From Blasia pusilla (Eukaryota): a DNA stretch of 64,000 nucleotides. The notes under the pieces are model-generated. The model saw only the letters and a program-made list of their open reading frames with translations, made no database searches and was not told the origin of the DNA. Shown here in pieces: positions 1 to 64,000 of this stretch. How positions within the stretch are numbered: the first letter of the stretch is position 1; each line of letters starts with the position of its first letter. The translations under genes were made by a program, and so were the position numbers. The stretch is from NCBI GenBank assembly GCA_050084515.1, contig CM114271.1, forward strand, positions 11,160,001 to 11,224,000. The letters run 5' to 3'.

Positions 1-389
1 CAAGGAACCATAGCTCCGCCGCCTCATGGCAAGAGGTTCAACAACGAGGGAATGACCTCTCAAGCTCTCTCTCCTTGAGGTATACCCCTCCCCTATCCCA
101 AGCTCTCTCCATGGTAACCTATTCTTCCAAGTCACCTTCTTGGCTCTTGACATGATGTAGGAGGTCAAGGGCCACTTACCAAAAATATAAAGTCGATCAT
201 ATACTCAAAATGGTACTTACCTAAAATAGTAAACTCAATATGGCTCCAAATGAGTCGAAACGAAGGGGAAACCTGCTCTCTCAGGTTTTGCGGGCCTCAG
301 CAGGTCATCGTCAACCTACTGAGCCTGTCCTCCACTACTCACGAAGGCGCTCTACTAGATCTCACCGATCTATCCTAAAAGACGTGACA
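1..389 (-). repeat. LTR 5' portion of a DNMT-Gypsy subfamily, running off the window edge
   Basis: Reverse complement begins TGTCACG and aligns by eye with 41184-41570 (e.g. GAGAGAGCAGGTTTCCCCTTCGTTTCG, GTTGAACCTCTT, GGCGGCGGA). Confidence 0.8.
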
Positions 390-403
390 ATTGTTGTGCG
401 CAT

Positions 404-507
404 TGTCGTGCGAATCCACATCGTCATACAACATACATCGCTGACATACCATACTCACATACATACATAACATAGACGAGAGCATCCACAAACATAAGTG
501 TACCATA
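404..507 (-). repeat. 104-bp module B, copy 2 (TG...TA, degenerate end)
   Basis: Near-identical to 800-903 (TGTCGTGCGAATCCACATCG...GTGTACCA). Confidence 0.9.
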
Positions 508-509
508 AC

Positions 510-797
510 TGAAATCTATGAAAGACCTACTGTCATAAAACACCTATAGAATCACATACAATCGAGCCAAACCCACTCCACGATGGGAGAATCTAGGTCG
601 CAGCTTGCGGGAAACACCATAGCCAAGAGCTCTACTCACTACCAAGGCTAACTCCCAACGCAACAGGCTCAACTCAAAGAACTAACTGTTCTTTGAGTGC
701 ACTCCACCTTATATCCTCCAACCTAAGAGCGGGCCCTACTAGAAAAGTCACCTACTAGCACACTATACTCTACGACATAATCCGTATGGTCATGACA
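510..797 (-). repeat. 3' LTR-like copy (module A2) with an 80-bp internal deletion
   Basis: Matches 9751-10118 end to end with TG...CA termini; lacks roughly 9993-10072. Confidence 0.88.
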
Positions 798-799
798 GC

Positions 800-903
800 T
801 GTCGTGCGAATCCACATCGTCATACAACATACATCACTGACATACCATACTCACATACATACATAACATAGATGAGAGCATCCACAAACATGAGTGTACC
901 ACA
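800..903 (-). repeat. 104-bp module B, copy 1 (TG...CA), directly after the PPT
   Basis: Minus strand reads TGTGGTACAC...GCACGACA, preceded by GGGGGGCGAGT. Confidence 0.9.
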
Positions 904-914
904 ACTCGCCCCCC
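904..914 (-). other. Polypurine tract
   Basis: Minus strand GGGGGGCGAGT immediately before TG, downstream of the integrase/PHD ORF. Confidence 0.7.
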
Positions 915-1084
915 TAACTGGCGGTTAGGTCCCTCTAACTCCCACGTAGCCCTATACATCTACTACATGCTATACACCTTCGTGGGTGCACGAATCAGAA
1001 GGTCGGGTGCTAGGTTGCCCCATCATTAGTCGCACATCTGTAATCCATATCATGCAAAGATCAAGTCATCTGCCTCTCCTAAAT

Positions 1085-2460
1085 ACATCAAGGACAAACC
1101 CACCTTCTAGTAGGAACAACATCCATACGTGGAGTCAAACACATCATGTGCCAACCCCTAGAACACCGATCACACACCAACATATGGGCTGCGTTACTAG
1201 CCGACCCACACAACATGCACCTCAAGCTAGCACGTATCATGGCTAAGCTTGGATCAACATTACCATCCACATTTGGAAGATGACATAGCGCACAATTATG
1301 CACATGGTCCTTCCAAACAACTCCATCACGACCCTCCAACATGAGAACTCCAGAAGCTAACACCTCGCGCACTCGTAAAATAGTACGGCCTGCCGTCACA
1401 TCCAACATTGTCGGTGCAATCTGCTGCAAATAGACATAGTCCTCCACATGGAACCTACAAATCGATGGTCGATAACCTCCATCATGAATGGTTGCATACC
1501 GCAACGTATCTCTATGTTGAGCAATGGCAAGATTCTCAAAGGCTGTTGGCATAACTCTCCGAAAGAGCTCTGCCTGCTGAGAACACACCCTCATCCACAT
1601 CTCTGGGTCATCAAGGTTCACCACCTCACTAGACTCCCGACAAATTGCTGCTGGCAAGTCTGGATCTCGGCCGTATAACAAAAAATAAGGTGAGAAGGAA
1701 TCCAAGGTGCTTGGCGACTGAACCTTTACCCAATTGCTAACCATGGCAACTGAATATCCCAGTCTCCAAGATGCCCCTTCTGTAGGCCATACTTGCGCAA
1801 TGCCCTCTTCACCGTCTAAACCACACGCTCAGCCAAACCATCCGCCTCTGGATGATCTTGAGACGTGGTCCGATGATCAATCAACGCCTTGTCACACAAG
1901 ACCTGAAACTCACCCTGAAACTCTGTACCCTGGTTGGTCAACACTTGAGCTGGTGCACCAAAATGACTAAGCACTCTATCAAGAAACGCGTACGTCGCTC
2001 CCTCACTTGCCTTGTCAGGTAATGCCACCAACTCAATCCACTTGGAGAAGTGCTCCACCATCACCAACACATATTGATGATGTCAAATGCATCCAATGTA
2101 ACGGTCCCACAAAGTCCACACTCCAACGGTAACCCAACCCCATAATAGGCAAGGGGTGTAACTGTGGTGTAGGGGCATTCAATGATGCCCTCACCCGGTC
2201 ACAAACCATACAACATGACACCAACTGCCGCACCTGAGTATGCATGCCACGCCACCAATACTGACCAAGGAGTAAGCTATACGTACGCTTTACCCCAAAA
2301 TGTCCCAACTCCTCATGGGCATGTCGTAGAATGCAATCTCTCTGAGCCAAATACGACACTACTCGTACTCTACCATCCTCCCACACACGGAGAATATGTG
2401 TTCCCTCTAATCAATACCCCTTAGCACATTGAAGAACACGGTCTCGCTTCTTGGCACTCA
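1085..2460 (-). pseudogene. Gypsy integrase with C-terminal PHD finger
   Basis: HEELGH...CMVC zinc-binding motif; WSVDFVGP, VLTNQGTEF and ADGLAER core motifs; terminal CMLC-x11-CDRC-x4-H-x2-C...WVCP. Several frameshifts. Confidence 0.9.
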
Positions 2461-4199
2461 CTATGCCTGGCACCCTACTGGTCCCCGTAGGAACTCCAAC
2501 ACCAACGCATCATCATGAATATCACGCTGATCCGTACCACCATCTCCAACCTTAGGATCTGAAGGTTGGCCATCTACCCTCTGACTAGAGTAAGATGTCA
2601 TGTGGTCCTTCAGACTAGAGTCCACCCCTAACCAACATAAAAAGGCGGATGCATGCCAACCTAGCACCATCTTCTCATCAACCTTGCCATGCCATCTAGC
2701 CCCAGTTGCATCCTCTTGGCTAGTACATGGGTTCCTACTCAACCCATCGGAATCAAGGTTGGCAACTCTAGGTTTATGTACCACCTGGAAGTCATACTGC
2801 TGTAAGATAAGAGCCCACCATGCAAGCTTCCATGTAAGCTTATCAAACTCCATCAACCACTTGAGCAGTTGGTGATCAGTAACAAGGGTAAACTGTGTGC
2901 CAAACAAGTAACACCTAAAGTGTGCCATAACCCACCCTATTGCCAAGCACTCTCCCTCTTATGAACTGTAGCACGACTCCGCTGGATTATTCGAACGACT
3001 TGCATAGGCCACCACAAACTCCATGTGCTCATCATCATGTTGTGTCAACATCGCTCCAAGTCCCAACCTACTCCAATCAGTGTGTAACTGAAATGGGTGC
3101 CCTCTAATAGGTCTCCTCAAGATAGGCGTCGTCACCAACTGGGCCTTGAGCTCCACAAAAGCTCTCTCCTGATAATCTCCCCAGTGCCACTCCTAATCTG
3201 ATTTCAGCAATTGGTTCAAAGGCTTTGCCATAGCACTAAATCCCTTCATATACCTCCGATAGTAGTTCGCTAATCCTATGAATGCCCGAACTCTACTCAC
3301 ATCTACTGGACGAGGAATAAGTGCAATAGCCTCCACCTTTGCTTGTTGAACTCCCAAACCACATGGATAGATCACATGACCCAAGTACTCAACATCCTCA
3401 TGGAAGAACTTACACTTTCCTGGATGCAAACGTAGACCATGAGTTTCAACCGCTCAAACACAATCTGCAAATGTATCTGATGCTCCTCCACCATATTACT
3501 GAACACCAAGATATCATCAATGTAACACCAAACAAAATCCAACCCTGCTAGAATCCTCTCCATCACTCTCTGAAACTTGGCAGGTGCATTCTTCAACCCA
3601 AAGGGTAAGAATTTCCACTCGTACAAACAATCCTTGCCATGAGAGTTGACACCCCAAAATGATGTCTTGGCCTTGTCACTCTCTCGAATTGGCAACTGAT
3701 GATATCTTGCCCAAAGATCCAAAGTACTAAAAATCTTTGCATATCCCACCACATCAAAGATCTCCTCAGGTGTAGGCATAGCATACCTATCGGCCTTGGT
3801 CCGCCGATTGATAGGACGGTAATCTCCACACATCTGCCTATCCGTGTAGTTGCCATGCACATCCTTTTTAGCAGGCATGATAGTGGCTGATGCATACTCT
3901 CCACGCGACAACTCCACTAATCCAGCCTCCAAAAGGTCCAACGTCCTACTCTGAATCAGGTCCCTCTCCATATCACTATATCGGTAGGGACGACGGAAGA
4001 TTGGCGAACCACTAGCCAAATCAATCCGTATACCGGGTCCAACTAAAGCACCCAACTCCTTCATGCTAAAGGCAAAACAACTCCTATAAGCACGTAGGAA
4101 TTGTGTTAAGCTTCGTTTCTCATCTCTTCTAAGCTTGGGCCCAAGTAATGGCTCCCAAGTCTCCTCCAGTGGCACACTAGAGGGAGAGGATGACGCCAT
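2461..4199 (-). pseudogene. Gypsy reverse transcriptase and RNase H
   Basis: CGDYRPIN, LPFGLKNAPA, YIDDILV, YLGHVI, LHTDWS, LVTDHQ motifs. Confidence 0.95.
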
Positions 4200-4419
4200 T
4201 GGCTGCTAGGCAACCCCCTCACAAGATGGTACACCCTTAGTTACACCATCATCTGAGCAAATAACTCCTCCACCAGCATGAGCAACCAACTCCACATGCC
4301 CAAGGATGCAAAATACTATTCTCCTCGCCCCCAACCGATGTCTCTACCCTCCCGGTAGCCATCAAGCTCATCACAAGGGGTGGAAGACCCATAGACATAG
4401 TCCAAAGTCGACGCTGCTC

Positions 4420-5400
4420 AGCCATCCCAAGACTCAAAATCTAGGTCAAACAATTCAAGTCCATGGCCTGACCCAACACATGACGTCGTGAAGCCTCAGA
4501 AATGGAAGCAACCATTATCACACCAGTAGGAAATCCCATCGCACACTCTCTCTCATCAGCGTTAGGCTCCACCAATTGTCGCACATGAGAATCCCATACA
4601 AGCCCGGGACCACCTTCCATGTAGACATGTGACGAGGGAAAACTCACAAATGTGGGTAGTGCCATCCTAGGCTGGCCCACACGGTTCACCATTGCCATGG
4701 GTGACCGATCAATAACCCTCACCACCTGAGAAAGTCGCCCAGTATCCAAGATACTATCCACTATAAGGCAAGGATCCGCCAGCCTTTGCATCATATGCTC
4801 GACGTAGAACCTCCCTAGGCAACAAGTTTGTCCACCACAAGCGTGGACGATGTGCACGCGAGCCAACTCACGCTGCATCCAACAACACCGCTGGTCCAAT
4901 CCAAGACCGCACCTCATGAACACTCGCCATCATCCGGGTCCGAGTGTCACCCAACAATGGAACTTTCTCCGGAATGTAAGCTGGAGCACGTGCCTGATGA
5001 ACATGAAGATGTCGTAACACCCGTAACATATCCCAAAACAATCGAGATCTAGGGTCGTGTAATCCCTCATCACGACCAACACATGTATGACCCTGACATG
5101 GCCATGCAGCAATCACCAAATCCACAGGACCAACCCTCTCAAGGTCATGCGCCCCCAACAATGCAATGTGTGATGGCAAAGCACGCTGGTACCCACGAAT
5201 AGCTGATGGCGGCAACAACTCAGGATATCTCCGCATCAACTGACCAATATGTCGGGATGAGACTCTCTAGTCCGTCTCATCTTGCTCTACATACACGTAT
5301 CTCCGCAAAGGAATACCGGTTTGCAACACTGCAGCCAAACTAGTGCTAATCCCACCAAAAAGATCTAACACACAAATGCCCTCCGGCGGATACTGCCATA
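4420..5400 (-). pseudogene. C5 cytosine DNA methyltransferase domain (DNMT3-like) within pol
   Basis: Motif I VLDLFGGIS, motif IV DLVIAAWPCQG, motif VI-like YIPEKV, motif IX ERECAMGFP, motif X LGQAMDL, spread over frameshifted ORFs. Confidence 0.88.
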
Positions 5401-5829
5401 CAATGGGTGTAGTATCCAAAGGGGATAACTCAACTGGACCAGAAGTAGGAGTCCGCCGTGGGGCTTCCTCTTCCTCGTGAGGTATAACAGCCTCACACGA
5501 AGCCTCCTGCACTAGGCCATCAGCCTCTTGCCGTAGTGCATCGCCTGAACTCCAAAGTGGCACATCCAACGATGAGGATGCCACTGCTGCAAAACTAGAG
5601 ACCTCCTCTACCTCCTCATGCACAGGAGAATCCATAGCAGAAACATTAACCTCCAAAAAGTCTCCTGGCCAAGTGACTACTCCACTAAAACCAGCCAGAG
5701 ATGCTAACACCGTTGGGGAAGATCCTCTTGGTCGAGCCCCATAAATAAATCTCACAGGAACGTGGCTCATGCGTCCATCCCCGGACTTCCAACTAGGTCT
5801 ATAAGACGATGTCTGAGTCCAGTAGTCCA

Positions 5830-6125
5830 TCTATTGCTCCTCCAACTAGTACATCATACGACTCGGCTAATGTGACCACAGCAGGTACACCCAACTGGGA
5901 GCTATCAGTCGCATGATCTTGTCTCAATTGTACAGACAACTTCTCCCGTGTCATGAATTGAGACCTATCATTGGCTCCTCCAAGTGATGTTTGAATCTAG
6001 AATGGGCAAGGCTCAAGCTCTGACCTCCGAATACCCAAACCAATACATGCCGCCTTTCCCAACATCAAAGGTTGGGCACCAGAGTCTAACAAGACTCTAT
6101 CTGGTCTATACACTTGTCTTGTAGG
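5830..6125 (-). pseudogene. Aspartic protease
   Basis: Minus strand TTGTTAGACTCTGGTGCCCAACCT = LLDSGAQP; the same motif is intact in ORF 43773..44570. Confidence 0.75.
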
Positions 6126-6127
6126 AC

Positions 6128-8236
6128 TCACCAATCGGAATATCCCACTGCGGTTGTCCAACATACATACCCAGGTGTAAGCCTCTCACGATCAATGGCT
6201 GGCCGGGCTGGTAATGCATCCATCTTCGCCATTCTTTGCCGCTCGCTAAGTAGCTTGGTACTCAATGCTACACCTAACATAGAGTGTCGCTCCACCACAA
6301 CACCCTCATCCACCTCAGCACGTGTAGCAGTAACACCCCCACGTTCACACAACGTGGCTGCTAGCTGAAATACATGAGCTAAGTCAACTCCTAAAGCCAT
6401 CAGCTCAGTGGATGAAAACAATAGGGATCCCAACATTGAAGTTGCCATCCGCAATATTGCAGTGGATGCTGCATTCGTGTATACTACACGCGATGTAGAT
6501 GCCTCAGTCCCCACTGTAGGCTCAATAGGCTGTGTAGGAACCATGGATGGAGTCCTAAGCACCTCACACAACAAGAATGACTGGGGAAGCCTAGCCTGCC
6601 TCCTAGCCTCACCCCTATGTGGGTCCAACTCCACAGTAGCACCACGTGGCTCTGACGCTCGAGTGGCTCCTCTCGTAACTGCAGTTGATGCCTCAACCTG
6701 TGCTACACTCGCCATATAAGAGAGATCATCCCCTCCATAAGAGGTGGAAGCCCCTGCTCCCGAACCTGCTCTATGCTGGATACTAGCCATAGTAGCCAAC
6801 TTCTGCTCCAAGTGCTCAATCCTGGTAGTCATAGCTGACTCTGTCGTCGTGGTAGGGGTAGCCACCGTAGGCTCTCCAACCACTAGTCCACCTCTACCAC
6901 CCCTACCACCTCTACCACCTTGGCCTCTCGGAGCTACTCCACCACGGCCGCGGCCTGATCTCAACTCTAGATGAAGATCAAAGCAACGCTCTCAAGGATG
7001 ACCTGGTCTCCCGCAATGATCACATTGAGTTGGGGCCGACTGAGGCCCATCCTCCAAAGTCCGTCTCCCATCTTCTTAGGGACAAAACCTCCTAACATGA
7101 TCACCTCCACATGTCCAACATGACTGTCCTTGTTGCGGGGCAGCAAATGAAGGCAATGGTCTCTGCGCAAGTGTCCCTGTAGGACCTGACCGAGGTCGTG
7201 TGTACCCCCCACGACTCCCACTACTACTACCACCACCACTACTGCGAGACTGTGAGGTGGACTGCTGAACACGAGAAGTAGTAGTTGTATCCCTACTAAA
7301 TGCGGATGTCATCACTCTCTCCTTCACCATGTTAAGCTCAATCTTCTTAGATAGAGCAAACACATGGGCCAATGTGGGTGAATCATCACTCATAAGAGTA
7401 GCATCACGTACCGTGCGGCGCAACTCTCTGTCCAAGATCCCATACCAAAACTGGACTGCCTGAGCCTCAGTCACACCCTGGGTAACTAAAACCAAGCGTC
7501 ATGTACGAGTGTATGCCTCACGAAGACTCTCACCAGTCTTTCGCTCAAATTCCTGAAGACTCCTCAACTTCTTTGTCTTCACTCCCTTATAGTTCTTCTT
7601 CAACCTCTTGAAGAACTCTGCAACCGGGCTGAACGATGGTGGGGCACTAGTACCGCCACTGGTACCTCCATGGGTACCTCCACTAGTACCCCCACTCCGG
7701 CTTGTACTCGTACTACTCAACGTCCGGCTGGCTGGCATAGTAGGAGCACTACTACCAATACCACCATGGGTGATAGACACATAGCCTGAAGACCAATATT
7801 GTCTCCACGCCTCAATCTCAGCAACATGGTCCTTCCTAAACTCATGGTAATCATCCATGGGTGGTCCCTCCAAGTGCTGAAACAACCCCTTCTAAGCCAA
7901 GAAGGGTGTAAACAACGTGGCATTCCGCAACATCTGCATATCACACCACGTATCAAACTCCTGCATGAAGTCCTCCAACTCAATGGTGCCCATTGCACCT
8001 GAGTATCATTGTGGGCCCTTCATGGCCCCATATATCTCGTCCATGTCCCAAATCAATGGAGCTGCAACACTCAATAACAACGTAGAAGACTCGATGTTTG
8101 GAACATCCTCGTCCTCCTCTTCATCAACCGTCGGAAGTGGAAAAGGTAGTCGATACTTCAATCCACTCCATATAAAACCACCATTGTCCGCACCACGGTC
8201 CCCAACTAGACCACCAGACAGCTCCGTGATGACCAA
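6128..8236 (-). pseudogene. gag (capsid-like region, zinc knuckles, RGG tract)
   Basis: QEFERKTGESLREAYTR major-homology-like segment, CWTCGGDHVRRFC knuckle, RGG repeats. Confidence 0.8.
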
Positions 8237-9750
8237 CGTCGATGCCGCACCACCACCAAATTACCACCACTAAGTAACCAAGTGACGTCAATGTCGCTGT
8301 ACTATTCTAGCTCTACTAACTATGGGTGTAGAAAACCTAACCTGTCATCACCACAAGAAGCCTCCCACGGTCTACTGGTCATCACACCAGCCTCACTACC
8401 GGTAGCACACAAGAGTAACACTACTTTGGAAATCAGCGTCAACCCTAACAATGGGCGCGCAAGCAAGAAGCAACGATGGAGGGGATCCAAACACAGGAAG
8501 TCCAATGACAATCCTCCAATTGCAAATGGAAATCAAGGTAACACAATCCACCAAACATGGCGCCCCCTGAATCCACAGAACCCACCACAAAATTCAAACG
8601 CAATAGCTACTCCGCCGCGGGTTGATGACGTGTTAGTCGGACTCGCAGCACCTAAAAATATCACCTGCATGGAGAGGCTACACCGTACTATGCGCTAGAG
8701 GTCCATCAACCAAAAACCTAAGATGCATAAAGCGCCTAACACATCTCCGAACAGCACCAAATGAGCTACATCAGTGTGTACACTAGCATAGTTAAGAACT
8801 CAGCAGTTAAGCGTCTTCCAAGCATAATAGCCCAAAGATGGGTCACCAGTTATGCAACACTCAAATCACAAATCCTGCAAAAACTGCCTCACACCCAAAC
8901 ACCTCCTTACTCCCTACTCTGCCTCTCACGCCCACTCGCCCCGAGCTACCACGAGTTGCCTCGAAGCCTCGAAACGTCAAGAAATGCTCTAGACATGCCC
9001 CTATCGCCCCGTTCGCCACGCTTCGCCATGCTTTGCTATGGAGAGAGGCCCAACCAGGGCGCCGCCAATGGGATAGGCATCTCCAACAAGAGACAAATCA
9101 CCAACCAACCAGCCCCTCCGATCTGCTGTCCACCATAGCCAGACCTTGAGCCAATCCGCAAAATTTCAATCAGCAATTACTCCAAAAACGCTCAACCAAA
9201 ATTGAATCTGTTTCAACCAGAATTCAATTGACCACCATAGCTATCTCTCCAAAAAAATCAGCTCTAATTGAGCTGTGTACTCTGAGCTAAAAATCAGACA
9301 AACTTGTTGTCCATACACCTCTAGAATCGCAAATCCGATAGTGCTTCCGCCCAGATTCATGCACGCAAAAATCGGCAACGATCCACACACTCAAGCAAAT
9401 AGCTTCACATGAGATCACAATACAAGTAGCAACAAGAACCTCTCACCCAATCTGGATGAACTTCAATAGAGCTTTTGCACTCCAAGCTCTCCACATCAGA
9501 AAACGGTGGAACACGAACCAAAATCTTCAATCCTTGATAACTTCCAACTCCCTTGACGAAATCCGGCGATCTAAAGCGCGTTGGAAAGCTCTCAGCAAGA
9601 CGCTTTTTTCCCAATCAACCATGCATCAGATTTCCACCTCCAACATAGGCCACAAGCCATGAACATCCACGACTGAGTACACAATCAACCCTAACCAGAT
9701 CCTACTGATCCACAATCGAAGCTACCATTGATCTACTCTAGTTCTTTGAG

Positions 9751-10118
9751 TGAAATCCGTGAAAGACCTATTGTCATAAAACTTGTTTAGAGTCACATAC
9801 AATCGAGCCAAACCCACTCCACGATGGGAGAATCCAGGTCGAAGCTTGCGGGAACCATCATAGCCAAGAGCTCTACTCACTATCAAGGCTAACTCCCAAC
9901 GTAACATGCTCAACTCAAAGAACTAACTGTTCTTTGAGTGCACTCCACACTATATCCTCCAACCTAAGAGCGGGCCCTATTGGAAAAGTCACCCTCAATT
10001 GAGTAATCCCCAACCCTATGTATGAAACCGCATCTCTACCTAGACACTACGGCCCTACATAAGGTATGGCCTCTACTAGCACACTATACTCTACGACATA
10101 ATCCGTATGGTCATGACA
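9751..10118 (-). repeat. 5' LTR (module A1), 368 bp
   Basis: Minus strand TGTCATG...GATTTCA; duplicated at 510-797; lies upstream of gag. Confidence 0.88.
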
Positions 10119-10560
10119 ATTGCCATTTCCACCGTTGTCATGTGATGAGGAAATGGATGGAGCACGATTGCCCTCACACAGAAATATGTATCCAATGAAT
10201 TTGGGCGCTCCTCTACAAACTGCGTCCACGCCATGTACCTATGGTTCCCATCCCAGATGAAGAAGTAGAGGTTCCGCATCCAGGTATATTGGGTTCCTTC
10301 AATCACTCTTCTTAATTCCTGATCTCTCATCCTCCAGAATATGTCCAAGGCCTCCAAGTCTTCTTCCGTCACCAGAGCTTGCATTCCATGTTCATCGTAA
10401 GGCTAAACATAGAACGGAGGAAAGCTATCAACGTAGAATATTGTCACTACCGATTGCTTCATCTTTGTAAAGTCCTCCTCCGAATGAATTTCGCGGATGT
10501 ACTCCATTTTCCGCAGTCGACAGAGTGGAATTCTTGGGGACTTTTGGCCCTCCAACGTCG
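10119..10560 (-). pseudogene. Extra, diverged copy of the ParB-like exon, cut by the Gypsy LTR
   Basis: PRIPLCRLRKMEYIREI...FFIWDGNHRYMAW...TTVEMAI, paralogous to 13371-13847. Confidence 0.8.
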
Positions 10561-10596
10561 GAGATATACAATCTGGAGACAAGAATAGAGCCTTAC

Positions 10597-13500
10597 CCGA
10601 ATCTGACTCGTTGCAGATCGGAGTGGGTACTCGTTCTTGATGATCCACGATTGCGCCATCCTCCACTTCAGCGACCTCTTGACGCACTGGAGGTTGAAAA
10701 GCTCGTCCTCGCTCCCTCCAGTCAAAACTAAGAAAAGCCCTGTCCCACTCAGATAAGCGTCTGCAAAGGAAAACAAGAGCGCGATCTGGTCATAAGAGAG
10801 GGGAACATTCCAGTCAGGTACCCCGTCCGATGGATTCTCGTCCCACAATCACAACCCCGAGGGCAGACCAGCGATCAATAGATCCACCGCCACCTCTTTG
10901 ACCACTCCATTCACCGTCCAGGGAGCGTGCCCGTTTTGTTGAAGCTTCCGTCCTAGCGTTGTCAATTTATCAATGGCGGGTATCGACGCTTGAGAACTGA
11001 AACTTTTCAGCTCATCCAGTAAATTCGTGAGCTGACGGAGGACACTTGTCCGGGTCATTGTTTCTTTATGTCTTCCTAAGGATGATGGACTATATTCTCC
11101 TTGGGAAAACCCTGGCACCTCTCGCTTCCGCTTCTCCCGAGTCTACGGTCGGCTTGTCGGTGTCTATATGATCTCAGACTCTGGTGGGGTTTTTTTCGCG
11201 GAGGACCTGGTCCGACCCTCTCTCCCCGCTCGCCCGGACGATTCCGCCTCTGGCCTTGAATCTTCAACCTCTCTTTGGGAAGACTCGGCCTCGGAATTCT
11301 TCCCTCCCCTCGCCTTGCCTTTGAGACCCGTTGTGGATTTGTCTTTGGCTCTGCGGACCTTGGAAGCCAACTCCGCTGTCTCGAGGGCTTGCTCTTCTGC
11401 ATCTCCTTCGAAGAAGTCTTCAGGCTGCACAAAATTGGGCATGTCGTCCCATCCTGCGGCCACTGCATCATAAAGCACGCGTAAATCTTTCTCGATGATG
11501 TCTTCAGGGTCGTTGAAGTCCAGCCAAATTGGGCAATTCTCCATCTCCCAATCAGACATGTGCTGAGCCATCTCCATGTTGTACATGGAGAATGTCTCTC
11601 CATCAGGCAGCAAAGCCCACAATTTGCAGGCTGCCGGTATTTTTCCCCAGGTACCTGCATTCTTACAATGGACGAGGTACCTAAAGACCATCCGTTGGGC
11701 AGCTCTTAGTCGAACTGAATCGGCCGCCTGCTCCTGAAGATCTCGCTTCTTCTTTGCGAGATCCCTTTTGTTCCCCTCAATTTCTTCGTCAAGGTTTGCC
11801 TGAGGGAGGACCTAATCCTTGAACATCATCTTGAAACCTGGGTTTTTGATGGGCTTGTCCCAGATGTCATCGAGCCAAACCTCGAAATCTACAGCACTTT
11901 CCAGGTTTGCTTCATCCGGAATGGGCTCTATTCTTTTGAGCTCCGCTTGGAGACCGTCCAGCATGGACTTCCCAATAACCCGCAACGCGTCCCAGAACGA
12001 CCATTTGCGGAGCCAGTGGGAGATCACTAGATCAGACACACCCGGAGGATGGTGTGCCGCCCTCTTCTGGGCCTCTGTGCCCTCGAGACTGATTTTCATC
12101 AGTCAGATTCTCCTAAACTCGCTTATTCCATACAACGCAAACCGATGCACGCGATCTAGGGACACTTTCTCCCCAATCCAACCTTGCGGATCTTCATCCC
12201 TTTTCCGCTGGCGCTTGATAATCGCCTTCAGCTCCTTGTAAAACTCTGGACCAAGTTCAGGGTTGAGAATGCTGATGTAGCGCTGCATCTTGCTTGCCGT
12301 GTACTTCGTGGTTGCAGATACTGCAGCTTGGATGAATTCGGCGCAAGACTCAGACCAGATACTTTCTCCCTCCGCTCGGCTCAATGCGGCGCTCTTCTTC
12401 TTCGCGGCTGTATCTTCGACCAGCAAAGGATTGTGACGGCTGCATCTTGGGAAATAAATTTATTTGTCCAAGTCTTCTTTTTGATTTGTGCACCCTTTGC
12501 AAGCATCTGATTTACCAGGGCGTCGCCCAAGAACCCCTTGTACTCTGCCGGGTGCGTCGTAAGCACCTTCTTCACCCGATCGCAATCCTGGATCCAGTGG
12601 TGGGTGACATTCCCCTCCGATACAATCCTGCACATCCAAACTCAATAGAAGAAAATTTGTAAGGTACATGGGTTCCTGCAACACATCGAACTTCGACGGG
12701 TCATCATAGCTCAAGGTCGGATTCTAGCAACGAGCTAAATTATGCAACCCGTCGGAGTCCGACGGATTGCATTCAGATTTGTGAATGCCTGGTTTCAACC
12801 CGTCGGACTCCGACGGGTTGTCAGATAGTCCGTATCAAAAGTGAACATAGCAATGCGTCGGAGTCCGACAGGTTGCGCAATTGCAATGAAAGCTGCAATT
12901 TGACGCAAAAAAGGTAGCTTCCAACTGCCGAATGCAACCTGTCGGACTCCGACGAGTTGCTTTCAGCCAAAAACATTAAAAAAACCTCCAAAAATAGCTT
13001 CGAGTCAAGCAACCCGTCGGACTCCGACGAGTTGCTTTGGGCCAAAAACATACTAAACCTGTGGTCAGTCGAACAACTAGTCGAAGTCCGACGAGTTGCT
13101 TTCTTCAAAAAACATTCAAAAAAGGCAGCGAGACGAGCAACTCGTCGGACTCCGATGAGTTGCTTTCGGCCAAAAACATCCTAACCCATTCATCATTCGA
13201 GCAACTCGTCGGAGTCCGACGAGTTGCTTTTGGCCAAAAAAAATCCTATCCCATTCATCAATCGAGCAACTCGTCAGAGTCCCACGAGTTGCGTTTGGCC
13301 AAAAGCATCCCAACAACAGTGGTGACCCAAACAACTTGTCAGAGTCCGACGGTTTGCAGCAAGAAGAAACTTACGTGTTCATGGCATGCATGGCCATCTC
13401 CACCGTCGCCATGTGATGAGGGTATGGATGAAGGATCACTGCCTTCACGCAAAAATGTGCCTCCAAGGGGTTTGGACGCTCCTCTGCAAACTTTGTCCAC

Positions 13501-14574
13501 GCCATGAACCTGTGATTTTCATCCCAGATGAAGAAATGAAGATTCCTCATCCAGTTGAATTCTGTGCCCTCTACTTGCCTTCTGAAATCCTGGTCTCTCA
13601 TCCTCCAGATTGTGTCGAGCTTTTCCAAGTCCTCCTCCGTAACCAGGGCTTGGGTTCCATGCTCATCGTAAGGCTGAACATAGAACGGAGGGAAGCTGTC
13701 GACGTAGGATGCTGTCGCCGCCGATTGTTTGAGCTTCGCGATATCCTCGTCGGACTGAATTTTGCGGACGTATTCCATTGTCCGCAATTGGAAGAGTGGA
13801 ATTCTCGGGGCGTTGTGGCCCTCCATCAGTGCCATCTGCTTTACCACCTGTCAGAACCGGGACAAGATCAATAAGCTACACTGAATTGCCAATGAATTGC
13901 AAGATGGGCCTTCACATAATTCAAAAAACCCAGATCCTCTCTTACCCGCTCGAAGATTGGGTCGGTTTCTTGATCAGCCAACTTGTCGGAGACACCAGCT
14001 GGCAAGTCCACTGGGAACTCGTCGATTCGATAGAGGTCGATTTCTTCCATCGGGCTTGGAGACGAGGATGACTGCTCTCCTGCTTCTTCGACAATGTCCA
14101 CCATCTCCATGCTGGCGGTCCTCATGACCTCATCGTCCGTGATTTGAACTTTGGCCGTTTCCTCTATATTGATTGTGTCCCCGGACTTCATCGGGGACAT
14201 TTCCCGCATCTCAACACTTTTGGTTGGACGGGCAGGACTGTCGTCAATGGCTATTGCTTTTTCCCTCCTTGCTTTAGCCAATTATGCTCTCCTCACTGAC
14301 GCGTCCAGACGCTTCTTTCTTGCTTTTCGTCGGCGATCCTTTTCTTCACGGCCTGCGACATCTCAGCCTCTGCGTTCTGTTTATCGAGCGCCTCTTGTAC
14401 ACGTTTTGCAAGAAGCTCTTGGTTGTGCATCTCCTCTTCCCTTTCCTGCTCCTCGATTTCCTGTTGCCTTATCTCATTTGCCGAACGAGGCCCTGGAGAT
14501 GCTGACGTAGGAGTCCTAATGGACTTTGGAGTGAAGCTCCCAAACTTGTTTGCTTGAGCTTTTTTCCTCGTCAT
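10597..14574 (-). pseudogene. ParB-like plus amino-methyltransferase gene, copy A (exons 1-3; last exon absent)
   Basis: Colinear with copies B and C; FFIWDENHRFMAW and VDLLIAGLPSG motifs; GT-AG introns. Confidence 0.75.
12740..13360. repeat. Intronic array of the 27-bp palindrome GCAAC(C/T)CGTCGG-NNN-CCGACG(G/A)GTTGC
   Basis: About ten degenerate copies, e.g. 12744-12770. Confidence 0.92.
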
Positions 14575-14829
14575 TTTTCCCGGAAATGCCTCCACCTATG
14601 TCCTCGATGAATTGCTTGATCAGTCGCCTTGATAATGTCGAGATGAGTCGCCTTGATGGGTAGCTGGAATCGTCTCGCGATCGTTCGGTTGAACCGTCTT
14701 GCTCTCGTTCCCTCGTATCTTCTGGCGATGACTCGCCGTGTGAAATGCCCCTTGGTATCTGATCAGCTGCTGCACGGGAGAGCAATGGAGATCGCGAAAT
14801 GAGAAACCGGAAATGAGCGATTTCTACCC

Positions 14830-14837
14830 TATTTATA
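14830..14837 (-). promoter_or_regulatory. Putative TATA box of the ParB-MTase gene
   Basis: TATAAATA on the gene strand, conserved in all three copies (also 25410-25417 + and 63157-63164 -). Confidence 0.6.
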
Positions 14838-14924
14838 CTTTTCTAGCGGTTGGGCTAACCGTTGGGTCGCGTCGTCCTTTCGACGGCGATGTGCTGGCCA
14901 TTACGGAAGTCTGGACGTGAAAAA

Positions 14925-15545
14925 TGGCAACCCATCGGAGTCCGACAGGTTGCGTGCCTCCGCCGTCCTGGCAAGATAACGCGAGGTGCGCGAGCAACCC
15001 GTCGTAGACCGACAGGTTGAGCGCCTCCGCCTTCTTCGGACAAAAAAGGGACGTACCCGCACAACCCGTCGGAGACCGTTGGGTTGCACGCTTCCCTCGT
15101 CAAGAGTTAACAACGCGGGCTTCCCGTGCAACTCGTCGGAGGCCGACAGGTTGCACGCTTCCTTCATGTAAGTGAAACAAGGCGAGGCGCTTGCGCAACC
15201 GGTCAGAGGGCGACGGGTTGCACGCCTCGCCGTCTTTGGGCAAGAAGGTGCGGCACCCGCGGAACTCATCGGGAACAGACGGTTTGCATGCTTCCTTCAT
15301 ATAAGTGTTACACCGTGAGATAATTGGGCAACCCGTCTGATGCCGATGGGTTGCAAGCCTCCGACATCTTCGGGCAAGAAGGAGCGGTATCCGAGCAACT
15401 TGTCGAAGAGCGACGGGTTGCCTGCTTCGATCATGTTTGCGTTTGAAGGTAAGGCAGAAGCGTGCAACCCGTCCGAAGTCGACGGGTTGCAGGCTTTGCT
15501 TAGCTTGGGTTAATAGTTGAGTTACCACGACTCCGACGGGTTCCA
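14925..15545. repeat. Palindrome array in the divergent intergenic region, copy A
   Basis: Repeated GCAACCCGTC...GACGGGTTGC units at roughly 55-70 bp spacing. Confidence 0.9.
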
Positions 15546-15729
15546 ACAAAATGAAGTGTGCTTCGCAACCCACGTCTTTGCTTCCCAAATCCGGTAACAC
15601 ATTGCAACAGAATTGAATCGATTGCAACAGAATTGAATCCATTGTGTCAGACAATTTCACCTACCGAACTTCATCTTGTCAGTAAAATTCTGTCATGAGT
15701 ATCCGATTTCCTATTCATTATAAATTAAA

Positions 15730-15812
15730 AATTCACATTCTCATTCTCATTCTCATTCTCATTTTGATTCTGATTCTGATTCTGATTCTGATTCTGATTC
15801 TGATTCTCACTC
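15730..15812. repeat. Compound microsatellite (ATTCTC)n(ATTCTG)n
   Basis: Directly visible just upstream of the transposase start codon. Confidence 0.9.
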
Positions 15813-15836
15813 TCCTCCCGTACAAAATTTCTGGGA

Positions 15837-18800
15837 ATGGATAATTATGTGAAGCTCACTTGTGGCAGTCATCTGGCGGCCCTTCCTCAATCAGAAATCG
15901 TTCGACCGCAAGCTCTTGAGTCTTTCATAGTAGTGGATGAAATTTTTTTCTCTCTGTTCGATTTCTTCTCCAAATTGGAACCATCTTTGTATCCAAGGAT
16001 GTTAGGGTGGACGGTACGGAGGACATAATAGGTGAGACAGTCCAGCCAGTGACTGTAGACGGTAAAGTATGGAATCTCCTACCTCTAGCAAATGTCCAAT
16101 ACAGAGTTTACGGCCTGCCCCTGAATTCGACTCCAACTTCATACGCTCGTAACAATGTTGTTCTTCCTGAAGACATTCCGGATGTTATCAACCTCAGTGG
16201 ATTTGTCGAACACCAACCGGTCCCTCTGTCCGCCTACTCGTTCCTCTTGCGAGTATCAAGCAATAGTTTGCTTTCATCTCTGGCCTTGAAAATGTTCGAG
16301 CACATTCTTGTCGACGAGCTGCCGCCCACGTACGATGGTAATTGCATTTTTGAGTTGCCTCCACTTGCTGCTCCTGCTCAAAAGAAAGATGGAGGATGCC
16401 TGAAGGGTATGGACAGAAAGTCTGATTGTCATCGATGGTGCAGGCTTCAACGGACTAGTGCTTCAATTCCAGATGGTCCTTGGATTGTCTCCCGCCGCCA
16501 ATGCGTTGGAGCCTTGGAGTGTAGAAGTCCAGCATGCTCGTATCTAGAGCGCAACGGTCGAGTCAACACGTCGCAATTCCCCCCCAAGAATGCAGAAACT
16601 CCATACGAGGTCGGTGCCACCATACCACCGGGAGGCCATCGATGTCCTCATTGTCAGGCATCGCCCTTCTGCGTTGGACCGTGTCCTGCATACATATTTT
16701 TCATTGTCCACAACTTGGGCTCCATGTCAGAGTACACAAGGCTGGCAATTCATGTTGGCTCCCACACTCATCCTGTGATCAATGCAATTGAGAGACACAT
16801 CAAGGAGGATGTGGCAAAGAAAGTTGCCGAGGTCTACAAAAACTCTCCGGGTTCAAAGCCCCGAGTGATCAAGCTCACAACGGCATCACAAATTTGTGAA
16901 CAATTTCTTGGAATCCTTGGACAGGGCGAGATCACGGCAGCTGAGGAGAAACAACTCTGGGAAAATCTCGCTGATCCTGAATGCTTTCGGAATTTGCTAC
17001 GTCAAATACGAGTTCTGGATGGAAAGACGGCCAAAATGGATGCCATCGCTAGAATCAAGGCCAACTCCAGATTTCCATTCATTCAGAGATGGCAGTTGAT
17101 GGGCCAAGGAGGCGAGGGATCCAGGGCCTATGTCTTCAAAATATCAACCACAGGTCCGTCGAGTGGCCTTGATCTTATAGATCGAATGAGGGAAGGGGAA
17201 GATCTTTATGGCAGCTGGGTAAGCTTTGATATTTGCTATAGAGTGTTGAACGGATGGTTGATGATGGGTGCTCATGTTTATGACCATATGGAGAAGGGAC
17301 TCAAAACTATATTTGTCTGTGAAGTAAAGGCAGAAGACATTGGCAGTTTGAAGATGTGCTGGTTACTCTTATTGGAGGTGGTGAAGGAAAACAAAAGGCC
17401 ACCTCCGGAAATTTATGGGTTCATGGCGGACAATGCACAACCTGGGTGGATTGCTATCCGGGAAGTGTTCTGGGGTGGAGAGGTTCAGCCGGAGAGGGAA
17501 AGGTCGGATGCTTTCCATTGGCAACAGTCTGTGACCCGGTACACCAAATCTTGCATCAAGGAGAATAAGAGGACATCAAGGAGAATAAGAGGACAGAGCA
17601 TGTTACTCTACTCTAACGCTGCAAGGACAACAAAACCTTGAAGGAGGCCATGGAATGCCAGGAAGAACTTCATGGGTGGTGGAGGAAGCATGTGATTGAG
17701 GGGAAGTATAAAGAGTTGTGCTCTTGGTTGAGTTGGTGGATTGTACGTATGAGACAATGGGGAAACTTCATGCGGCAGGTGAGTTCACTATTTTGTCTTG
17801 TCAAGCTCACGCTGAGAATTGTTTGTAAAGTTGCAGCTCAAGTTGAGAAGCGTGGGAACTGTTGGGATTTCAAACCGAAGAAACCAAGCAAGCTGTCGGA
17901 TGCGACGGGTTGCATCTAGAATTTTGGTGCAACCCGTAGACAAGTATGCAAGTCGCATATATACATGGCCTGCAAATAGTTCAACCCGGATGGGTTTCGG
18001 ATGACTTGCACTTGGATCTTCTAGAGTGGCCATCGGTTCTTGCAACCCGTCTGAATCCGACGGGTTGCAGTAAGTGGGTTTAGGGTTGCAACACGTCGGG
18101 ACCCGACGGGTCGCAGAGTCGTTCATGGGATGCCTCGGCCTTGCAACCCGTATGAATCCGACGAGTTGCAGTAGGTGGGTTTAGGGTTGCAACACGTTGG
18201 GACCCGACGGGTCACAGAGTCGTTCATGGGATGCCTCGACCTTGCAACCCGTCTGGTTCCGACGGGTTGCAGTAGGTGGGATTAAGGTTGCAACACGTCG
18301 GGACCCGACGGATCGCAGAGTCGTTCATGGGATGCCTTGGCCTTGCAACCCGTCTGGTTCCAACAAGTAGCTTATTTCTTTGATTCCTGAGTTATTTTCG
18401 TTCCCTTCTAACATTGCCGTCGTTGCAGGGATTGAACATTCATGAAAATGCCCGCTGCCCCAACACAAATGGAGCAGAAAGTGTTCATTCCTCCTCGAGG
18501 TCCTCACAAGCATGCCAACAAATTTCACTTGTGGAGGCATGCCAACAAGACCAGGTGAGAGCAATGCTACAGTCTGCAGCATCCCATATCTTCCTCACAA
18601 AAGGCATAACAAAAGGAAGGGGGCCGTCCATCTACGAGCTCTATGTTAGGGCGGCTGTGAGATCTGGTGATGAAAAAATGTATGTGGAAGCCTTCAACAG
18701 GTGCGTAGCTTGAACTTCCCTCGAGCAAGACGTACATATTGGTGGGGATATTCGTGGGCGGGTTTCAAGACGTCCCATACAGATGGTGGTAGAGCAGTCC

Positions 18801-19931
18801 GAGCGAGACTCGTGGAGACCAGATAAGTATCTTGACTTCAGGCAGGTGAAGAGGCAGCATCGAGGAACGAATCCGGTGATTGATTTGGATGAGGAAATTA
18901 CGCCGCCTCGGTACTCGGGGACCCCGGACCCGTCCCAAATCCGTGATGGAGTTACTTCTCCAAAATCAGTGAATGTTTTATTTCAAAATCCCTCCGTTGG
19001 TGGAAGTTTGCAATATCCTGTCACTGGGGTGGTTCAACAATATGGGATTCCGGTAATGTAGGTGGATTGCAACCTAAAACGGTGGCATATATCTCGGAGC
19101 AACCCAGGACGTGGACCCACCTACAGGGCAGGATCTGATGGCATTAGGAGAGCATGCGGCACTTTCCTAAATAAGAACTGTACAAGGACTGGACGACCAC
19201 TGCCTGGGTTTTGGGGACTCAAAACCTTTGATCGTTTCACGAGGACCGGGGATCAATTGAAGTACTTCTTCTTCCCAAATGAATCTTGCGCTTTTCGAAA
19301 GTCTTATCCGGTTGCCATTGGAGCTCCGGGGAATACCCCCACGATTTGGCCCATCGCTGCAGGTACGAACTGCACTCAAGACGAAGTGGACAATCTTACA
19401 AGTGCCGGTTTCAGACTTGTAGACGGGGGAAGTTCAGAGCATGTTTGCATTACAGAGACCTTCGCATTTCGTATTCAACCCAAGATTGATGTCAACATGT
19501 ACCCGGAGAAGGTGGATGATCTCAATCCACTATTTCTGTTTGAGTGTAGAAATGGGGTGAAGAGAAACAGAATGTGTAGGCCAACGGTGGAGAGAGCAAA
19601 GCGAATTGCATGAGCTCGGGAGGCAAAAATGGAGATCATCGCCACGAAAGATGTCTTGAGTGGCAATGGAATAGGAAGGATGTATTGGGTCAGGAACAAC
19701 ATTGTAAATTCAAGTGTCACAGGGATGTATGTGGTGCACATCTGTTGCTTTCCCACATGTTCATGTGATGACTTTGTCCAAATAGAGACAAGTGGCAAAA
19801 GGTATTTCCCTTGTTAGCATATGTACTATGTGTTGCTCGTAGTTTTAAGAGAGTCGGAGGTAGGAGTAGGAATCCACCAACCAATTCTATCCCTCAAAGA
19901 AGTGCAAAGTATTTTAAACAAACCACTTTGA
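15837..19931 (+). pseudogene. MULE-type DDE transposase with N-terminal GCM/WRKY-like zinc domain and C-terminal SWIM finger, copy A
   Basis: CVGALEC...CPHC...C...HVGSHTHP; WVSFD; FMADNA; DAFHWQQS (CxxH-like); NTNGAESVH; CSCDDF...C*HMYY (SWIM). Intron 17779-18428 (GT-AG). Frameshifts, including a 20-bp duplication near 17554-17593. Confidence 0.8.
18041..18360. repeat. 101-bp tandem repeat, about 3 units, in the transposase intron, each unit carrying two palindromes
   Basis: Unit starts at 18041, 18142, 18243 and 18344 (partial). Confidence 0.9.
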
Positions 19932-20279
19932 GGATGCAAAATGAGGTTTTAGAGTGTACTTTTATTTTTCCTGAACCTTCACTTTGAGCTTGAACTCTAT
20001 TCAGCCCGGGGCAAATGATAGATTTTTTCCAGACCTTGGATGGAAAAAGTGACTGGTTCCACACTTATGATTCCACTGATTTTTCAGTTTTCTAAATTTT
20101 GTGCAATTTGCAACTCGTTGGACTCAGAGGGGTTGCCAAAATATGGAAGAGGAAAAAAAACCGTGGGACTGCTTAATAACTGAACAAAAAAGTGCAAAAA
20201 AATTCACACAAAAATTTTCCTCTCTTCAACCCAACGGAAACTCTCTTAAAAAAAAGTCTCTATTTCGGTTGAAGGTAGT

Positions 20280-20363
20280 TTCTCTCTCTCTCTCCTCTCT
20301 CCTCTCTCCTCTCTTCCTCTCTTCCTCTCTTCCTCTCTTCCTCTCCTCTTACCGCACCTCCCC
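20280..20363. repeat. Transposase-side terminus: (CCTCTCTT)n followed by ACCGCACCTCCCC
   Basis: Same CT-rich subterminal repeat as the other end (31850-31923 and 56704-56770). Confidence 0.7.
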
Positions 20364-23300
20364 AATACATCCTTCCTATTCCATTGCCACTCAAGACATC
20401 TTTCGTGGTGATGATCTCCATTTCTGCCTCCCGAGCTGATGCAATTTGCTTTGCTCTCTCCACCGTTGGCCTACATATTCTGTTTCTCTTCACCCCATTT
20501 CTAGACTCAAACAGAAATAGTGGATTGAGATCATCCACCTTCTCCGAGTACATGTTGACATCAATCTTGGGTTGAATACGAAACGCGATGGTCTCTGTAA
20601 TGCGAACATGCTCCGAACTTCCTCCGTTTATGAGTGTGAAACCGGCACTTGTAAGATTGTCCACTAAATCTTGAGTGCAGTTTGTACCTGCGGCGATGGG
20701 CCAAATTGTGGGGGTATTCCCCGGAGCTCCCATGGTAGCCGGATAAGACTTCCAGAAAGCGCAAGATTCATTTGGGCGGAAGAATTACTTCAATTGATCA
20801 CCGGTCCTCGTGAAACGATCAAAGGTTTTGAGTCCCCAAAACCTAGGCAGTGGTCGTCTAGTCCTTGTACAGTTCTTATTTAGGAAAGTGCCGCATGCCC
20901 TCCTAATGCCATCAGATCCTGCCCTGCAAGTGGGTCCACGTCCTGGGTTGCTCCGAGATATATGCCACCGTTTTAGGTTGCAATCCACCTGCATTACCGG
21001 AATCCCATATTGTTGAACCACCCTAGTGACAGGATATTGCAAACTTCCACCAACGGAGGGCTTTTGAAATAAAACATTCACTGATTTTGGAGAAGTAACT
21101 CCATCACGGATTTGGGACGGGTCCGGGGTCCCCGAGTACCGAGGCGGCGTAATTTCCTCATCCAAATCATTCACCGGATTCGTTCCTCGATGCTGCCTCT
21201 TCACCTGCCTGAAGTCAAGATACTTATCTGGTCTCCACGAGTCTCGCTTGGACTGCTCTACCACCATCTGTATGGGACGTCTTGAAAGGCGCCCACAAAT
21301 ATCCCCACCAATGTGTACGTCTTGCTCGAGGGGAGTTCCTGCTACGCACCGGTTGAAGGCTTCCACATAGAGTTTTTCATCACCAGATCTCACAGCCGCC
21401 CTGACATAGAGCTCGTAGATCGAAGGCCCCCTTCCTTTTGTTATGCCTTTTGTGAGGAAGATATGGGATGCTGAAGAGTGTAGCATTGCTCTTGCCTCGT
21501 CTCGTTGGCATGCCTCCACAAGTGAAATTCGTTGGCATGCTTGTGACAACCTCGAGGAGGAATGAACACTTTCTGCTTCACTTGTGTTGGGGCAGAGGGC
21601 ATTTTCATGAATGTTCAATCCCTGCAACGACGATAATGTTAGAAGAGAACGAAAATAGCTCAGAAGTCAAAGAAATAAGCTACCTGTCGGAACCAGACGG
21701 GTTGCAAGGCCGAGGCATCCCATGAATGACTCTGTGACCCGTCGGGTCCTGACGTGTTGCAACACCCAGGAAACACCTACTGCAACCCGTCCGATTATGA
21801 CGGGTTGCAAGAACCTTTGGCCACTCCGGGCTGGAAGATCCAAGTGCAAGTCATCCAAAACCCATCTGGGTCGAACTATTTGTAGGCCTTGTATACATGC
21901 GACATGCAGGCCTTATATACGGGTTGCACCAAAATTATGGATGCAACCCATCGGTTTCCGACTGGTTGTACACTCACGCAACCCGTCCGTTTTCGACGGG
22001 TTGCACACTCGGGCAACCCGTCCCATCCGAAAAATTGCTTGGTTTCTTCGATTTGAAATCCCTATAGTTCCCACGCTTCTCAACTTGAGCTGCAACTTTT
22101 CAAACAATTCTCTACGTGGGCTTGACTAGACGAAATAGTGAACTCACCTGCCGCATGAAGTTTCCCCACTTGTCTCATACGCACAGTCCACCAACTCAAC
22201 CAAGAGCACAACCCTTTGTACTTCCCCTCAATCGCATGCTTCCTCCACCACCCATGAAGTTCTTCTTGGCATTCCATGGCCTACTTCAATGTTTTGTTGT
22301 CCTTGCAAGGTTGGAGTAGAGTGACATGCTTTGTCCTCTTATTCTCCTTGATGCAAGATTTGGTGTATGGAGTCACAGACTGTTGCCAATGGAAAGCATC
22401 CGACCTTTCCCTCTCCGGTTGAACCTCTCCACCCCAGAACACTTCCCTGATAGCAATCCACCCAGGTTATGCATTGTCCGCCATGAACCTACAAATTTCT
22501 AGAGGTGGCCTTTTGTTTTCCTTCACCACCTCCAATAAGAGTTACCATCACATCTTCAAACTGCCAACGTCTTCTGCTTTTACTTCACAGACAAATATAG
22601 TTTTGAGTCCCTTCTCCATATGGTCATAAACATGAGCACCCATTGTCAACCATCCGTTCAGCACTCTGTAGCAAATATCAAAGCTTACCCAGATGCCGTA
22701 AAGATCCTCCCCTTCCCTCATTTGATCTATAAGATCGAGGCCTCTCGACGGACATGTGGTTGACATTTTGAAGACATAAGCCCTAGACATACGCCTCCCT
22801 GGCCCATGAACTACCATCTCTCAACGAATGGAAATCTGAAGTTGGCCTTGATTCTGGCAATGGCATCCATTTTGGCCGTCTTTCCATCCAGTACCCGTAT
22901 TTGACGCAACAAATTCTGGAAGCATTCAGGATCAGCGAGAAATGTGAGATTTTCCCATAATTGTTTCTCCTCAGCAGCCGGGATCTCGCCGTGTCTAGGG
23001 ATTCCAAGCAATTGTTCACAAATTTGTGATGTTGTTGTGAGCTTGATCACTCCGGGCTTTGAACCCGGAGAGTTTCTGTAGACCTCGGCAACTTTCTTCA
23101 CCACATCCTCCTTGATGTGTCTCTGAATTGCATCCGTCATAGGATGAGTGTGGGAGCCAACATGAACTGCTAGCCTTGTGTACTCTGACGTGGAGCCCAA
23201 GTCGTGGACAATGAAAAATATGTATGTAGGACACACTCCAACGTAGAAGGGGGATGCCTGACAATGAGGACATCGATGGCCTCTTGACGGTATGGTGGCA

Positions 23301-24160
23301 TCGACCTCGTATGGAGTTTCTGCATTCTTGGGAGGGAAATGCGACGTATTGACTTGCTCGTTGCGCTCTAGATACGGGCATGCTGGACTTCTACACTCCA
23401 AGGCTCCAACGCATTGGCGACGGGAGACAATCCAAGGACCATCTGGAATTGAAACACTAGTCCGTTGAAGCCTGCACCATCGATGACAATCAGACTTTTT
23501 GTCCATACCCTTCAAGTGTCCTCCGTCTTTCTTTTGAGCAGGAGCAGCAAGTGGAGGCAACTCAAAAATGCAATTACCATCGTACGTGGGCGGCAGCTTG
23601 TCAACAAGAATGTGCTTGAACATTTTCAAGGCGAGAGACGATAGCAAACTATTTCTTGATACTCGCAAGAGGAACGAGTAGGCGGATAGAGGGCCCGGTT
23701 GGTGTTCGACAAATCCACTGAGGTTGATAACATCCGGAATGTCTTCAGGCATTACAACATTGTTACGAGCGTGTGAAGTTGGAGTCAAAGCCGGATCTAC
23801 TGAGCTTGGAGTTGCAAACGTAGAGCTCGGTGCACTAGGAAATTCTCGACCGTCTACTTGGGAAACAGAAGAATTCAGGGGCAAGCCGTAAACTCTGTAT
23901 TGACCATTTGCTAGAGGTAGGAGATTCCATACTTTATAGTTTGCAATCACTGGCTGGACTGTCTCACCTATTATGTCCTCCGTACCGTCCACCCTAACAT
24001 CCTTGGATACAAAGATGGTTCCAATTTGGAGAAGAAATTGAACTGAGAGAAAATTTTCATCCACTGCTATGCAAGACTCACGAGCTTGCGGTCGAACGAT
24101 TTCTGATTGAGGAAGGGCCGCTAGATGACTGCCACAAGTGAGCTTCACATAATTATCCAT
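20364..24160 (-). pseudogene. MULE-type transposase copy B, SWIM finger lost
   Basis: ORFs 22811..24160, 22548..22817, 20785..21627 and 20260..20733 match copy A protein. Confidence 0.82.
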
Positions 24161-24554
24161 TCCGAGAAGATTCCATCGGGAGGAGACAAAGAATTGGTAT
24201 CAGAATGAGAATGTTTAATTTCTAGTGAATAGGGACTCAAATTCTCCTGACAGACTTTGACCGACAAGATGAAGTTTGGTAGTTGAAAATGTCTGACACA
24301 ATGGATTCAATTCTGTGGCAATGTGTCCAAGTCAGGTGAGTTGCAAAATTTTGGAATCAGAGATGTTGGTTGTGAAGCATGCACTTCTTTTTGTTGGAAC
24401 CCGTTGGAGTCCGTTGGGTTGGTACCCCCTTCTTGCCGACCAAAGGTTTTTTGAGTCAATTTTGCTAGCATCAAACACAAGATATCGCTTGCATATGCTA
24501 AGGCAACCAATCGTTGGGGACTTTTGCAGGATTTTCCAACTCAGGGTAGATCTT

Positions 24555-25320
24555 GTGACCCGTCAGATTGCAATGGGTTGCCTCGGAACTATGCGTTGTT
24601 GCATTGTTACTCGAGGGATAGAAAAGCGTGCAACCTGTCGATAACCAACGGGTTGCCCTGGTAGCTCGCCTATTAACCCAAGATAAGCAAAGCGTGCAAC
24701 CCGTGGGCTTCGGACGCGTTGCACACTGCTGCCTTACCTTGTAACGCTAACATGAAGGAAGTGTGCAACGCGTCGATCTCCGACGAGTTGCGCGGGTGCC
24801 GCGCCGTCTTGCCCAAAGACGGCAGAGGCGCGCAACTCGTCGGCCTCAGACGGGTTGCGCAATTGCCTCACCTTGTTACACTTACATTAAGGAAGCGTGC
24901 AACCCGTCTGTTTCCGACGAGTTGCGCGGGTGCCGCACCTTCTTGCCCAAAGACGGCGGAGGCGCGCAACCCGTGGACCTCAGACGGGTTGCGCAAGTGC
25001 CTCGCCTTGTAACGCTTACATGAAGGAAGCCTGCAAGCTGTCGGCCTCCGACAAGTTGCACGGGAAGCCCGCCTTGTTATCCCAAGATGAGGGAAGCGTG
25101 CAACCCACCGGAATCTGACGGGTTGCGTAGGTACCTCGCGTTCTTGTCAGAAGACGGCATAGGCGCGCAACCCGTCGGTCTTTGACGGGTTGCACGGGTA
25201 CCTCGTGTTCTTGTCTGAAGACGACAGATGCGCGCAACCTGTCGGTCTCTGATGGGTTGCCACGAGGATGGATGCCTTAACCCTCGGGAAGCGTGCAACC
25301 TATCAAAGCCGTCGGGTTGG
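24555..25320. repeat. Palindrome array in the divergent intergenic region, copy B
   Basis: Many GCAACCCGTC...GACGGGTTGC units. Confidence 0.9.
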
Positions 25321-25678
25321 TTTTTTTCACGTCCAGACTTCCATAACGGCCGGCACGTCGCCGTCGGAAGGACAATGCGACCCAACGGTCAGCCCAACGG
25401 CTCGAAAAGTATAAATAGGGGAAGGTTAGCTCATTTACAATTTTTCGTTTCGCGATCTCAATTGCTCTTCTGCGCAGCATTTGACTAGATACCAAGGGGC
25501 GCTTTACACGGCGACTCATCGCGAGACGATTTGAGCGAATGATCACGAAACAATTCGATCTACTCAGCAAAACAACTCATCGCGACATCAGCAAGGCGAC
25601 TCATCAAGGGATTCCTCGAGCTGATTCATCGTGCACAGAGAGCAATTTCCTTGTCCATAGGAGGCATTTTCGGGAATA

Positions 25679-28600
25679 ATGACGAGGAAAAAATCTCAAG
25701 CAAACAAGGCTGGGAGCTTCACTCCCAAGTCCATGAGGACTCCAGCGTCACAATCTCCAGGGCCTCGTTCGGCCAATGAGATAAGGCAGCAAGAAATCGA
25801 GGAGCAGGAAAGGGAAGCGGAGATGCACAAGCAGGAGCTTCTTGCAAAACGTGTAAATGAGGCGCTCGAAAAATAGAACGCAGAGGCTGAGGCGTCGCAG
25901 GCCTTGAAGAAAAGGATCGCCGACGAAAAGAGTGAAATGAAGTGTCTGGACGCGTCGGTGAGGAGAGCAGAATTGGCAAAAGCTCGGAGGGAAAAAGAAA
26001 TTGCCATTGAAGAAAGCCCGGCCCGTCCAACCGAAAGTGTTGAGATGCAGGAAATGTCCCAGATGAACTCCGGGGACACAATCAATATAGCAAAAACGGC
26101 CAAAGTTCAAGTGACAGACAATCAGGTCATGAGGACCGCCAGCGTGGAGATGGTAGACATTGCTGAAGAAGCAGGAGAGCGGTCATCCTTGTCCCTAAGC
26201 CTGGCGGAAGAAATTGACCTCTATCGGATCGACGAGTTTCCAGTGGACTTGCGTATTTCTTGTCCCAGCGATTGGTCGCCAAGACACCGACTGAATCTTC
26301 GAGTGGGTAAGAGAGGATCTATGTTCTTTGAATTATGTGAAGGCCCATGTTGCAATTCATTGGCAATTTAGTGTAGCTTATTGACCTTGTCCCCATTGTG
26401 ACGGGTGGTAAAGCAGATGGCATTGATGGAGGGCCAGAACGCCGCGAGAATTCCACTTTGCCGATTGCGAACTATGGAGTACGTTCGCGAAATTTAGTCT
26501 GACGAGGATATTGCGAAGCTGAAACAATCGGCAATGACAGCATCCTATGTCGACAGCTTCCCTCCGTTCTATGCTCAGCCTTACGATGATCATGGAACCC
26601 AAGCGCTGGTTACGGAGGAGGACTTGGAAGCGCTTGACATATTCTGGAGGATGAGAGATCAGGAATTTAGAAGGGCGATAGAGGGGACGGAATTCAGCTG
26701 GATGCAGAACCTATATTTCTTCATCTAGGATGGAAACCACAGGTTCATAGCGTGGACCCAGTTTTGCCCAAACTCATTGGAGGCACATTTTTGCGTGAAG
26801 GCAGTGGTGCTACATCCATACCCTCATCACATGGCCACGGTGGAGATGGCCATGCATGCCATGAACACGTAAGTTTCCTCTTGTTGCAAACCGTCGGACT
26901 CTGACAAGTTGTCCATCGGACTCCGATGGGTTGCAAAATTTAGCTCGTTGCTTCCATTCCGACCATGAGCTGTGACGACCTTTTGGAGTCCGACGGGTTG
27001 CAAGAACCCATGTACCTTGCAAAATTTATAATATTGAGTTCGGATGTGTAGGATTGTATCGGAGGGGAATGTCACCCACCACTGGATCCACGATTGCGAT
27101 CGGGTGAAGAAAGTGCTAACGACGCACCCGGTAGAGTACAAGGGGTTCTTGGGCGACGCCCTTGTAAATGAGATGGTGGCAAAGGGTGCTCAAATAAAAA
27201 AAAAGACTTGGGCAAATAAGTTTATTTCCCAAGATGCAGCCGTGACAATCCTTTGCTGGTCAAAGATAGAGGCCGCCAAGAAGAGCGCTGCATTAGAGCT
27301 GGAGCGGAGGGAGAAAGTGTCTATGTCTGAGCATGCAAAGTTCATCCATGCTGCAGTATCTGCAGCTACGAAGTACACGGCAAGCAAGATGCAGCGCTAC
27401 ATCGCCATTCTCAACCCCGAACTTGGCCCCGATTTCTACAAGGAGCTGAAGGCGATCATCAAGCGCCAGCGGAAGAGGGATGAAGATCCGTAGGGTCGGA
27501 TTGGGGAGAAAGTATCTGTGGATCGCGTGCATCGATTATCCTTGTCTGGAATTAGCAAATTTAGGAGAATCCGACTGATGAAATTCAGTCTCGAGGGCAC
27601 AGAGGCCCAAAAGAGGGCGATACACCATCCTCTGGGTGTCTATGATCCAGTGATCTCCCACTGGCTCTGTGAATGGTCATTCTGGGACGCGTTGCAGATT
27701 CTCGGGAAGTCCATGCTCGTGAGTCTCGAAGCGGAGCTGAAAAGAATAGAGCCAGTTCCGGAGGAAGCAAACCTGGAGAGTGCTGAAGATTTTGAACTTT
27801 GGCTTGATGACATACGGGATAAGCCCATAAAAAACCCAGGTTTCAGGACGATGTTCAAGGATCGGATCCTCCCTCAAGCAAACCTTGACGAAGAAATAGA
27901 GGCGAAAAAAGGGATTTCGCAAAGAAGAAGCGAGATCGTCAGGAGCAGGCGGCCAATGCATCTCGACTTAGAGCTGCCCAACGCATGGTGTTCAGGTACC
28001 TCGTCCATTGTAAGAATGCAGGTACATGGCGAAAAATACCGGCAGCCTGCAAATTGTGGGCTTCTCCGCCTGATGGAAAGACATTTTCCATGTACGACAT
28101 GGAGATGGCTCAAAGCATGTTCGATTGGGAGGTGGAGAATTTCCCGATTTGGGTGGACTTCAACAACCCTGAGGACATAACTGAGAAAGATCTACGCCTG
28201 CTCTATGATGCAATGGCCGCAGGTAGGGACGACATCCCCAATTTTGTGCACCCTGAAGACTTTTTTGAAGGAGATGCGGAGGAATAAGCCCTCGAGACAG
28301 CGGAGTTAGTGTCCAAGGTCGTCACTGCCAAGGACAAATCTACAGCGGGTCTCAAAGACAAGGCAAGGGGATCAAAGAATTCCGAGGCCGAGTCTTCCCA
28401 GAGAGAGGCTGAAAATTCAAGGCGAGAGCCGAAATTGTCCGGGCGAGCGGGGAGAGAGGGTCGGACCAGGTCCTCCGCAAAAAACACTCCACCAGAGTGT
28501 GAGGTCATAGAGACCCCAACAAGCCGACCGCAGACTCGGGAGAAGCGGAAGCAAAAGGCGCCAGGGTTGTCCCAGGGAGCAGACCAGGATGTGGAATACA

Positions 28601-30065
28601 CTCCATCATCCTTGGGAAGACATAGAGAAACAACGACCCGAACAAGCGTTATCCTTCACTACATGAATCTTCAGGATGAGCTGAAAAGTTTCAATTCCCA
28701 AGCGTCGACACCCGCATTGAAAAATTGACAACGCTGGGACGGAAGCTTCAACGAAATGGGCATGCTCCTTGGACGGTCCATGGGGAGGTTGAAGAGGTGG
28801 CGGTGGATCTCCTCGTCGCTGATTTGCCCTCGGGGTTGCGCTTGTGGGACGAGAATCCGTCCGACGGGGTCCCAGACAGGAATGTCCTGATCGCGCTCTT
28901 GTTTTCCTTTGCAAACGCTTTTCTCAGTGACAGGGGCTGTTTTTTGTTTTGACTGGAGGGAGCGAGGACAAGCTCTTCAACCTCTAGTGCGTCAAGAGGT
29001 CCCTGAAGTGGAGGACGGCGCAATCGTGGGTCCTCAAGAACGAGTACCCACTCCGATCTACGACGAGTCAAATTCGGGTAAGGGCTCTAAATTTGTATCC
29101 AAATTGTCTTTCTCCGACGGGTTGCATCTCTGCATGCAACCCGTCGGATTGTTTGAGCTGGAAATTTCAGTGGTCCAATCCATCTGAAAGTGACGGGTTG
29201 CAAGTGCTAATGCTTTTGCAATTTTTTGGAATGATGCAACCCGTCTGAAAACGATGGGTTGCTCTTAGCCAACCATGGGATGCTCTAAGCCAGCAATTTG
29301 TCGCCTTCCGACGGGTTACTCATGGACAAAAAATCACAAGACACTTGTAAAACAACCCGTCGGACTCCGACAGGTTGCTCCAATGTTAGGATTATAAAGA
29401 AGTTCTCTGGGGTTAAGCGAAGTTCTTTGGGGACGTGTTGCACATTATGTCACCATACTGAGAGTAGACCAGTGGCCAAGTAGCTCTTTGTTGTTGTTGA
29501 CATTGTTTCCAACGTGCTTCTTTACAGATGGACCACTCCTATGTTTACTGCTTTGTTCGGCCCGAGCACAACTTCCAGGTGTTTAAGATCATGGATCCTG
29601 TGGATCCATGCTCTGATGGGTACAGCTTAGATAGTTTATACAATTCCCCCCCCCGGGGAATTTACATGCAAGACGGTACCCCATTACTTGGAGGAAGGGA
29701 AAAGTCGCCAGCCCTGATGCAAACACTCATCGAGCTCTGCTCAAGGCCGGGTGACTTGGTGTTCGACTTAGTGGGCCTTTCAGGGGGGGAGTATCAGAGG
29801 CGACTGGCAGAGTGGCAGGAACATTCTTTGCCTTGAGGGAAGGCAGCAACTATTTGACCTTTGCAAGGAGGCAAAGGCAGATTACGACAAGCTAGTTGGG
29901 GCGTACAACTCTCCTCCGGAACCGAGAGCTCCGATTCCAGACCCACGAGCTCCGGTTCCAGACCCACCATTGGTAGTGACACCATCGTCACTTCCCACGA
30001 TTTCGAAAATGAGGAGGGCAAGGCCGACAGTAATCTTGGAAGAGCTCTCGGACGATGACGAGTGA
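25679..30065 (+). pseudogene. ParB-like plus beta-class N6-A/N4-C methyltransferase-like gene, copy B, 4 coding exons
   Basis: Predicted introns 26307-26404 (acceptor mutated), 26869-27051 and 29078-29527. Motifs DGNHRF, VDLLVADLPSG, EKSPALMQTLIELCSRPGDLVFDLVGLSG. Confidence 0.75.
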
Positions 30066-30119
30066 GTTCAAAGAACTCAAGGACCCAGCTTGACTGCAGC
30101 GTTTAGAGTAGGGATTTAT

Positions 30120-31230
30120 TTGATGACGAGGCAAAAGATTTCATAGAATAGATCAAATGTACAATTCCGAGCTTCTTTTGGATGTAATAAAGGACAAGAT
30201 TTTTTTGAACGATGATGGTGTTGGTAAAAGTTTGTTGAATATCTTTTTTGGTCTTGTCGAATGTGATCGTCTATGTACTCCGAGGACTTCTATTTTGCAA
30301 CCCGCCGGATTTCCATGGCTTGCAACTTTTCACTTTTTGACCACTGCACCTTTTTAACCACTACCAAGCAACCTGTTGGATTTCGACAAGTTGGCTGCGT
30401 GAGTGATTGGACTCTTTCGGACTCTTTAGAGGCATTCTGGCGGGCTTCTTCACTTTGGCACCTTCCCCTAGTATCGTCAAACAAGGTGTAGGCTTCTTCT
30501 CTTCTCTAAGACATGTTGGATTCCTACTACCTGTGGGATTGCCATCATGGTATTTCCAAGGACATAGCACATATTGATATTGGATGGGTGTCACGTTCCA
30601 GAGCGTACAAGATATACTGCCAAGGAAGGCGGTGGGACTCGAATCAGGTTACATGGGACCGTTATGGTGTACCTAGGGGGGGCCAAGGCTCTCGAATTCG
30701 CCAACATTTTCGATCCCCGTCTACAATCGGCCAGAGGAGCCACTTGTGTCCCAACACATTCCTTTTGTAGAGGAACCTAGGAGAGTTAGGAGTAGATTTG
30801 TAGATGACCAGGCTGAAGAAATCATAGACTAGATCAAATGTATATTTCTGAGATTCCTTCGGATGTAATAAAGGAGGAGATTTTTTCGACCGATAATTGT
30901 GTTTGTAAAAGTTTACTGAATATTTTTTGTGGACTTGTGGATTGTGTTCTTCTAGCTACTCAGAATTACAATTTTGCAACCCGTATGATTCCGACGGGTT
31001 GCAACTTTTCACTTTTTGACCAGTGCAACTTTTAACCATTTCCAGGCAAGCTGTCGGATTCTGACAGGTTGGCTGCTTGAGTGATCGGACTCTTTCCCTG
31101 TGAGACCAACTTCTGAAGTATTGTGGCCGGCTTCTTCACTTTTGGCTCGTTCCCCTAGATTCGTCAAACCAGTTGTAGGCTTCTTTTCTTCTCTAAGATG
31201 TGCAAGATTCCTACTATCTGTCGGATTGCC
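30120..31230. repeat. Diverged tandem duplication, period about 680 bp
   Basis: ATAGATCAAATGTA-like block near 30148 and 30830; similar ORF starts at 30157 and 30838; also present in copy C (57300-58450). Confidence 0.75.
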
Positions 31231-32117
31231 ATTTCGGATTCCCAACCAATTGGATTTTCATGGGTGCAAGGTGGAATGGAATCACTGTAAAATTTTGACG
31301 GGTTGGGAGGGATGCAGCTTCTCGGTTTCTGAGATTTAGGATCTGAATGAAGGGACATCAGTTCCTCTTTACTCCAGACAGCTAACAATCTTTTGGTTCA
31401 ATTATCGTCTCATGTGTTCACATTTCACAAAGTTGGTCTTGACTAGACACCATTCATAACCAAAAAAACGGTGGTTATGAGGCAATTCAGGGGAGGCCAT
31501 GATGCAGGCAACAATCCCTGCAAAAAGAGAGGTTGGCATCATACCGATGCGCATCCGGGTGGTCCTCCAACAAAAATACCCATGGACACTGCTTATTGTA
31601 GACCGAGACAGGCAATGTTAAGAAACTTAGGCTCACATGGAGAGTGATGGAAAAATGTTTGTAGTGGTCTAATGATGTCTACTTTTTTTTTGCCCCCTGG
31701 AAAAAGGAGGTTTCTTTAGGCTCGAATGTGGACCACTACCTACTCTCTTCTAAAGATTTCATGAATTTGAAAGCAAACAAAAATTTCAAATATATCACAA
31801 AGTTATGAAGAGGGGAGGCGGATTTGGCCCTTTTTTTTTAAGAGAGACTGAGAGACTCTCCTCTCTTCCTCTCTTCCTCTCTTCCTCTCCTTTCTTCCTC
31901 TCTCTTGCCAGAATACCAGCCCCCCTTTTATTTATTATCTCTTTTCCTAAAGTTGGGCCCGCGCAAATGAGTCACCCTAAAGAGGTTTAAACATGGGAAT
32001 TTCATTTTCCTAGGCTCATTTACTTAATACTAATAAAACTCTCTCTTACACTTGATGATAGAGGAGTTTACATAGCGGATGATTTTACTATACGACAGCG
32101 TGCTTATAAGCGAGAAA

Positions 32118-32570
32118 TCCACATTTCTTCTTAACAGATAACCCACGATTCACAGAATTATGATAGAGGCGCGAAATAAGTTTTCTGCAACTCTTTGCTA
32201 GCGTTATTAGGTGGATGGCTCCTCGCAACATTCTGAACTAGAGTTCCAATCTGACTTATCCTAGAGGTTGCCATTCATTCCAATTGGATCTTAAGGTCCA
32301 ATTTGCCCATAGTTCAATGACCCCGTTCCATCAGATCTTAAGATCTGAATTAAGGACATTTCGACCTCCGCGTGCCTACTAGCGGACAGTCCATATTTCT
32401 TCTTAACAGATCAACCATGATTCAAAGAATCGCAAAGCAAGTTATTTTGAACTTTCTACTGACTTTATTAGGTGGATGGCACATCGCCACATTCAGAACC
32501 AGAGTTCCAATCGGACACACCCTGGAGGTTGCCACTCTTCCCAAATGGATCTTAAGGTCCAATTTTCCCT
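32118..32570. repeat. Two diverged direct repeats of about 190 bp
   Basis: ATTTCTTCTTAACAGAT...TTATTAGGTGGATGGC...GGATCTTAAGGTCCAATTT at about 32118-32305 and 32390-32565. Confidence 0.75.
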
Positions 32571-35500
32571 GTGCAAAAAGATGATTATATTTTTGTCCCA
32601 CTTTCCATTGAATGGCTAACAATTAATTGGCACTTCGACGTTATGGTGCAAATTTCATATTCATGCAATGGAATTCTGCATCGGTGATGTAGTGTATCTA
32701 CATGATGGATCATCCATCTCTATTGGAAGAGCTAGAATCATGGACACCAATTTTGAGAGAAATAGTCCACAGCATACCACTTGGTACGAACTCCTTGTAC
32801 ATGTGTTTGAAGGAAGTCTTCGAAAGTTCAATAAGCAATTACAATGGAGAACCTCTACCCGATTTCATTGGAGCATTCATCACAGCCTCGTAATGGAGTT
32901 ACAACAACTAATACATGTGGTGGACGTGAGGATGTGGAAGGAGGGCCTCATTGCCCCACATAGTACTCAAAGAAATTTTTCTTAAAAGATTTGAAGGGAT
33001 CAGAGCTTCTTATTGGTTCAAGGTGTATTACCAAAAGCTTTGATTCACATGAGACCCAACCTATGTCCTTCTTTGACAACCAATGGCAACCGTGGGTGTG
33101 CGTAATAATTGATGAGTCATCAATTATTACGTATGGAAGAAGGCTACAAGATATGGTGGGAATGTTTGCAAAATATCCCAGATATTTGATTACAGAAAAA
33201 TACAATGATACCATGGATATTAGGAAGAGGAAGCGCTCAGCTTGCAATACCTCCATCGACGTACAAGTTGCGGTTCCCATGATTGGTCGTATGGAATCAA
33301 TCCTTTTACAAGTGCAACTTACAGAGAAAAATGGATGTCTAAATATCGGTGAGGGAATTGTTCACTACGTCAATCCAAACGAAAAAGTTGGTGGTCAAAT
33401 ATTAGGGGATCACCATGTTGGCGTATTCATTACCAACATCACGAGCCATCTTACATGCTACAAGGTTCTTGAAAGGAACTTAGTTATATGGCCTACGCCA
33501 TCATGTACTATTAAAGAAGGCCGAGACTTATGGACATACTACTTGGAGTGTTACACCATGTCTTGAGGGGCCGTTGTAGCAATAGGAGGCAAGAGGAAGA
33601 GAGCTTACACGTACACTTATCGGTGTAAAAAGCGATGTCTACCAAGAGCTACCAAAACAAACAAAAAAAGCTAATAGAGGAAGATATATCACAAGTGGCA
33701 TCAAAAAATTGTTGCGGAAATTTTGTTTTTCAATATACGTTGAGAGATGTTGTTCGTTCAAGCAGAGAGAAGTATTGGAACAAATCCTTTCAGGAAAGAA
33801 GGGAATCACTCCACGCCATGGTCCATTCATCTTACTTCATTGACGGAGGAAGGGTTGTGCAATTGGAAGGTGGAACGGTGTGCCTCCCGGGTTGGCAACA
33901 GGTCCATGGTCTTGGAAAACAAGCTTCGAGGATGAAGTAAGAAATGTCAGAGATGGCAAGATGCGGACAAGGCATGGGAACCTGAGAAGAAATTGCATAA
34001 CCCAAAGGACGGCGCAAGCGGTGGAAACGGTAAAGCTGATAAGTAATTAAGGAGACTTGAGATCAGATGCCCCACAAGGAAAGAACAATGTCAGATGGGA
34101 GAAGAGAGGAATTGATTCGGTTGCCTCAATTTTTCTCCTGGAAGTATATACGAGAAGTAGTCAATAAGGAAGGAGGGAAATTGGGATTAGCGGGAGTCTC
34201 GCAATCAACTATGAATCAAATCAAAAAACAATACTTCTCCAATATTGCGATTCACAAATCAGGTGATAAATTTTCTCGCTGTGCGATATATGCAATACTA
34301 AAGTCTCTAGGAAATACTGCATCAACAAATGAGGAGAAGGCTATTGTTATGGAACGGGCAATTGAACATGATGACCTACAAAGGTCTCAAAGGAGTTTAT
34401 ATTACACTTCGCGAGCAAAATCCGTGCGCCATCCCGAGTCTTATCTTTGCCTAATCCACGACAAAATGGATAGTTTCAAAACAAGCTTGCCAAGAGCATG
34501 GCAACAAACCAAAGATTTGGCTCTAGCTCAACCGTTTCCAATTACTTATTCAAGTAAATATTTTGGAATAATACTCCATTATACTAGAAAATGGTTTAGG
34601 GTGCAAGTGTCAGTTAGCAAGTTTGTAAGGCTATCTTGATCCTGTTCACGTAATAGGACTTAAGTTCCCATTTTTAATCCACACCCAAAATTGTTTCCCA
34701 AGGAGAAAGAGATCGATCTATGCCTCATCCATTAATTGGAACTGAAGTTCTCATAGGGCGTTACATTTCTTATATTTCTTGCCTAATGGAACTTGCGGAC
34801 GTATGTGTTACTTGCCGCACGTACCCAGTTTGGAGAAATGGTACTTTCTTTAGGTACTTGAATATGAAGTTGAATTAACTTTAACTCACTCTTTTTCTTA
34901 TTGCAGGTATCTTGACTCATGGGCATGGACCGTGTGCAATTGCTCAATTTGACATAGGAGTCTACAAGCATAGATCTAATTGGATAATTGGATCATTGGA
35001 AAAGTTGTTTCGGAGTTTGGAAAATCCCCGCGGTGAAATACTGGAATTCTTGGATGGGCCCGACCTAACTCCACTTCATAGTCAATTCTTAAAAGGGAGG
35101 AAAGCTTGATGGATTACTCCGTGCAACCTATAGGCTTATGGAGTTTGCCGAAGAGGGACCAAGGAAGGTGCCTAAGATTCTCACAGAGTTTGCCGAAGAG
35201 GGACCGGGGAAGCTGCCTAAGATTTTGAATCTACAAATGGTCAACTCTGGAAAAGATAACAAAAATATTTATGTCATGGCGTACTTGGCTCTTCTTGTTC
35301 ACAGGAAGGTATTCGAAGAGATTCACTTGGCTTTTCTCATCCCTGGGCACACGCATGAAGATGTTGATGCTATGTTAAGCAAGTTTTTGTGAACTTTGCG
35401 GCGACACAATGCATACACCTTGAAAGATCTTGCGACAAAATTTGTTAACTCCATGTCACCGAATCCAGCACCATAAGTGGTTTAGGACATTCCCGACTTC

Positions 35501-36027
35501 AAGGAGTACTTGAAAGGTTTCATCAGGCCTAAGACAAAAAATCAGTGGTATGGACTCCAGAGGCCAGGTCGATTCCGATTTACTAGATCTCTGGATGGTA
35601 TGCCCATCATGCATTACAAGATGTATGGTTTCGATAATGAATGGTTGCCGAATGAGCGTGGGTATGATATGTTTTTACATCATGAAATTATTGGACATCC
35701 TCTTATCCCTACTAGGAATCCAAAGCACTTACTGCCCACACCCTTGAAGGTATTTTATGATGTGAAGAAAGGTGTATCTCAGTTCATTGAGTACTTTGAT
35801 AAGATGGGAAGCAAGTCTTCCGGAGGCACAAAGGTGGAGTTCCAACAACTAGCACGGCAGTGGAGGAAGACGATTGAGGAATTGGAGTGATTGTTTCCTC
35901 ATGAAAACCTTAAGGACAAGGTTCAAAACCTGCGATCAAATACAAGACAATAATAAATGAAGATTCTTCTACCAAAAAGAGGACCAGTTTGATAGCCCAT
36001 GACATCGCTTCATCGTTCTCTAAGACA

Positions 36028-36376
36028 TGTTAGATAAATACATTTTAGATAAAGGTGTTCGACTTAATATGTGTTAAAGGAACTACCTAAATATTGCTAC
36101 TCTTAGCAGTCTGACATCTAACCTAAGACACTTGACCACTTGGCTAAAAGGGCCAGTTGGTGAGCTGACTACTTGGCCACTTGGATATTTGGCTACTTGG
36201 CCACTTGGCCACTTGGTCACTTTGCCACTCAGCCACATACTATCTTGTCTCTAGCCACTATCCAGATTAGTATATAGTCTGGGGCTTGAATAAACATCAT
36301 ACTTGAAGTTCTCCATAAAGTTTAGGCGCAGCTTTACCATTGTATCATTATGTATACATCTCTCATATTTCTAACA
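36028..36376 (+). repeat. copia 5' LTR (349 bp)
   Basis: TGTTAGATAAA...TTTCTAACA; internal CACTTGGC-like tandem. Confidence 0.95.
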
Positions 36377-36387
36377 GGTTATGGGCC
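36377..36387 (+). other. Primer binding site, internal tRNA-iMet fragment type
   Basis: GGTTATGGGCC directly after the LTR, the Drosophila copia-type PBS rather than TGGTATCAGAGC. Confidence 0.75.
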
Positions 36388-39300
36388 TAAATGGGAATCA
36401 CGATGGTTTCCATGTTGGACTCTTTGATGGTCCTAACTGGGAAGAGTGGAAGAATCGTGTTTTCAATCTTCTTGTTTACAGAGATTTATGGAACGCAGTT
36501 GTTAAAAGAGTATATAATACATCCGTGTCAGATGCGTCACCTACCTCTCCTTCTGAAACTACAGATAAAGCACCTCAAGTATATGTTCGTCAACGTGTAC
36601 TTCAAACACGGACTATTCAGCAGAATTCAGCTCAAGAAATATGGGCCTGCCTATATCGCAATTATGATACGACATGTTCATTCTCTCTACTACACTTACA
36701 AGCATCCATGTACAAACTCACTGTTGAATCTTGCAGATCATCTCGAGATTTTCTGTCACAACTCAAGATTATTGCAAATAATCTTGCATCCATGAGATCT
36801 CCTGCTTTTCAGACACATCTCTATTCACTTTTGCTATTAGCAGACTTCCTGCTGAATACAAATCTCTCATTCATGTATTGATGCAAAAAGATAAACCTTC
36901 TTTTGACGATCTTCAAACTAGAGTACTGTATGATTCTGAACTAGATAAACCTTCCAATTTTGAAAGTATTCTAGTTTCCAATTCTATTGGTAATTCTACC
37001 AGGAAACGTCCATTTCGGTCTATATCTACTCATTATCAAAGAAACATTCCTCAGAGGAATGGAAAACACCTTCTTGTTACATTTGTAACGAGAAAGATCA
37101 CATCTCCAACAAATGTCCTAACAGAAAATTTCTCAAGAAATTTCGTGAGTGCTGCAAAACTCAACCAGAAGATACCTCATCTTTACTACTCAATACTTCA
37201 CCTATCACTCAAGCATTAACATGCTCCACATCGAGGAACTACAACCGGATGAACCACTCTATCTATTCATGATACAAAGATCCTCTACATCTACTCTCCC
37301 AAATCTTTCCAAACTTTGGATCCTTGATTCTCGTTCAAATTCCCATGTTTTGTCAAAAGAGAATCGTTCTCTAATTTCCTTCCTATTTCTCCAATTCTCA
37401 TTTCGGGAATAGGCAATGGCAAAATATATGCTCTGACTACTAGGAATGTTCAATTAAAGCTTTTGTCAAAGGCTCTTTCGAATTACATACTCTTTCCAAT
37501 GTTTTGTTCATTCCTACAGATAAAGACAATATTGTTTTCTGTGAAGAAACTTGCTGAAAACTCTATAGATACCCTTTTCTATTCTCACAATATGTCTTTT
37601 GAACTCATCAAGCAAGGTCATTGTTTAGGTACAGGCTTTGCCATGCATGGCATATATCTAATTGAATGTCAATCTTGTACTCCATCGACAATTTTGATAG
37701 CCAGAAGTTCATCCAATCTCTGGCACAATCGTATGGGACATCTCAATAATCAGCATTTATTGCAACCACATCAAAAGAAAATGGTTCAAGGTCTAGATCA
37801 TGTCGATGATCTCAATTTTTGTACAAGATGTGCTAAAGGCAAGCTCATCAGGCAACATATCACAGGAGATGGATAAGATCTTCCTGTTCAAAAGGCTCTA
37901 GATCTGATTCACAATGATCTGGCCGGACCAATGAAGACACCCAGTATTGGAAACGCCTACTATTTATGTACTTTTCTTGACCAATATACAAAGAAATCCT
38001 TTGTCTATATTCTTCACAAGAAGTCAGATGTCTTTTCTACATTCCAGAAGTTCAAAATCATGGTTGAGAAAGAAACTGGCCTCCAGATTCGTGTTCTCAG
38101 AACAGATGGAGGTGGTGAATACATAGACTCTTCTTTCCAAATCTTTCTTCAGACTTTTGGTCTTCTTCATCAACACACAGGAAGAGATTCTCCTATGCAG
38201 AATGGATCTGCTGAAAGACTCAACCGCACACTACAGGAAAAGGCAAGATGTATGCTCATTCACATGCGCCTTCCTATATCATTTTGGGGAGAAGCAATTG
38301 TTACAGCTAACTATCTTCGGAACTTGAGTCCTACTCAAACTCTTTCAACAACACCTTTTGAAGCTTGGAGTGGTCTCAAACCTACTCTCACACATCTTTG
38401 AGTGTTTGGATGTCAAGCATTTGCTCTCATTCCAGATGAGAGAAGAAGAAAGATGGATTCTACGGGTGAAGAATGTATATTCCTTGGTTATCAGATTGGT
38501 TCTAGATGTTATAAACTTTTGAATCCCAATAAAAAACGTGTTTTTCTCAGCAAAGATGTTGTCTTCAATGAAGATACTCCTTTCTCCTTCTCTCCTGTTT
38601 TTCACTCTACTTACACTCCATTTTTTTATTATTTCCCAGTAGAAAACTTTGAACCGATAATGTCCCTAAAGCGAAGAAGAAAAACTCTGATTCATACACA
38701 TTGAAATAGTGGGAGATACTTCAAGAGAAACAGTCTTTGTTGCTTTAGAGAAATCCATGGGACATCTGCCCACGTCTTTTCATCCTAGGCGATCATCACG
38801 AACATCTGTACCAGTACATATATATGATGCTGCTTGCTCAAACATTCTTCTCTCTTCTTGTATCCAATCTGATCCACTCAGTAGAACAGAAGTCCGCTCT
38901 AGATCAGATTCTCATGAATGGAAAACTTCTATGGAAGCTGAAATTGCCTCTCTTCATGAAAACAAAACCTGGATTCTTGTGACAAATCCTAAAAAGCGCA
39001 AGTCATCCACAGATACTACCAATATAGTCTCTTGTAAATGGGTTTTTAAGATCAAGCGGTCTTCTTCAAGAGGTATTCTCAAGTACAAAGCCAGGCTGGT
39101 AGCCAAAGGTTATTCACAGAAAGAAGGAATTGATTACAAAGAAACATTTTCTCTTGTCATAAATATCACTTCTCTCCGGATGCTTTCCATTCTTGCTCGC
39201 AATCTTGAACTACATCAAATGGACGTCAAGATTGCTTTTCTTCATGGTGATCTACAAGAAATCATATACATGCATCAACCTCCCGGTTTTGAGGTAACTC

Positions 39301-40430
39301 ATCAAGGTCCACATGTATGTCTTCTGAAGAAAGCTCTTTATGGCTTGAAGCAATCCTCCCAAGCTTGATATCAAAAGATGGATGGATATTTGACTTCTGC
39401 AGGTTTTTTCAGAAGTACTTATGATCCTTGTTTGTATCACAACAGATCTTCTACAGATCAATTACTCATAATTCTTTGTATATGTAGATGATCTTGCTAT
39501 TCTATGAGATAATCTCATTCGGCTACAACAATTTAAAATTCATGTTCATCCATTTTTAAAATGGTTGACATGGGAGAGCTTCATCACTTGTTAGGACTTC
39601 ATGTGGTAAGAGACAGGGCACATCACAAGATTTCTTTGCATCAACAAAGGTATATCTGTGAAACACTTGTAGAATTCCGTATGAAAGATTGTCATACGAT
39701 TTCTACCCCTTCGTGCTTGGGACAACATTGTCCAAGCCCACATCTGCTCCTACAAGTGATGATCTTGCTCATTTTCAGCAATATCCATATGCTACGACAG
39801 TTGGAAGTCTTATGTATGCTTCAACCATGACTCGCCCCCGACATCTCTTTCGAGTGTCGGCCGTTATGTAAATACATGTCCAACTATTCTATTGAGCATT
39901 GGCAAGTCGCCATGCATGTTCTAAGGTATTTGAAGGGAACTTGAATATGGGTATCACCTTTGATGGTTGCACCCATGATTTTACTCTTGTGCCTATGCAG
40001 ATGCCGGTTTCGCTTCTTCTAAAGATGATAGAAAATCTATTTCAGGATTTGTTCTTATCATGGCAGGAGGTGCAATACATTGGGCCTCAGGAAATGACGA
40101 TTCTTGCACAGTCTACTCTGAAGCTGAATATATAGCCCTTAATGAGGCCACCAAAGAAATACTTTGGATTCGACATTTACTTGATGAGATTGGTTTTTAC
40201 AAAAACTCCAACAATTCTTTACGAAGACAATCAAGTGCAATTCAACTATCAAATAATTTTTGTTCCAATTCCAAAATCCGACATTTGGAACTAAAATTCT
40301 TCTTCATATCGTAACACATTCAACAACAAAATATTCGTCTACAAGAATGTAGATCCTCGATTCAGTGCTGATGTTTTGACTAAAAGTCTATCTAAAGACC
40401 AACATTCTTTCTTACTCCAAATATTAGGAT
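36381..40430 (+). pseudogene. copia gag-pol
   Basis: WILDSRSNSH (AP), WHNRMGH...CTRC, LRTDGGGEY, QNGSAER (INT), [25 protein letters not shown] (RT), EAEYIAL (RH). Confidence 0.93.
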
Positions 40431-40519
40431 GTAGGATATGCAACCGAGTGGGAGATACGACTCTTTTTAGTAGACAATTTGCATGTTCTTCTGCTAGATT
40501 ATCCTAGCTCGGTCATGAG

Positions 40520-40862
40520 TGTTAGATAAATACATTTTAGATAAAGGTGTTCGACTTAAAATGTGTTAAAGGAACTACCTAAATGTTGCTACTCTTAGCA
40601 GTCCAACATCTAACCTAAGACACTTGACCACTTGGCTAAAAGGGCCACTTGGCCACTTGGTCAGCTCGCTACTTGGCCACTTGGACATTTGGCTACTTGG
40701 TCACTTTGCCACTTAGCCACAGACTATCTTGTCTCTAGCCACTATCCAGATTAGTATATAGTCTGGGGCTTGAATAAACATCATACTTGAAGTTCTCCAT
40801 AAAGTTTAGGCGCAGCTTTACCATTGTATCATTGTGTATACATCTCTCATATATTTCTAACA
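40520..40862 (+). repeat. copia 3' LTR (343 bp)
   Basis: Near-identical to 36028-36376. Confidence 0.95.
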
Positions 40863-41183
40863 AGACATTGGAAGATTTTTGGCCTCTAACCAAACAGAAC
40901 ACTCAAGTTCCTATTGTCTTTGGAAGTGGAATTCCTCCAAATCGAGATCACTATTGTGGGCCCACTAGATTCAGGCCTAGAGTTGATATGTTATCAATGG
41001 AGGAAATAGAAGTTGCATTTCAATGTTGGAGACTTGGTCACAACTAGACCAAGACAAGAAAGAAACAAATATCCCATATGGATAGGACAAGTTTTAGTTG
41101 GAGTTGGTGAAGATACAAATTTCAAAATTCAATATTGGTGGCCATTGAATACATTCAAAAGAGGGAACATAGCCCCAAGTAGG

Positions 41184-44100
41184 TGTCACGACTGTTAGGA
41201 TAGATCAATGAGATCTAGCACAGCATCTACATGAGTAGTGGAGGATAGACCCAAGAGGTTGAGGATGACCTGTTGAGGCCCCGAGAAGCCTGAGAGAGCA
41301 GGTTTCCCCTTCGTTTCGGCTCATTTGGAGCCATATAGAGAAACTTACTATTTTGGGTAAGTTTCCATGTTGGGGATAGTTGAATTTCCACTTTGGGAAG
41401 TGGCCCTTGACCTGCTACAGCAGGTCAAGAGTCAAGGAGGTGACATGCGATCATAGGTTACCGTTGAGAGGGCTTGGGAGAGGGAAGGGGGTATACCTCC
41501 AAGAGAGAGAACTTGAGAGCTCATTCTCTCTTTGTTGAACCTCTTGGCATAAGGCGGCGGAACTATGGTCCCTTGCCTTATGAGTGTAACACAAGCCTCT
41601 CATTAGGAGAGTGGGTTTGGTTTGACATGAGAGAGAGTGCACATCTTTGAGAGCTATCGTGTGAGATGGTGTAGAGAGAGATGGGAGCTATGGTTCCTAC
41701 ACGTGTGAGGGATTCTGGGATTTGGGTATTTTATTTGGGGATACTGGGTTGTGTGGATGCTGAGAGCATCATTCATGTATGTGGTTTAGGGGACATAGAC
41801 CTGTGTGGGATGTCTAGAGTTGAGGGTAGGTTGTCGATGAGATGATAGCCTGGTTGATTTGTCGCACCACGCCGCGTGTTGCCGCACGTTACACGTCTCG
41901 GGGAGGGAGAGTGTAGATCGAGTGCCGCATGTTTGGGATGAGTGATTAAGGGATTACTCACAAGGTTGAGAGTGATCGGGTGAGAGGGGCACGAGGGTCA
42001 TCACGGCGTCCGTTCAGGACTTTGAGAGGCAAGGTGGTGAACCCGAGAGTAGCTCTAGAGGTTTTATGCGGAGTGGCGCGAGGTTCCGAGGGTCTCCACA
42101 TGAGGGACCACCTCGACCTCCTTCTCTGTCATCGTCAAACAAGGGGGAGGGTATAGAGGAGTTTGTGAGCAAATCGCCACACATTGTGAGTAGTCCTACC
42201 AGTTGGGCGTACAAGATGGACAACCAGGATAGAGGACCGCGTAGGTTTTCAGGTGCAGTAGGCACAATTGAGTTGCACGATTTCATAGCAGAGTTTAGGA
42301 GTTTAGGAGTTTAGAACTCTCTAAGAACTCTAGAGAGTTCAACCCGTTTACAACATGGAATGGTATGTTCTAGCATGTAGAGGGGGCGCCCATGGACGAT
42401 TACCATGAGTTCTCTCAGAGATATGCACGTGAGATCGAGGCGTGGAGGCTTTACTATGACCCACATTATGTGTCATGGACGGAGCTGTTCCCACATGAGG
42501 AGGAGGAGTCAGGAGAGGCTACTTCCTCTTCCACTAGTGACGTTTTAGTAGGGGTCACTCCCACTAGAGCAGTTGCACCGTATAGTCGGGTTCGTCCCAG
42601 GTTCAACCCTGTGGTTGAGTTCTTTGCTGAGTTGAGGGCGAGCTACCAGGGGGGTACGGATGGAGAAGTTGCACAGCATCCACGACTTCTAGAGGTGCCC
42701 GGGTGAGAGTTTGCATGAGGCTTATACTCGTTTGCACCGCTTGATCAATGTCACTTAGGGGGTGACAGAGGCTCAGGCTATCCAGTCATGGTACGCAATG
42801 CTGGACCGGACCTTGCGGACACGGGTGCGGGAGGGGATGCTTCTTATGAACACCTCCCCTACGTTGAGAGATGTTTTTAGGACGGCCGAGAACATTGAGC
42901 GCAACATGGCGGAGGAGAGCGTAGCCACCATGGGTTCTAGGCGAGAGCAGTCACGATTGGCTACACCACTTGTGTAGCAACGTGGACTCCGAGATAGGTC
43001 GACTGTGGCACCACGAGCTCAAGGAGGATACGGGGAGGCCGTGCCACGGAGACCTGCGCCTTTATATGCGGCGCAGCAACAGCCGCCTACTATTACTTGT
43101 TGGTCATGTGGTGGAGCCCATCATTAGCGCGATTGCACTTGTTAGGGTCATGGACGTGTGCCTTAGCATGGAGGAGGAGATGGTGCTGCACGAGGAGGTT
43201 ATCAGTGTGACTATTGTCAGAGGTATGGTCATACACGCACTAGGTGTTTTAGTTTACATCTTGAGTTACGTCCGGACCGAGGGCCAGAGAGGGCACCAGA
43301 GCAAGTAGCCCATCCGAGTGGGCCTAGAGGTCGTGCATTAGGCGATCCCATTGGGGGACGAGGAGCTGGAGTTGCCCGAAAAGGTGGTGGAGCTGCCCGT
43401 GGAGGAGGTAGAGTACCACCACCTAGACGCGCCGAGGGAGACGCTAGACGTGAGGCTGGGATGGCGGCTCAGATACAACAGCTACATGAGTAGATTGCCA
43501 CTATGGCATTTAGGTTACCTGATGCCAAATCCGTGGCATCGACATCATATGGAGCAGCGAGAGATATGGAGGATCCTGGTTGGATGTGCGGGATTGCTGA
43601 GATGGAGGCCGCCGTAGCTGTGATGCGTGGAGCAGCCGCAGAGTTGGATCCATAGCGAGGGGAAGCCAGAAAATAGACTAGGCTTCCTCAATCTTTCACA
43701 TTGTCCGAAGCAATGAGGACCCCATCGATGGGTCCTCATCAAAGTTCCTAGAGAGTTGGTGATGTTGTTGGTGTGCAGGCATGGAGGGCAATGGGAGAAG
43801 CGAGTGCAATGACTCCTATTGTTGATGCTCAAGAGGGGCATGTGTCGAGCACGTTGTTGGGGGCGGCCAGTGTTGTGTACCGCGCTCCGTTATTTTCTGC
43901 TTCCGATGTTATGATGTTGGGGAGTACGCCCGCCGAGGCTTTTCAGCTGGCCGCTTCACTATGTGAGCGTGGAGTTGGAGTTCCTGCATCACATTCAAAG
44001 GTGATTGCAGAGGAGGTGATGGACCTGCCCTTGGAGCGGATGCTCGGACCGTCCACGTTAGATTCATGGCAGGCTGCGGCTACTAGGATGGCGGAGATGC

Positions 44101-45017
44101 CCGCTAGACCCGCGATAGAGCATGCCATGGCTTCTCCTGGTGTTGTGTTGCTGGATAATCAAGGAGAGGTCTTCGAGTTGGTGAGTCCTGGAGGTAGAGC
44201 TTTTAGTCCGCAATGTGTCTTGTTGGATTCAGGAGCGCAACCCCTGATGTTGGGGAAAGAGTCATTAAGAGGATTCGGCTTGACGAGAGTCGATGTGGAG
44301 CGTTGTCCATTCCCGATACAGACATCCTTGGGTGGAGCAAGTACCACACAGTATATCACCCAACAGGAGGTCGGGTCCAAATGGATTCGCCCGGGACATC
44401 CTAAAAATGAGTCCGAGGCGATTGTGACTGATGCAGAGTCCTATGACGTCTTGGTTGGTGGAGCAATGTTATACGCGATGGGGTTTTCCCTGGATTACTG
44501 GGAGGAGTCAGCGTCCTACAGACCAGGATGGCAGTCAGGTGATGGGCGCCTTAGCTCATTACCCGTTTGATTCACATGTGCACTGATCGAGCGACGGCCA
44601 GGAGAGTTGGCGATCTTAGCAGCATTTAGCAGTGCCATCACTTGGCCTAGTGATTTGATTGAGGGACATGTCCATGCAGAGGATACTCCCGTTCCTAACA
44701 TTTTTATGGAGAGGAGTGTTACGGTAGCAGCATCATTCCGTGAAGGAGAGGTGCCATTGTGGGGCTTGACTGAGGAGCTTCGACGATTGGCAGATGAGCA
44801 CGTGTAGACCGTGTGGAGCGAGGCGTTTGCACCGGAGCGTGACGGGTCTGAGGAACCCGAGGTAGCAAGGAGTGCTACAATGACACCCTTGGATACCACA
44901 CCCATTGTGTGGTGTATCTCGGAGGAGGATATTCGAGTGTTAGATCTCTTTGGAGGGATTAGCACCGTGTTAGCTAGTGCTTTGCAGACAGGAGTGTGAG
45001 TGCAGCAGTACGTGTAC
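41184..45017 (+). mobile_element. DNMT-Gypsy copy 2: LTR, gag, protease, start of DNMT; 3' truncated
   Basis: Starts TGTCACG; gag similar to 6128-8236; LLDSGAQP; VLDLFGGIS. Confidence 0.85.
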
Positions 45018-48000
45018 ACATCCTCAAACGGGTTTGCCACAATCACATACGGTCCAGCATACTTGGCAGACAACTTTGCAGACAACTCTTTCGGAAGAGT
45101 GAGGTTCTTCACACTCAATCACACTTGCTCTCCAACTTGGAATCGTACTTGGCGCCGACTCTTGTTAGCATGCTTAACGTACCTCATTTGAGCCTTTGCA
45201 AGACTTTGCCTCGCGCGCTCTTCTTGTTCTCGCATCTCTACCAAAAAACCTTCTGCGGTCGCTTGTCGTGTTTGTGCCAATGTAGTACCCTTCGAAAGGG
45301 CTAGGTCAAGAGGCCCTTCTGGCTCTCATCCATTTGCCAAGAGAAACGGAGATTCTCCGATTCTTGCGAATGCTTGGTCGAGTTGCAAAAGATACTCCGC
45401 CATGCTCAGCCACTTGACCCAATCTCGTTGATCAGCACTGACATAATTCCTTAAGTACTGATTCACAATGGAGTTTACCTTTTTAGTCTGTCCATCCGTC
45501 TGTGGGTGAAAATCCGTACTGAAACTCAGCTTGGTCCTAAACCTCATGAACAAGTGCTTCCAGAAAGCACTGGTAAACTCTGGATCCCGATCTGAAACAA
45601 TGCTCCTCGGCAGCCCGTGAGCACGCCACCAGCTATCGAGAAACAATTGTGACGTCGTATAAGCCGTTGCGGAATCCACCGTCGGCACGAATCTCGCCAA
45701 CTTGCTAAATCGATCAACAATCACAAGTATAGCGTTGTATCCCTCAGATTTCGGAAGACTCGTGATGAAATCCATACTCACACTTTGCAAGGGTCCTTCT
45801 GGGATCGGCAAGGGATGCAGTAAGCCTTGAAACTCTATTCGCTTGGCAGGTCACACAAGTGTTCACATATTGAGCAACATCCTCTTTCATGTTGGGCCAA
45901 AAGAACCGCTTCGACAAACAGCCACTGTAGATTTCTCTCCTTTATGTCCTGCCAAGGGTCCGTTGTGACACTCCGCTAATACTTTGGTTCGCATCCTGCC
46001 TTGCCCTACATAGATCCTACTCTGCTTGAACCTTAGTAAACCGTGCCTCAAACTTATGTTGGCCACCTTCTCACCCTGCTTCAACTTCCTTAAGTACTCC
46101 CCTGCGTGAGCATCCTTCATATATCCTTCACGAATCCTTCTTTCCAGGTCTGTTTCTTTAGGGAACATTGCTCTCAAGACCTGTGTCGTTGATGGCATGT
46201 GTTCCTCCTTGCGACTCAACGCATATGGAATCACATTATCCTTACCTAGCTTGTGAATCAACTCAACATCCATCAGTGCCAAGGTATCATGCCATCGCAG
46301 TTGTTTTGGTGTCACTCGATCGTGGGTCTCAAAATACTTGAGTGATATATTATCGGTGAATACTCGAGTCCTGTGGAGCCCTAGATAATGCCGCCACTTC
46401 CTCAAGCAATGTACCACCGCGAAAAACTCTTTCTTGTGAGTGGCCATCTCCTTTCAGTATCACTAAGCTTCTTGCTCTCGTATGCCACTAGTCTCCCTTC
46501 TTGCACCAACATTCCTGCGACCGCGAAATCACTAGCATCGGTATGCACTTCGAACGGTTTGTCAAACTCCGGAAGCTTCAATACTGGTTCATGCGATAGA
46601 ATCTGCTTCACTTGGCTGAATGCCTCATTAACTTCCAGGGTCCAAGTCGTGTTGGCAAACTTTGCTGTCCAATCCGTGAGAGGTCTCACAATTCCCGAAT
46701 TTTTTTTCACATAAGTGCGATAGAACTGCACCGCATCTATAAACCTCCTCATCCCCTTTACAGTGGATGGGGGTTCCCACTCAAAAATCGCTGTCACCTT
46801 CTCCATGTCTGGACTGAGGCCATCTGCACTGACCACGTGACCCAAGAATTTGATCTTGCTCAAATTCGCTCTTCTCTACATTCGCATATAGTTGATTTGC
46901 CCTTAGCTTAGACAAGACCGCTCTCACATGTCGAACGTGCTCCTCTAGTGACTTCAAATAGATAAGTATGTCATCAATATAGATGATAACATACTCATCC
47001 ATTTCCTTGTGAAAAATGGAGTTCATCAATGTGGTGAACGTTGGAGGCACGTTACATAGACCGAAAGGCATCACTACAAACTCAAAGGAACCGTATCTTG
47101 TCCTACACACAATCTTCTCCACATCTGCCTCGGCAATCCGAATCTGGTAATATCCTGACTTCAAGTCAATCCTACTGAAATATCTTTGCTTTGACCTATC
47201 AAAGAGATCATCTATCCTCGGAAGAGGATAATTGTTCCGAACCGTCACTTTATTCAGCGCACGGTAATCAACACACAGCCTCATCTTTCCATCCTTCTTC
47301 TTTACAAAAAGAACAGGTGCTCCATAAGGTGACTTGCTAGTCCTCATGTAACCCTTTTCCAAGAGCTCACTTAACTGCTTTTTCAACTCAAGAAGTTCCT
47401 CCTGATTCAACCTATATGGTGCTTTTGAAGGCGGTTGGGAACCAGGTATGATCTCTATCTTATGATCAACGGCTCTATGTGGCAGCAATTTAGTGGGAAG
47501 CTCATTTGTCAAAACATCCTCAAACTCCTTGATCACTTCCTGGAGCGGTTTTGGGATTCCCCTTGAAGCAGTGTCATGATCTCTGCGTATTTTGCTTGTA
47601 GCCTCCTCCACTTGTCTCATCAAGCAGAGAAATCCATCCTCCAACTCGGTCATGCTCCTCCTTGTAATTGAGTTCACTAACTCCTTTTTCGTCGGAACCT
47701 CACGGACCAACCGCACCAGTAACCGTTTGCCTTTTAGCAAGACGCTCAACCTCAAGGGTCTACGTCTTAACTCCACCTCATACGCATCTAGGAATGTATT
47801 CCCCAAGACTCCGTCAATGCCATCCATTTCGCACACAGTGAAATTCACCTTCAACTCGAATACCCCGCATCCTACTGTCAAACCCAAGACCAAATCACAA
47901 GTCCGATGAGACTTGCCTCCTGCAAATCTTACTCGAATGGGCTCATCCCCCTTAGAGGTAGACAACCCTAGTTCCTTCATGATTCTCGGGCTTAGGAAGG

Positions 48001-49185
48001 AGTGTGAAGCACATGTATCCACGAGCAACAACACATCGCGATCAGCAATCTTGGATCTTAGGTACACCAAATTGTGCGTCCTCTTGGTGACCTGAAGGGA
48101 CGTCTCGAGATCGCCCGCCAACAGATGCTTAGCAGCAAACGCAATCATACTCCCATTACTAACCTTAGGTTTTGAACACACTTTCGCCAGGTGCCCCGGT
48201 TCGCCACAGTTGTAGCATACGACCTTGCCGTTCTCTGACTTCGAGTGTTGTCCTCCTTTCGGCTTCGCATGAAGTTCCACTCGTTTTGCTGCCGGGGCCG
48301 ACGACTCTCCTGGATCGTGCTAGCCCCCACTCCAGACTCTTTTGAACGCCTCCTTATTTTTCGACTTCTTCGAAAAACCTTTTGGCTCGAAGGGTTTTTG
48401 GGTTTGGACCTCATCGTCCCCAATCCGCTCCGCTAGCTTCAGAAGATCCGCACTGGTCTCTGGCAACGTCAGCATTCGGTAAAGGGCCTTTTCAGCGCTC
48501 GGCTTGAGTCCACTAATGAAGATAGCCTTTTTCGCGTGCTCATCCATCTTTGGAATAGAAGTCAGTTTTGCACTAAACTCCCTCACATACGCGCTTAAGG
48601 AACCACTCTGCTGCATCCGCACGCATTCCACCGTGTCGCGCAACCCTTGGTACTCCGGAGTGAATCGATCCCCAATCAACACCTTGAACTCCTCTCAACT
48701 CAGAGGTGACTCGCCGCCCAGATATTCCTCTCGTTGAGCTGTCCACCATTGTAGTGCATGATCCTTCAGGAAAGTAACGACTACCGTCACCTTGTTCTTC
48801 TCAGCTGCCCTCTACGCCTCGAAGTACAGTTCGAGTTTCGTAAGGAAATCCTTCACTTTCCGCAAGCGCCCCACCCCAGTGAATGGTGTGGGCAGGTTTG
48901 TCTTGCAGAGCTTTTTGCCCGCACCCGGAGTTTGAGTGGCCTCTAACTCTGCAATCCGCTTGCTTTGTTGGGACATCTGCTCCACCAACAGCTTCAACAA
49001 GTCCAACGTCTGGCTCGACTCAGTCCGTTCCCCTGAGTTTGGGCCCGATGGCCCGCGGAAGGATTCGCCTCTGGGACGTCCTCACAACTGGCGCTCAGCT
49101 CTTTGGGAGTCTCCGTCTCCTCCATAGCTTCACGTCGCTTGATTAGCCGCTTCTTGGGTTGATCTCCCTCGATCGCCATTTTCAA
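45017..49185 (-). pseudogene. gag-pol of the chromovirus-like Gypsy
   Basis: ORFs 48320..48682, 46781..48280, 46402..46863, 45887..46447 and 45326..45811. Confidence 0.92.
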
Positions 49186-49328
49186 GCCAACTCACTCAGA
49201 TCTCCTCCTCGTTTCTTGCGTCCCTCCTTGAGCGTTTGAGTCTAGTCGCTACCTTGAGTTTTCCCAAGCGTCCGGTTGATCCCACGACCCCAAGTTCTTA
49301 CTCACCAAGGATAAGCTCTGATACCACT

Positions 49329-50335
49329 TGTCACGCCCCTACTCTCCTTGAACGTCAATCTTTAGTGTTGCACAAGCGTACGTTCAGTAGGTCACGATCT
49401 CATCGCCGATCTGCACCCAAACACGCACTCTCGTTAATCGGGTCCGAGCCAACCAGCGTTCCAACCCACTGAGTTCTCAACTCAGCGTCTCATCAAGCTC
49501 AACCTTCCTTAGTTCCTAGTTTCCAAAACACAGCAAGTCCTTCAAGACTTGGAACAGACTTCCTGGTTAGTCCAGGGATCAAACAAAGACTTGGCGCCTA
49601 GCGATCCCAACTGTTCAACGGACCTCGTGTGAGTTCCAAACCGAGACCCAAGTAATTGAGTCGCGGTGTGACATCCAAGAGGGATGTCTAAAATCGCCTC
49701 AATAGACTTGGTGCAAGTTTTCCAACCCAACTCCCAAACTCGCGTTCCGTTCCATGCCCTTGAGCCGCCCCGCGGCTCCCAAAGTGGGGGTTTGGGTTCC
49801 AAGCACTCTCAAAGACCTTCCCCCTTACTAGTACTTCTGGGGTTCTCCAATAACAACCCCCCCCCCGTTTGGAAAAGGAGGGTCGGGCCCTTCATTGTGG
49901 CCCTCAACCCGACTCTACTTACAGTCGTTTCCGGGTTGTTTCTCAGCTGGTGCTGAAGAGTTTGCAGAGATCTTAAGTGCGTTTGAACCAACTTTCTATA
50001 AGCTTTGTAATGCACCCTTATTTAATCCAAACGCATCTTGGTGCTAAAAGTTATGGCCATAAATACAGTCGGAAACTCTCAAACGCTAGTGGCGTTCCAA
50101 ATGCGGATTCTTCCTTTGGCAACCCACTTTCTAGACTCGACTTCTTTCAAGTCTCATTCCGCGTTTGGTCCAGGTTTTTCGGTCGCAATCGCAACATCTG
50201 AAACGCGACGCCTTGCTTGCATCTCGTCTCTTGTCTCCTCTTTGAGACTACTCCTACGCGCAAACCATCTTAGTGTGAGCCCGCTAATGTTCCGATGTTC
50301 CGCTTGACACTCGTTTGGTCATGAGGGTCGCGACA
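49329..50335 (-). repeat. 5' LTR (1007 bp)
   Basis: TG...CA termini, adjacent tRNA-iMet PBS, second copy at 54204-54915. Confidence 0.92.
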
Positions 50336-52787
50336 ATATGGAGCAGCCAGAGATATGGAGGATCCTGGTTGGATGTGCGGGGTTGCCCAGATGGAGGCAG
50401 CCGCAGTTGTGACTTGTGGAGCATCCGCAAAGTTGGATCCACAGAGAGGGGAAGCGAGGAAACATACTAGGCTTCCTCAATCTTTCACGTTGTCCGAGGA
50501 AATGAGGACCCCATCGATGGATTCTAATCAGAGTTCTTGGAGAGTTGGTGATGTTGTTGGTGTGCAGGCACGGAGAGCGATGGGAGAAGCAAGTACAATG
50601 ACTCCTATTGCTGATGCTCAGGAGGGGCATGTGTCACCCACGTTGTTGGGGGCGGCCACCGATGTGTACTGCACTCCTTTATTTTCTGCTTGCGATGTTA
50701 TGACGTTGGGGGGTACGCTCGTCGAGGCTTTTCGGCTGGCCGCTTCACTATGTGAGCGCGGAGTTGGAGTTCCTGCATCACGTTCAGAGGTGATTGAAGA
50801 GGAGGTGATGGACCTGCCCTTGGAGCATATGCTCAGGCCGTCCACGTCAGATTCATGGCAGGCTACGGTTGCTAGGATGGCAGAGATGCCCGCTAGACCT
50901 GCGATGGAGCGTGCCATGGCTTCTCCTAGTGTTGTGTTGCTGAATACTTGAGGAGAGGTCTTCTTGTTGGTGAGTCCCGGAGGTAGAGCTTTTAGTCCGC
51001 ACCGCGTCTTGTTGGATTCAACAGCGCAACCCTTGATGTTGGGGAAAGCGTCATTCAGAGGATTGGGCTTGACGAGAGCCGATGTGGAGCGTTGTCCATT
51101 TTGGATACAAACATCCTTGGGTGGAGTGAGTACCATACAGTATATCACCCGACAGGAGGTCGTGGTGAGGATTCGTCCAAGAAATCCTACACATGAGTCT
51201 GTGGTGCGAGCCAAGACGATAGTGACTAATGCAGAGTCCTACGACGTCTTGGTTGGTGGAGTAGTGTTATACCCGATGGGATTTTCCCTAGATTACAGGG
51301 AGGAGTTAGCGTCCTACAAACCAAGATGGCAATCAAGAGATGGGCGCCTTAGCTCATTACCCGTTTGATTCACAGGTGCAGGGATCGAGCAACAGCCAGA
51401 AGAGATGGTGACCTTAGCAGCATTTAGCAGTGCCATCACTTGGCCCAGTGATTTGATTGAGGGACATGTCCATGCAGAGGATACTCCCGTTCCTGACATT
51501 TCCATGGAGAGGAGTTTTATGGTAGCCGCATTATTCCGTGGAGGAGAGGTGCCGCTGTGGGGCTCGACTGAGGAGCTTCGACGATTGGCAGATGAGCACG
51601 TGTAGACCGCGTGGAGCAAGGCATTTGCACCGGAGCGTGATGGGTCTGAGAAACCCGAGGTAGGTGGGAGTGCTACGATGACACCCTTGGATACCACACC
51701 CATTTTGTGGTGTACCCCGGAGGAGGGTATTCGATTGTTAGATTTCTTTGGAGGGATTAGCACCAGGTTAGTTGTTGTTTTGCAAGCAGGAGTGCGAGTA
51801 CAGCACTCTAGTGTATAGTACTCCAACGAGTACAGTGTATGTGGAGAGTGATGATGTTGTGAGGTGTGTCTCACTACAACATGTGGCACAATTATGCCTA
51901 CGTTTTCCCGACTTACTGTCTCCGCCTACGGTACAAGGGTACCAGAGTTCCCTATCGAGGGATATTTTGTTGTTGGGGGCGCAGGACTTAGAGCGGGTAG
52001 GGACCATTGATTTGGTCATTGCCGGTTGGCCATGTCAGGGCCAATCGAGTGCTGGACAAGGCAGCGGGTTTTGGCTGACACTCGGTCCATATTGTTTTGG
52101 GAGATGTTGAGGGTCTTACGGCAGTTGCAGGAGCACCGATCTCGTTCTCCAGCCTATATTCTAGAGAATGTGCCGATCTTAGGAGACTCCACGTCACCGT
52201 TGGTGACAAGTGCTCATCAAGTGCGTGCTTGGATCGGTCCAATAGTGTTCTTGGATGCGGCGAGTGTAGGTTCTAGAGCCCATCGCCCGCATCTATGGTG
52301 GACCAACTTGGTGCCCCATGCGTTGTTACGGAGGGCTTATGCGAGAGTGGAGCGCCCCTCCCATTTGTTAGTGGATTCCATTCTAGATCCAGGTCGTTGC
52401 TCACAGGTAGTGAGGCACAATGATCGACCACCGTTGACTGTGTTCAACAGAGTAGGCAAGCCGCGGGCAGCCTTTCCCACTTTTGTGAGTTTTCCCGCTT
52501 CCTATGCATACAAGGAGGCCGATCCTTGCTTGGTTTGGGATGATCAGGTTCAGAGGTTAGTGGAGCCCAACGCCGATGAGAGAGAGCGGGCGGTGGGATT
52601 TCCCATAGGAGTGCTGGCACAACCGTCACTATCAGAGGTATCACGATGCCATGTCTTAGGTCAGGCGATGGACTTGAACTGCTTGACATGGATCCTCAGC
52701 TTGGGAGTGGCTGAGATCGTGACAGATCACAACGGTTGCGTTGGTGAGCCCCATGCCTACTGAGATGGTGGATGCAGTGGTTTGGGG
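50336..52787 (+). pseudogene. DNMT-Gypsy internal fragment: gag end, protease and near-complete DNMT domain
   Basis: Duplicates 43547-45017, then continues: DLVIAGWPCQG, YILENV, RAHRPHLWWTNL, ERERAVGFP, LGQAMDL. Confidence 0.9.
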
Positions 52788-54915
52788 CTCATCCGCCTTA
52801 GAGGTAGACAACCCTAGTTCCTTCATGATTCTCGGGCTTAGGAAGGATGCGAAGCAACTGTATCCACAAGCAACAACACATCGCGATCAAAAATCTTGGA
52901 TCTTAGGTACACCAAATTGTGCATCCTCTTGGTGACCTGAAGGGACGTCTCGAGATCGCCCGCCAACAGATGCTTAGCAGCAAACGCACTCATACTCCCA
53001 TTACTAACCTTCGGTTTTGAACACACTTTCGCCAGGTGCCCCGGTTCGCCACAGTTGTAGCATACGACCTTGCCGTTCTCTGACTTCGAGTACTGTCCTC
53101 TTCTCGGCTTCGCATGAAGTTCCACTCGTTTTGCTGCCGGGGCAGATGACTCTCCTGGATCGTGCTAGCCCCCACTCCAGACTCTTTTGAACGCCTCCTT
53201 ATTTTTCGACTTCTTCGAAAACCTTTTGGCTCAAAGGGTTTTTGGGTTTGGACCTCATCGTCCCCAATCCGCTCCGCTAGCTTCAGAAGATCCGCGTTGG
53301 TCTCTGGCAACGTCGACATTTGGTAAAGGGCCTTTTCAGCGCTCGGCTTGAGTCCACTAATGAAGATAGCCTTCTTCGCGTGCTCATTCATCTTTGGAAT
53401 AGAAGTCAGTTTTGCACTAAACTCCCTCACATACGCGCTTAAGGAACCACTCTGCCGCATCCGCACGCATTCCACCGTGTCGCGCAACCCTTGGTACTCC
53501 GGAGTGAGTCAATCCCCAATCAACACCTTGAACTCCTCCCAACTCAGAGGTGACTCGCCGCCCTAATATTCCTCTCGTTGAGCTGTCCACCATTATAGCG
53601 CATGATCCTTCAAGAAAGTAGCGGCTACCGTCACCTTGTCTTGCTCAGCTGCCCTCTGCGCCTCGAAGTACAGTTCCAATTATGTAAGGAAATCCTTCAC
53701 TTTCCGCGAGCGCCCCACCCTAGTGAATGGCGTGGGCAGGTTTGTCTTGCTGAGCTTTTTGCCCGCACTCGGAGTTCGAGTGGCCTCTAACTCTGCAATC
53801 CGCTTGCTTTGCTGGGACATGTGCTCCACCAACAGCTTCAACAAGTCCAACGTCTGGCTCAACTTGGTCCGTTCCCCTAAGTTTGGGCCTGATGGCCCCG
53901 CGGAAGGATTCGCCTCCGGGACGTCCTCACGACTGGCGTTCAGCTCTTCGAGAGTCTCCGTCTCGTCCATAGTTTCACGGTCTGGCATTGGTTCCTCTCT
54001 TGGTTCACGTCGCTTGATTCGGTGCTTCTTGGGTTGTTCTCCCTCGATCGCCATTTTCAAGCCAACTCACTCAGATCTCCTCCTCGTTTCTTGCGTCCCT
54101 CCTCGAGCGTCTGAGTCTAGCCGCTACCTTGAGTTTTCCCAAGCGTCCGGTTGATCCCACGACTCCAAGGTCTCGCTCACCAAGGATTAGCTTTGATACC
54201 ACTTGTCGCGCCCCTACTCTCCTCGAACGTCAATCTTTAATGTTGTGGAAGCGTGCGTTCAGTAGGTCACGATCTCATCGCCGATCTGCACCCAAACACA
54301 CACTCTCGTTAGTCGGGTCTGGGCCAACCAGCGTTCCATGCCCTTGAGCCGCCCCGTGGCGCCCAAAGTGGGGTTCGGGTTCCAAGCACTCTCGAAGACC
54401 TTCCCCCTTACTAGTACTTCTGGGGTTCTCCAATAACCCCCCCCCCTTTTGGAAAGGAGGGTCGGGCCCTTCATTGTGGCCCTCAACCCAACTCCACTTA
54501 CAATCGTTTCCGGGTTGTTTCTCAGCCGTTGCTGAAGCGTTTTTAGAGATCTTTAGTGCACTTGAACCCGCTTTCTACAAGCTTTCCAACGCACTCTTAT
54601 TAAATCCAAACGCATCTTGGCGCTAAAAGTTATGGTTAAAAATACAGTCGGAAACTCTCAAACGCTAGTGGCGTTCCAAATCCGGATTCTTCCTTTTGGC
54701 AACCCACTTTCTAGACTCGACTTCTTTCAAGTCTCATTCCGCGTTTGGTCCAGGTTTCTTGATCGCTACCACAAAATCTGAAACGCGAAGCCTCGCTCGC
54801 ATCTCGTCTCTTGTCTTCTCTTCGAGACTACTCCAACGTGCAAACCATCTTAACGTGAGCCCGCTAATGTTCCGATGTTCCGTTTGGCACTCGTTTGGTC
54901 ATGAGGGTCGCGACA
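52785..54915 (-). mobile_element. Second, shorter copy of the chromovirus-like Gypsy (LTR, PBS, gag, start of AP)
   Basis: Homologous to 47939-50335; LTR 54204-54915; PBS 54190-54201. Confidence 0.92.
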
Positions 54916-55066
54916 CATTCCCTTCTATGACGATTGTGCAATGTTCAATCCTCTGTTAGAATTCATATCTCATGCAACCGGTCGGTTTCCAACAGGTTAC
55001 AAAAGACTCTAGAAGGAACCTTTCAGCTCCAACTTAACTTTACAGAAATTAGATTTAAAAGAACAA

Positions 55067-56703
55067 AGGATGAGGCACCACCCGCACTCTACCATCCTCC
55101 CAAACTTGCAACACGTGTGCTCCCTCCCACCAGAACCGTCTGGCTTGCTGTAGGATCCGATCCCCCTCTCTAGCACCCACTGTGCTCGCGACGCTGCCTA
55201 TAGGGAAATACTCCAAGACCACTCCATCGTCGTGAATGTCTCGGCCACCTGTCGTCTCCTCACCGGCTTGTGGATCTAAGGACTCTCCATCATACCTCGC
55301 CATCGAGGTCTCAGCAATCTGGCTCCCCGTAGCCAACAAGCCCACATAGGCTGACGCGTGTCATCCTGGCACCAACTCCTCATCACTCTCACCATGCCAA
55401 CGAGCTCCAATCACATCTCGCTGACTCAGGCATGGGTTAAGGCTCAAACCATCTGCATCTTGGTTGAGCGTCCCAGGTCTATGCACCACCTGGAAGTCAT
55501 ACTCTTGCAACAAAAGAGCCCACCTTGCAAGCTTCCCTGTAAGCTTGTCAGACTCCATCAACCACTTAAGTGGCTGATGATTAATAATGATGGTAAAGGG
55601 ATTGCCAAATAGATAACATCTGAAATGTGCGACAGCTCATACTACAACCAAGCACTCACCCTAAAACGAGCTATACTTCGCCTTTGTAGCGTTGTTCGAG
55701 CAACTAGCATAAGCCACCACAAACTCTCTACCATCATTGTCATGCTGGGTGAGCACCGCTCCAAGCCCCAACATGCTCCAATTGGTATGCAATTGGAAAG
55801 GATGCCCCCTGATATGGGCACGGACGTCAATCTTTCCTTAAGTAGTTCAAATGCTCTCTCATGCTCATCCCCCCGGTGCCACTCCTGATCCACCTTGGTC
55901 AGCAAGGTTAGCGGCTTCACAATCAAACTAAAACCCTTGACGTACCGTCGATAGAAGTTTGCCAATCCCATGAATGCACGAAAGCGACTCATATCTGTAG
56001 GGCGTGGAATGCCTGAAATAGCCTCTACCTTCATCTGCTGTATACCAAGGCCCCCTGGGTATATCGTATGACCCAAGTACTCAATCTGGTTGTAAGAGAA
56101 CTTTCACTTGCCTTGATGTAGCTTCAGCCCATGTAACTGCAATGGTCGAAACACCTCCTCTAGATGTTGCCCATGCTCCTCAACCGTGGCGCTAAAGACT
56201 ACGATGTCATCAATATAAGACCTAGCAAAATCCAGACCTGCTAAGATCCTATCCATGATCCTCTGAAACTCAGCCAGGGCGTTCTTTAACCCCAATGGTA
56301 AGAACCGCCACTGGTACAAATTATCCTTCCCGTGAGGATCGATGCCCCAAAATACGGTCTTCTGTTTGTCCTCTGATCTCATAGGCAGCTGATGGAATCC
56401 GGCTCGCAAATCCAATGAACTTAAGATCTTTGCATGCCCAATCGCATCAAAGATCTCCTCACGGGTGGGCATGGCACACCTATCGGACTTTGTCTGTCGA
56501 TTGATAGGTCGGTAATCTCCATACATCCGCCTATCCGTCCACTTGCCATGCACATCCTTCTTGGCGGGCATGAGAGGGGCAAATGGATACTCTCCATGCG
56601 ACATCTCCACAAGTCCTGCTCCAACCAAGTCCTAGCTCCTACTCTGAATCAGATCCCTCTCCATGTCACTGTACCTATAGGGTTGTCGGAAGATTGGCAG
56701 GTC
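55067..56703 (-). pseudogene. DNMT-Gypsy family RT-RNase H fragment
   Basis: PAKKDVHG, GDYRPINR, YIDDIVV, ESDKLTGKLARW; closely similar to 2350-4010. Confidence 0.9.
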
Positions 56704-58510
56704 GGGGCTGGTATCCTGGCAGGAGAGAGTAAGAGAGGAGAGGAAGAGAGGAAGAGAGGAGAGTCTCTCTTCAAAAAAAAGGGCCAAATCCGCCTCCTCT
56801 CTTCAAAACTTTTTGACATATTTGAAATTTTTGTTTGCTTTCAAATTCAGGAAATCTTTAGAAGAGAGTATTTAGTGGTCCACATTTGGCCCTAAAAAAA
56901 CCTCCTCTTTCCTAGGGGCGAGAAAAAAGGAGACATCATAAGACCACCCTAAACATTTTTCCATCACTCTCCATGTGAGCCTAAGTTTCTTAACATTCCC
57001 TGTCTCGGTCAACAAAAAGCAGTGCCCTTGGTATTTTTGTTGGAGGACCACCCGGATGGGTACCTCTCTTTTTGCAGGGATTTTTGCCTGCATCATGGCC
57101 TCCCCTAAATTGCCCCATAACCAACTTTTTGTCGGTTATGAATGGTGTCTGCTCAAGAAAGTTGGTCTTGAGGAACAAATAAGATCCTTAGGCTGAGAAA
57201 CCGAGAAACTGCACCCCTCCCAACCCGTAAGAAAGCTCACCATAAGAAAGGAAAGATTTTTAGCAGTGATTTTCTTCCACCCTGCACCCACAACGATCTA
57301 ACGGGTTGGGAATCCGAAATGGCAATCCCACAGGTAGTAGGAATCCTGCACATCTTAGACAAGAAAAGAAGCCTACAACTGGTTGGACGAATGAAGGGGA
57401 ACGAGCCAAAAGTCAAGAAGCCCGCCACAATGCGCCAGAAGTTGGTCTCACCAGGATAGAGTCCGATCACTCAAGCAGTCAACCTGTCGAAATCCGACAG
57501 GTTGCTTGGAAATGGTTAAAAAGTTGCAGTGGGCAAAAAGCAAAAAGTCGGAATCATATGGGTTGCAGAATTGTAATTCTGAGTAGCTAAAAGAACACAA
57601 TCCACAAGTCCAAAAACATATTCCAGCAAACTTTTACAAACACCATTATGGGTTGAAAAAATCTCGTCCTTTATTACCTCCGAAGGAACCTCGGAAATGT
57701 ACATTTCACCTAGTCTATGATTTCTTCATCTACAAATTTACTCCTAACTCTCCTCGGTGACAGTACCAAAGGAATGTCCTGGGATTCAAGTGTCTCCTCT
57801 GGCCGATTGTAGACGAGGATCGAAAATGTTGGCGAATTCGGGAGCCTTGGCCCCTCCCTAGGTACACCATAACGGTCCCATGTAACCTGTCTCGAGTCCC
57901 ACCGCCTTCCTCAGCAGTATACCTTGTACGCTCTGCAATGTTACACCCATCCGGTATCAATATCTGCTCCGTCTCCGGTAATACCACTATGGCAACCGCA
58001 CAGGTAGAAGGAATCCAACACGTCTGAGAGAAGAAAAGAAGCCTACGCCTGCCTTTACGAGTTGAGGGGAAGGTGCCAAGGGAAGAAGCCCGCCAGACTG
58101 CCTCTTAAGTTGGACCAACAGGGAAAGGGTCCGATCAGGCAACCTGTCGGAATCAGACAGGTTGCCTGGAGGTGGTAAAAAGGGTGCAGTGGTCAAAAAG
58201 CGAAAAGTTGCAAGGAGGAGAAATCCGACAGGTTGCAGTGGTCATAAAGTGAAAGTTGCAAGCAGGAGAAATCCGACGGGTTGCAAAGTAGAAGTCCGTG
58301 GAGTACATAGACGATCACATTCGAAAAGACAAAATGATCAGCAAACATTTACAAGCACCACCATCGATCGAAAAAATCTTCTGCTTTATATCATCGGAAA
58401 AAAGCTTGGAACTGTACATTTGATCTATTCTATGAAATCTTTTGCCTCATCATCAAATAACTCCCTACTCCAAATGCTGTAGTCAAGCAGGGTCGTTGAG
58501 TTCTTTGAAC

Positions 58511-61500
58511 TCACTTGTCATCGTCCGAGAGCTCTTGCAGAATCACTTTCGGCCTTGCCCTCCCGATTTTGGGAATCGTTGGAAGTGACGATGGAGTCAC
58601 TACCAAGGGTGGCTGTGGAACCGGAGCTCTCGGATTCGGTGGAGAGTTGTACGCCCCAACGAGCCTTTCGTATTCTGTCTTTGCCTCCTTGCAAAGGTCA
58701 AACAGTTCCTGCCTTCCCTCGAGGCAGAGAATGTTCCTGCCACTCTGCCAGGCGCCTTTGATACTTGCCCTTGAAAGTCCCACTAAGTCGAACACCAAGT
58801 CACCTGGCCTTGAGCAGAGCTCGATGAGCGTTTGCATCAGGGCTGGCGACTTTTCCCTTCCTCCCAGAAGTGGGGTACTGTCTTGCATGTAAATTCCCGG
58901 GGGGGAATTGTACAAACTATCTAAGCTGTACCCATCTGAGCATGGATCCACAAGATCCTGGATCTTGAACACCTGGAAATTGTGCTCGGGCCGAACAAAG
59001 CAGTAGACGTAGGAGTGGTCCATCTGTAAATCAGCATGTTGGAAACAATGTCAGAAACTAAAGAAGTCGCCTTGAGAAAATTTTCAATAACTGACTTTGG
59101 ATCAACCTGTCGGAGTCCGACGGGTTGTTTTGTCTCGGACCAACCCGTCGAAACCCGGCGGGTTGCGATTCTTTAGGTTTTCCCGTTGATTTGGTTTTTG
59201 GATGCAACCCGTCGGAAGGCGAGGAGTTGCTGGCCTAGAGCAGCCCATACTCTCCTGAGAGCAACCCGTCGCTATCAGACGGGTTGCATCCAAAAACCAA
59301 AATCAACTGGGAAAACCCAAAAGCAACTACAACCCGTCGGGTTTCAACGAGTTGCAGGTACACCGCGGTTTTCCCTGTGTATGTGGGAAAGATGCAACCC
59401 GTCGGCAATCGACGGGTTGCTCTTAGCCGAGCATGGGCTGCTCTAAGCCAGCAACCCGTCGCCTTCCGACGGGTTGCTCACGGACAAAAAAAAACCCAGA
59501 TTGACTCTCATTCTACACATCATTATAAGATAATTGAAATTATTGTACAGGAATTGAGCCTTACCCGAATCTGACTCGTCGCGGATCGGAGTGGTACTCG
59601 TTTTTTATGATCCACGATTGTGCCGTCCTCCACTTTAGCGACCTCTTGACGCACTGGAGGTTGAAGAGCTCGTCCTCGCTCCCTCCAGTCAACACCAAGA
59701 AGCAGCCCCTGTCACTCGAGATAGGCGTCGCAAAGGAGAACAAAAGTGCAACTGGTCATAAGTGAGCGGCACATTCCACTCGGTACCTCGTCCAAATGAT
59801 TTCGCCCCAAAGTCGCAACCCCGAGGGCAGATCGGCGATCAAGAGATCCACCGCAACCTCTTCGACCACTCCATTCACCGTCCAGGCAGCGTGCCCATTT
59901 TGTTGGAGCTTCCGTCCCAGCGTTGTCAATTTTTCGATGGCTGGTGTCGACGCTTGAGAACTGAAGCTCTTCAGCTCATCCAGTAAAGGAGTGAACTGAA
60001 GGAGGACGCTTGTTCGGGTCGTTGTTTGTCTGTGTCTTCCCAAGGATGATGGGTTGTATTCTCCTTGGGACAACCCGGGCACCTCTCGCTTCCGCTTCTC
60101 CCTAGCTTGGGGACGGCTTGTCGGGGTTTCTATGACCTCGGATTCTGGTGGCATTTTTTTCGCCGAGGACCTGGTCCGACCCTCTCTCCCCGCTTGTCCG
60201 GACGATTCCGCCTCTGGCCTTGAATCTTCAGCCTCTCTTTGGGAAGACTCGGCCTCTGAATTTTTCCCTCCCCTCGCCTTGCCTTTGAGACTCGATGTGG
60301 ATTTGTCTTTGGCTATCCGGACCTTGGAAGCCAACTCAGCTGTCTCGTGGGCCTACTCTTCTGCATCTCCTCCGAAGAAGTCTTCAGGCTGGACGAAATT
60401 GGGGATGTCGTCTTGTCCTGAGGCCACTGCATCATGAAGCACTCGCAAGTCCATATCCGTTATGTCTTCAGGGTTGTTGAAGTCGAGCCAAATGGGGCAA
60501 TTCTCCACCTCCCAATCGGACATGTGCTGCCCCATCTCCACGTCGTACATGGAGAATGTCTCTGCATCCGGCAGCGAAGCCCACAATTTCAAGGCTACCG
60601 GTAATTTTCCCCACGTACTTGCGTTCTTACACTGGACGAGGTACCTGAAGACCATCCGCTGGGCAGCTTTTAGTCAAACAGAATCGGCCATCTGCTCCTG
60701 TAGATCTCGCTTCTTCTTCGCTTGATCCCGTTTGTTCCCCTCTACTTCTTCGTCAAGCTCTGCCTGAGGGAGGACGAAAACCTTGAACATTGGATGAATT
60801 TGGCGCGGTCAAATGCAGATACCTTCTCCCTCGCTCGGCTCGGTCTTTTGCGGCGCTTTTTCTTGCGGCTTTGTATCTTCGACCAGCAAAGGATGGTTAC
60901 GGCTGCATCTTGAGAAATAAACTTGTTTGCCCAAGTTTTCTTCTTAATCTGAGCACCCTTTGCAAGCATCTGATTGACAAGGGCATGCCCTCGTCAATCA
61001 GATGCCCAAGAACCCCCTGTACTCTCCCGGGTGCGTTGTAAGCACCTTCCTCACCCGATTGCAGTCCTGGATCCAGTGGTGGGTGACATTCCCCTCCGAT
61101 ACAATCCTGCACATCCAAACTCAACCCGTCAGGAAATAACATGGGTTCCTGCAACCCGTCGGACTCCAACGGGTCGTCACAGCTCAAGGTCGGATTCTAG
61201 CAACGAGCTAAATGATGCAACCCATCAGAGTCCAACGGATTGCATTCAGATTTGCTAATGCCTGGTAAGCAAACCGTCGGAGTCCGACGGGTTGCTCGAT
61301 AGGCCGCCTTGTGAGGGTGTTTTTTTAAGAATGCAACTCGTCGGACTCCGACGAGTTGTTGAGGATCGAGGTTTAGAAGGTTTTTCCCCAAAGCAACCCG
61401 TCGGACTCGGCGGGTTGCTTTGGGGAAAAACCTTCTAAACTGCGATCCTAACAACTCGTCGAGTCCGACGAAGTTGCATTCTTCAAAAACATCCTCACAA

Positions 61501-62882
61501 GCGGCTTTGTCAGCAACCCGACTCGGACTCCGACGGTTTGCTTTGGGCCAAAAACTAGTTAAATCTATGTTCAATCAAAGAAGTCGTTGGAGTCCGACGA
61601 GTTGCAATCTTAAAAAAACATCCGAAAAAGCGTGCAGTCCAGCAACCCGTCGGAGTCCGACGAGTTGCAAAAGTGTTAAAGATACTCACGTGTTCATGGC
61701 ATGCATTGCCATCTCCACCGTCGCCATGTGATGAGGGTATGGGTGAAGGACCACTGCCTTCACGCAGAAATGTGCCTCCAATGAGTTGGGCCGCTCCTCC
61801 GCAAACTTGGTCCACGCCATGAACGTGTGATTTCCATCCCAGATGAAGAAATGCAGATTCCTCATCCAGCTGAATTCCGTGCCCTCAACTTGCCTTTTGA
61901 AGTCCTGGTCTCGCATCCTCCAGAATGTGTCGAGCTTTTCCAAGTCCTCCTCGGTAACCAGAGCTTGGGTTCCATGCTCGTCGTAAAAGGTGAACATAGA
62001 AGGAGGAAAGTCATCGCGTAACGAGGATGCCGCCGCCGATTGATTTAGCTTCGCGATGTCCTCGTCGGACTGAATTTCGCAGACGTATTCTATTGTCCGC
62101 AATCGGCAGAGTGGAATCCTCGGGGTGTTGTGGCCCTCCATGAGTGCCATCTGCTTTACCACCTGTCAGAACCGGGACAAGAGGAATAAGCTACACTGAA
62201 ATCCCAATGAATTGCAATTCACATAATTAAAAAAACCCAGAACCTCTCTTACCCGCTCGAAAATGGGGTCGGTTTCTTGACCTGCTAACTTGTCTGAGAC
62301 AGAGGGTGGCAAATCGACTGGGAACTCGTCGATCCGATAGAGGTCGATGTCCTCTGCCGGGCTTGGAGTCGAGAATGACCGCTCTCCGGCTTCTTTGGCC
62401 ATGTCCACCATCTCCACGCTGGCGGTCCTCATGACCTCGTCGTCATCGATTTCAACTTCTGTTGTTTCCACTATGTTGATTGTGTCCCCGGACTTTGTGG
62501 GGGACATTTCCCGCATCTCAACACTTGCGGTTGGACGGGCTGGGCTATCGTCAATGGCTATCGCTTTTTCCCTCCTCGCTTTAGCCAATTCTGCCCTTCT
62601 CACTGACGCGTCCAGACGCTTCTTTTCTCTCTTTTCGTCGGCGATCCTTTTCTTCAAGGAATGCGACGTCTCGGCCTCTGCGTTCTGTTTATCTAGCGCC
62701 TCTTGAACACGTCTCGCAAGAAGCACTTGGTTGTGCATCTCCGCTTCCCTTTCCCGCTCCTCGATTTCCTGCTGCCTAATTTCATTCGCCGAACGAGGCC
62801 CAGGAGAAGCTGACGCAGGAGTCCTAATGGACTTCGGAGTGAAGCTCCCAAACTTGTTGGCTTGTGATTTTTTCCTCGTCAT
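58511..62882 (-). pseudogene. ParB-like plus amino-methyltransferase gene, copy C
   Basis: Intact last exon 58511..59023 (EKSPALMQTLIELCSRPGDLVFDLVGLSRASIKGAWQSGRNILCLE); VDLLIADLPSG; FFIWDGNHTF; about 0.5-kb deletion in exon 3 near 60790. Confidence 0.78.
61150..61670. repeat. Intronic palindrome array, copy C
   Basis: e.g. GCAACCCGTCGGAGTCCGACGAGTTGC at 61642-61668. Confidence 0.9.
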
Positions 62883-63253
62883 TTTTGCCGGAAATGCCTC
62901 CACCTATGTCCACGAAGAATTCCTTGATCAGTCGCCTTGCTGATGTCGAGATGGGAACTCGAATCGCCTTGATGGTTAGCTCGAATCGTCCCGCTATCGC
63001 TCGGTCGAACCGTCTCGCTCTCGTTCCCTCCTATCGACTCGCGATGTGTGGCCGTGTGAAATGCCCCTTTGTATCTGATCAGCTGCTGCGCGGGAGAGTG
63101 AGGAGTGAGGAATGAAGATCGCAAAATGAGAAACCGGAAATGAGCGATTTCTGCCCTATTTATACTTTTCTAGCCGTTGGGCTGACCGTTGGGTCCCGTT
63201 GTCCTTTCGACCACGACGTGCCGGATGTTACGGAAGTCCGGACGTGAAAAATG

Positions 63254-63965
63254 GCAACCCGTCAAAGTCTGACAGGTTGTGCGGCTCCGCCATCCTAGGT
63301 ACGTTCGCCACATGCGCGAGCAACCCGTCGGAGACCGACGGGTTGAGCGGCTCCGTCGTCTTCAGAAAAGAACACGAGGTACCCGCGCAACCCGTCGGAG
63401 ACCGACATGTTGCGCGCCTCCGCCATCCTGGGTACATCGCCACGTGCGTGAGCAACCCGTCAGAGACTGACGGGTTGAGCGCCTCTGTCGTCTTCGGAAA
63501 ACAACGCGAGGTACCCGCGCAACCCGTCGGAGACCGACATGTTGCGCGCCTCCGCCGTGTTTGGGACGGGAACGGGACGTATCTTGGGCAATCCGTCGGA
63601 GACCGTTGGGTTGCACGCTTCCCTCATCAAGGGTTAGGAACGAGGGCTTCCCGTGCAAGTGGTCGGAGTCTCGCTGGGTGCACCACAAGGCGAGGCCCTT
63701 GCGCAACCCGTTGGACGGCGACGGGTTGCACGCCTCGCCGTCTTTGGGCGAAAAGGCGAGGCACCCGCGACACTCGTCGGGAACAGACGGTTTGCACGCC
63801 TCCGGCATCTTTGGGCAAGAAGGATTGGTATCCGAGCAACTCGTTGGAGAGCGACGGGTTGCTCGCTTGGACAATGTTTAGCAGAAGCGTGCAACCCGTC
63901 CGATGCCGCAGTTGCGTGACCGGTTAGCCGGGTAATTTCGAGTTACCAGGACTCCGACGGGTTCC
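63254..63965. repeat. Regularly spaced palindrome array upstream of the ParB-MTase gene
   Basis: Units start at 63254, 63320, 63387, 63452, 63519 and 63588 (65-69 bp period). Confidence 0.92.
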
Positions 63966-64000
63966 AAGTGTGATCGCAACCCTCGCTTCCCAAATCCGGT

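Follow-up and report, generated by a model that had tools for sequence, protein, structure and literature searches.

The non-coding DNA of a decayed MULE-like transposon in Blasia contains arrays of a 27-bp palindrome, which we consider to have a slightly better than even chance of being binding-site arrays for an element-encoded protein of some kind. In the 64-kb window (the whole stretch of DNA that was analyzed), a search for the palindrome with a 3-nt center and six or fewer mismatches gave 83 matches, and none in each of 20 Markov-1 simulations; the consensus GCAACCCGTCGGA-N-TCCGACGGGTTGC was matched 53 times at three or fewer mismatches, and not once in each of 100 dinucleotide shuffles. 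The original prediction described 12-bp arms around a 3-nt center; the palindrome itself is confirmed, but the symmetry is better described as 13-nt arms flanking one nucleotide, with A13 in 57 and T15 in 56 of the 83 sites. No copy is free of mismatches (0/83) and nine have a single one. The consensus includes four CpG and four CCG/CGG sites, as the several CG/CCG sites noticed earlier had indicated. Solo half-sites are rare (3 of 49 left arms and 5 of 50 right arms), and the nearly constant pairing of the arms fits a dimer site.

The palindromes are almost entirely confined to three decayed copies of one element, which together hold 82 of the 83 sites: 27 in copy A (10100-20200), 29 in copy B (20201-31950), and 26 in copy C (56701-64000). 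We found only one in 34.7 kb of retroelement DNA (none in positions 1-10000 and one in 31951-56700), in keeping with the earlier view that the retroelements are essentially free of them; this is a solo palindrome-like site with four mismatches (54974..55000), whose flanks have no homology to the element. None of the 82 element palindromes overlaps a tblastn-supported coding interval, and the dozens of copies noticed earlier in the introns, divergent promoter, and 3' region are confirmed. The claim that they saturate the non-coding parts holds only in part, as arrays are present there but the last ~780-850 bp before the end of copies B and C have none, though non-coding. Positions 31923 (B) and 56704 (C) are the only definable element end, and a search for a terminal inverted repeat of the element found none. 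A degenerate form of the motif is no more frequent than chance in 241 million metagenome records (five single matches) and in 596 Gb of prokaryote genomes (three single matches), with none in IMG/VR.

The gene copies in A, B, and C all bear stops, frameshifts, or deletions. In copy A, the ParB-methylase gene is on the minus strand and begins with an exon 1 (13868..14574; ORFs 13868-14281 and 14293-14595) that encodes a charged N-terminus starting MTRKK and corresponds to C 62166-62903. The next exon, with a 159-aa ORF (13371..13850), encodes the ParB N-terminal fold, as judged by homology and predicted structure, and is followed by an intron with a 10-palindrome array (12744..13357; period 51-84 bp, mostly 64 bp) lying between tblastn segments P0103 174-321 (13808-13377) and 328-394 (12608-12411). 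The middle and methylase N-half exons (10556..12641, minus strand; tblastn P0103/P0012 10594-12620, and ORFs) have frameshifts and stops, are truncated at 10556, and are homologous to B 29119-26912. Nine palindromes (14927..15490, period 66-69 bp) occupy the 1.26-kb region between two divergent start codons, beyond which is the first large exon of the MULE-like transposase on the plus strand (15837..17835; 566-aa open frame 15941-17641, with tblastn reaching 17835). Immediately after the transposase homology are eight palindromes of two alternating variants (17888..18371; periods 46/55 bp), preceding four contiguous same-frame ORFs on the plus strand with single stops between them (18384..19817). 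This region is 93.6% identical to B 21811-20361 and probably represents the decayed remains of a downstream exon or gene; it belongs to no Pfam family and has no known homolog. One further palindrome (20110..20136) is in an A-specific stretch (19689-20281).

Copy B has the transposase on the minus strand and the ParB-methylase gene on the plus strand. Six palindromes, one with a 2-nt center (21679..22038), are the counterpart of A 17888-18371, and the transposase first exon (22158..24160; 462-aa ORF 22811-24199, starting MDNYVKL) is separated by 13 intergenic palindromes (24396..25320; period 67 bp, with a 134-bp super-unit) from exon 1 and the ParB exon (25679..26866; tblastn 26417-26866), which have an in-frame stop at 25874-25876. 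The intron array is reduced to a remnant of two or three palindromes (26886..27001), followed by the middle region and methylase N-half (27038..29075), which has stops and a frameshift and VADLPSGL at the motif IV position. An intron splitting the methylase has five palindromes (29099..29378, between tblastn segments ending at 28949 and starting at 29534), the methylase C-terminal exon with motif I, FDLVGLSGG, runs to the stop codon (29501..30065; alignment, and PF01555 at E 0.0084), and four palindromes 3' of the stop form two pairs spaced by 70-71 bp (30297..31072). In copy C, which runs off the window, nine palindromes (63254..63862) are upstream of the minus-strand ParB-methylase gene, whose exon 1 (62166-62882) and ParB exon (61686-62165) together span 61686..62882; eight palindromes, two with 2- or 5-nt centers, are in the intron after the ParB exon (61151..61668), and seven are in the methylase intron (59102..59477), where the spacers bear no relation to one another (identity 0.29, versus 0.81 for the arms). 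The methylase C-terminal exon (58511..59050, minus strand) matches phrog_3008 DNA methyltransferase (E 1e-4) and PF01555 (E 0.0049, at 17.3 bits, under the 26.7 cut-off), and four palindromes are located 3' of the gene (57479..58284).

The copy A transposase has two homologs at 37-40% identity, and its nearest Atlas clusters bear PF10551 MULE (score 0.95); a Pfam search with the exon 15837..17835 gave no match. The N-terminus of its ORF is Cys/His-rich and conserved in both homologs, but this proposed GCM/WRKY zinc region has no Pfam match and no PDB sequence match. The accessory protein combines a ParB N-terminal fold, an unassigned middle of ~600 aa, and a beta-class-like methylase, and its named relatives are all from the liverwort Riccia sorocarpa. 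The ParB exon, which has DENHR in copy A and DGNHR/DGNHT in the other copies, has 100 relatives at E<=1e-3, and the domain is predicted with an AF2 pLDDT of 87.6; it matches C. crescentus ParB 7bm8_A (Z 9.5, rmsd 1.9 A over 95 residues; VIA), and RK2 KorB structures 8qa8/8qa9 are among the fold matches (Z 8.1-8.4). This is the N-terminal CTPase-type domain of ParB rather than the parS-reading helix-turn-helix, and a search of the accessory protein for a helix-turn-helix or other DNA-binding domain identified none. The ParB-methyltransferase originally proposed is upheld as to its ParB fold and methylase-like C-terminus, which includes a motif-I region. The canonical (D/N/S)PP(Y/F/W) tetrapeptide is absent from the accessory protein and from 12 of 12 relatives checked, which weakens the suggestion that the element marks itself by methylation. 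Methylase recognition sites are also usually far shorter than 27 bp.

The palindromes recur as units of tandem arrays (period 35, 46/55, 64, or 67 bp), and these arrays occupy five non-coding compartments: the intergenic region of the divergent genes, two introns of the ParB-methylase gene, its 3' flank, and the stretch after transposase exon 1, where the terms intron and promoter reflect collinearity with Riccia proteins and ORF orientation. The palindrome is the only sequence common to all five. Arm columns have 0.86-2.0 bits of information and flanks at most 0.34 bits, and spacer identity between compartments is 0.31-0.48, compared with 0.42 +/- 0.05 for shuffled spacers. Within arrays, using a fixed gap-free register that took in every unit of each regular run, arm identity is 0.78-0.88 versus 0.49-0.54 for spacers (Mann-Whitney p <= 2.6e-4 in 4/4 arrays, with related units and neighboring columns taken as independent), and identity is 0.90-0.97 for arm columns outside CG/CHG. 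The arms of the methylase-intron arrays stay at 0.71-0.81, while their spacers are no more alike than shuffled sequence (0.37-0.43). Such conservation of the arms, far above that of the spacers, fits a putative selected cis-site. The unit number in the ParB-exon intron differs by copy (10 in A, about three in B, and eight in C), and some spacers carry a second, imperfect inverted repeat.

Comparison of orthologous copies gave values for arms and other DNA of 0.874 versus 0.891, 0.829 versus 0.872, and 0.854 versus 0.853; because the arms are kept no better than other DNA, these loci are under no present-day constraint, and palindrome decay is mostly CG/CHG C>T. Compensatory changes between the arms, set beforehand as a test, failed to appear in excess: pair-preserving double changes occur in 18 cells, compared with a mean of 17.0 after shuffling (at least 18 in 215 of 500 shuffles), paired cells amount to 81.1% versus 81.9% shuffled, and there is no arm-arm covariation, which favors read-out of the sequence over a hairpin.

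The explanation that we favor is that the palindromes are cis-acting protein sites that would have been kept by selection in the active lineage of a MULE-like transposon, where tandem duplication multiplied them in the promoter, introns, and 3' flank to give arrays resembling operators or centromeres. If coated by a dimeric, element-encoded, sequence-specific protein, the arrays could allow the family to recognize its own copies, and the protein could control both divergent genes, and/or it could mark the element or protect it from host CG/CHG methylation. Such a mode of action has been shown for VANDAL/VANC, and the architecture is that of sopC/SopB. From the sequence, we infer that a protein binds the sites, that it does so as a dimer, and that silencing or transcription may be affected. 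In favor of the binding-site reading, the enrichment is extreme and element-local (83 sites versus 0 expected), and the arrays lie between two divergent start codons and within introns of both genes; against it, the five arrays, being in three related copies, amount to a small number of independent observations, none of the 83 sites is perfect, one solo site is outside the element, and the non-coding DNA of transposons often contains tandem repeats. The same array layout is reported for VANC21 targets in PMC5735166. Nothing in the sequence analysis tells the ParB-methylase and the transposase apart as the binder. We tentatively prefer the ParB-fold/methylase-like protein, which would be expected to act as a binder, clamp, or occluder and not as an ordinary amino-methylase, since the whole family lacks the canonical catalytic tetrapeptide; another factor is a far more distant prospect than either.

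The transposase, an unlikelier partner, would read the palindrome through its conserved Cys/His-rich N-terminal region, the arrays then being transposase-dependent regulatory or synapsis sites, a sub-case of the same explanation. One array directly follows the transposase exon and another is directly upstream of its start, and there is precedent in AtMu1 transposase, which alone activates cognate copies sequence-specifically, and in Spm TnpA, a transposase-derived regulator, according to the 2026 preprint 10.64898/2026.08.24.746577. Nonetheless, palindromes are lacking near the definable end, the search for a terminal inverted repeat found none, the zinc region has no Pfam or PDB match, and three of the five array compartments are inside or 3' of the ParB-methylase gene.

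Somewhat weightier than the transposase, although still doubtful, is the possibility of neutral minisatellites, in which a palindrome-bearing unit expanded by slippage or unequal exchange and is read by no protein, with arm conservation reflecting repeated re-expansion or alignment or ascertainment effects. The sites are indeed tandem-repeat units with numbers varying between copies, the copies decay freely via CG/CHG C>T, and absence from exons is expected anyway, because exons cannot tolerate such arrays. However, neutrality predicts that arms and spacers diverge equally, or that the CpG-rich arms decay faster, which is at odds with the arm and spacer identities observed within arrays; moreover, five compartments with a common palindrome and shuffle-level spacers are not the product of one expanding unit. 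It is quite improbable that the palindromes act instead as DNA cruciforms or RNA hairpins in introns or UTRs, with effects on small-RNA production, splicing, or replication. A GC-rich stem of 12-13 bp could form at every site, the arrays are in presumptively transcribed introns, and there are the additional inverted repeats in some spacers, but pair-preserving changes are not in excess, both arms are kept in sequence and not just in complementarity, and such a stem is short for Dicer-type processing. Barely more probable than these structures is a host-side or independent origin, as a host-factor target or a tiny mobile palindromic insertion in the element's non-coding DNA; the solo site is in unrelated DNA, and the mutually unrelated methylase-intron spacers would suit repeated insertion, but the regular 64-67-bp periods fit duplication, nearly all sites are inside the element, and the degenerate motif is at chance level in the metagenome, IMG/VR, and prokaryote genome scans.

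Putative binding-site arrays of this kind have several parallels. In the VANDAL elements of Arabidopsis with their VANC anti-silencing proteins (PMC5735166; see also PMC10398659), each family has its own motif, which has multiplied as rapidly evolving tandem repeats in non-coding parts only, in accessory-gene introns and upstream of the transposase gene, and is absent from exons; the anticipated likeness holds, with a Mutator-superfamily element, an accessory gene, and motif repeats in non-coding DNA in both. The VANDAL motif is 9 bp and in one orientation, whereas the Blasia site is a 27-bp palindrome; the accessory protein in Blasia, a fusion of ParB-fold and methylase-like parts, is unrelated to VANC, and binding and methylation loss are shown for VANC and are predictions for the Blasia protein. 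According to PMC3177203, the ParB-family protein SopB binds 12 tandem 43-bp sopC repeats of the F plasmid, each with a 16-bp inverted repeat, similarly a mobile element with one inverted-repeat core per tandem unit adjoining a ParB-family gene. The F plasmid thus has a single array, of 12 x 43 bp and built on a 16-bp core, whereas the Blasia transposon has five, with units of 46-67 bp and a core of 27 bp, is eukaryotic and nuclear, and has no visible ParA partner or ParB helix-turn-helix. RK2 KorB, a CTP-dependent repressor of the ParB family, has a defined DNA-binding domain, and its palindromic operators, each 13 bp, are scattered over the plasmid; here too a mobile element's ParB-fold protein is accompanied by palindromic sites dispersed at its own promoters, although the Blasia protein resembles KorB only at the fold level and in the N-terminal domain. 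En/Spm (TnpA) and Ac have many copies of short element-specific motifs read by an element-encoded regulator, but these are subterminal, whereas the Blasia sites are internal. [quoted passage not shown] The Blasia protein differs in combining the ParB N-terminal fold and the unassigned middle with a beta-class-like methylase lacking (D/N/S)PP(Y/F/W), within a MULE-like transposon.

Self-comparison of the window resolves one element in three decayed partial copies: copy A at about 10556-20280, copy B at 20361-31923 and inverted relative to A, and copy C from 56704 to the window end, in the same orientation as A. All three are broken, by stops, frameshifts, or, in C, a deletion of ∼530 bp, and the copies are surrounded and separated by copia- and gypsy-type retroelements. 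The 27-bp palindrome is abundant here: at ≤3 mismatches there are 53 matches in the window and none in each of 100 dinucleotide shuffles, and at ≤6 mismatches with a 3-nt centre there are 83 sites, compared with none in each of 20 Markov-1 simulations. No site is perfect, and nine have a single mismatch. The original prediction that dozens of palindromes occupy the element's non-coding DNA, with essentially none in exons or retroelements, is borne out; 82 sites lie within the copies (27 in A, 29 in B, and 26 in C), none overlaps a homology-supported coding interval, and outside the copies there are no sites in 1-10000 and one in 31951-56700. This solo palindrome-like site (54974-55000) has four mismatches and sits in DNA flanking a retroelement; this DNA is not otherwise similar to the element.

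The 12-bp arms and 3-nt centre described originally can be sharpened. When any centre length is permitted, 82 of the 87 non-overlapping sites have a 3-nt centre, and in the logo of the 83 sites the symmetry is extended by A13 (57/83) and T15 (56/83), so that the consensus becomes GCAACCCGTCGGA-N-TCCGACGGGTTGC, symmetrical around one nucleotide. The edges of the logo are sharp (0.86-2.0 bits in arm columns vs ≤0.34 bits in the flanks) and the arms are almost always paired, with solo arms rare (3/49 left and 5/50 right matches). The consensus centre (columns 12-16 of the palindrome alignment A3) reads GANTC, the recognition site of CcrM/HinfI-type beta-class adenine methylases. We rejected it as a defining methylase site, as no more than 29 of 82 sites have it and conservation of the centre is weak; the intergenic arrays have GAGAC in its place.

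The palindromes are arranged in tandem, as units that recur every 35, 46/55, 64, or 67 bp, and there are five array compartments per element. These lie between the start codons of the two divergent genes (A 14927-15490, B 24396-25320, C 63254-63862), in the intron that follows the ParB exon (A 12744-13357, B 26886-27001, C 61151-61668), in the intron that interrupts the methylase domain (B 29099-29378, C 59102-59477), in the 3′ flank of the ParB-methylase gene (B 30297-31072, C 57479-58284), and directly 3′ of the first transposase exon (A 17888-18371, B 21679-22038). The introns are predicted from collinearity with full-length relatives: the array after the ParB exon is flanked by segments matching residues 174-321 and 328-394 of the Riccia relative P0103, and the methylase-intron array of copy B by homology segments ending at 28949 and starting at 29534. 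One element end is definable by B/C homology (31923 and 56704, respectively), and no palindrome sites are present in the final ∼780-850 bp before it. A terminal inverted repeat or a 9-11-bp target duplication could not be defined among the window copies, all of which are incomplete, and the sole inverted match to the other side is a CT/GA microsatellite. This (GAGAGGAA)n-type CT/GA-rich microsatellite occurs at the outer ends of B (31856-31906) and C (56721-56763) and at the A/B junction (20281-20349), and B/C homology begins just outside it, at GGGGCTGGTAT.

The product of the ParB exon [13371-13850(-), 159 aa] is predicted to have a ParB/sulfiredoxin fold. The exon has 100 relatives at E ≤ 1e-3, and the 18 that were looked up are hypothetical proteins of the liverwort Riccia sorocarpa (10) or unnamed metagenome/ENA/Logan proteins (8); a search of viral contigs (IMG/VR) gave no relative of the exon. 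The exon itself has no Pfam, PHROG, NCBIfam, or PDB-sequence match, Pfam is also blank for 20 relatives, and a search of PDB sequences with the profile of the ParB-exon alignment (A1) gave no match. The AF2 model of the exon (pLDDT 87.6) retrieves with Foldseek, among the matches listed, nearly all ParB/Noc/KorB/Srx or related proteins (best E 7.7e-3), the related ParB/Srx-fold matches being PadC, SbnI, and free serine kinase. With VIA, 14 chains score Z ≥ 8, and Caulobacter ParB (7bm8_A) aligns at Z 9.5 and rmsd 1.9 Å over 95 residues, spanning residues 42-137. By this model, the matched part is the ParB N-terminal CTPase-type domain, not the parS-reading helix-turn-helix. A1 is invariant at D110, N112, and H113 and almost so at G111 and R114, and D-G-N-H-R falls at a strand-to-helix junction of the model; by its position, not by residue alignment, it may be the counterpart of the nucleotide-binding strand-Gly-x-x-Arg-helix motif, GERR in ParB and GCHR in Srx. 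The ∼600-aa middle region C-terminal to the fold matches no family, a ParB helix-turn-helix included, by Pfam or PDB sequences (its best Atlas score is 0.76, to an unnamed cluster), and a ParA-type ATPase family was not found among the element ORFs examined. We note that at least 17 relatives stop one residue beyond the equivalent of window-exon residue 158 (...AMHxxN), so that the intron following this exon seems to be old and common to the family.

The C terminus of the ParB-methylase is predicted to contain an AdoMet-binding motif I region. Its exon matches the motif-I part of N6_N4_Mtase (PF01555) weakly (E 0.0049, a score that does not reach the curated cut-off), PF01555 is also matched by 10 of the 15 sequences in the methylase alignment (A2; best E 1.9e-7), precomputed PF01555 is present in 4 of 26 Riccia homologs, and PHROG phage DNA methyltransferase families match at E 1e-4 to 4e-9. 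Motif IV, (D/N/S)PP(Y/F/W), is found in none of 12 relatives; all 12 have D-[LM]-[PS]-[ST]-[GR] about 165 residues before motif I, and the window sequence at this place, VADLPSGL, is equated with motif IV by position only. Aligning A2 with a canonical bacterial methylase by hhalign pairs motif I alone (E 0.75, not significant), phmmer searches of P0104, a Riccia relative, and of P0011 found no match in the PDB, and an AF2 model of P0104 (15 sequences) has a pLDDT of 46. The absence of the canonical tetrapeptide points to a binding or occluding role, not to ordinary amino-methylation. The 26 near-length homologs of the methylase domain all come from Riccia and are scattered across many contigs, in keeping with a repeated, mobile gene. 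A canonical motif IV is absent throughout the Riccia family (P0103, P0012, P0104, P0108-P0116, and P0123). Several Riccia family proteins carry the UniRef name 'Trimethylguanosine synthase', apparently carried over on the strength of the AdoMet-binding region alone.

The putative transposase gene has only two homologs, at 37-40% identity, and longer relatives were not found. It has no Pfam match at E ≤ 0.1, PF10551 included, and nothing meaningful in the PDB, and neither search supported the GCM domain of the original prediction; its nearest Atlas clusters are MULE transposases (the nearest with score 0.95, 176 of 256 features in common, and PF10551 in 61% of members), a comparison that involves no alignment. 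Downstream, at 18384-19817 (+) and 20361-21666 (-), are four contiguous same-frame ORFs separated by single stops, with 93.6% A/B identity and no homolog or Pfam family; they may be a decayed C-terminal transposase exon or a third gene. A SWIM-like 'CSCDDF...PC' pattern is present in the ORF at 19614-19817, near the end of A, and Pfam gave it no support.

The best-supported reading of the palindromes is that they are candidate binding sites for a dimeric, element-encoded protein. Arms are more similar than spacers within arrays, both when aligned (0.71-0.86 vs 0.29-0.67) and in a fixed gap-free register (0.78-0.88 vs 0.49-0.54; p ≤ 2.6e-4 in all four arrays); regular array runs were taken whole, so that ascertainment bias is small. 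Arm columns outside CG/CHG are 0.90-0.97 identical. Spacers are unrelated between compartments (0.31-0.48 vs 0.42 ± 0.05 in shuffles), which leaves the palindrome as the sole conserved, common unit; spacer identity is 0.54-0.63 between orthologous arrays of the three copies, and in the methylase-intron arrays spacers are at shuffle level even within an array. That the arrays are a neutral minisatellite is doubtful, as this is a poor fit with the contrast between arms and spacers. A structural role is very improbable and finds no support from covariation: the compensatory arm changes that the original prediction proposed to look for are not evident, and the arms change independently (18 double-changed cells vs a shuffled mean of 17.0; 81.1% paired vs 81.9% when shuffled), in what is a weak test because most arm differences are post-insertion decay. 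The mismatch rate per site is 0.18 at CG, 0.23 at CHG, and 0.11 elsewhere, with C>T or G>A accounting for 66-68% of mismatches at CG and CHG sites, a decay spectrum that methylated, silenced copies would be expected to have. Between orthologous copies the arms are kept no better than other DNA, so that any constraint acted in the active lineage and not at these dead loci. The candidate sites would have multiplied through tandem duplication and then been retained by selection, and the arrays could thereby constitute a dense, private landing pad for the family, over its promoter and introns.

As to which protein would bind, we tentatively favor the ParB-fold/methylase-like protein as a possible binder, because, of the five compartments, three are associated with its gene, because accessory proteins have such a role in VANDALs, and because arrays of palindromes are used by ParB-family proteins. 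The transposase, although unlikely in itself, is almost as good a candidate for the putative binder; transposases can activate their own copies sequence-specifically, according to a 2026 preprint (10.64898/2026.08.24.746577), but the palindrome sites avoid the sole definable element end. The protein-plus-site system of the original prediction is partly supported, in that its sites resemble selected cis-sites, which either protein may bind. A fuller version, which we consider improbable, is that of a eukaryotic nuclear transposon with a ParB-parS-like system: a ParB-CTPase-fold protein fused to a catalytically altered methylase module would load as a dimer on sopC-like palindrome arrays in promoter and introns of the element, spread along it, and shield or mark it against host CG/CHG methylation.

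To our knowledge, sequence-specific self-recognition by transposons, in anti-silencing or autoregulation, has been detailed mainly for Arabidopsis VANDAL/VANC and Spm TnpA. The element would act like VANDAL/VANC and resembles sopC/SopB, and is a member of neither. In VANDALs, the motif bound by the accessory protein builds up as tandem repeats in VANB/VANC introns and upstream of VANA, and exons are free of it (PMC5735166); here too the motif is in tandem repeats and non-coding DNA only, with specificity assessed across the window and non-host collections, whereas the ParB-methylase is unrelated to VANC. The sopC centromere consists of 12 repeats of 43 bp; in each of them SopB, a ParB-family protein, binds a 16-bp inverted repeat (PMC3177203). 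The likeness to parS/sopC is in repeated inverted-repeat sites near a ParB-type gene; all that the protein has in common with SopB or KorB is the ParB N-terminal fold. Iyer et al. report eukaryotic methylases fused to a ParB-type HTH in chlorophytes and chytrids, and phage ParB-linked methylases, and the portion of their paper available to us does not list this architecture or transposon context (PMC4738411). A limited literature search found no report of a ParB-methylase gene on a Mutator-like element. Liverworts have host N4-cytosine methylases of prokaryotic type (10.1101/2021.02.12.428880).

The non-host collections were scanned with a transition-tolerant version of the palindrome that matches eight window sites. 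It occurs at five single-site loci in 241 million metagenome records and at three in 596 Gb of prokaryote genomes, both at about chance level, and is absent from IMG/VR. If the palindromes do serve in self-recognition, the element would add another case, unrelated to the first, in which the site is palindromic and much longer and the ParB-fold/methylase-like protein is of a bacterial or phage type; protein-plus-site systems would arise repeatedly in Mutator-like elements, and a ParB-type module would have been put to work on eukaryotic chromatin. If the ParB-parS-like version is true, no earlier ParB-type loading-site system would have been described in eukaryotic chromatin, and a VANC-like anti-silencing device would have evolved independently for a second time. 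The candidate site is known to base resolution. Its protein family is plentiful in a sequenced liverwort, with dozens of ParB-methylase paralogs in R. sorocarpa at 40-86% identity to P0104, which makes the co-evolution of protein and site accessible in silico.

The intergenic array of copy B at 24692-25106 has a 134-bp super-unit with two alternating spacer types (83% matches). Several of its spacers have an imperfect inverted repeat of their own, and viewing these as decayed copies of the palindrome was unconvincing by eye on the array units. Open frames of 169-265 aa cross the arrays [63130-63927 (+), 15100-15660 (-), and 12998-13507 (+)] and encode repeated peptides such as QPVGLRRVA; we take these frames to arise from a repeat that lacks stops, and rejected them as genes.

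Copies A and B lie tail to tail as an inverted pair (10556-19689 vs 29119-20361) with a step in identity at about 15530-15785. Identity is 91-93.6% in the inner part (15785-19689, with the transposase and what follows it) and only 79-86% in the outer part (10556-15753, with the ParB-methylase gene and the intergenic arrays); the step could reflect recombination between subfamilies or arm-to-arm conversion. A fourth ParB exon fragment, at 10091-10554 (-), is more divergent (69% amino acid identity to copy A, with DGNHR intact) and directly adjoins copy A at 10556, where the 3′ part of A is truncated; this points to a rearrangement or a nested fragment. The flanking retroelements, at 36375-39368 (+), 46781-48319 (-), and 55642-56631 (-), include a copia-type element with gag-pre-integrase, rve, and RVT_2 and gypsy-type pol fragments with zf-CCHC, protease, and RVT_1; one RVT_1 fragment stops 6 bp from the end of copy C.

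What the first reader, a model, noticed from the sequence alone, without database searches (positions are those of the whole stretch)
25679..30065. Mutator-like transposon carries a spliced ParB + bacterial-type amino-methyltransferase gene
Seen: in three copies, a four-exon gene diverges from the transposase. Exon 2 has consensus FFIWDGNHR(F/Y)MAW. Exon 3 has VDLL(I/V)ADLPSG. Exon 4 has EKSPALMQTLIELCSRPGDLVFDLVGLS(G/R)ASI.GAWQSGRNILCLE. Known: DGxHR is the ParB/Srx N-terminal signature. Catalytic motif IV (D/S-P/L-P-Y) placed before a KP..L...LI...S..GD.V.DPF.GSG.......GR...G.E block defines beta-class N6-A/N4-C methyltransferases, and ParB-MTase fusions occur in phages and prokaryotic mobile elements. 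Eukaryotic beta-class enzymes of bacterial origin include bdelloid N4CMT and Marchantia DN4MT1. Inference: a prokaryote-derived gene has gained introns and become fixed cargo of a MULE family. I do not know of this being described as MULE cargo.
Basis: partly seen in the sequence, partly recalled or inferred. Interest (0 to 1): 0.92.

Follow-up and report, generated by a model that had tools for sequence, protein, structure and literature searches.

The report
Transposon family carrying methylase-like gene
A family of several hundred jumping genes in a plant-like genome carries, beside its transposase, a long-conserved second gene whose end resembles a bacterial DNA methylase with an altered active site, and it may use this gene to recognise or protect its own DNA.

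Summary
Window 25679-30065 (+) is a four-exon gene, with copies at 14574-10597 (-) and 62882-58511 (-) and a fourth exon-2 fragment at 10558-10105 (-). All quoted peptide motifs are present. Every copy here is a pseudogene: 13 premature-stop positions, 12 of them private to one copy, plus frameshifts. Between copies dN/dS is 0.22-0.30 in frame and 0.85-1.33 out of frame, so the gene was long kept by selection.

The C-terminal half is homologous to beta-class PF01555 DNA methylases (hhalign 95%, E 3.6e-8; PDB profile top hit DpnA). The N-terminal half aligns its ADLPSG with DPPY only weakly (E 0.0013). Motif IV reads AD(L/A)P(S/E)G and the AdoMet glycine loop is eroded, so canonical activity is doubtful.

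ParB was supported by no profile, structure or search; only the DGNHR motif and weak language-model leads remain.

The transposase is Mutator-like by a sub-threshold SWIM finger, shared terminal repeats and motifs read by eye, not by Pfam.

New here: 73 copies of a 27-bp palindrome, 72 inside the elements and all in non-coding parts. The only relatives are four Ceratodon (moss) proteins and three metagenome fragments. Red-algal transposons with methylase and ParB-like accessory genes are a precedent. Verdict: real, partly re-read, a new variant of a known kind.

The parts
25679..30065 (+). Copy A of the accessory (cargo) gene. Exons 25679-26306, 26417-26868, 27052-29077, 29528-30065. Pseudogene with 6 premature stops and 1- to 2-base deletions near 26277, 27904, 28714 and 28945, plus an extra G near 29783.
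   Evidence: the family majority in DNA reads restores the frame at these indels
26417..26868 (+). Exon 2 of copy A: the block with the DGNHR motif that was read as ParB-like. No test here confirmed that reading.
   Evidence: motif; no profile or fold support; weak Atlas leads
28803..29077 (+). N-terminal half of the methylase-like domain at the end of exon 3. VDLLVADLPSG occupies the motif IV position.
   Evidence: hhalign E 0.0013 aligns it with IDAIITDPPYY; against:
29528..30065 (+). Exon 4: C-terminal half of the methylase-like domain (motifs X and I to III region) plus a proline-rich tail.
10597..14574 (-). Copy B of the accessory gene, exons 1-3 only, cut off after exon 3. Exon 2 (13835-13377) is an intact open frame.
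10105..10558 (-). Fragment D: a fourth, more diverged copy of exon 2, joined to the truncated end of B.
58511..62882 (-). Copy C of the accessory gene. It has a 502-column deletion in exon 3. Exon 4 (59023-58514) is an intact 170-codon frame.
15941..19877 (+). Transposase-like gene beside copy B. It has a Cys/His block, DDE-like motifs read by eye, and a SWIM-like CxC..CxH at 19758-19830.
   Evidence: SWIM PF04434 E 0.018, below cut-off; no MULE Pfam hit
20361..24199 (-). Transposase-like gene beside copy A, 79-93% identical to the B-side copy and truncated at its 3' end near 20361.
24397..25319 (.). Array of the 27-bp palindrome GCAACCCGTCGGA-N-TCCGACGGGTTGC (about 67-bp period) in the divergent promoter region of copy A. 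Sister arrays lie at 14928-15543 (B) and 63255-63964 (C).
12679..13356 (.). Palindrome array (about 64-bp period, 11 units) filling intron 2 of copy B. The same occurs in C at 61122-61667; A has a short remnant at 26887-27000.
29113..29377 (.). Palindromes in intron 3 of copy A (C: 59103-59476).
18039..18357 (.). Palindrome array (101-bp period) in a non-coding gap of the B-side transposase gene. The A-side counterpart is at 21680-22025.
31856..31925 (.). Cargo-side end of element A: a CT-rich tract, then ...GCCAGAATACCAGCCCC(CC). The matching end of C lies at 56704 on the minus strand.
20281..20363 (.). Transposase-side end of element B: the same CT-rich tract (93.6% over 47 bases to 31856-31901), then ...CACCTCCCC. 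It abuts the truncated A-side transposase. With the A end it gives indirect evidence of terminal inverted repeats.

Best explanation
The window holds three decayed copies of a DNA transposon of about 12 kb. It is Mutator-type and belongs to a family of several hundred copies in this genome, which looks like a land plant, probably a bryophyte. Besides the transposase, each element carries a divergently transcribed four-exon accessory gene for a protein of about 1,200 residues. Shown: the gene is real and was kept by purifying selection while element lineages diverged. Its last 270 or so residues are a much-diverged beta-class (DpnA / PF01555-type, motif IV before motif I) amino-methyltransferase-like domain, split by intron 3. 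The element's non-coding DNA (divergent promoter, introns of both genes, 3' region) is packed with a discrete 27-bp palindrome. Inferred: motif IV is AD(L/A)P(S/E)G instead of (D/N/S)PP(Y/F/W), and the first glycine of the AdoMet loop is replaced in every member. The domain therefore most likely no longer works as a canonical N6-A/N4-C methylase. It more likely serves as a DNA- or base-binding or otherwise altered module. The most likely role is self-recognition. The accessory protein binds the palindrome arrays of its own element, through the N-terminal DGNHR region or another part, and changes the element's epigenetic state or expression, in the manner of VANC proteins of Arabidopsis VANDAL elements. 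The domain ultimately derives from a prokaryotic or viral methylase and acquired introns afterwards. The copies in this window are dead relics.
For: Gene and copies.
Selection:
- dN/dS is 0.22-0.30 over 827-994 codons in frame and 0.85-1.33 in the two shifted frames. Third-position changes are 2-2.8 times those at first or second positions.
- Of 13 premature-stop positions, 12 are private to one copy. The thirteenth has different stop codons in A (TAA) and C (TAG).
- DNA reads of the family mostly restore A's frameshifts: +A at 27904 in 197/417 reads, +C at 28714 in 367/499, +G at 28945 in 275/555.
Abundance: 31,915 DNA reads laid at >=85% against 48 at >=99% gives roughly 600 copies.
Methylase homology, C-terminal half:
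- PF01555 positions 165-219 of 221, E 0.006. The same model region hits in 3 of the 4 distant relatives.
- PHROG DNA-methyltransferase families, E 9e-5 to 1e-3.
- Family profile against PDB: DpnA 5hek E 0.0013, CcrM 0.16.
- hhalign against phage and plasmid PF01555 proteins: 87% and 95%, E 3.6e-8.
- tblastn hits in 122 phage and 230 plasmid records. Every annotated feature among the 15 and 40 rows shown is a DNA methylase.
Methylase homology, N-terminal half: hhalign E 0.0013 puts VDLLIA(D/G)LPSG on IDAIITDPPYY, collinear with the C-terminal half.
Relatives: four Ceratodon purpureus paralogs share both halves and the middle region (BLASTP E 9e-5).
Palindromes:
- 147 half-sites against 4.0 expected.
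- 73 full sites, 72 of them inside the elements, none in 20 shuffles.
- The flanking G and C, which were not in the search pattern, are conserved at 86% and 81% while the flanks are at background.
- Arrays confirmed by TRF.
Expression: sense-strand RNA reads from related copies over exon 4 (depth 20-39 in three runs). 8 and 9 reads start at the exon-4 acceptor.
Analogy: VANC targets form tandem repeats in non-coding parts of VANDAL elements (abstract of PMC5735166). Inverted-repeat arrays lie next to a ParB-like accessory gene in red-algal Plavaka (section 8 of 10.1101/2025.02.11.637652).
Against: - No copy in the window is intact, and no genome is held, so an active copy was not shown.
- Every single-sequence hit to PF01555 is below Pfam's cut-off (17 bits against 26.7).
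- The N-terminal half of the domain got nothing from Pfam or PHROGs. hhalign against a two-sequence template gave E 0.17. Its profile against PDB returns only ribosomal uS2 at E 0.06 and no methylase.
- Both AlphaFold jobs failed (pLDDT 36.7 and 29.5), so no fold was confirmed.
- Binding of the protein to the palindromes is pure inference. They could equally be transposase sites.
- The conserved D, P and G of the motif IV loop across 75% sequence divergence could mean an active, non-canonical catalytic loop rather than a dead one.
- RNA joints for introns 1-3 were not among the joints listed. RNA depth over exons 1-3 is only 0-3. The exon-4 reads join a different upstream exon and a different 3' UTR, so the expressed relative may be a different, possibly shorter, gene.
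Confidence: 0.55

Rival explanations
1. The protein is an active ParB-targeted N6-adenine or N4-cytosine DNA methyltransferase that methylates the element's own DNA (6mA or 4mC), having come from a phage or plasmid ParB-methylase fusion.
For: Beta-class methylase homology of the C-terminal half. Motif IV position kept, with D, the second P and G conserved between the window family and Ceratodon. DGNHR motif in exon 2 in 2 of the 4 copies, one residue off in the other 2 (DENHR in B, DGNHT in C). Atlas leads to clusters carrying ParB_N (11% of members) and DUF6551. Strong purifying selection.
Against: The aromatic residue of motif IV is absent (S in the window family, E in Ceratodon). The first glycine of the AdoMet loop is L, N or S in every member, and the second is S, R or E in the three metagenome relatives. 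ParB found no support in seven independent tests. No ParB-methylase fusion was met among the phage and plasmid methylases inspected.
Confidence: 0.2
2. The palindrome arrays are binding sites of the transposase, or structural hairpins that spread within the element. The accessory protein acts elsewhere, for example on host chromatin or as a transposition cofactor like MuDR's second gene. The two features are unrelated.
For: The palindromes also lie in the transposase gene's non-coding parts and near an element end (20111-20135). Mutator transposases are known to bind repeated sites in their ends (recalled, not from a call). No binding data exist here.
Against: The sites are spread over the whole element rather than concentrated at the termini. 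The largest arrays sit in the shared promoter and in introns of the accessory gene. That pattern is the one reported for VANC targets and for the red-algal ParB-like gene.
Confidence: 0.15
3. The methylase likeness is a chance or convergent resemblance of one 60-residue stretch. The protein is a transposon protein of a wholly unknown fold.
For: Only about 60 columns reach significance. The N-terminal half fails most tests. Both structure predictions failed.
Against: The same PF01555 region is hit independently by four members that share only 30-40% identity. Three libraries agree (Pfam, PHROGs, PDB). The best N-terminal-half alignment falls exactly on motif IV, in the order expected of a beta-class enzyme.
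Confidence: 0.06
4. A Pack-MULE-type capture of a host gene fragment with no function for the element.
For: Mutator-like elements often capture host fragments (recalled). The Ceratodon relatives are annotated as ordinary hypothetical proteins.
Against: The gene is full length, has its own TATA-bearing promoter and conserved introns, and is present in every copy seen. It shows dN/dS of 0.2-0.3 between element lineages with dS of 0.3-0.5. The four Ceratodon paralogs sit on four different chromosomes by their locus tags, as transposon copies would.
Confidence: 0.03

Closest known systems
PAG2 and PAG3 accessory genes of red-algal giant Plavaka elements, with homologs said to occur in Chondrus crispus Mutator elements. 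Source: bioRxiv 10.1101/2025.02.11.637652; sections 8 and 21 read. Supplements and reference 46 not seen.
   Same: A DNA transposon carries accessory genes with a PF01555 DNA-methylase domain and a ParB-like N-terminus. Tandem arrays of inverted repeats lie beside the ParB-like gene. Most copies are degenerate. In that work too, the ParB call rests on weak evidence (HHpred E 0.29).
   Different: There the two domains are in separate proteins: methylase + SET in PAG2, ParB-like + 2OG oxygenase in PAG3. Here both motifs lie in one protein, with no SET or oxygenase domain found. The host here is plant-like (nearest relatives in a moss) and the transposase is Mutator-like. The HMMER scan of 1.84 billion representatives gave only four hits: one a moss protein and three unnamed metagenome proteins. 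So no close sequence tie to the red-algal genes was seen.
VANC anti-silencing proteins of Arabidopsis VANDAL (Mutator-like) elements. Source: Hosaka et al. 2017, PMC5735166, abstract and outline read.
   Same: A Mutator-like element encodes an extra protein. Short target motifs form tandem repeats in the non-coding regions of the same element, matching the distribution of the 27-bp palindrome here.
   Different: No sequence relation was tested or is claimed. VANC has no methylase-like domain as far as I recall. Binding and hypomethylation are demonstrated for VANC and are only inferred here.
Prokaryotic and phage beta-class N6-A/N4-C methyltransferases (PF01555): DpnA 5hek, CcrM 6pbd, phiKO2 Gp52, lambdoid-phage methylases.
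   Same: Order of motifs (IV region first, X-I-II last). The helix plus GD.V.D....S..(A/T)(S/T)...A...(G)R....E block aligns over 60-64 columns.
   Different: Motif IV is AD(L/A)P(S/E)G, not DPPY. The glycine loop is eroded. Identity is only 25-34% over the aligned stretch. The domain is split by an intron and embedded in a 1,200-residue protein.
Eukaryotic beta-class enzymes of bacterial origin: Marchantia DN4MT1 (bioRxiv 10.1101/2021.02.12.428880, passages read) and bdelloid N4CMT (PMC8885841, search listing only).
   Same: A prokaryote-type amino-methylase fold in a eukaryotic nuclear genome. For Marchantia the host is a bryophyte.
   Different: DN4MT1 keeps the canonical TSPPY motif and is a host gene needed for sperm function. 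The family here lacks the canonical motif and rides on a transposon.
Inactive methylase domain of DIRS1 retrotransposons, and ParB-HTH-fused chlorophyte-type Dam methylases. Source: Iyer et al. 2016, PMC4738411; section 8 read in full, sections 9-10 and 14-17 as passages only.
   Same: Precedents for a transposon-borne methylase domain with disrupted catalytic residues, and for ParB-type domains fused to adenine methylases in eukaryotes.
   Different: Those belong to other methylase groups (PCIF1-like and Dam-like group 2), other element classes and other hosts.

Membership tests
Beta-class N6_N4 DNA methyltransferase (Pfam PF01555) | Profile match to PF01555 above the curated cut-off | tested here: not met
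   Best single-sequence score is 17 bits, E 0.006, against a cut-off of 26.7. Relatives score 15.7-22 bits.
Beta-class N6_N4 DNA methyltransferase (Pfam PF01555) | Homology of the motif X / I-III half by profile-profile comparison with genuine members | tested here: met
   hhalign 95.0%, E 3.6e-8 over 64 columns against four PF01555 proteins. phiKO2 Gp52, one of the four, itself scores E 3.9e-44 to PF01555. PDB profile top hits are DpnA, E 0.0013.
Beta-class N6_N4 DNA methyltransferase (Pfam PF01555) | Motif IV region N-terminal to motif I (beta permutation) | tested here: inconclusive
   hhalign E 0.0013, probability 18%, aligns VDLLIA(D/G)LPSG with IDAIITDPPYY upstream of the C-terminal half. 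A two-sequence template gave E 0.17, and the PDB profile search gave no methylase.
Beta-class N6_N4 DNA methyltransferase (Pfam PF01555) | Catalytic tetrapeptide (D/N/S)-P-P-(Y/F/W) (definition recalled) | tested here: not met
   ADLPSG in A and C, AGLPSG in B, ADAPEG in all four Ceratodon proteins.
Beta-class N6_N4 DNA methyltransferase (Pfam PF01555) | AdoMet-binding D-P-F-x-G-S-G-T-T loop (definition recalled) | tested here: not met
   DLVGLS(G/R)AS, DWSANTGAS, DLSASTSAS, DLTTSTRTS and DLSASTEAS aligned to DFFMGSGAT.
Beta-class N6_N4 DNA methyltransferase (Pfam PF01555) | Methyl transfer to DNA | not testable with these tools
   Needs enzyme assays or 6mA/4mC mapping.
ParB/Srx N-terminal domain (Pfam PF02195) | Profile match to ParB_N or a solved ParB/Srx protein | tested here: not met
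   No hit at E<=10 in Pfam for 2 exon-2 copies. None in PHROGs or NCBIfam for 3 copies. The four-copy profile against PDB gave SET and SASH1 only. hhalign against a genuine ParB_N + HTH_ParB protein (L007) gave probability 0.14%.
ParB/Srx N-terminal domain (Pfam PF02195) | DGxHR-type motif after a beta-alpha unit (recalled signature) | tested here: met
   IWDGNHR(F/Y)(M/I)AW is conserved across the four copies, with one-residue departures in B (DENHR) and C (DGNHT). It is preceded by RIPLCRL...DEDIAKLKQS. A motif alone does not establish membership.
ParB/Srx N-terminal domain (Pfam PF02195) | ParB/Srx fold | tested here: inconclusive
   AlphaFold2 on the four-copy alignment gave mean pLDDT 36.7. 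Atlas feature search gave leads only: ParB_N on 11% of one cluster, plus DUF3723 and DUF6551.
Mutator-like (MULE) DNA transposon | MULE / MuDR transposase domain by profile | tested here: not met
   No Pfam family for the 566- and 462-residue frames or the downstream pieces, even at E<=10. D..D..E-like blocks and a Cys/His block were seen only by eye.
Mutator-like (MULE) DNA transposon | C-terminal SWIM zinc finger | tested here: inconclusive
   PF04434 E 0.018, 15 bits against a cut-off of 19.6, at 19698-19877, read with X at one stop.
Mutator-like (MULE) DNA transposon | Terminal inverted repeats | tested here: inconclusive
   No copy has both ends in the window. The transposase-side end of B (20304-20349) matches the cargo-side end of A (31856-31901) at 93.6% in the orientation expected of inverted termini, and both finish in CCCC.
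Mutator-like (MULE) DNA transposon | 9-11 bp target-site duplication | not testable with these tools
   No complete element lies in the window and no genome is held.
VANC-type self-targeting anti-silencing system (functional analogy) | Target motifs tandemly repeated in non-coding regions of the same element | tested here: met
   72 of 73 palindromes are inside the elements, all in promoter, intron or 3' regions, in arrays of 64-134-bp period.
VANC-type self-targeting anti-silencing system (functional analogy) | Accessory protein binds the motifs and removes DNA methylation | not testable with these tools
   Needs binding assays and methylome data.

The most novel reading that the evidence does not exclude
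Giant DNA transposons of Archaeplastida, from red algae to bryophytes, share an ancient self-recognition module. It consists of a ParB-like reader, a prokaryote-derived DNA-modification fold, and arrays of palindromic sites seeded through the element's promoters and introns. That protein loads on the 27-bp CpG-rich palindromes and either writes a non-canonical mark (4mC or 6mA) or shields the CpGs from host 5mC. This would be a sequence-specific anti-silencing system unrelated to VANC, and a possible source of host enzymes.
Probability: 0.15. Interest if true: 0.85.

Novelty: new variant of a known kind. Interest (0 to 1): 0.62.

Why it matters
Transposons that carry their own chromatin or DNA-modification tools are rare. 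They are informative about the arms race with host silencing. VANC is the one worked-out plant case, and the red-algal PAG genes are so far only described.

This family adds a land-plant-type example with three useful properties. First, the accessory gene was clearly selected for. Second, it has a recognisable but catalytically odd bacterial-type methylase fold. Third, it comes with a sharply defined 27-bp palindrome, four CpGs per site and at least 22 sites per element, that gives a directly testable candidate target.

The case also shows how a prokaryote-type methylase fold can be kept in a eukaryote with its catalytic loop rewritten. It offers a test of whether such folds become readers or shields rather than writers.

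In sequence the protein family is nearly unrepresented. A scan of 1.84 billion representative proteins gave four hits.

Tried and rejected
- Whole-genome access: none held, so intact copies, linkage statistics and target-site duplications could not be examined.
- The search for homologous proteins with exon 4, longer and near lengths: nothing. With the Ceratodon methylase region: only three Ceratodon paralogs.
- The search for related loci in metagenome contigs, twice with methylase alignments, and in genome and viral contigs with the exon-2 alignment: no relatives.
- AlphaFold2 of exon 2 (pLDDT 36.7) and of Ceratodon P0005 with the family alignment (pLDDT 29.5): both unusable, so no fold searches were run.
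- NCBIfam: nothing relevant for nine pieces.
- PDB search with the transposase frame and with the exon-3 N-part: nothing.
- tblastn of exon 2 against phages: four Acinetobacter phage records at E 5, irrelevant.
- Search for a phage or plasmid ParB-methylase fusion to use as a template. The methylases inspected have no ParB domain. A PF02195 scan of four records gave one ParB_N + HTH protein without a methylase.
- Earlier findings of this scan: none for this genome or these sequences.
- Sequencing runs: no RNA holder listed in the index. RNA raw-read runs of the same species label were laid instead.
- The DNA-read joint 26874 to 29353 was considered as a deletion derivative. It was rejected as an alignment jump between palindromes of different introns.
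- A three-copy majority sequence, computed inside a script only to count stops, is open in exons 1, 2 and 4 but not throughout exon 3. Only two copies cover part of exon 3, so three copies are too few for a reliable reconstruction.

Full report
**1. What is there**

The stretch 25679-30065 (+) reads as a four-exon gene: exon 1 25679-26306, exon 2 26417-26868, exon 3 27052-29077, exon 4 29528-30065, with TGA at 30063. The borders are GT..AG.

A self-comparison of the window finds two more copies on the minus strand.
- Copy B matches at 85.7% over 2233 bases and 80.5% over 1932 bases.
- Copy C matches at 77.5-82.7% over 1251-1940 bases.
- A fourth, more diverged exon-2 fragment, D, lies at 10554-10108 (78.7%).
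- B stops after exon 3 (10597) and is joined there to D. C has a 502-column deletion inside exon 3.

The window is eukaryotic. It also holds LTR-retrotransposon frames and a PHD-finger frame. No whole genome is held for it.

**2. State of the copies**

None is intact. In the frame defined by copy A there are 13 premature-stop positions: 6 in A, 6 in B and 2 in C. Twelve are private to one copy. The shared one (A 28285) is TAA in A, TAG in C and CAA in B, which fits independent C-to-T hits.

A's frameshifts are private too. When whole-genome DNA reads of the same species label were laid on A at 85% likeness or more, the family often carries the base that A lacks:
- +A behind 27904 in 197 of 417 reads
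- +C behind 28714 in 367 of 499 reads
- +G behind 28945 in 275 of 555 reads
- one base fewer at 29783 in 444 of 1101 reads

The same lay gives a rough copy number. In all, 31,915 reads were laid, of which 48 are 99% or more identical. That points to about 600 copies at 85% or more, most of them 85-95% alike.

**3. It was a working gene**

Pairwise dN/dS between A, B and C over exons 1-3 (827-994 codons) is 0.22-0.30, with dS 0.31-0.54. In the two shifted frames the same columns give 0.85-1.33. Third codon positions change 2-2.8 times as often as first or second positions.

Each region taken alone behaves alike. Exon 2 gives 0.17-0.21. The N-terminal half of the methylase-like domain gives 0.17-0.22. 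Exon 4 (A against C) gives 0.25, with a 95% upper limit of 0.45.

So most of the divergence arose in lineages in which the protein mattered. This rules out a dead captured fragment.

**4. The methylase-like domain: support**

Exon 4 of copy C is an intact 170-codon frame.
- It hits Pfam PF01555 (N6_N4_Mtase) at model positions 165-219 of 221, but below threshold: E 0.006, 17 bits against 26.7.
- It hits PHROG DNA-methyltransferase families at E 9e-5 to 1e-3.
- A full HMMER scan of 1.84 billion representative proteins returned only four hits, E 7e-6 to 1e-3. One is a 758-residue hypothetical protein of the moss Ceratodon purpureus. Three are short metagenome proteins, one of whose clusters the source calls 'DNA modification methylase'.
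- Three of these four hit the same PF01555 region on their own.
- A further search found only Ceratodon paralogs, four in all, with locus tags on four chromosomes.
- A family profile against PDB sequences puts DpnA (5hek, 5hfj) first at E 0.0013-0.0015 and CcrM next at 0.16.
- Profile-profile comparison with phage and plasmid proteins that are genuine PF01555 members gives 87%. With four templates it gives 95.0%, E 3.6e-8, over 64 columns. One of those templates, phiKO2 Gp52, scores E 3.9e-44 to PF01555.
- tblastn of exon 4 finds weak matches (E 6e-3 to 1) in 122 phage and 230 plasmid records. Of the 15 and 40 rows shown, every annotated feature under a match is a DNA methylase. Three and four rows respectively have no annotation there.

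**5. The methylase-like domain: weak points**

The N-terminal half, at the end of exon 3, is much less secure.
- Pfam and PHROGs see nothing.
- hhalign against a two-sequence template gives E 0.17.
- Its profile against PDB returns ribosomal protein uS2 at E 0.06 and no methylase among 9 hits.
- With four templates, hhalign gives E 0.0013 but only 18% probability. It places VDLLIA(D/G)LPSG exactly on IDAIITDPPYY, upstream of the C-terminal half as in beta-class enzymes.
- The Ceratodon proteins align with the window copies through this half: IDMIFADAPEGL... against VDLLIADLPSGL....

Two defining motifs are not met.
- Motif IV is AD(L/A)P(S/E)G rather than (D/N/S)PP(Y/F/W).
- The loop aligned to DFFMGSGAT reads DLVGLS(G/R)AS, DWSANTGAS, DLSASTSAS, DLTTSTRTS or DLSASTEAS.

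I therefore file the domain as homologous to beta-class methylases but not as a demonstrated member. I think canonical activity is unlikely. The conserved D, P and G of the loop leave room for an altered activity. Both AlphaFold jobs failed (pLDDT 36.7 for exon 2, 29.5 for Ceratodon P0005), so no fold was tested.

**6. ParB**

The exon-2 block keeps IWDGNHR(F/Y)(M/I)AW across all four copies, with one-residue departures in B (DENHR) and C (DGNHT). It is preceded by RIPLCRL...DEDIAKLKQS. That recalls the ParB/Srx signature, but this is a recollection and not a test.

Every test was negative or empty:
- Pfam at E<=10, PHROGs and NCBIfam
- the four-copy profile against PDB
- hhalign against a real ParB_N + HTH_ParB plasmid protein, probability 0.14%
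- tblastn against phages
- scans of genome and viral contigs

The protein-language-model Atlas gave leads only. These were clusters in which 11% of members carry ParB_N, plus DUF3723 and DUF6551 clusters. The tool itself notes that such agreement is weak.

The Ceratodon gene models begin inside the region equivalent to exon 3 (BLASTP E 9e-5). They neither show nor exclude an upstream ParB-like exon.

**7. The transposon**

Divergent from A and from B lie two copies of a long, interrupted frame (15941-19877 + and 24199-20361 -), 79-93% identical to each other.

Pfam recognises no MULE domain, even at E<=10. By eye there are a Cys/His block and D..D..E-like blocks. At 19758-19830 there is a CxC..CxH that scores E 0.018 to the SWIM finger, below cut-off.

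Element A and element C end alike: a CT-rich tract, then ...ACCAGCCCC, at about 31925 and at 56704. The transposase-side end of B (about 20360) carries the same tract, 93.6% over 47 bases, and also ends in CCCC. It abuts the truncated A-side transposase.

No copy has both ends in the window, so target duplications could not be checked. 'Mutator-like' is the best reading but is not proven.

**8.

The half-site CAACCCGTCGGA occurs 147 times with up to 2 mismatches, against 4.0 expected and a largest shuffle of 10. Paired as CAACCCGTCGGA-N-TCCGACGGGTTG there are 73 sites, 72 of them inside the three elements and none in 20 shuffles.

The bases just outside the search pattern are G (86%) and C (81%), while the flanks fall to background. 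The unit is therefore a discrete 27-bp palindrome with four CpGs.

All sites lie in non-coding parts:
- arrays of about 67-bp period in the shared promoter region of each copy
- arrays filling introns 2 and 3 of the accessory gene
- the 3' region
- gaps of the transposase gene

Intron 2 varies from 183 bases in A to about 750 in B through expansion of this array.

**9. Expression**

Three RNA-seq runs of the same species label give 186, 236 and 213 laid reads, nearly all below 95% identity. They therefore come from other copies.

Depth is 0-3 over most of exons 1-3 and 20-39 over exon 4. The first mate lies mostly on the minus strand, which in the usual stranded libraries means sense transcripts.

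Eight and nine reads in two of the runs begin at the exon-4 acceptor but continue upstream into a different exon. In the three runs, 24, 30 and 12 reads leave the stretch just after the stop codon into a different 3' UTR.

No RNA joints for introns 1-3 were among the joints listed; 97 joints were not shown. So the exon-4 acceptor is used somewhere in the family, but the four-exon transcript as a whole is not shown.

The spliced junction of exons 3 and 4 does give a protein collinear with the Ceratodon proteins: YPLRSATS... and ...HNFQVFKI against NPLPMASTL...HNFNIKVY.

**10. How it most likely works**

Shown: a selected accessory gene, a methylase-derived C-terminal domain with rewritten catalytic and cofactor loops, and dense element-specific palindromes in non-coding DNA.

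Inferred: the protein recognises these palindromes and acts on the element's own chromatin or DNA methylation. The pattern matches VANC of Arabidopsis VANDAL elements, whose targets 'often form tandem repeats' in the elements they hypomethylate (abstract of PMC5735166). It also matches the red-algal Plavaka elements, where 'tandem arrays of inverted repeats' lie next to a ParB-like accessory gene beside a PF01555 + SET gene (sections 8 and 21 of 10.1101/2025.02.11.637652).

Whether the methylase-like fold writes a mark, shields CpGs or only binds DNA cannot be told here. The palindromes may instead be transposase sites.

**11. Comparison with what is known, and novelty**

- Iyer et al. 2016 (PMC4738411; section 8 in full, other sections as passages) list unpermuted DpnA-like methylase clades in fungi, algae and haptophytes, ParB-HTH-fused Dam-type enzymes in chlorophytes and chytrids, and an inactive methylase domain in DIRS1 elements. 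None matches this family.
- Marchantia DN4MT1 keeps TSPPY and is a host gene (passages).
- The red-algal preprint is the closest precedent. It states that homologs of its accessory genes occur in Chondrus Mutator elements. Its reference 46 and supplements could not be seen and may bear on how new the Mutator link is.
- My searches for the combination in print ('DUF3723' with 'ParB') found nothing on a land-plant or bryophyte element of this kind.

I rate it a new variant of a known kind. It fails for ParB on present evidence, and it needs the qualifier that the enzyme is probably not canonical.

Noticed in passing
window 46781-48319 (-), 3372-4205 (-): Frames of LTR retrotransposons. The first has zinc knuckle, aspartyl protease and reverse transcriptase (RVT_1 E 1.3e-28). 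The second has reverse transcriptase (E 1.6e-20). The window is a transposon-rich stretch.
   Followed up: no
window 1088-1828 (-): Open frame ending in a PHD finger (PF00628 E 1.6e-8), possibly part of a host gene or of a retroelement.
   Followed up: no
window 26307-26416 and its counterparts in B and C: Intron 1 of the accessory gene differs less between copies (p 0.06-0.15) than the synonymous sites of the flanking exons (dS 0.31-0.54). It contains no palindrome. It may hold a conserved regulatory or splicing element.
   Followed up: partly
window 20281-20350, 31856-31910, 56724-56774: A CT-rich microsatellite-like tract (CTCTTCCTCTC...) lies just inside each element end seen. On the A-side transposase copy a frame runs on into the tract at 20281-20350 on the opposite strand, reading as a Glu/Arg-rich tail.
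   Followed up: partly
window 19689-20363: The two head-to-head elements are not a simple inverted duplication. The B-side transposase gene runs on through a SWIM-like finger to its own terminus. The A-side copy is cut off at about 20361, right against that terminus, as if one element had landed in or next to the other.
   Followed up: partly
window 30098-30545 and 30782-31232: A roughly 450-base direct duplication (79% identity) in the 3' region of element A. C holds a single copy of it (57726-57319).
   Followed up: no
window 32000-41000: A markedly AT-richer block (GC 0.38-0.43 against about 0.50 elsewhere) follows the end of element A.
   Followed up: no
RNA runs X18-X20 laid on window 29526-30074: The expressed exon-4-like transcripts join a different upstream exon and a different 3' UTR from those of copies A-C. 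They may come from a diverged subfamily or from a host gene derived from the element.
   Followed up: partly
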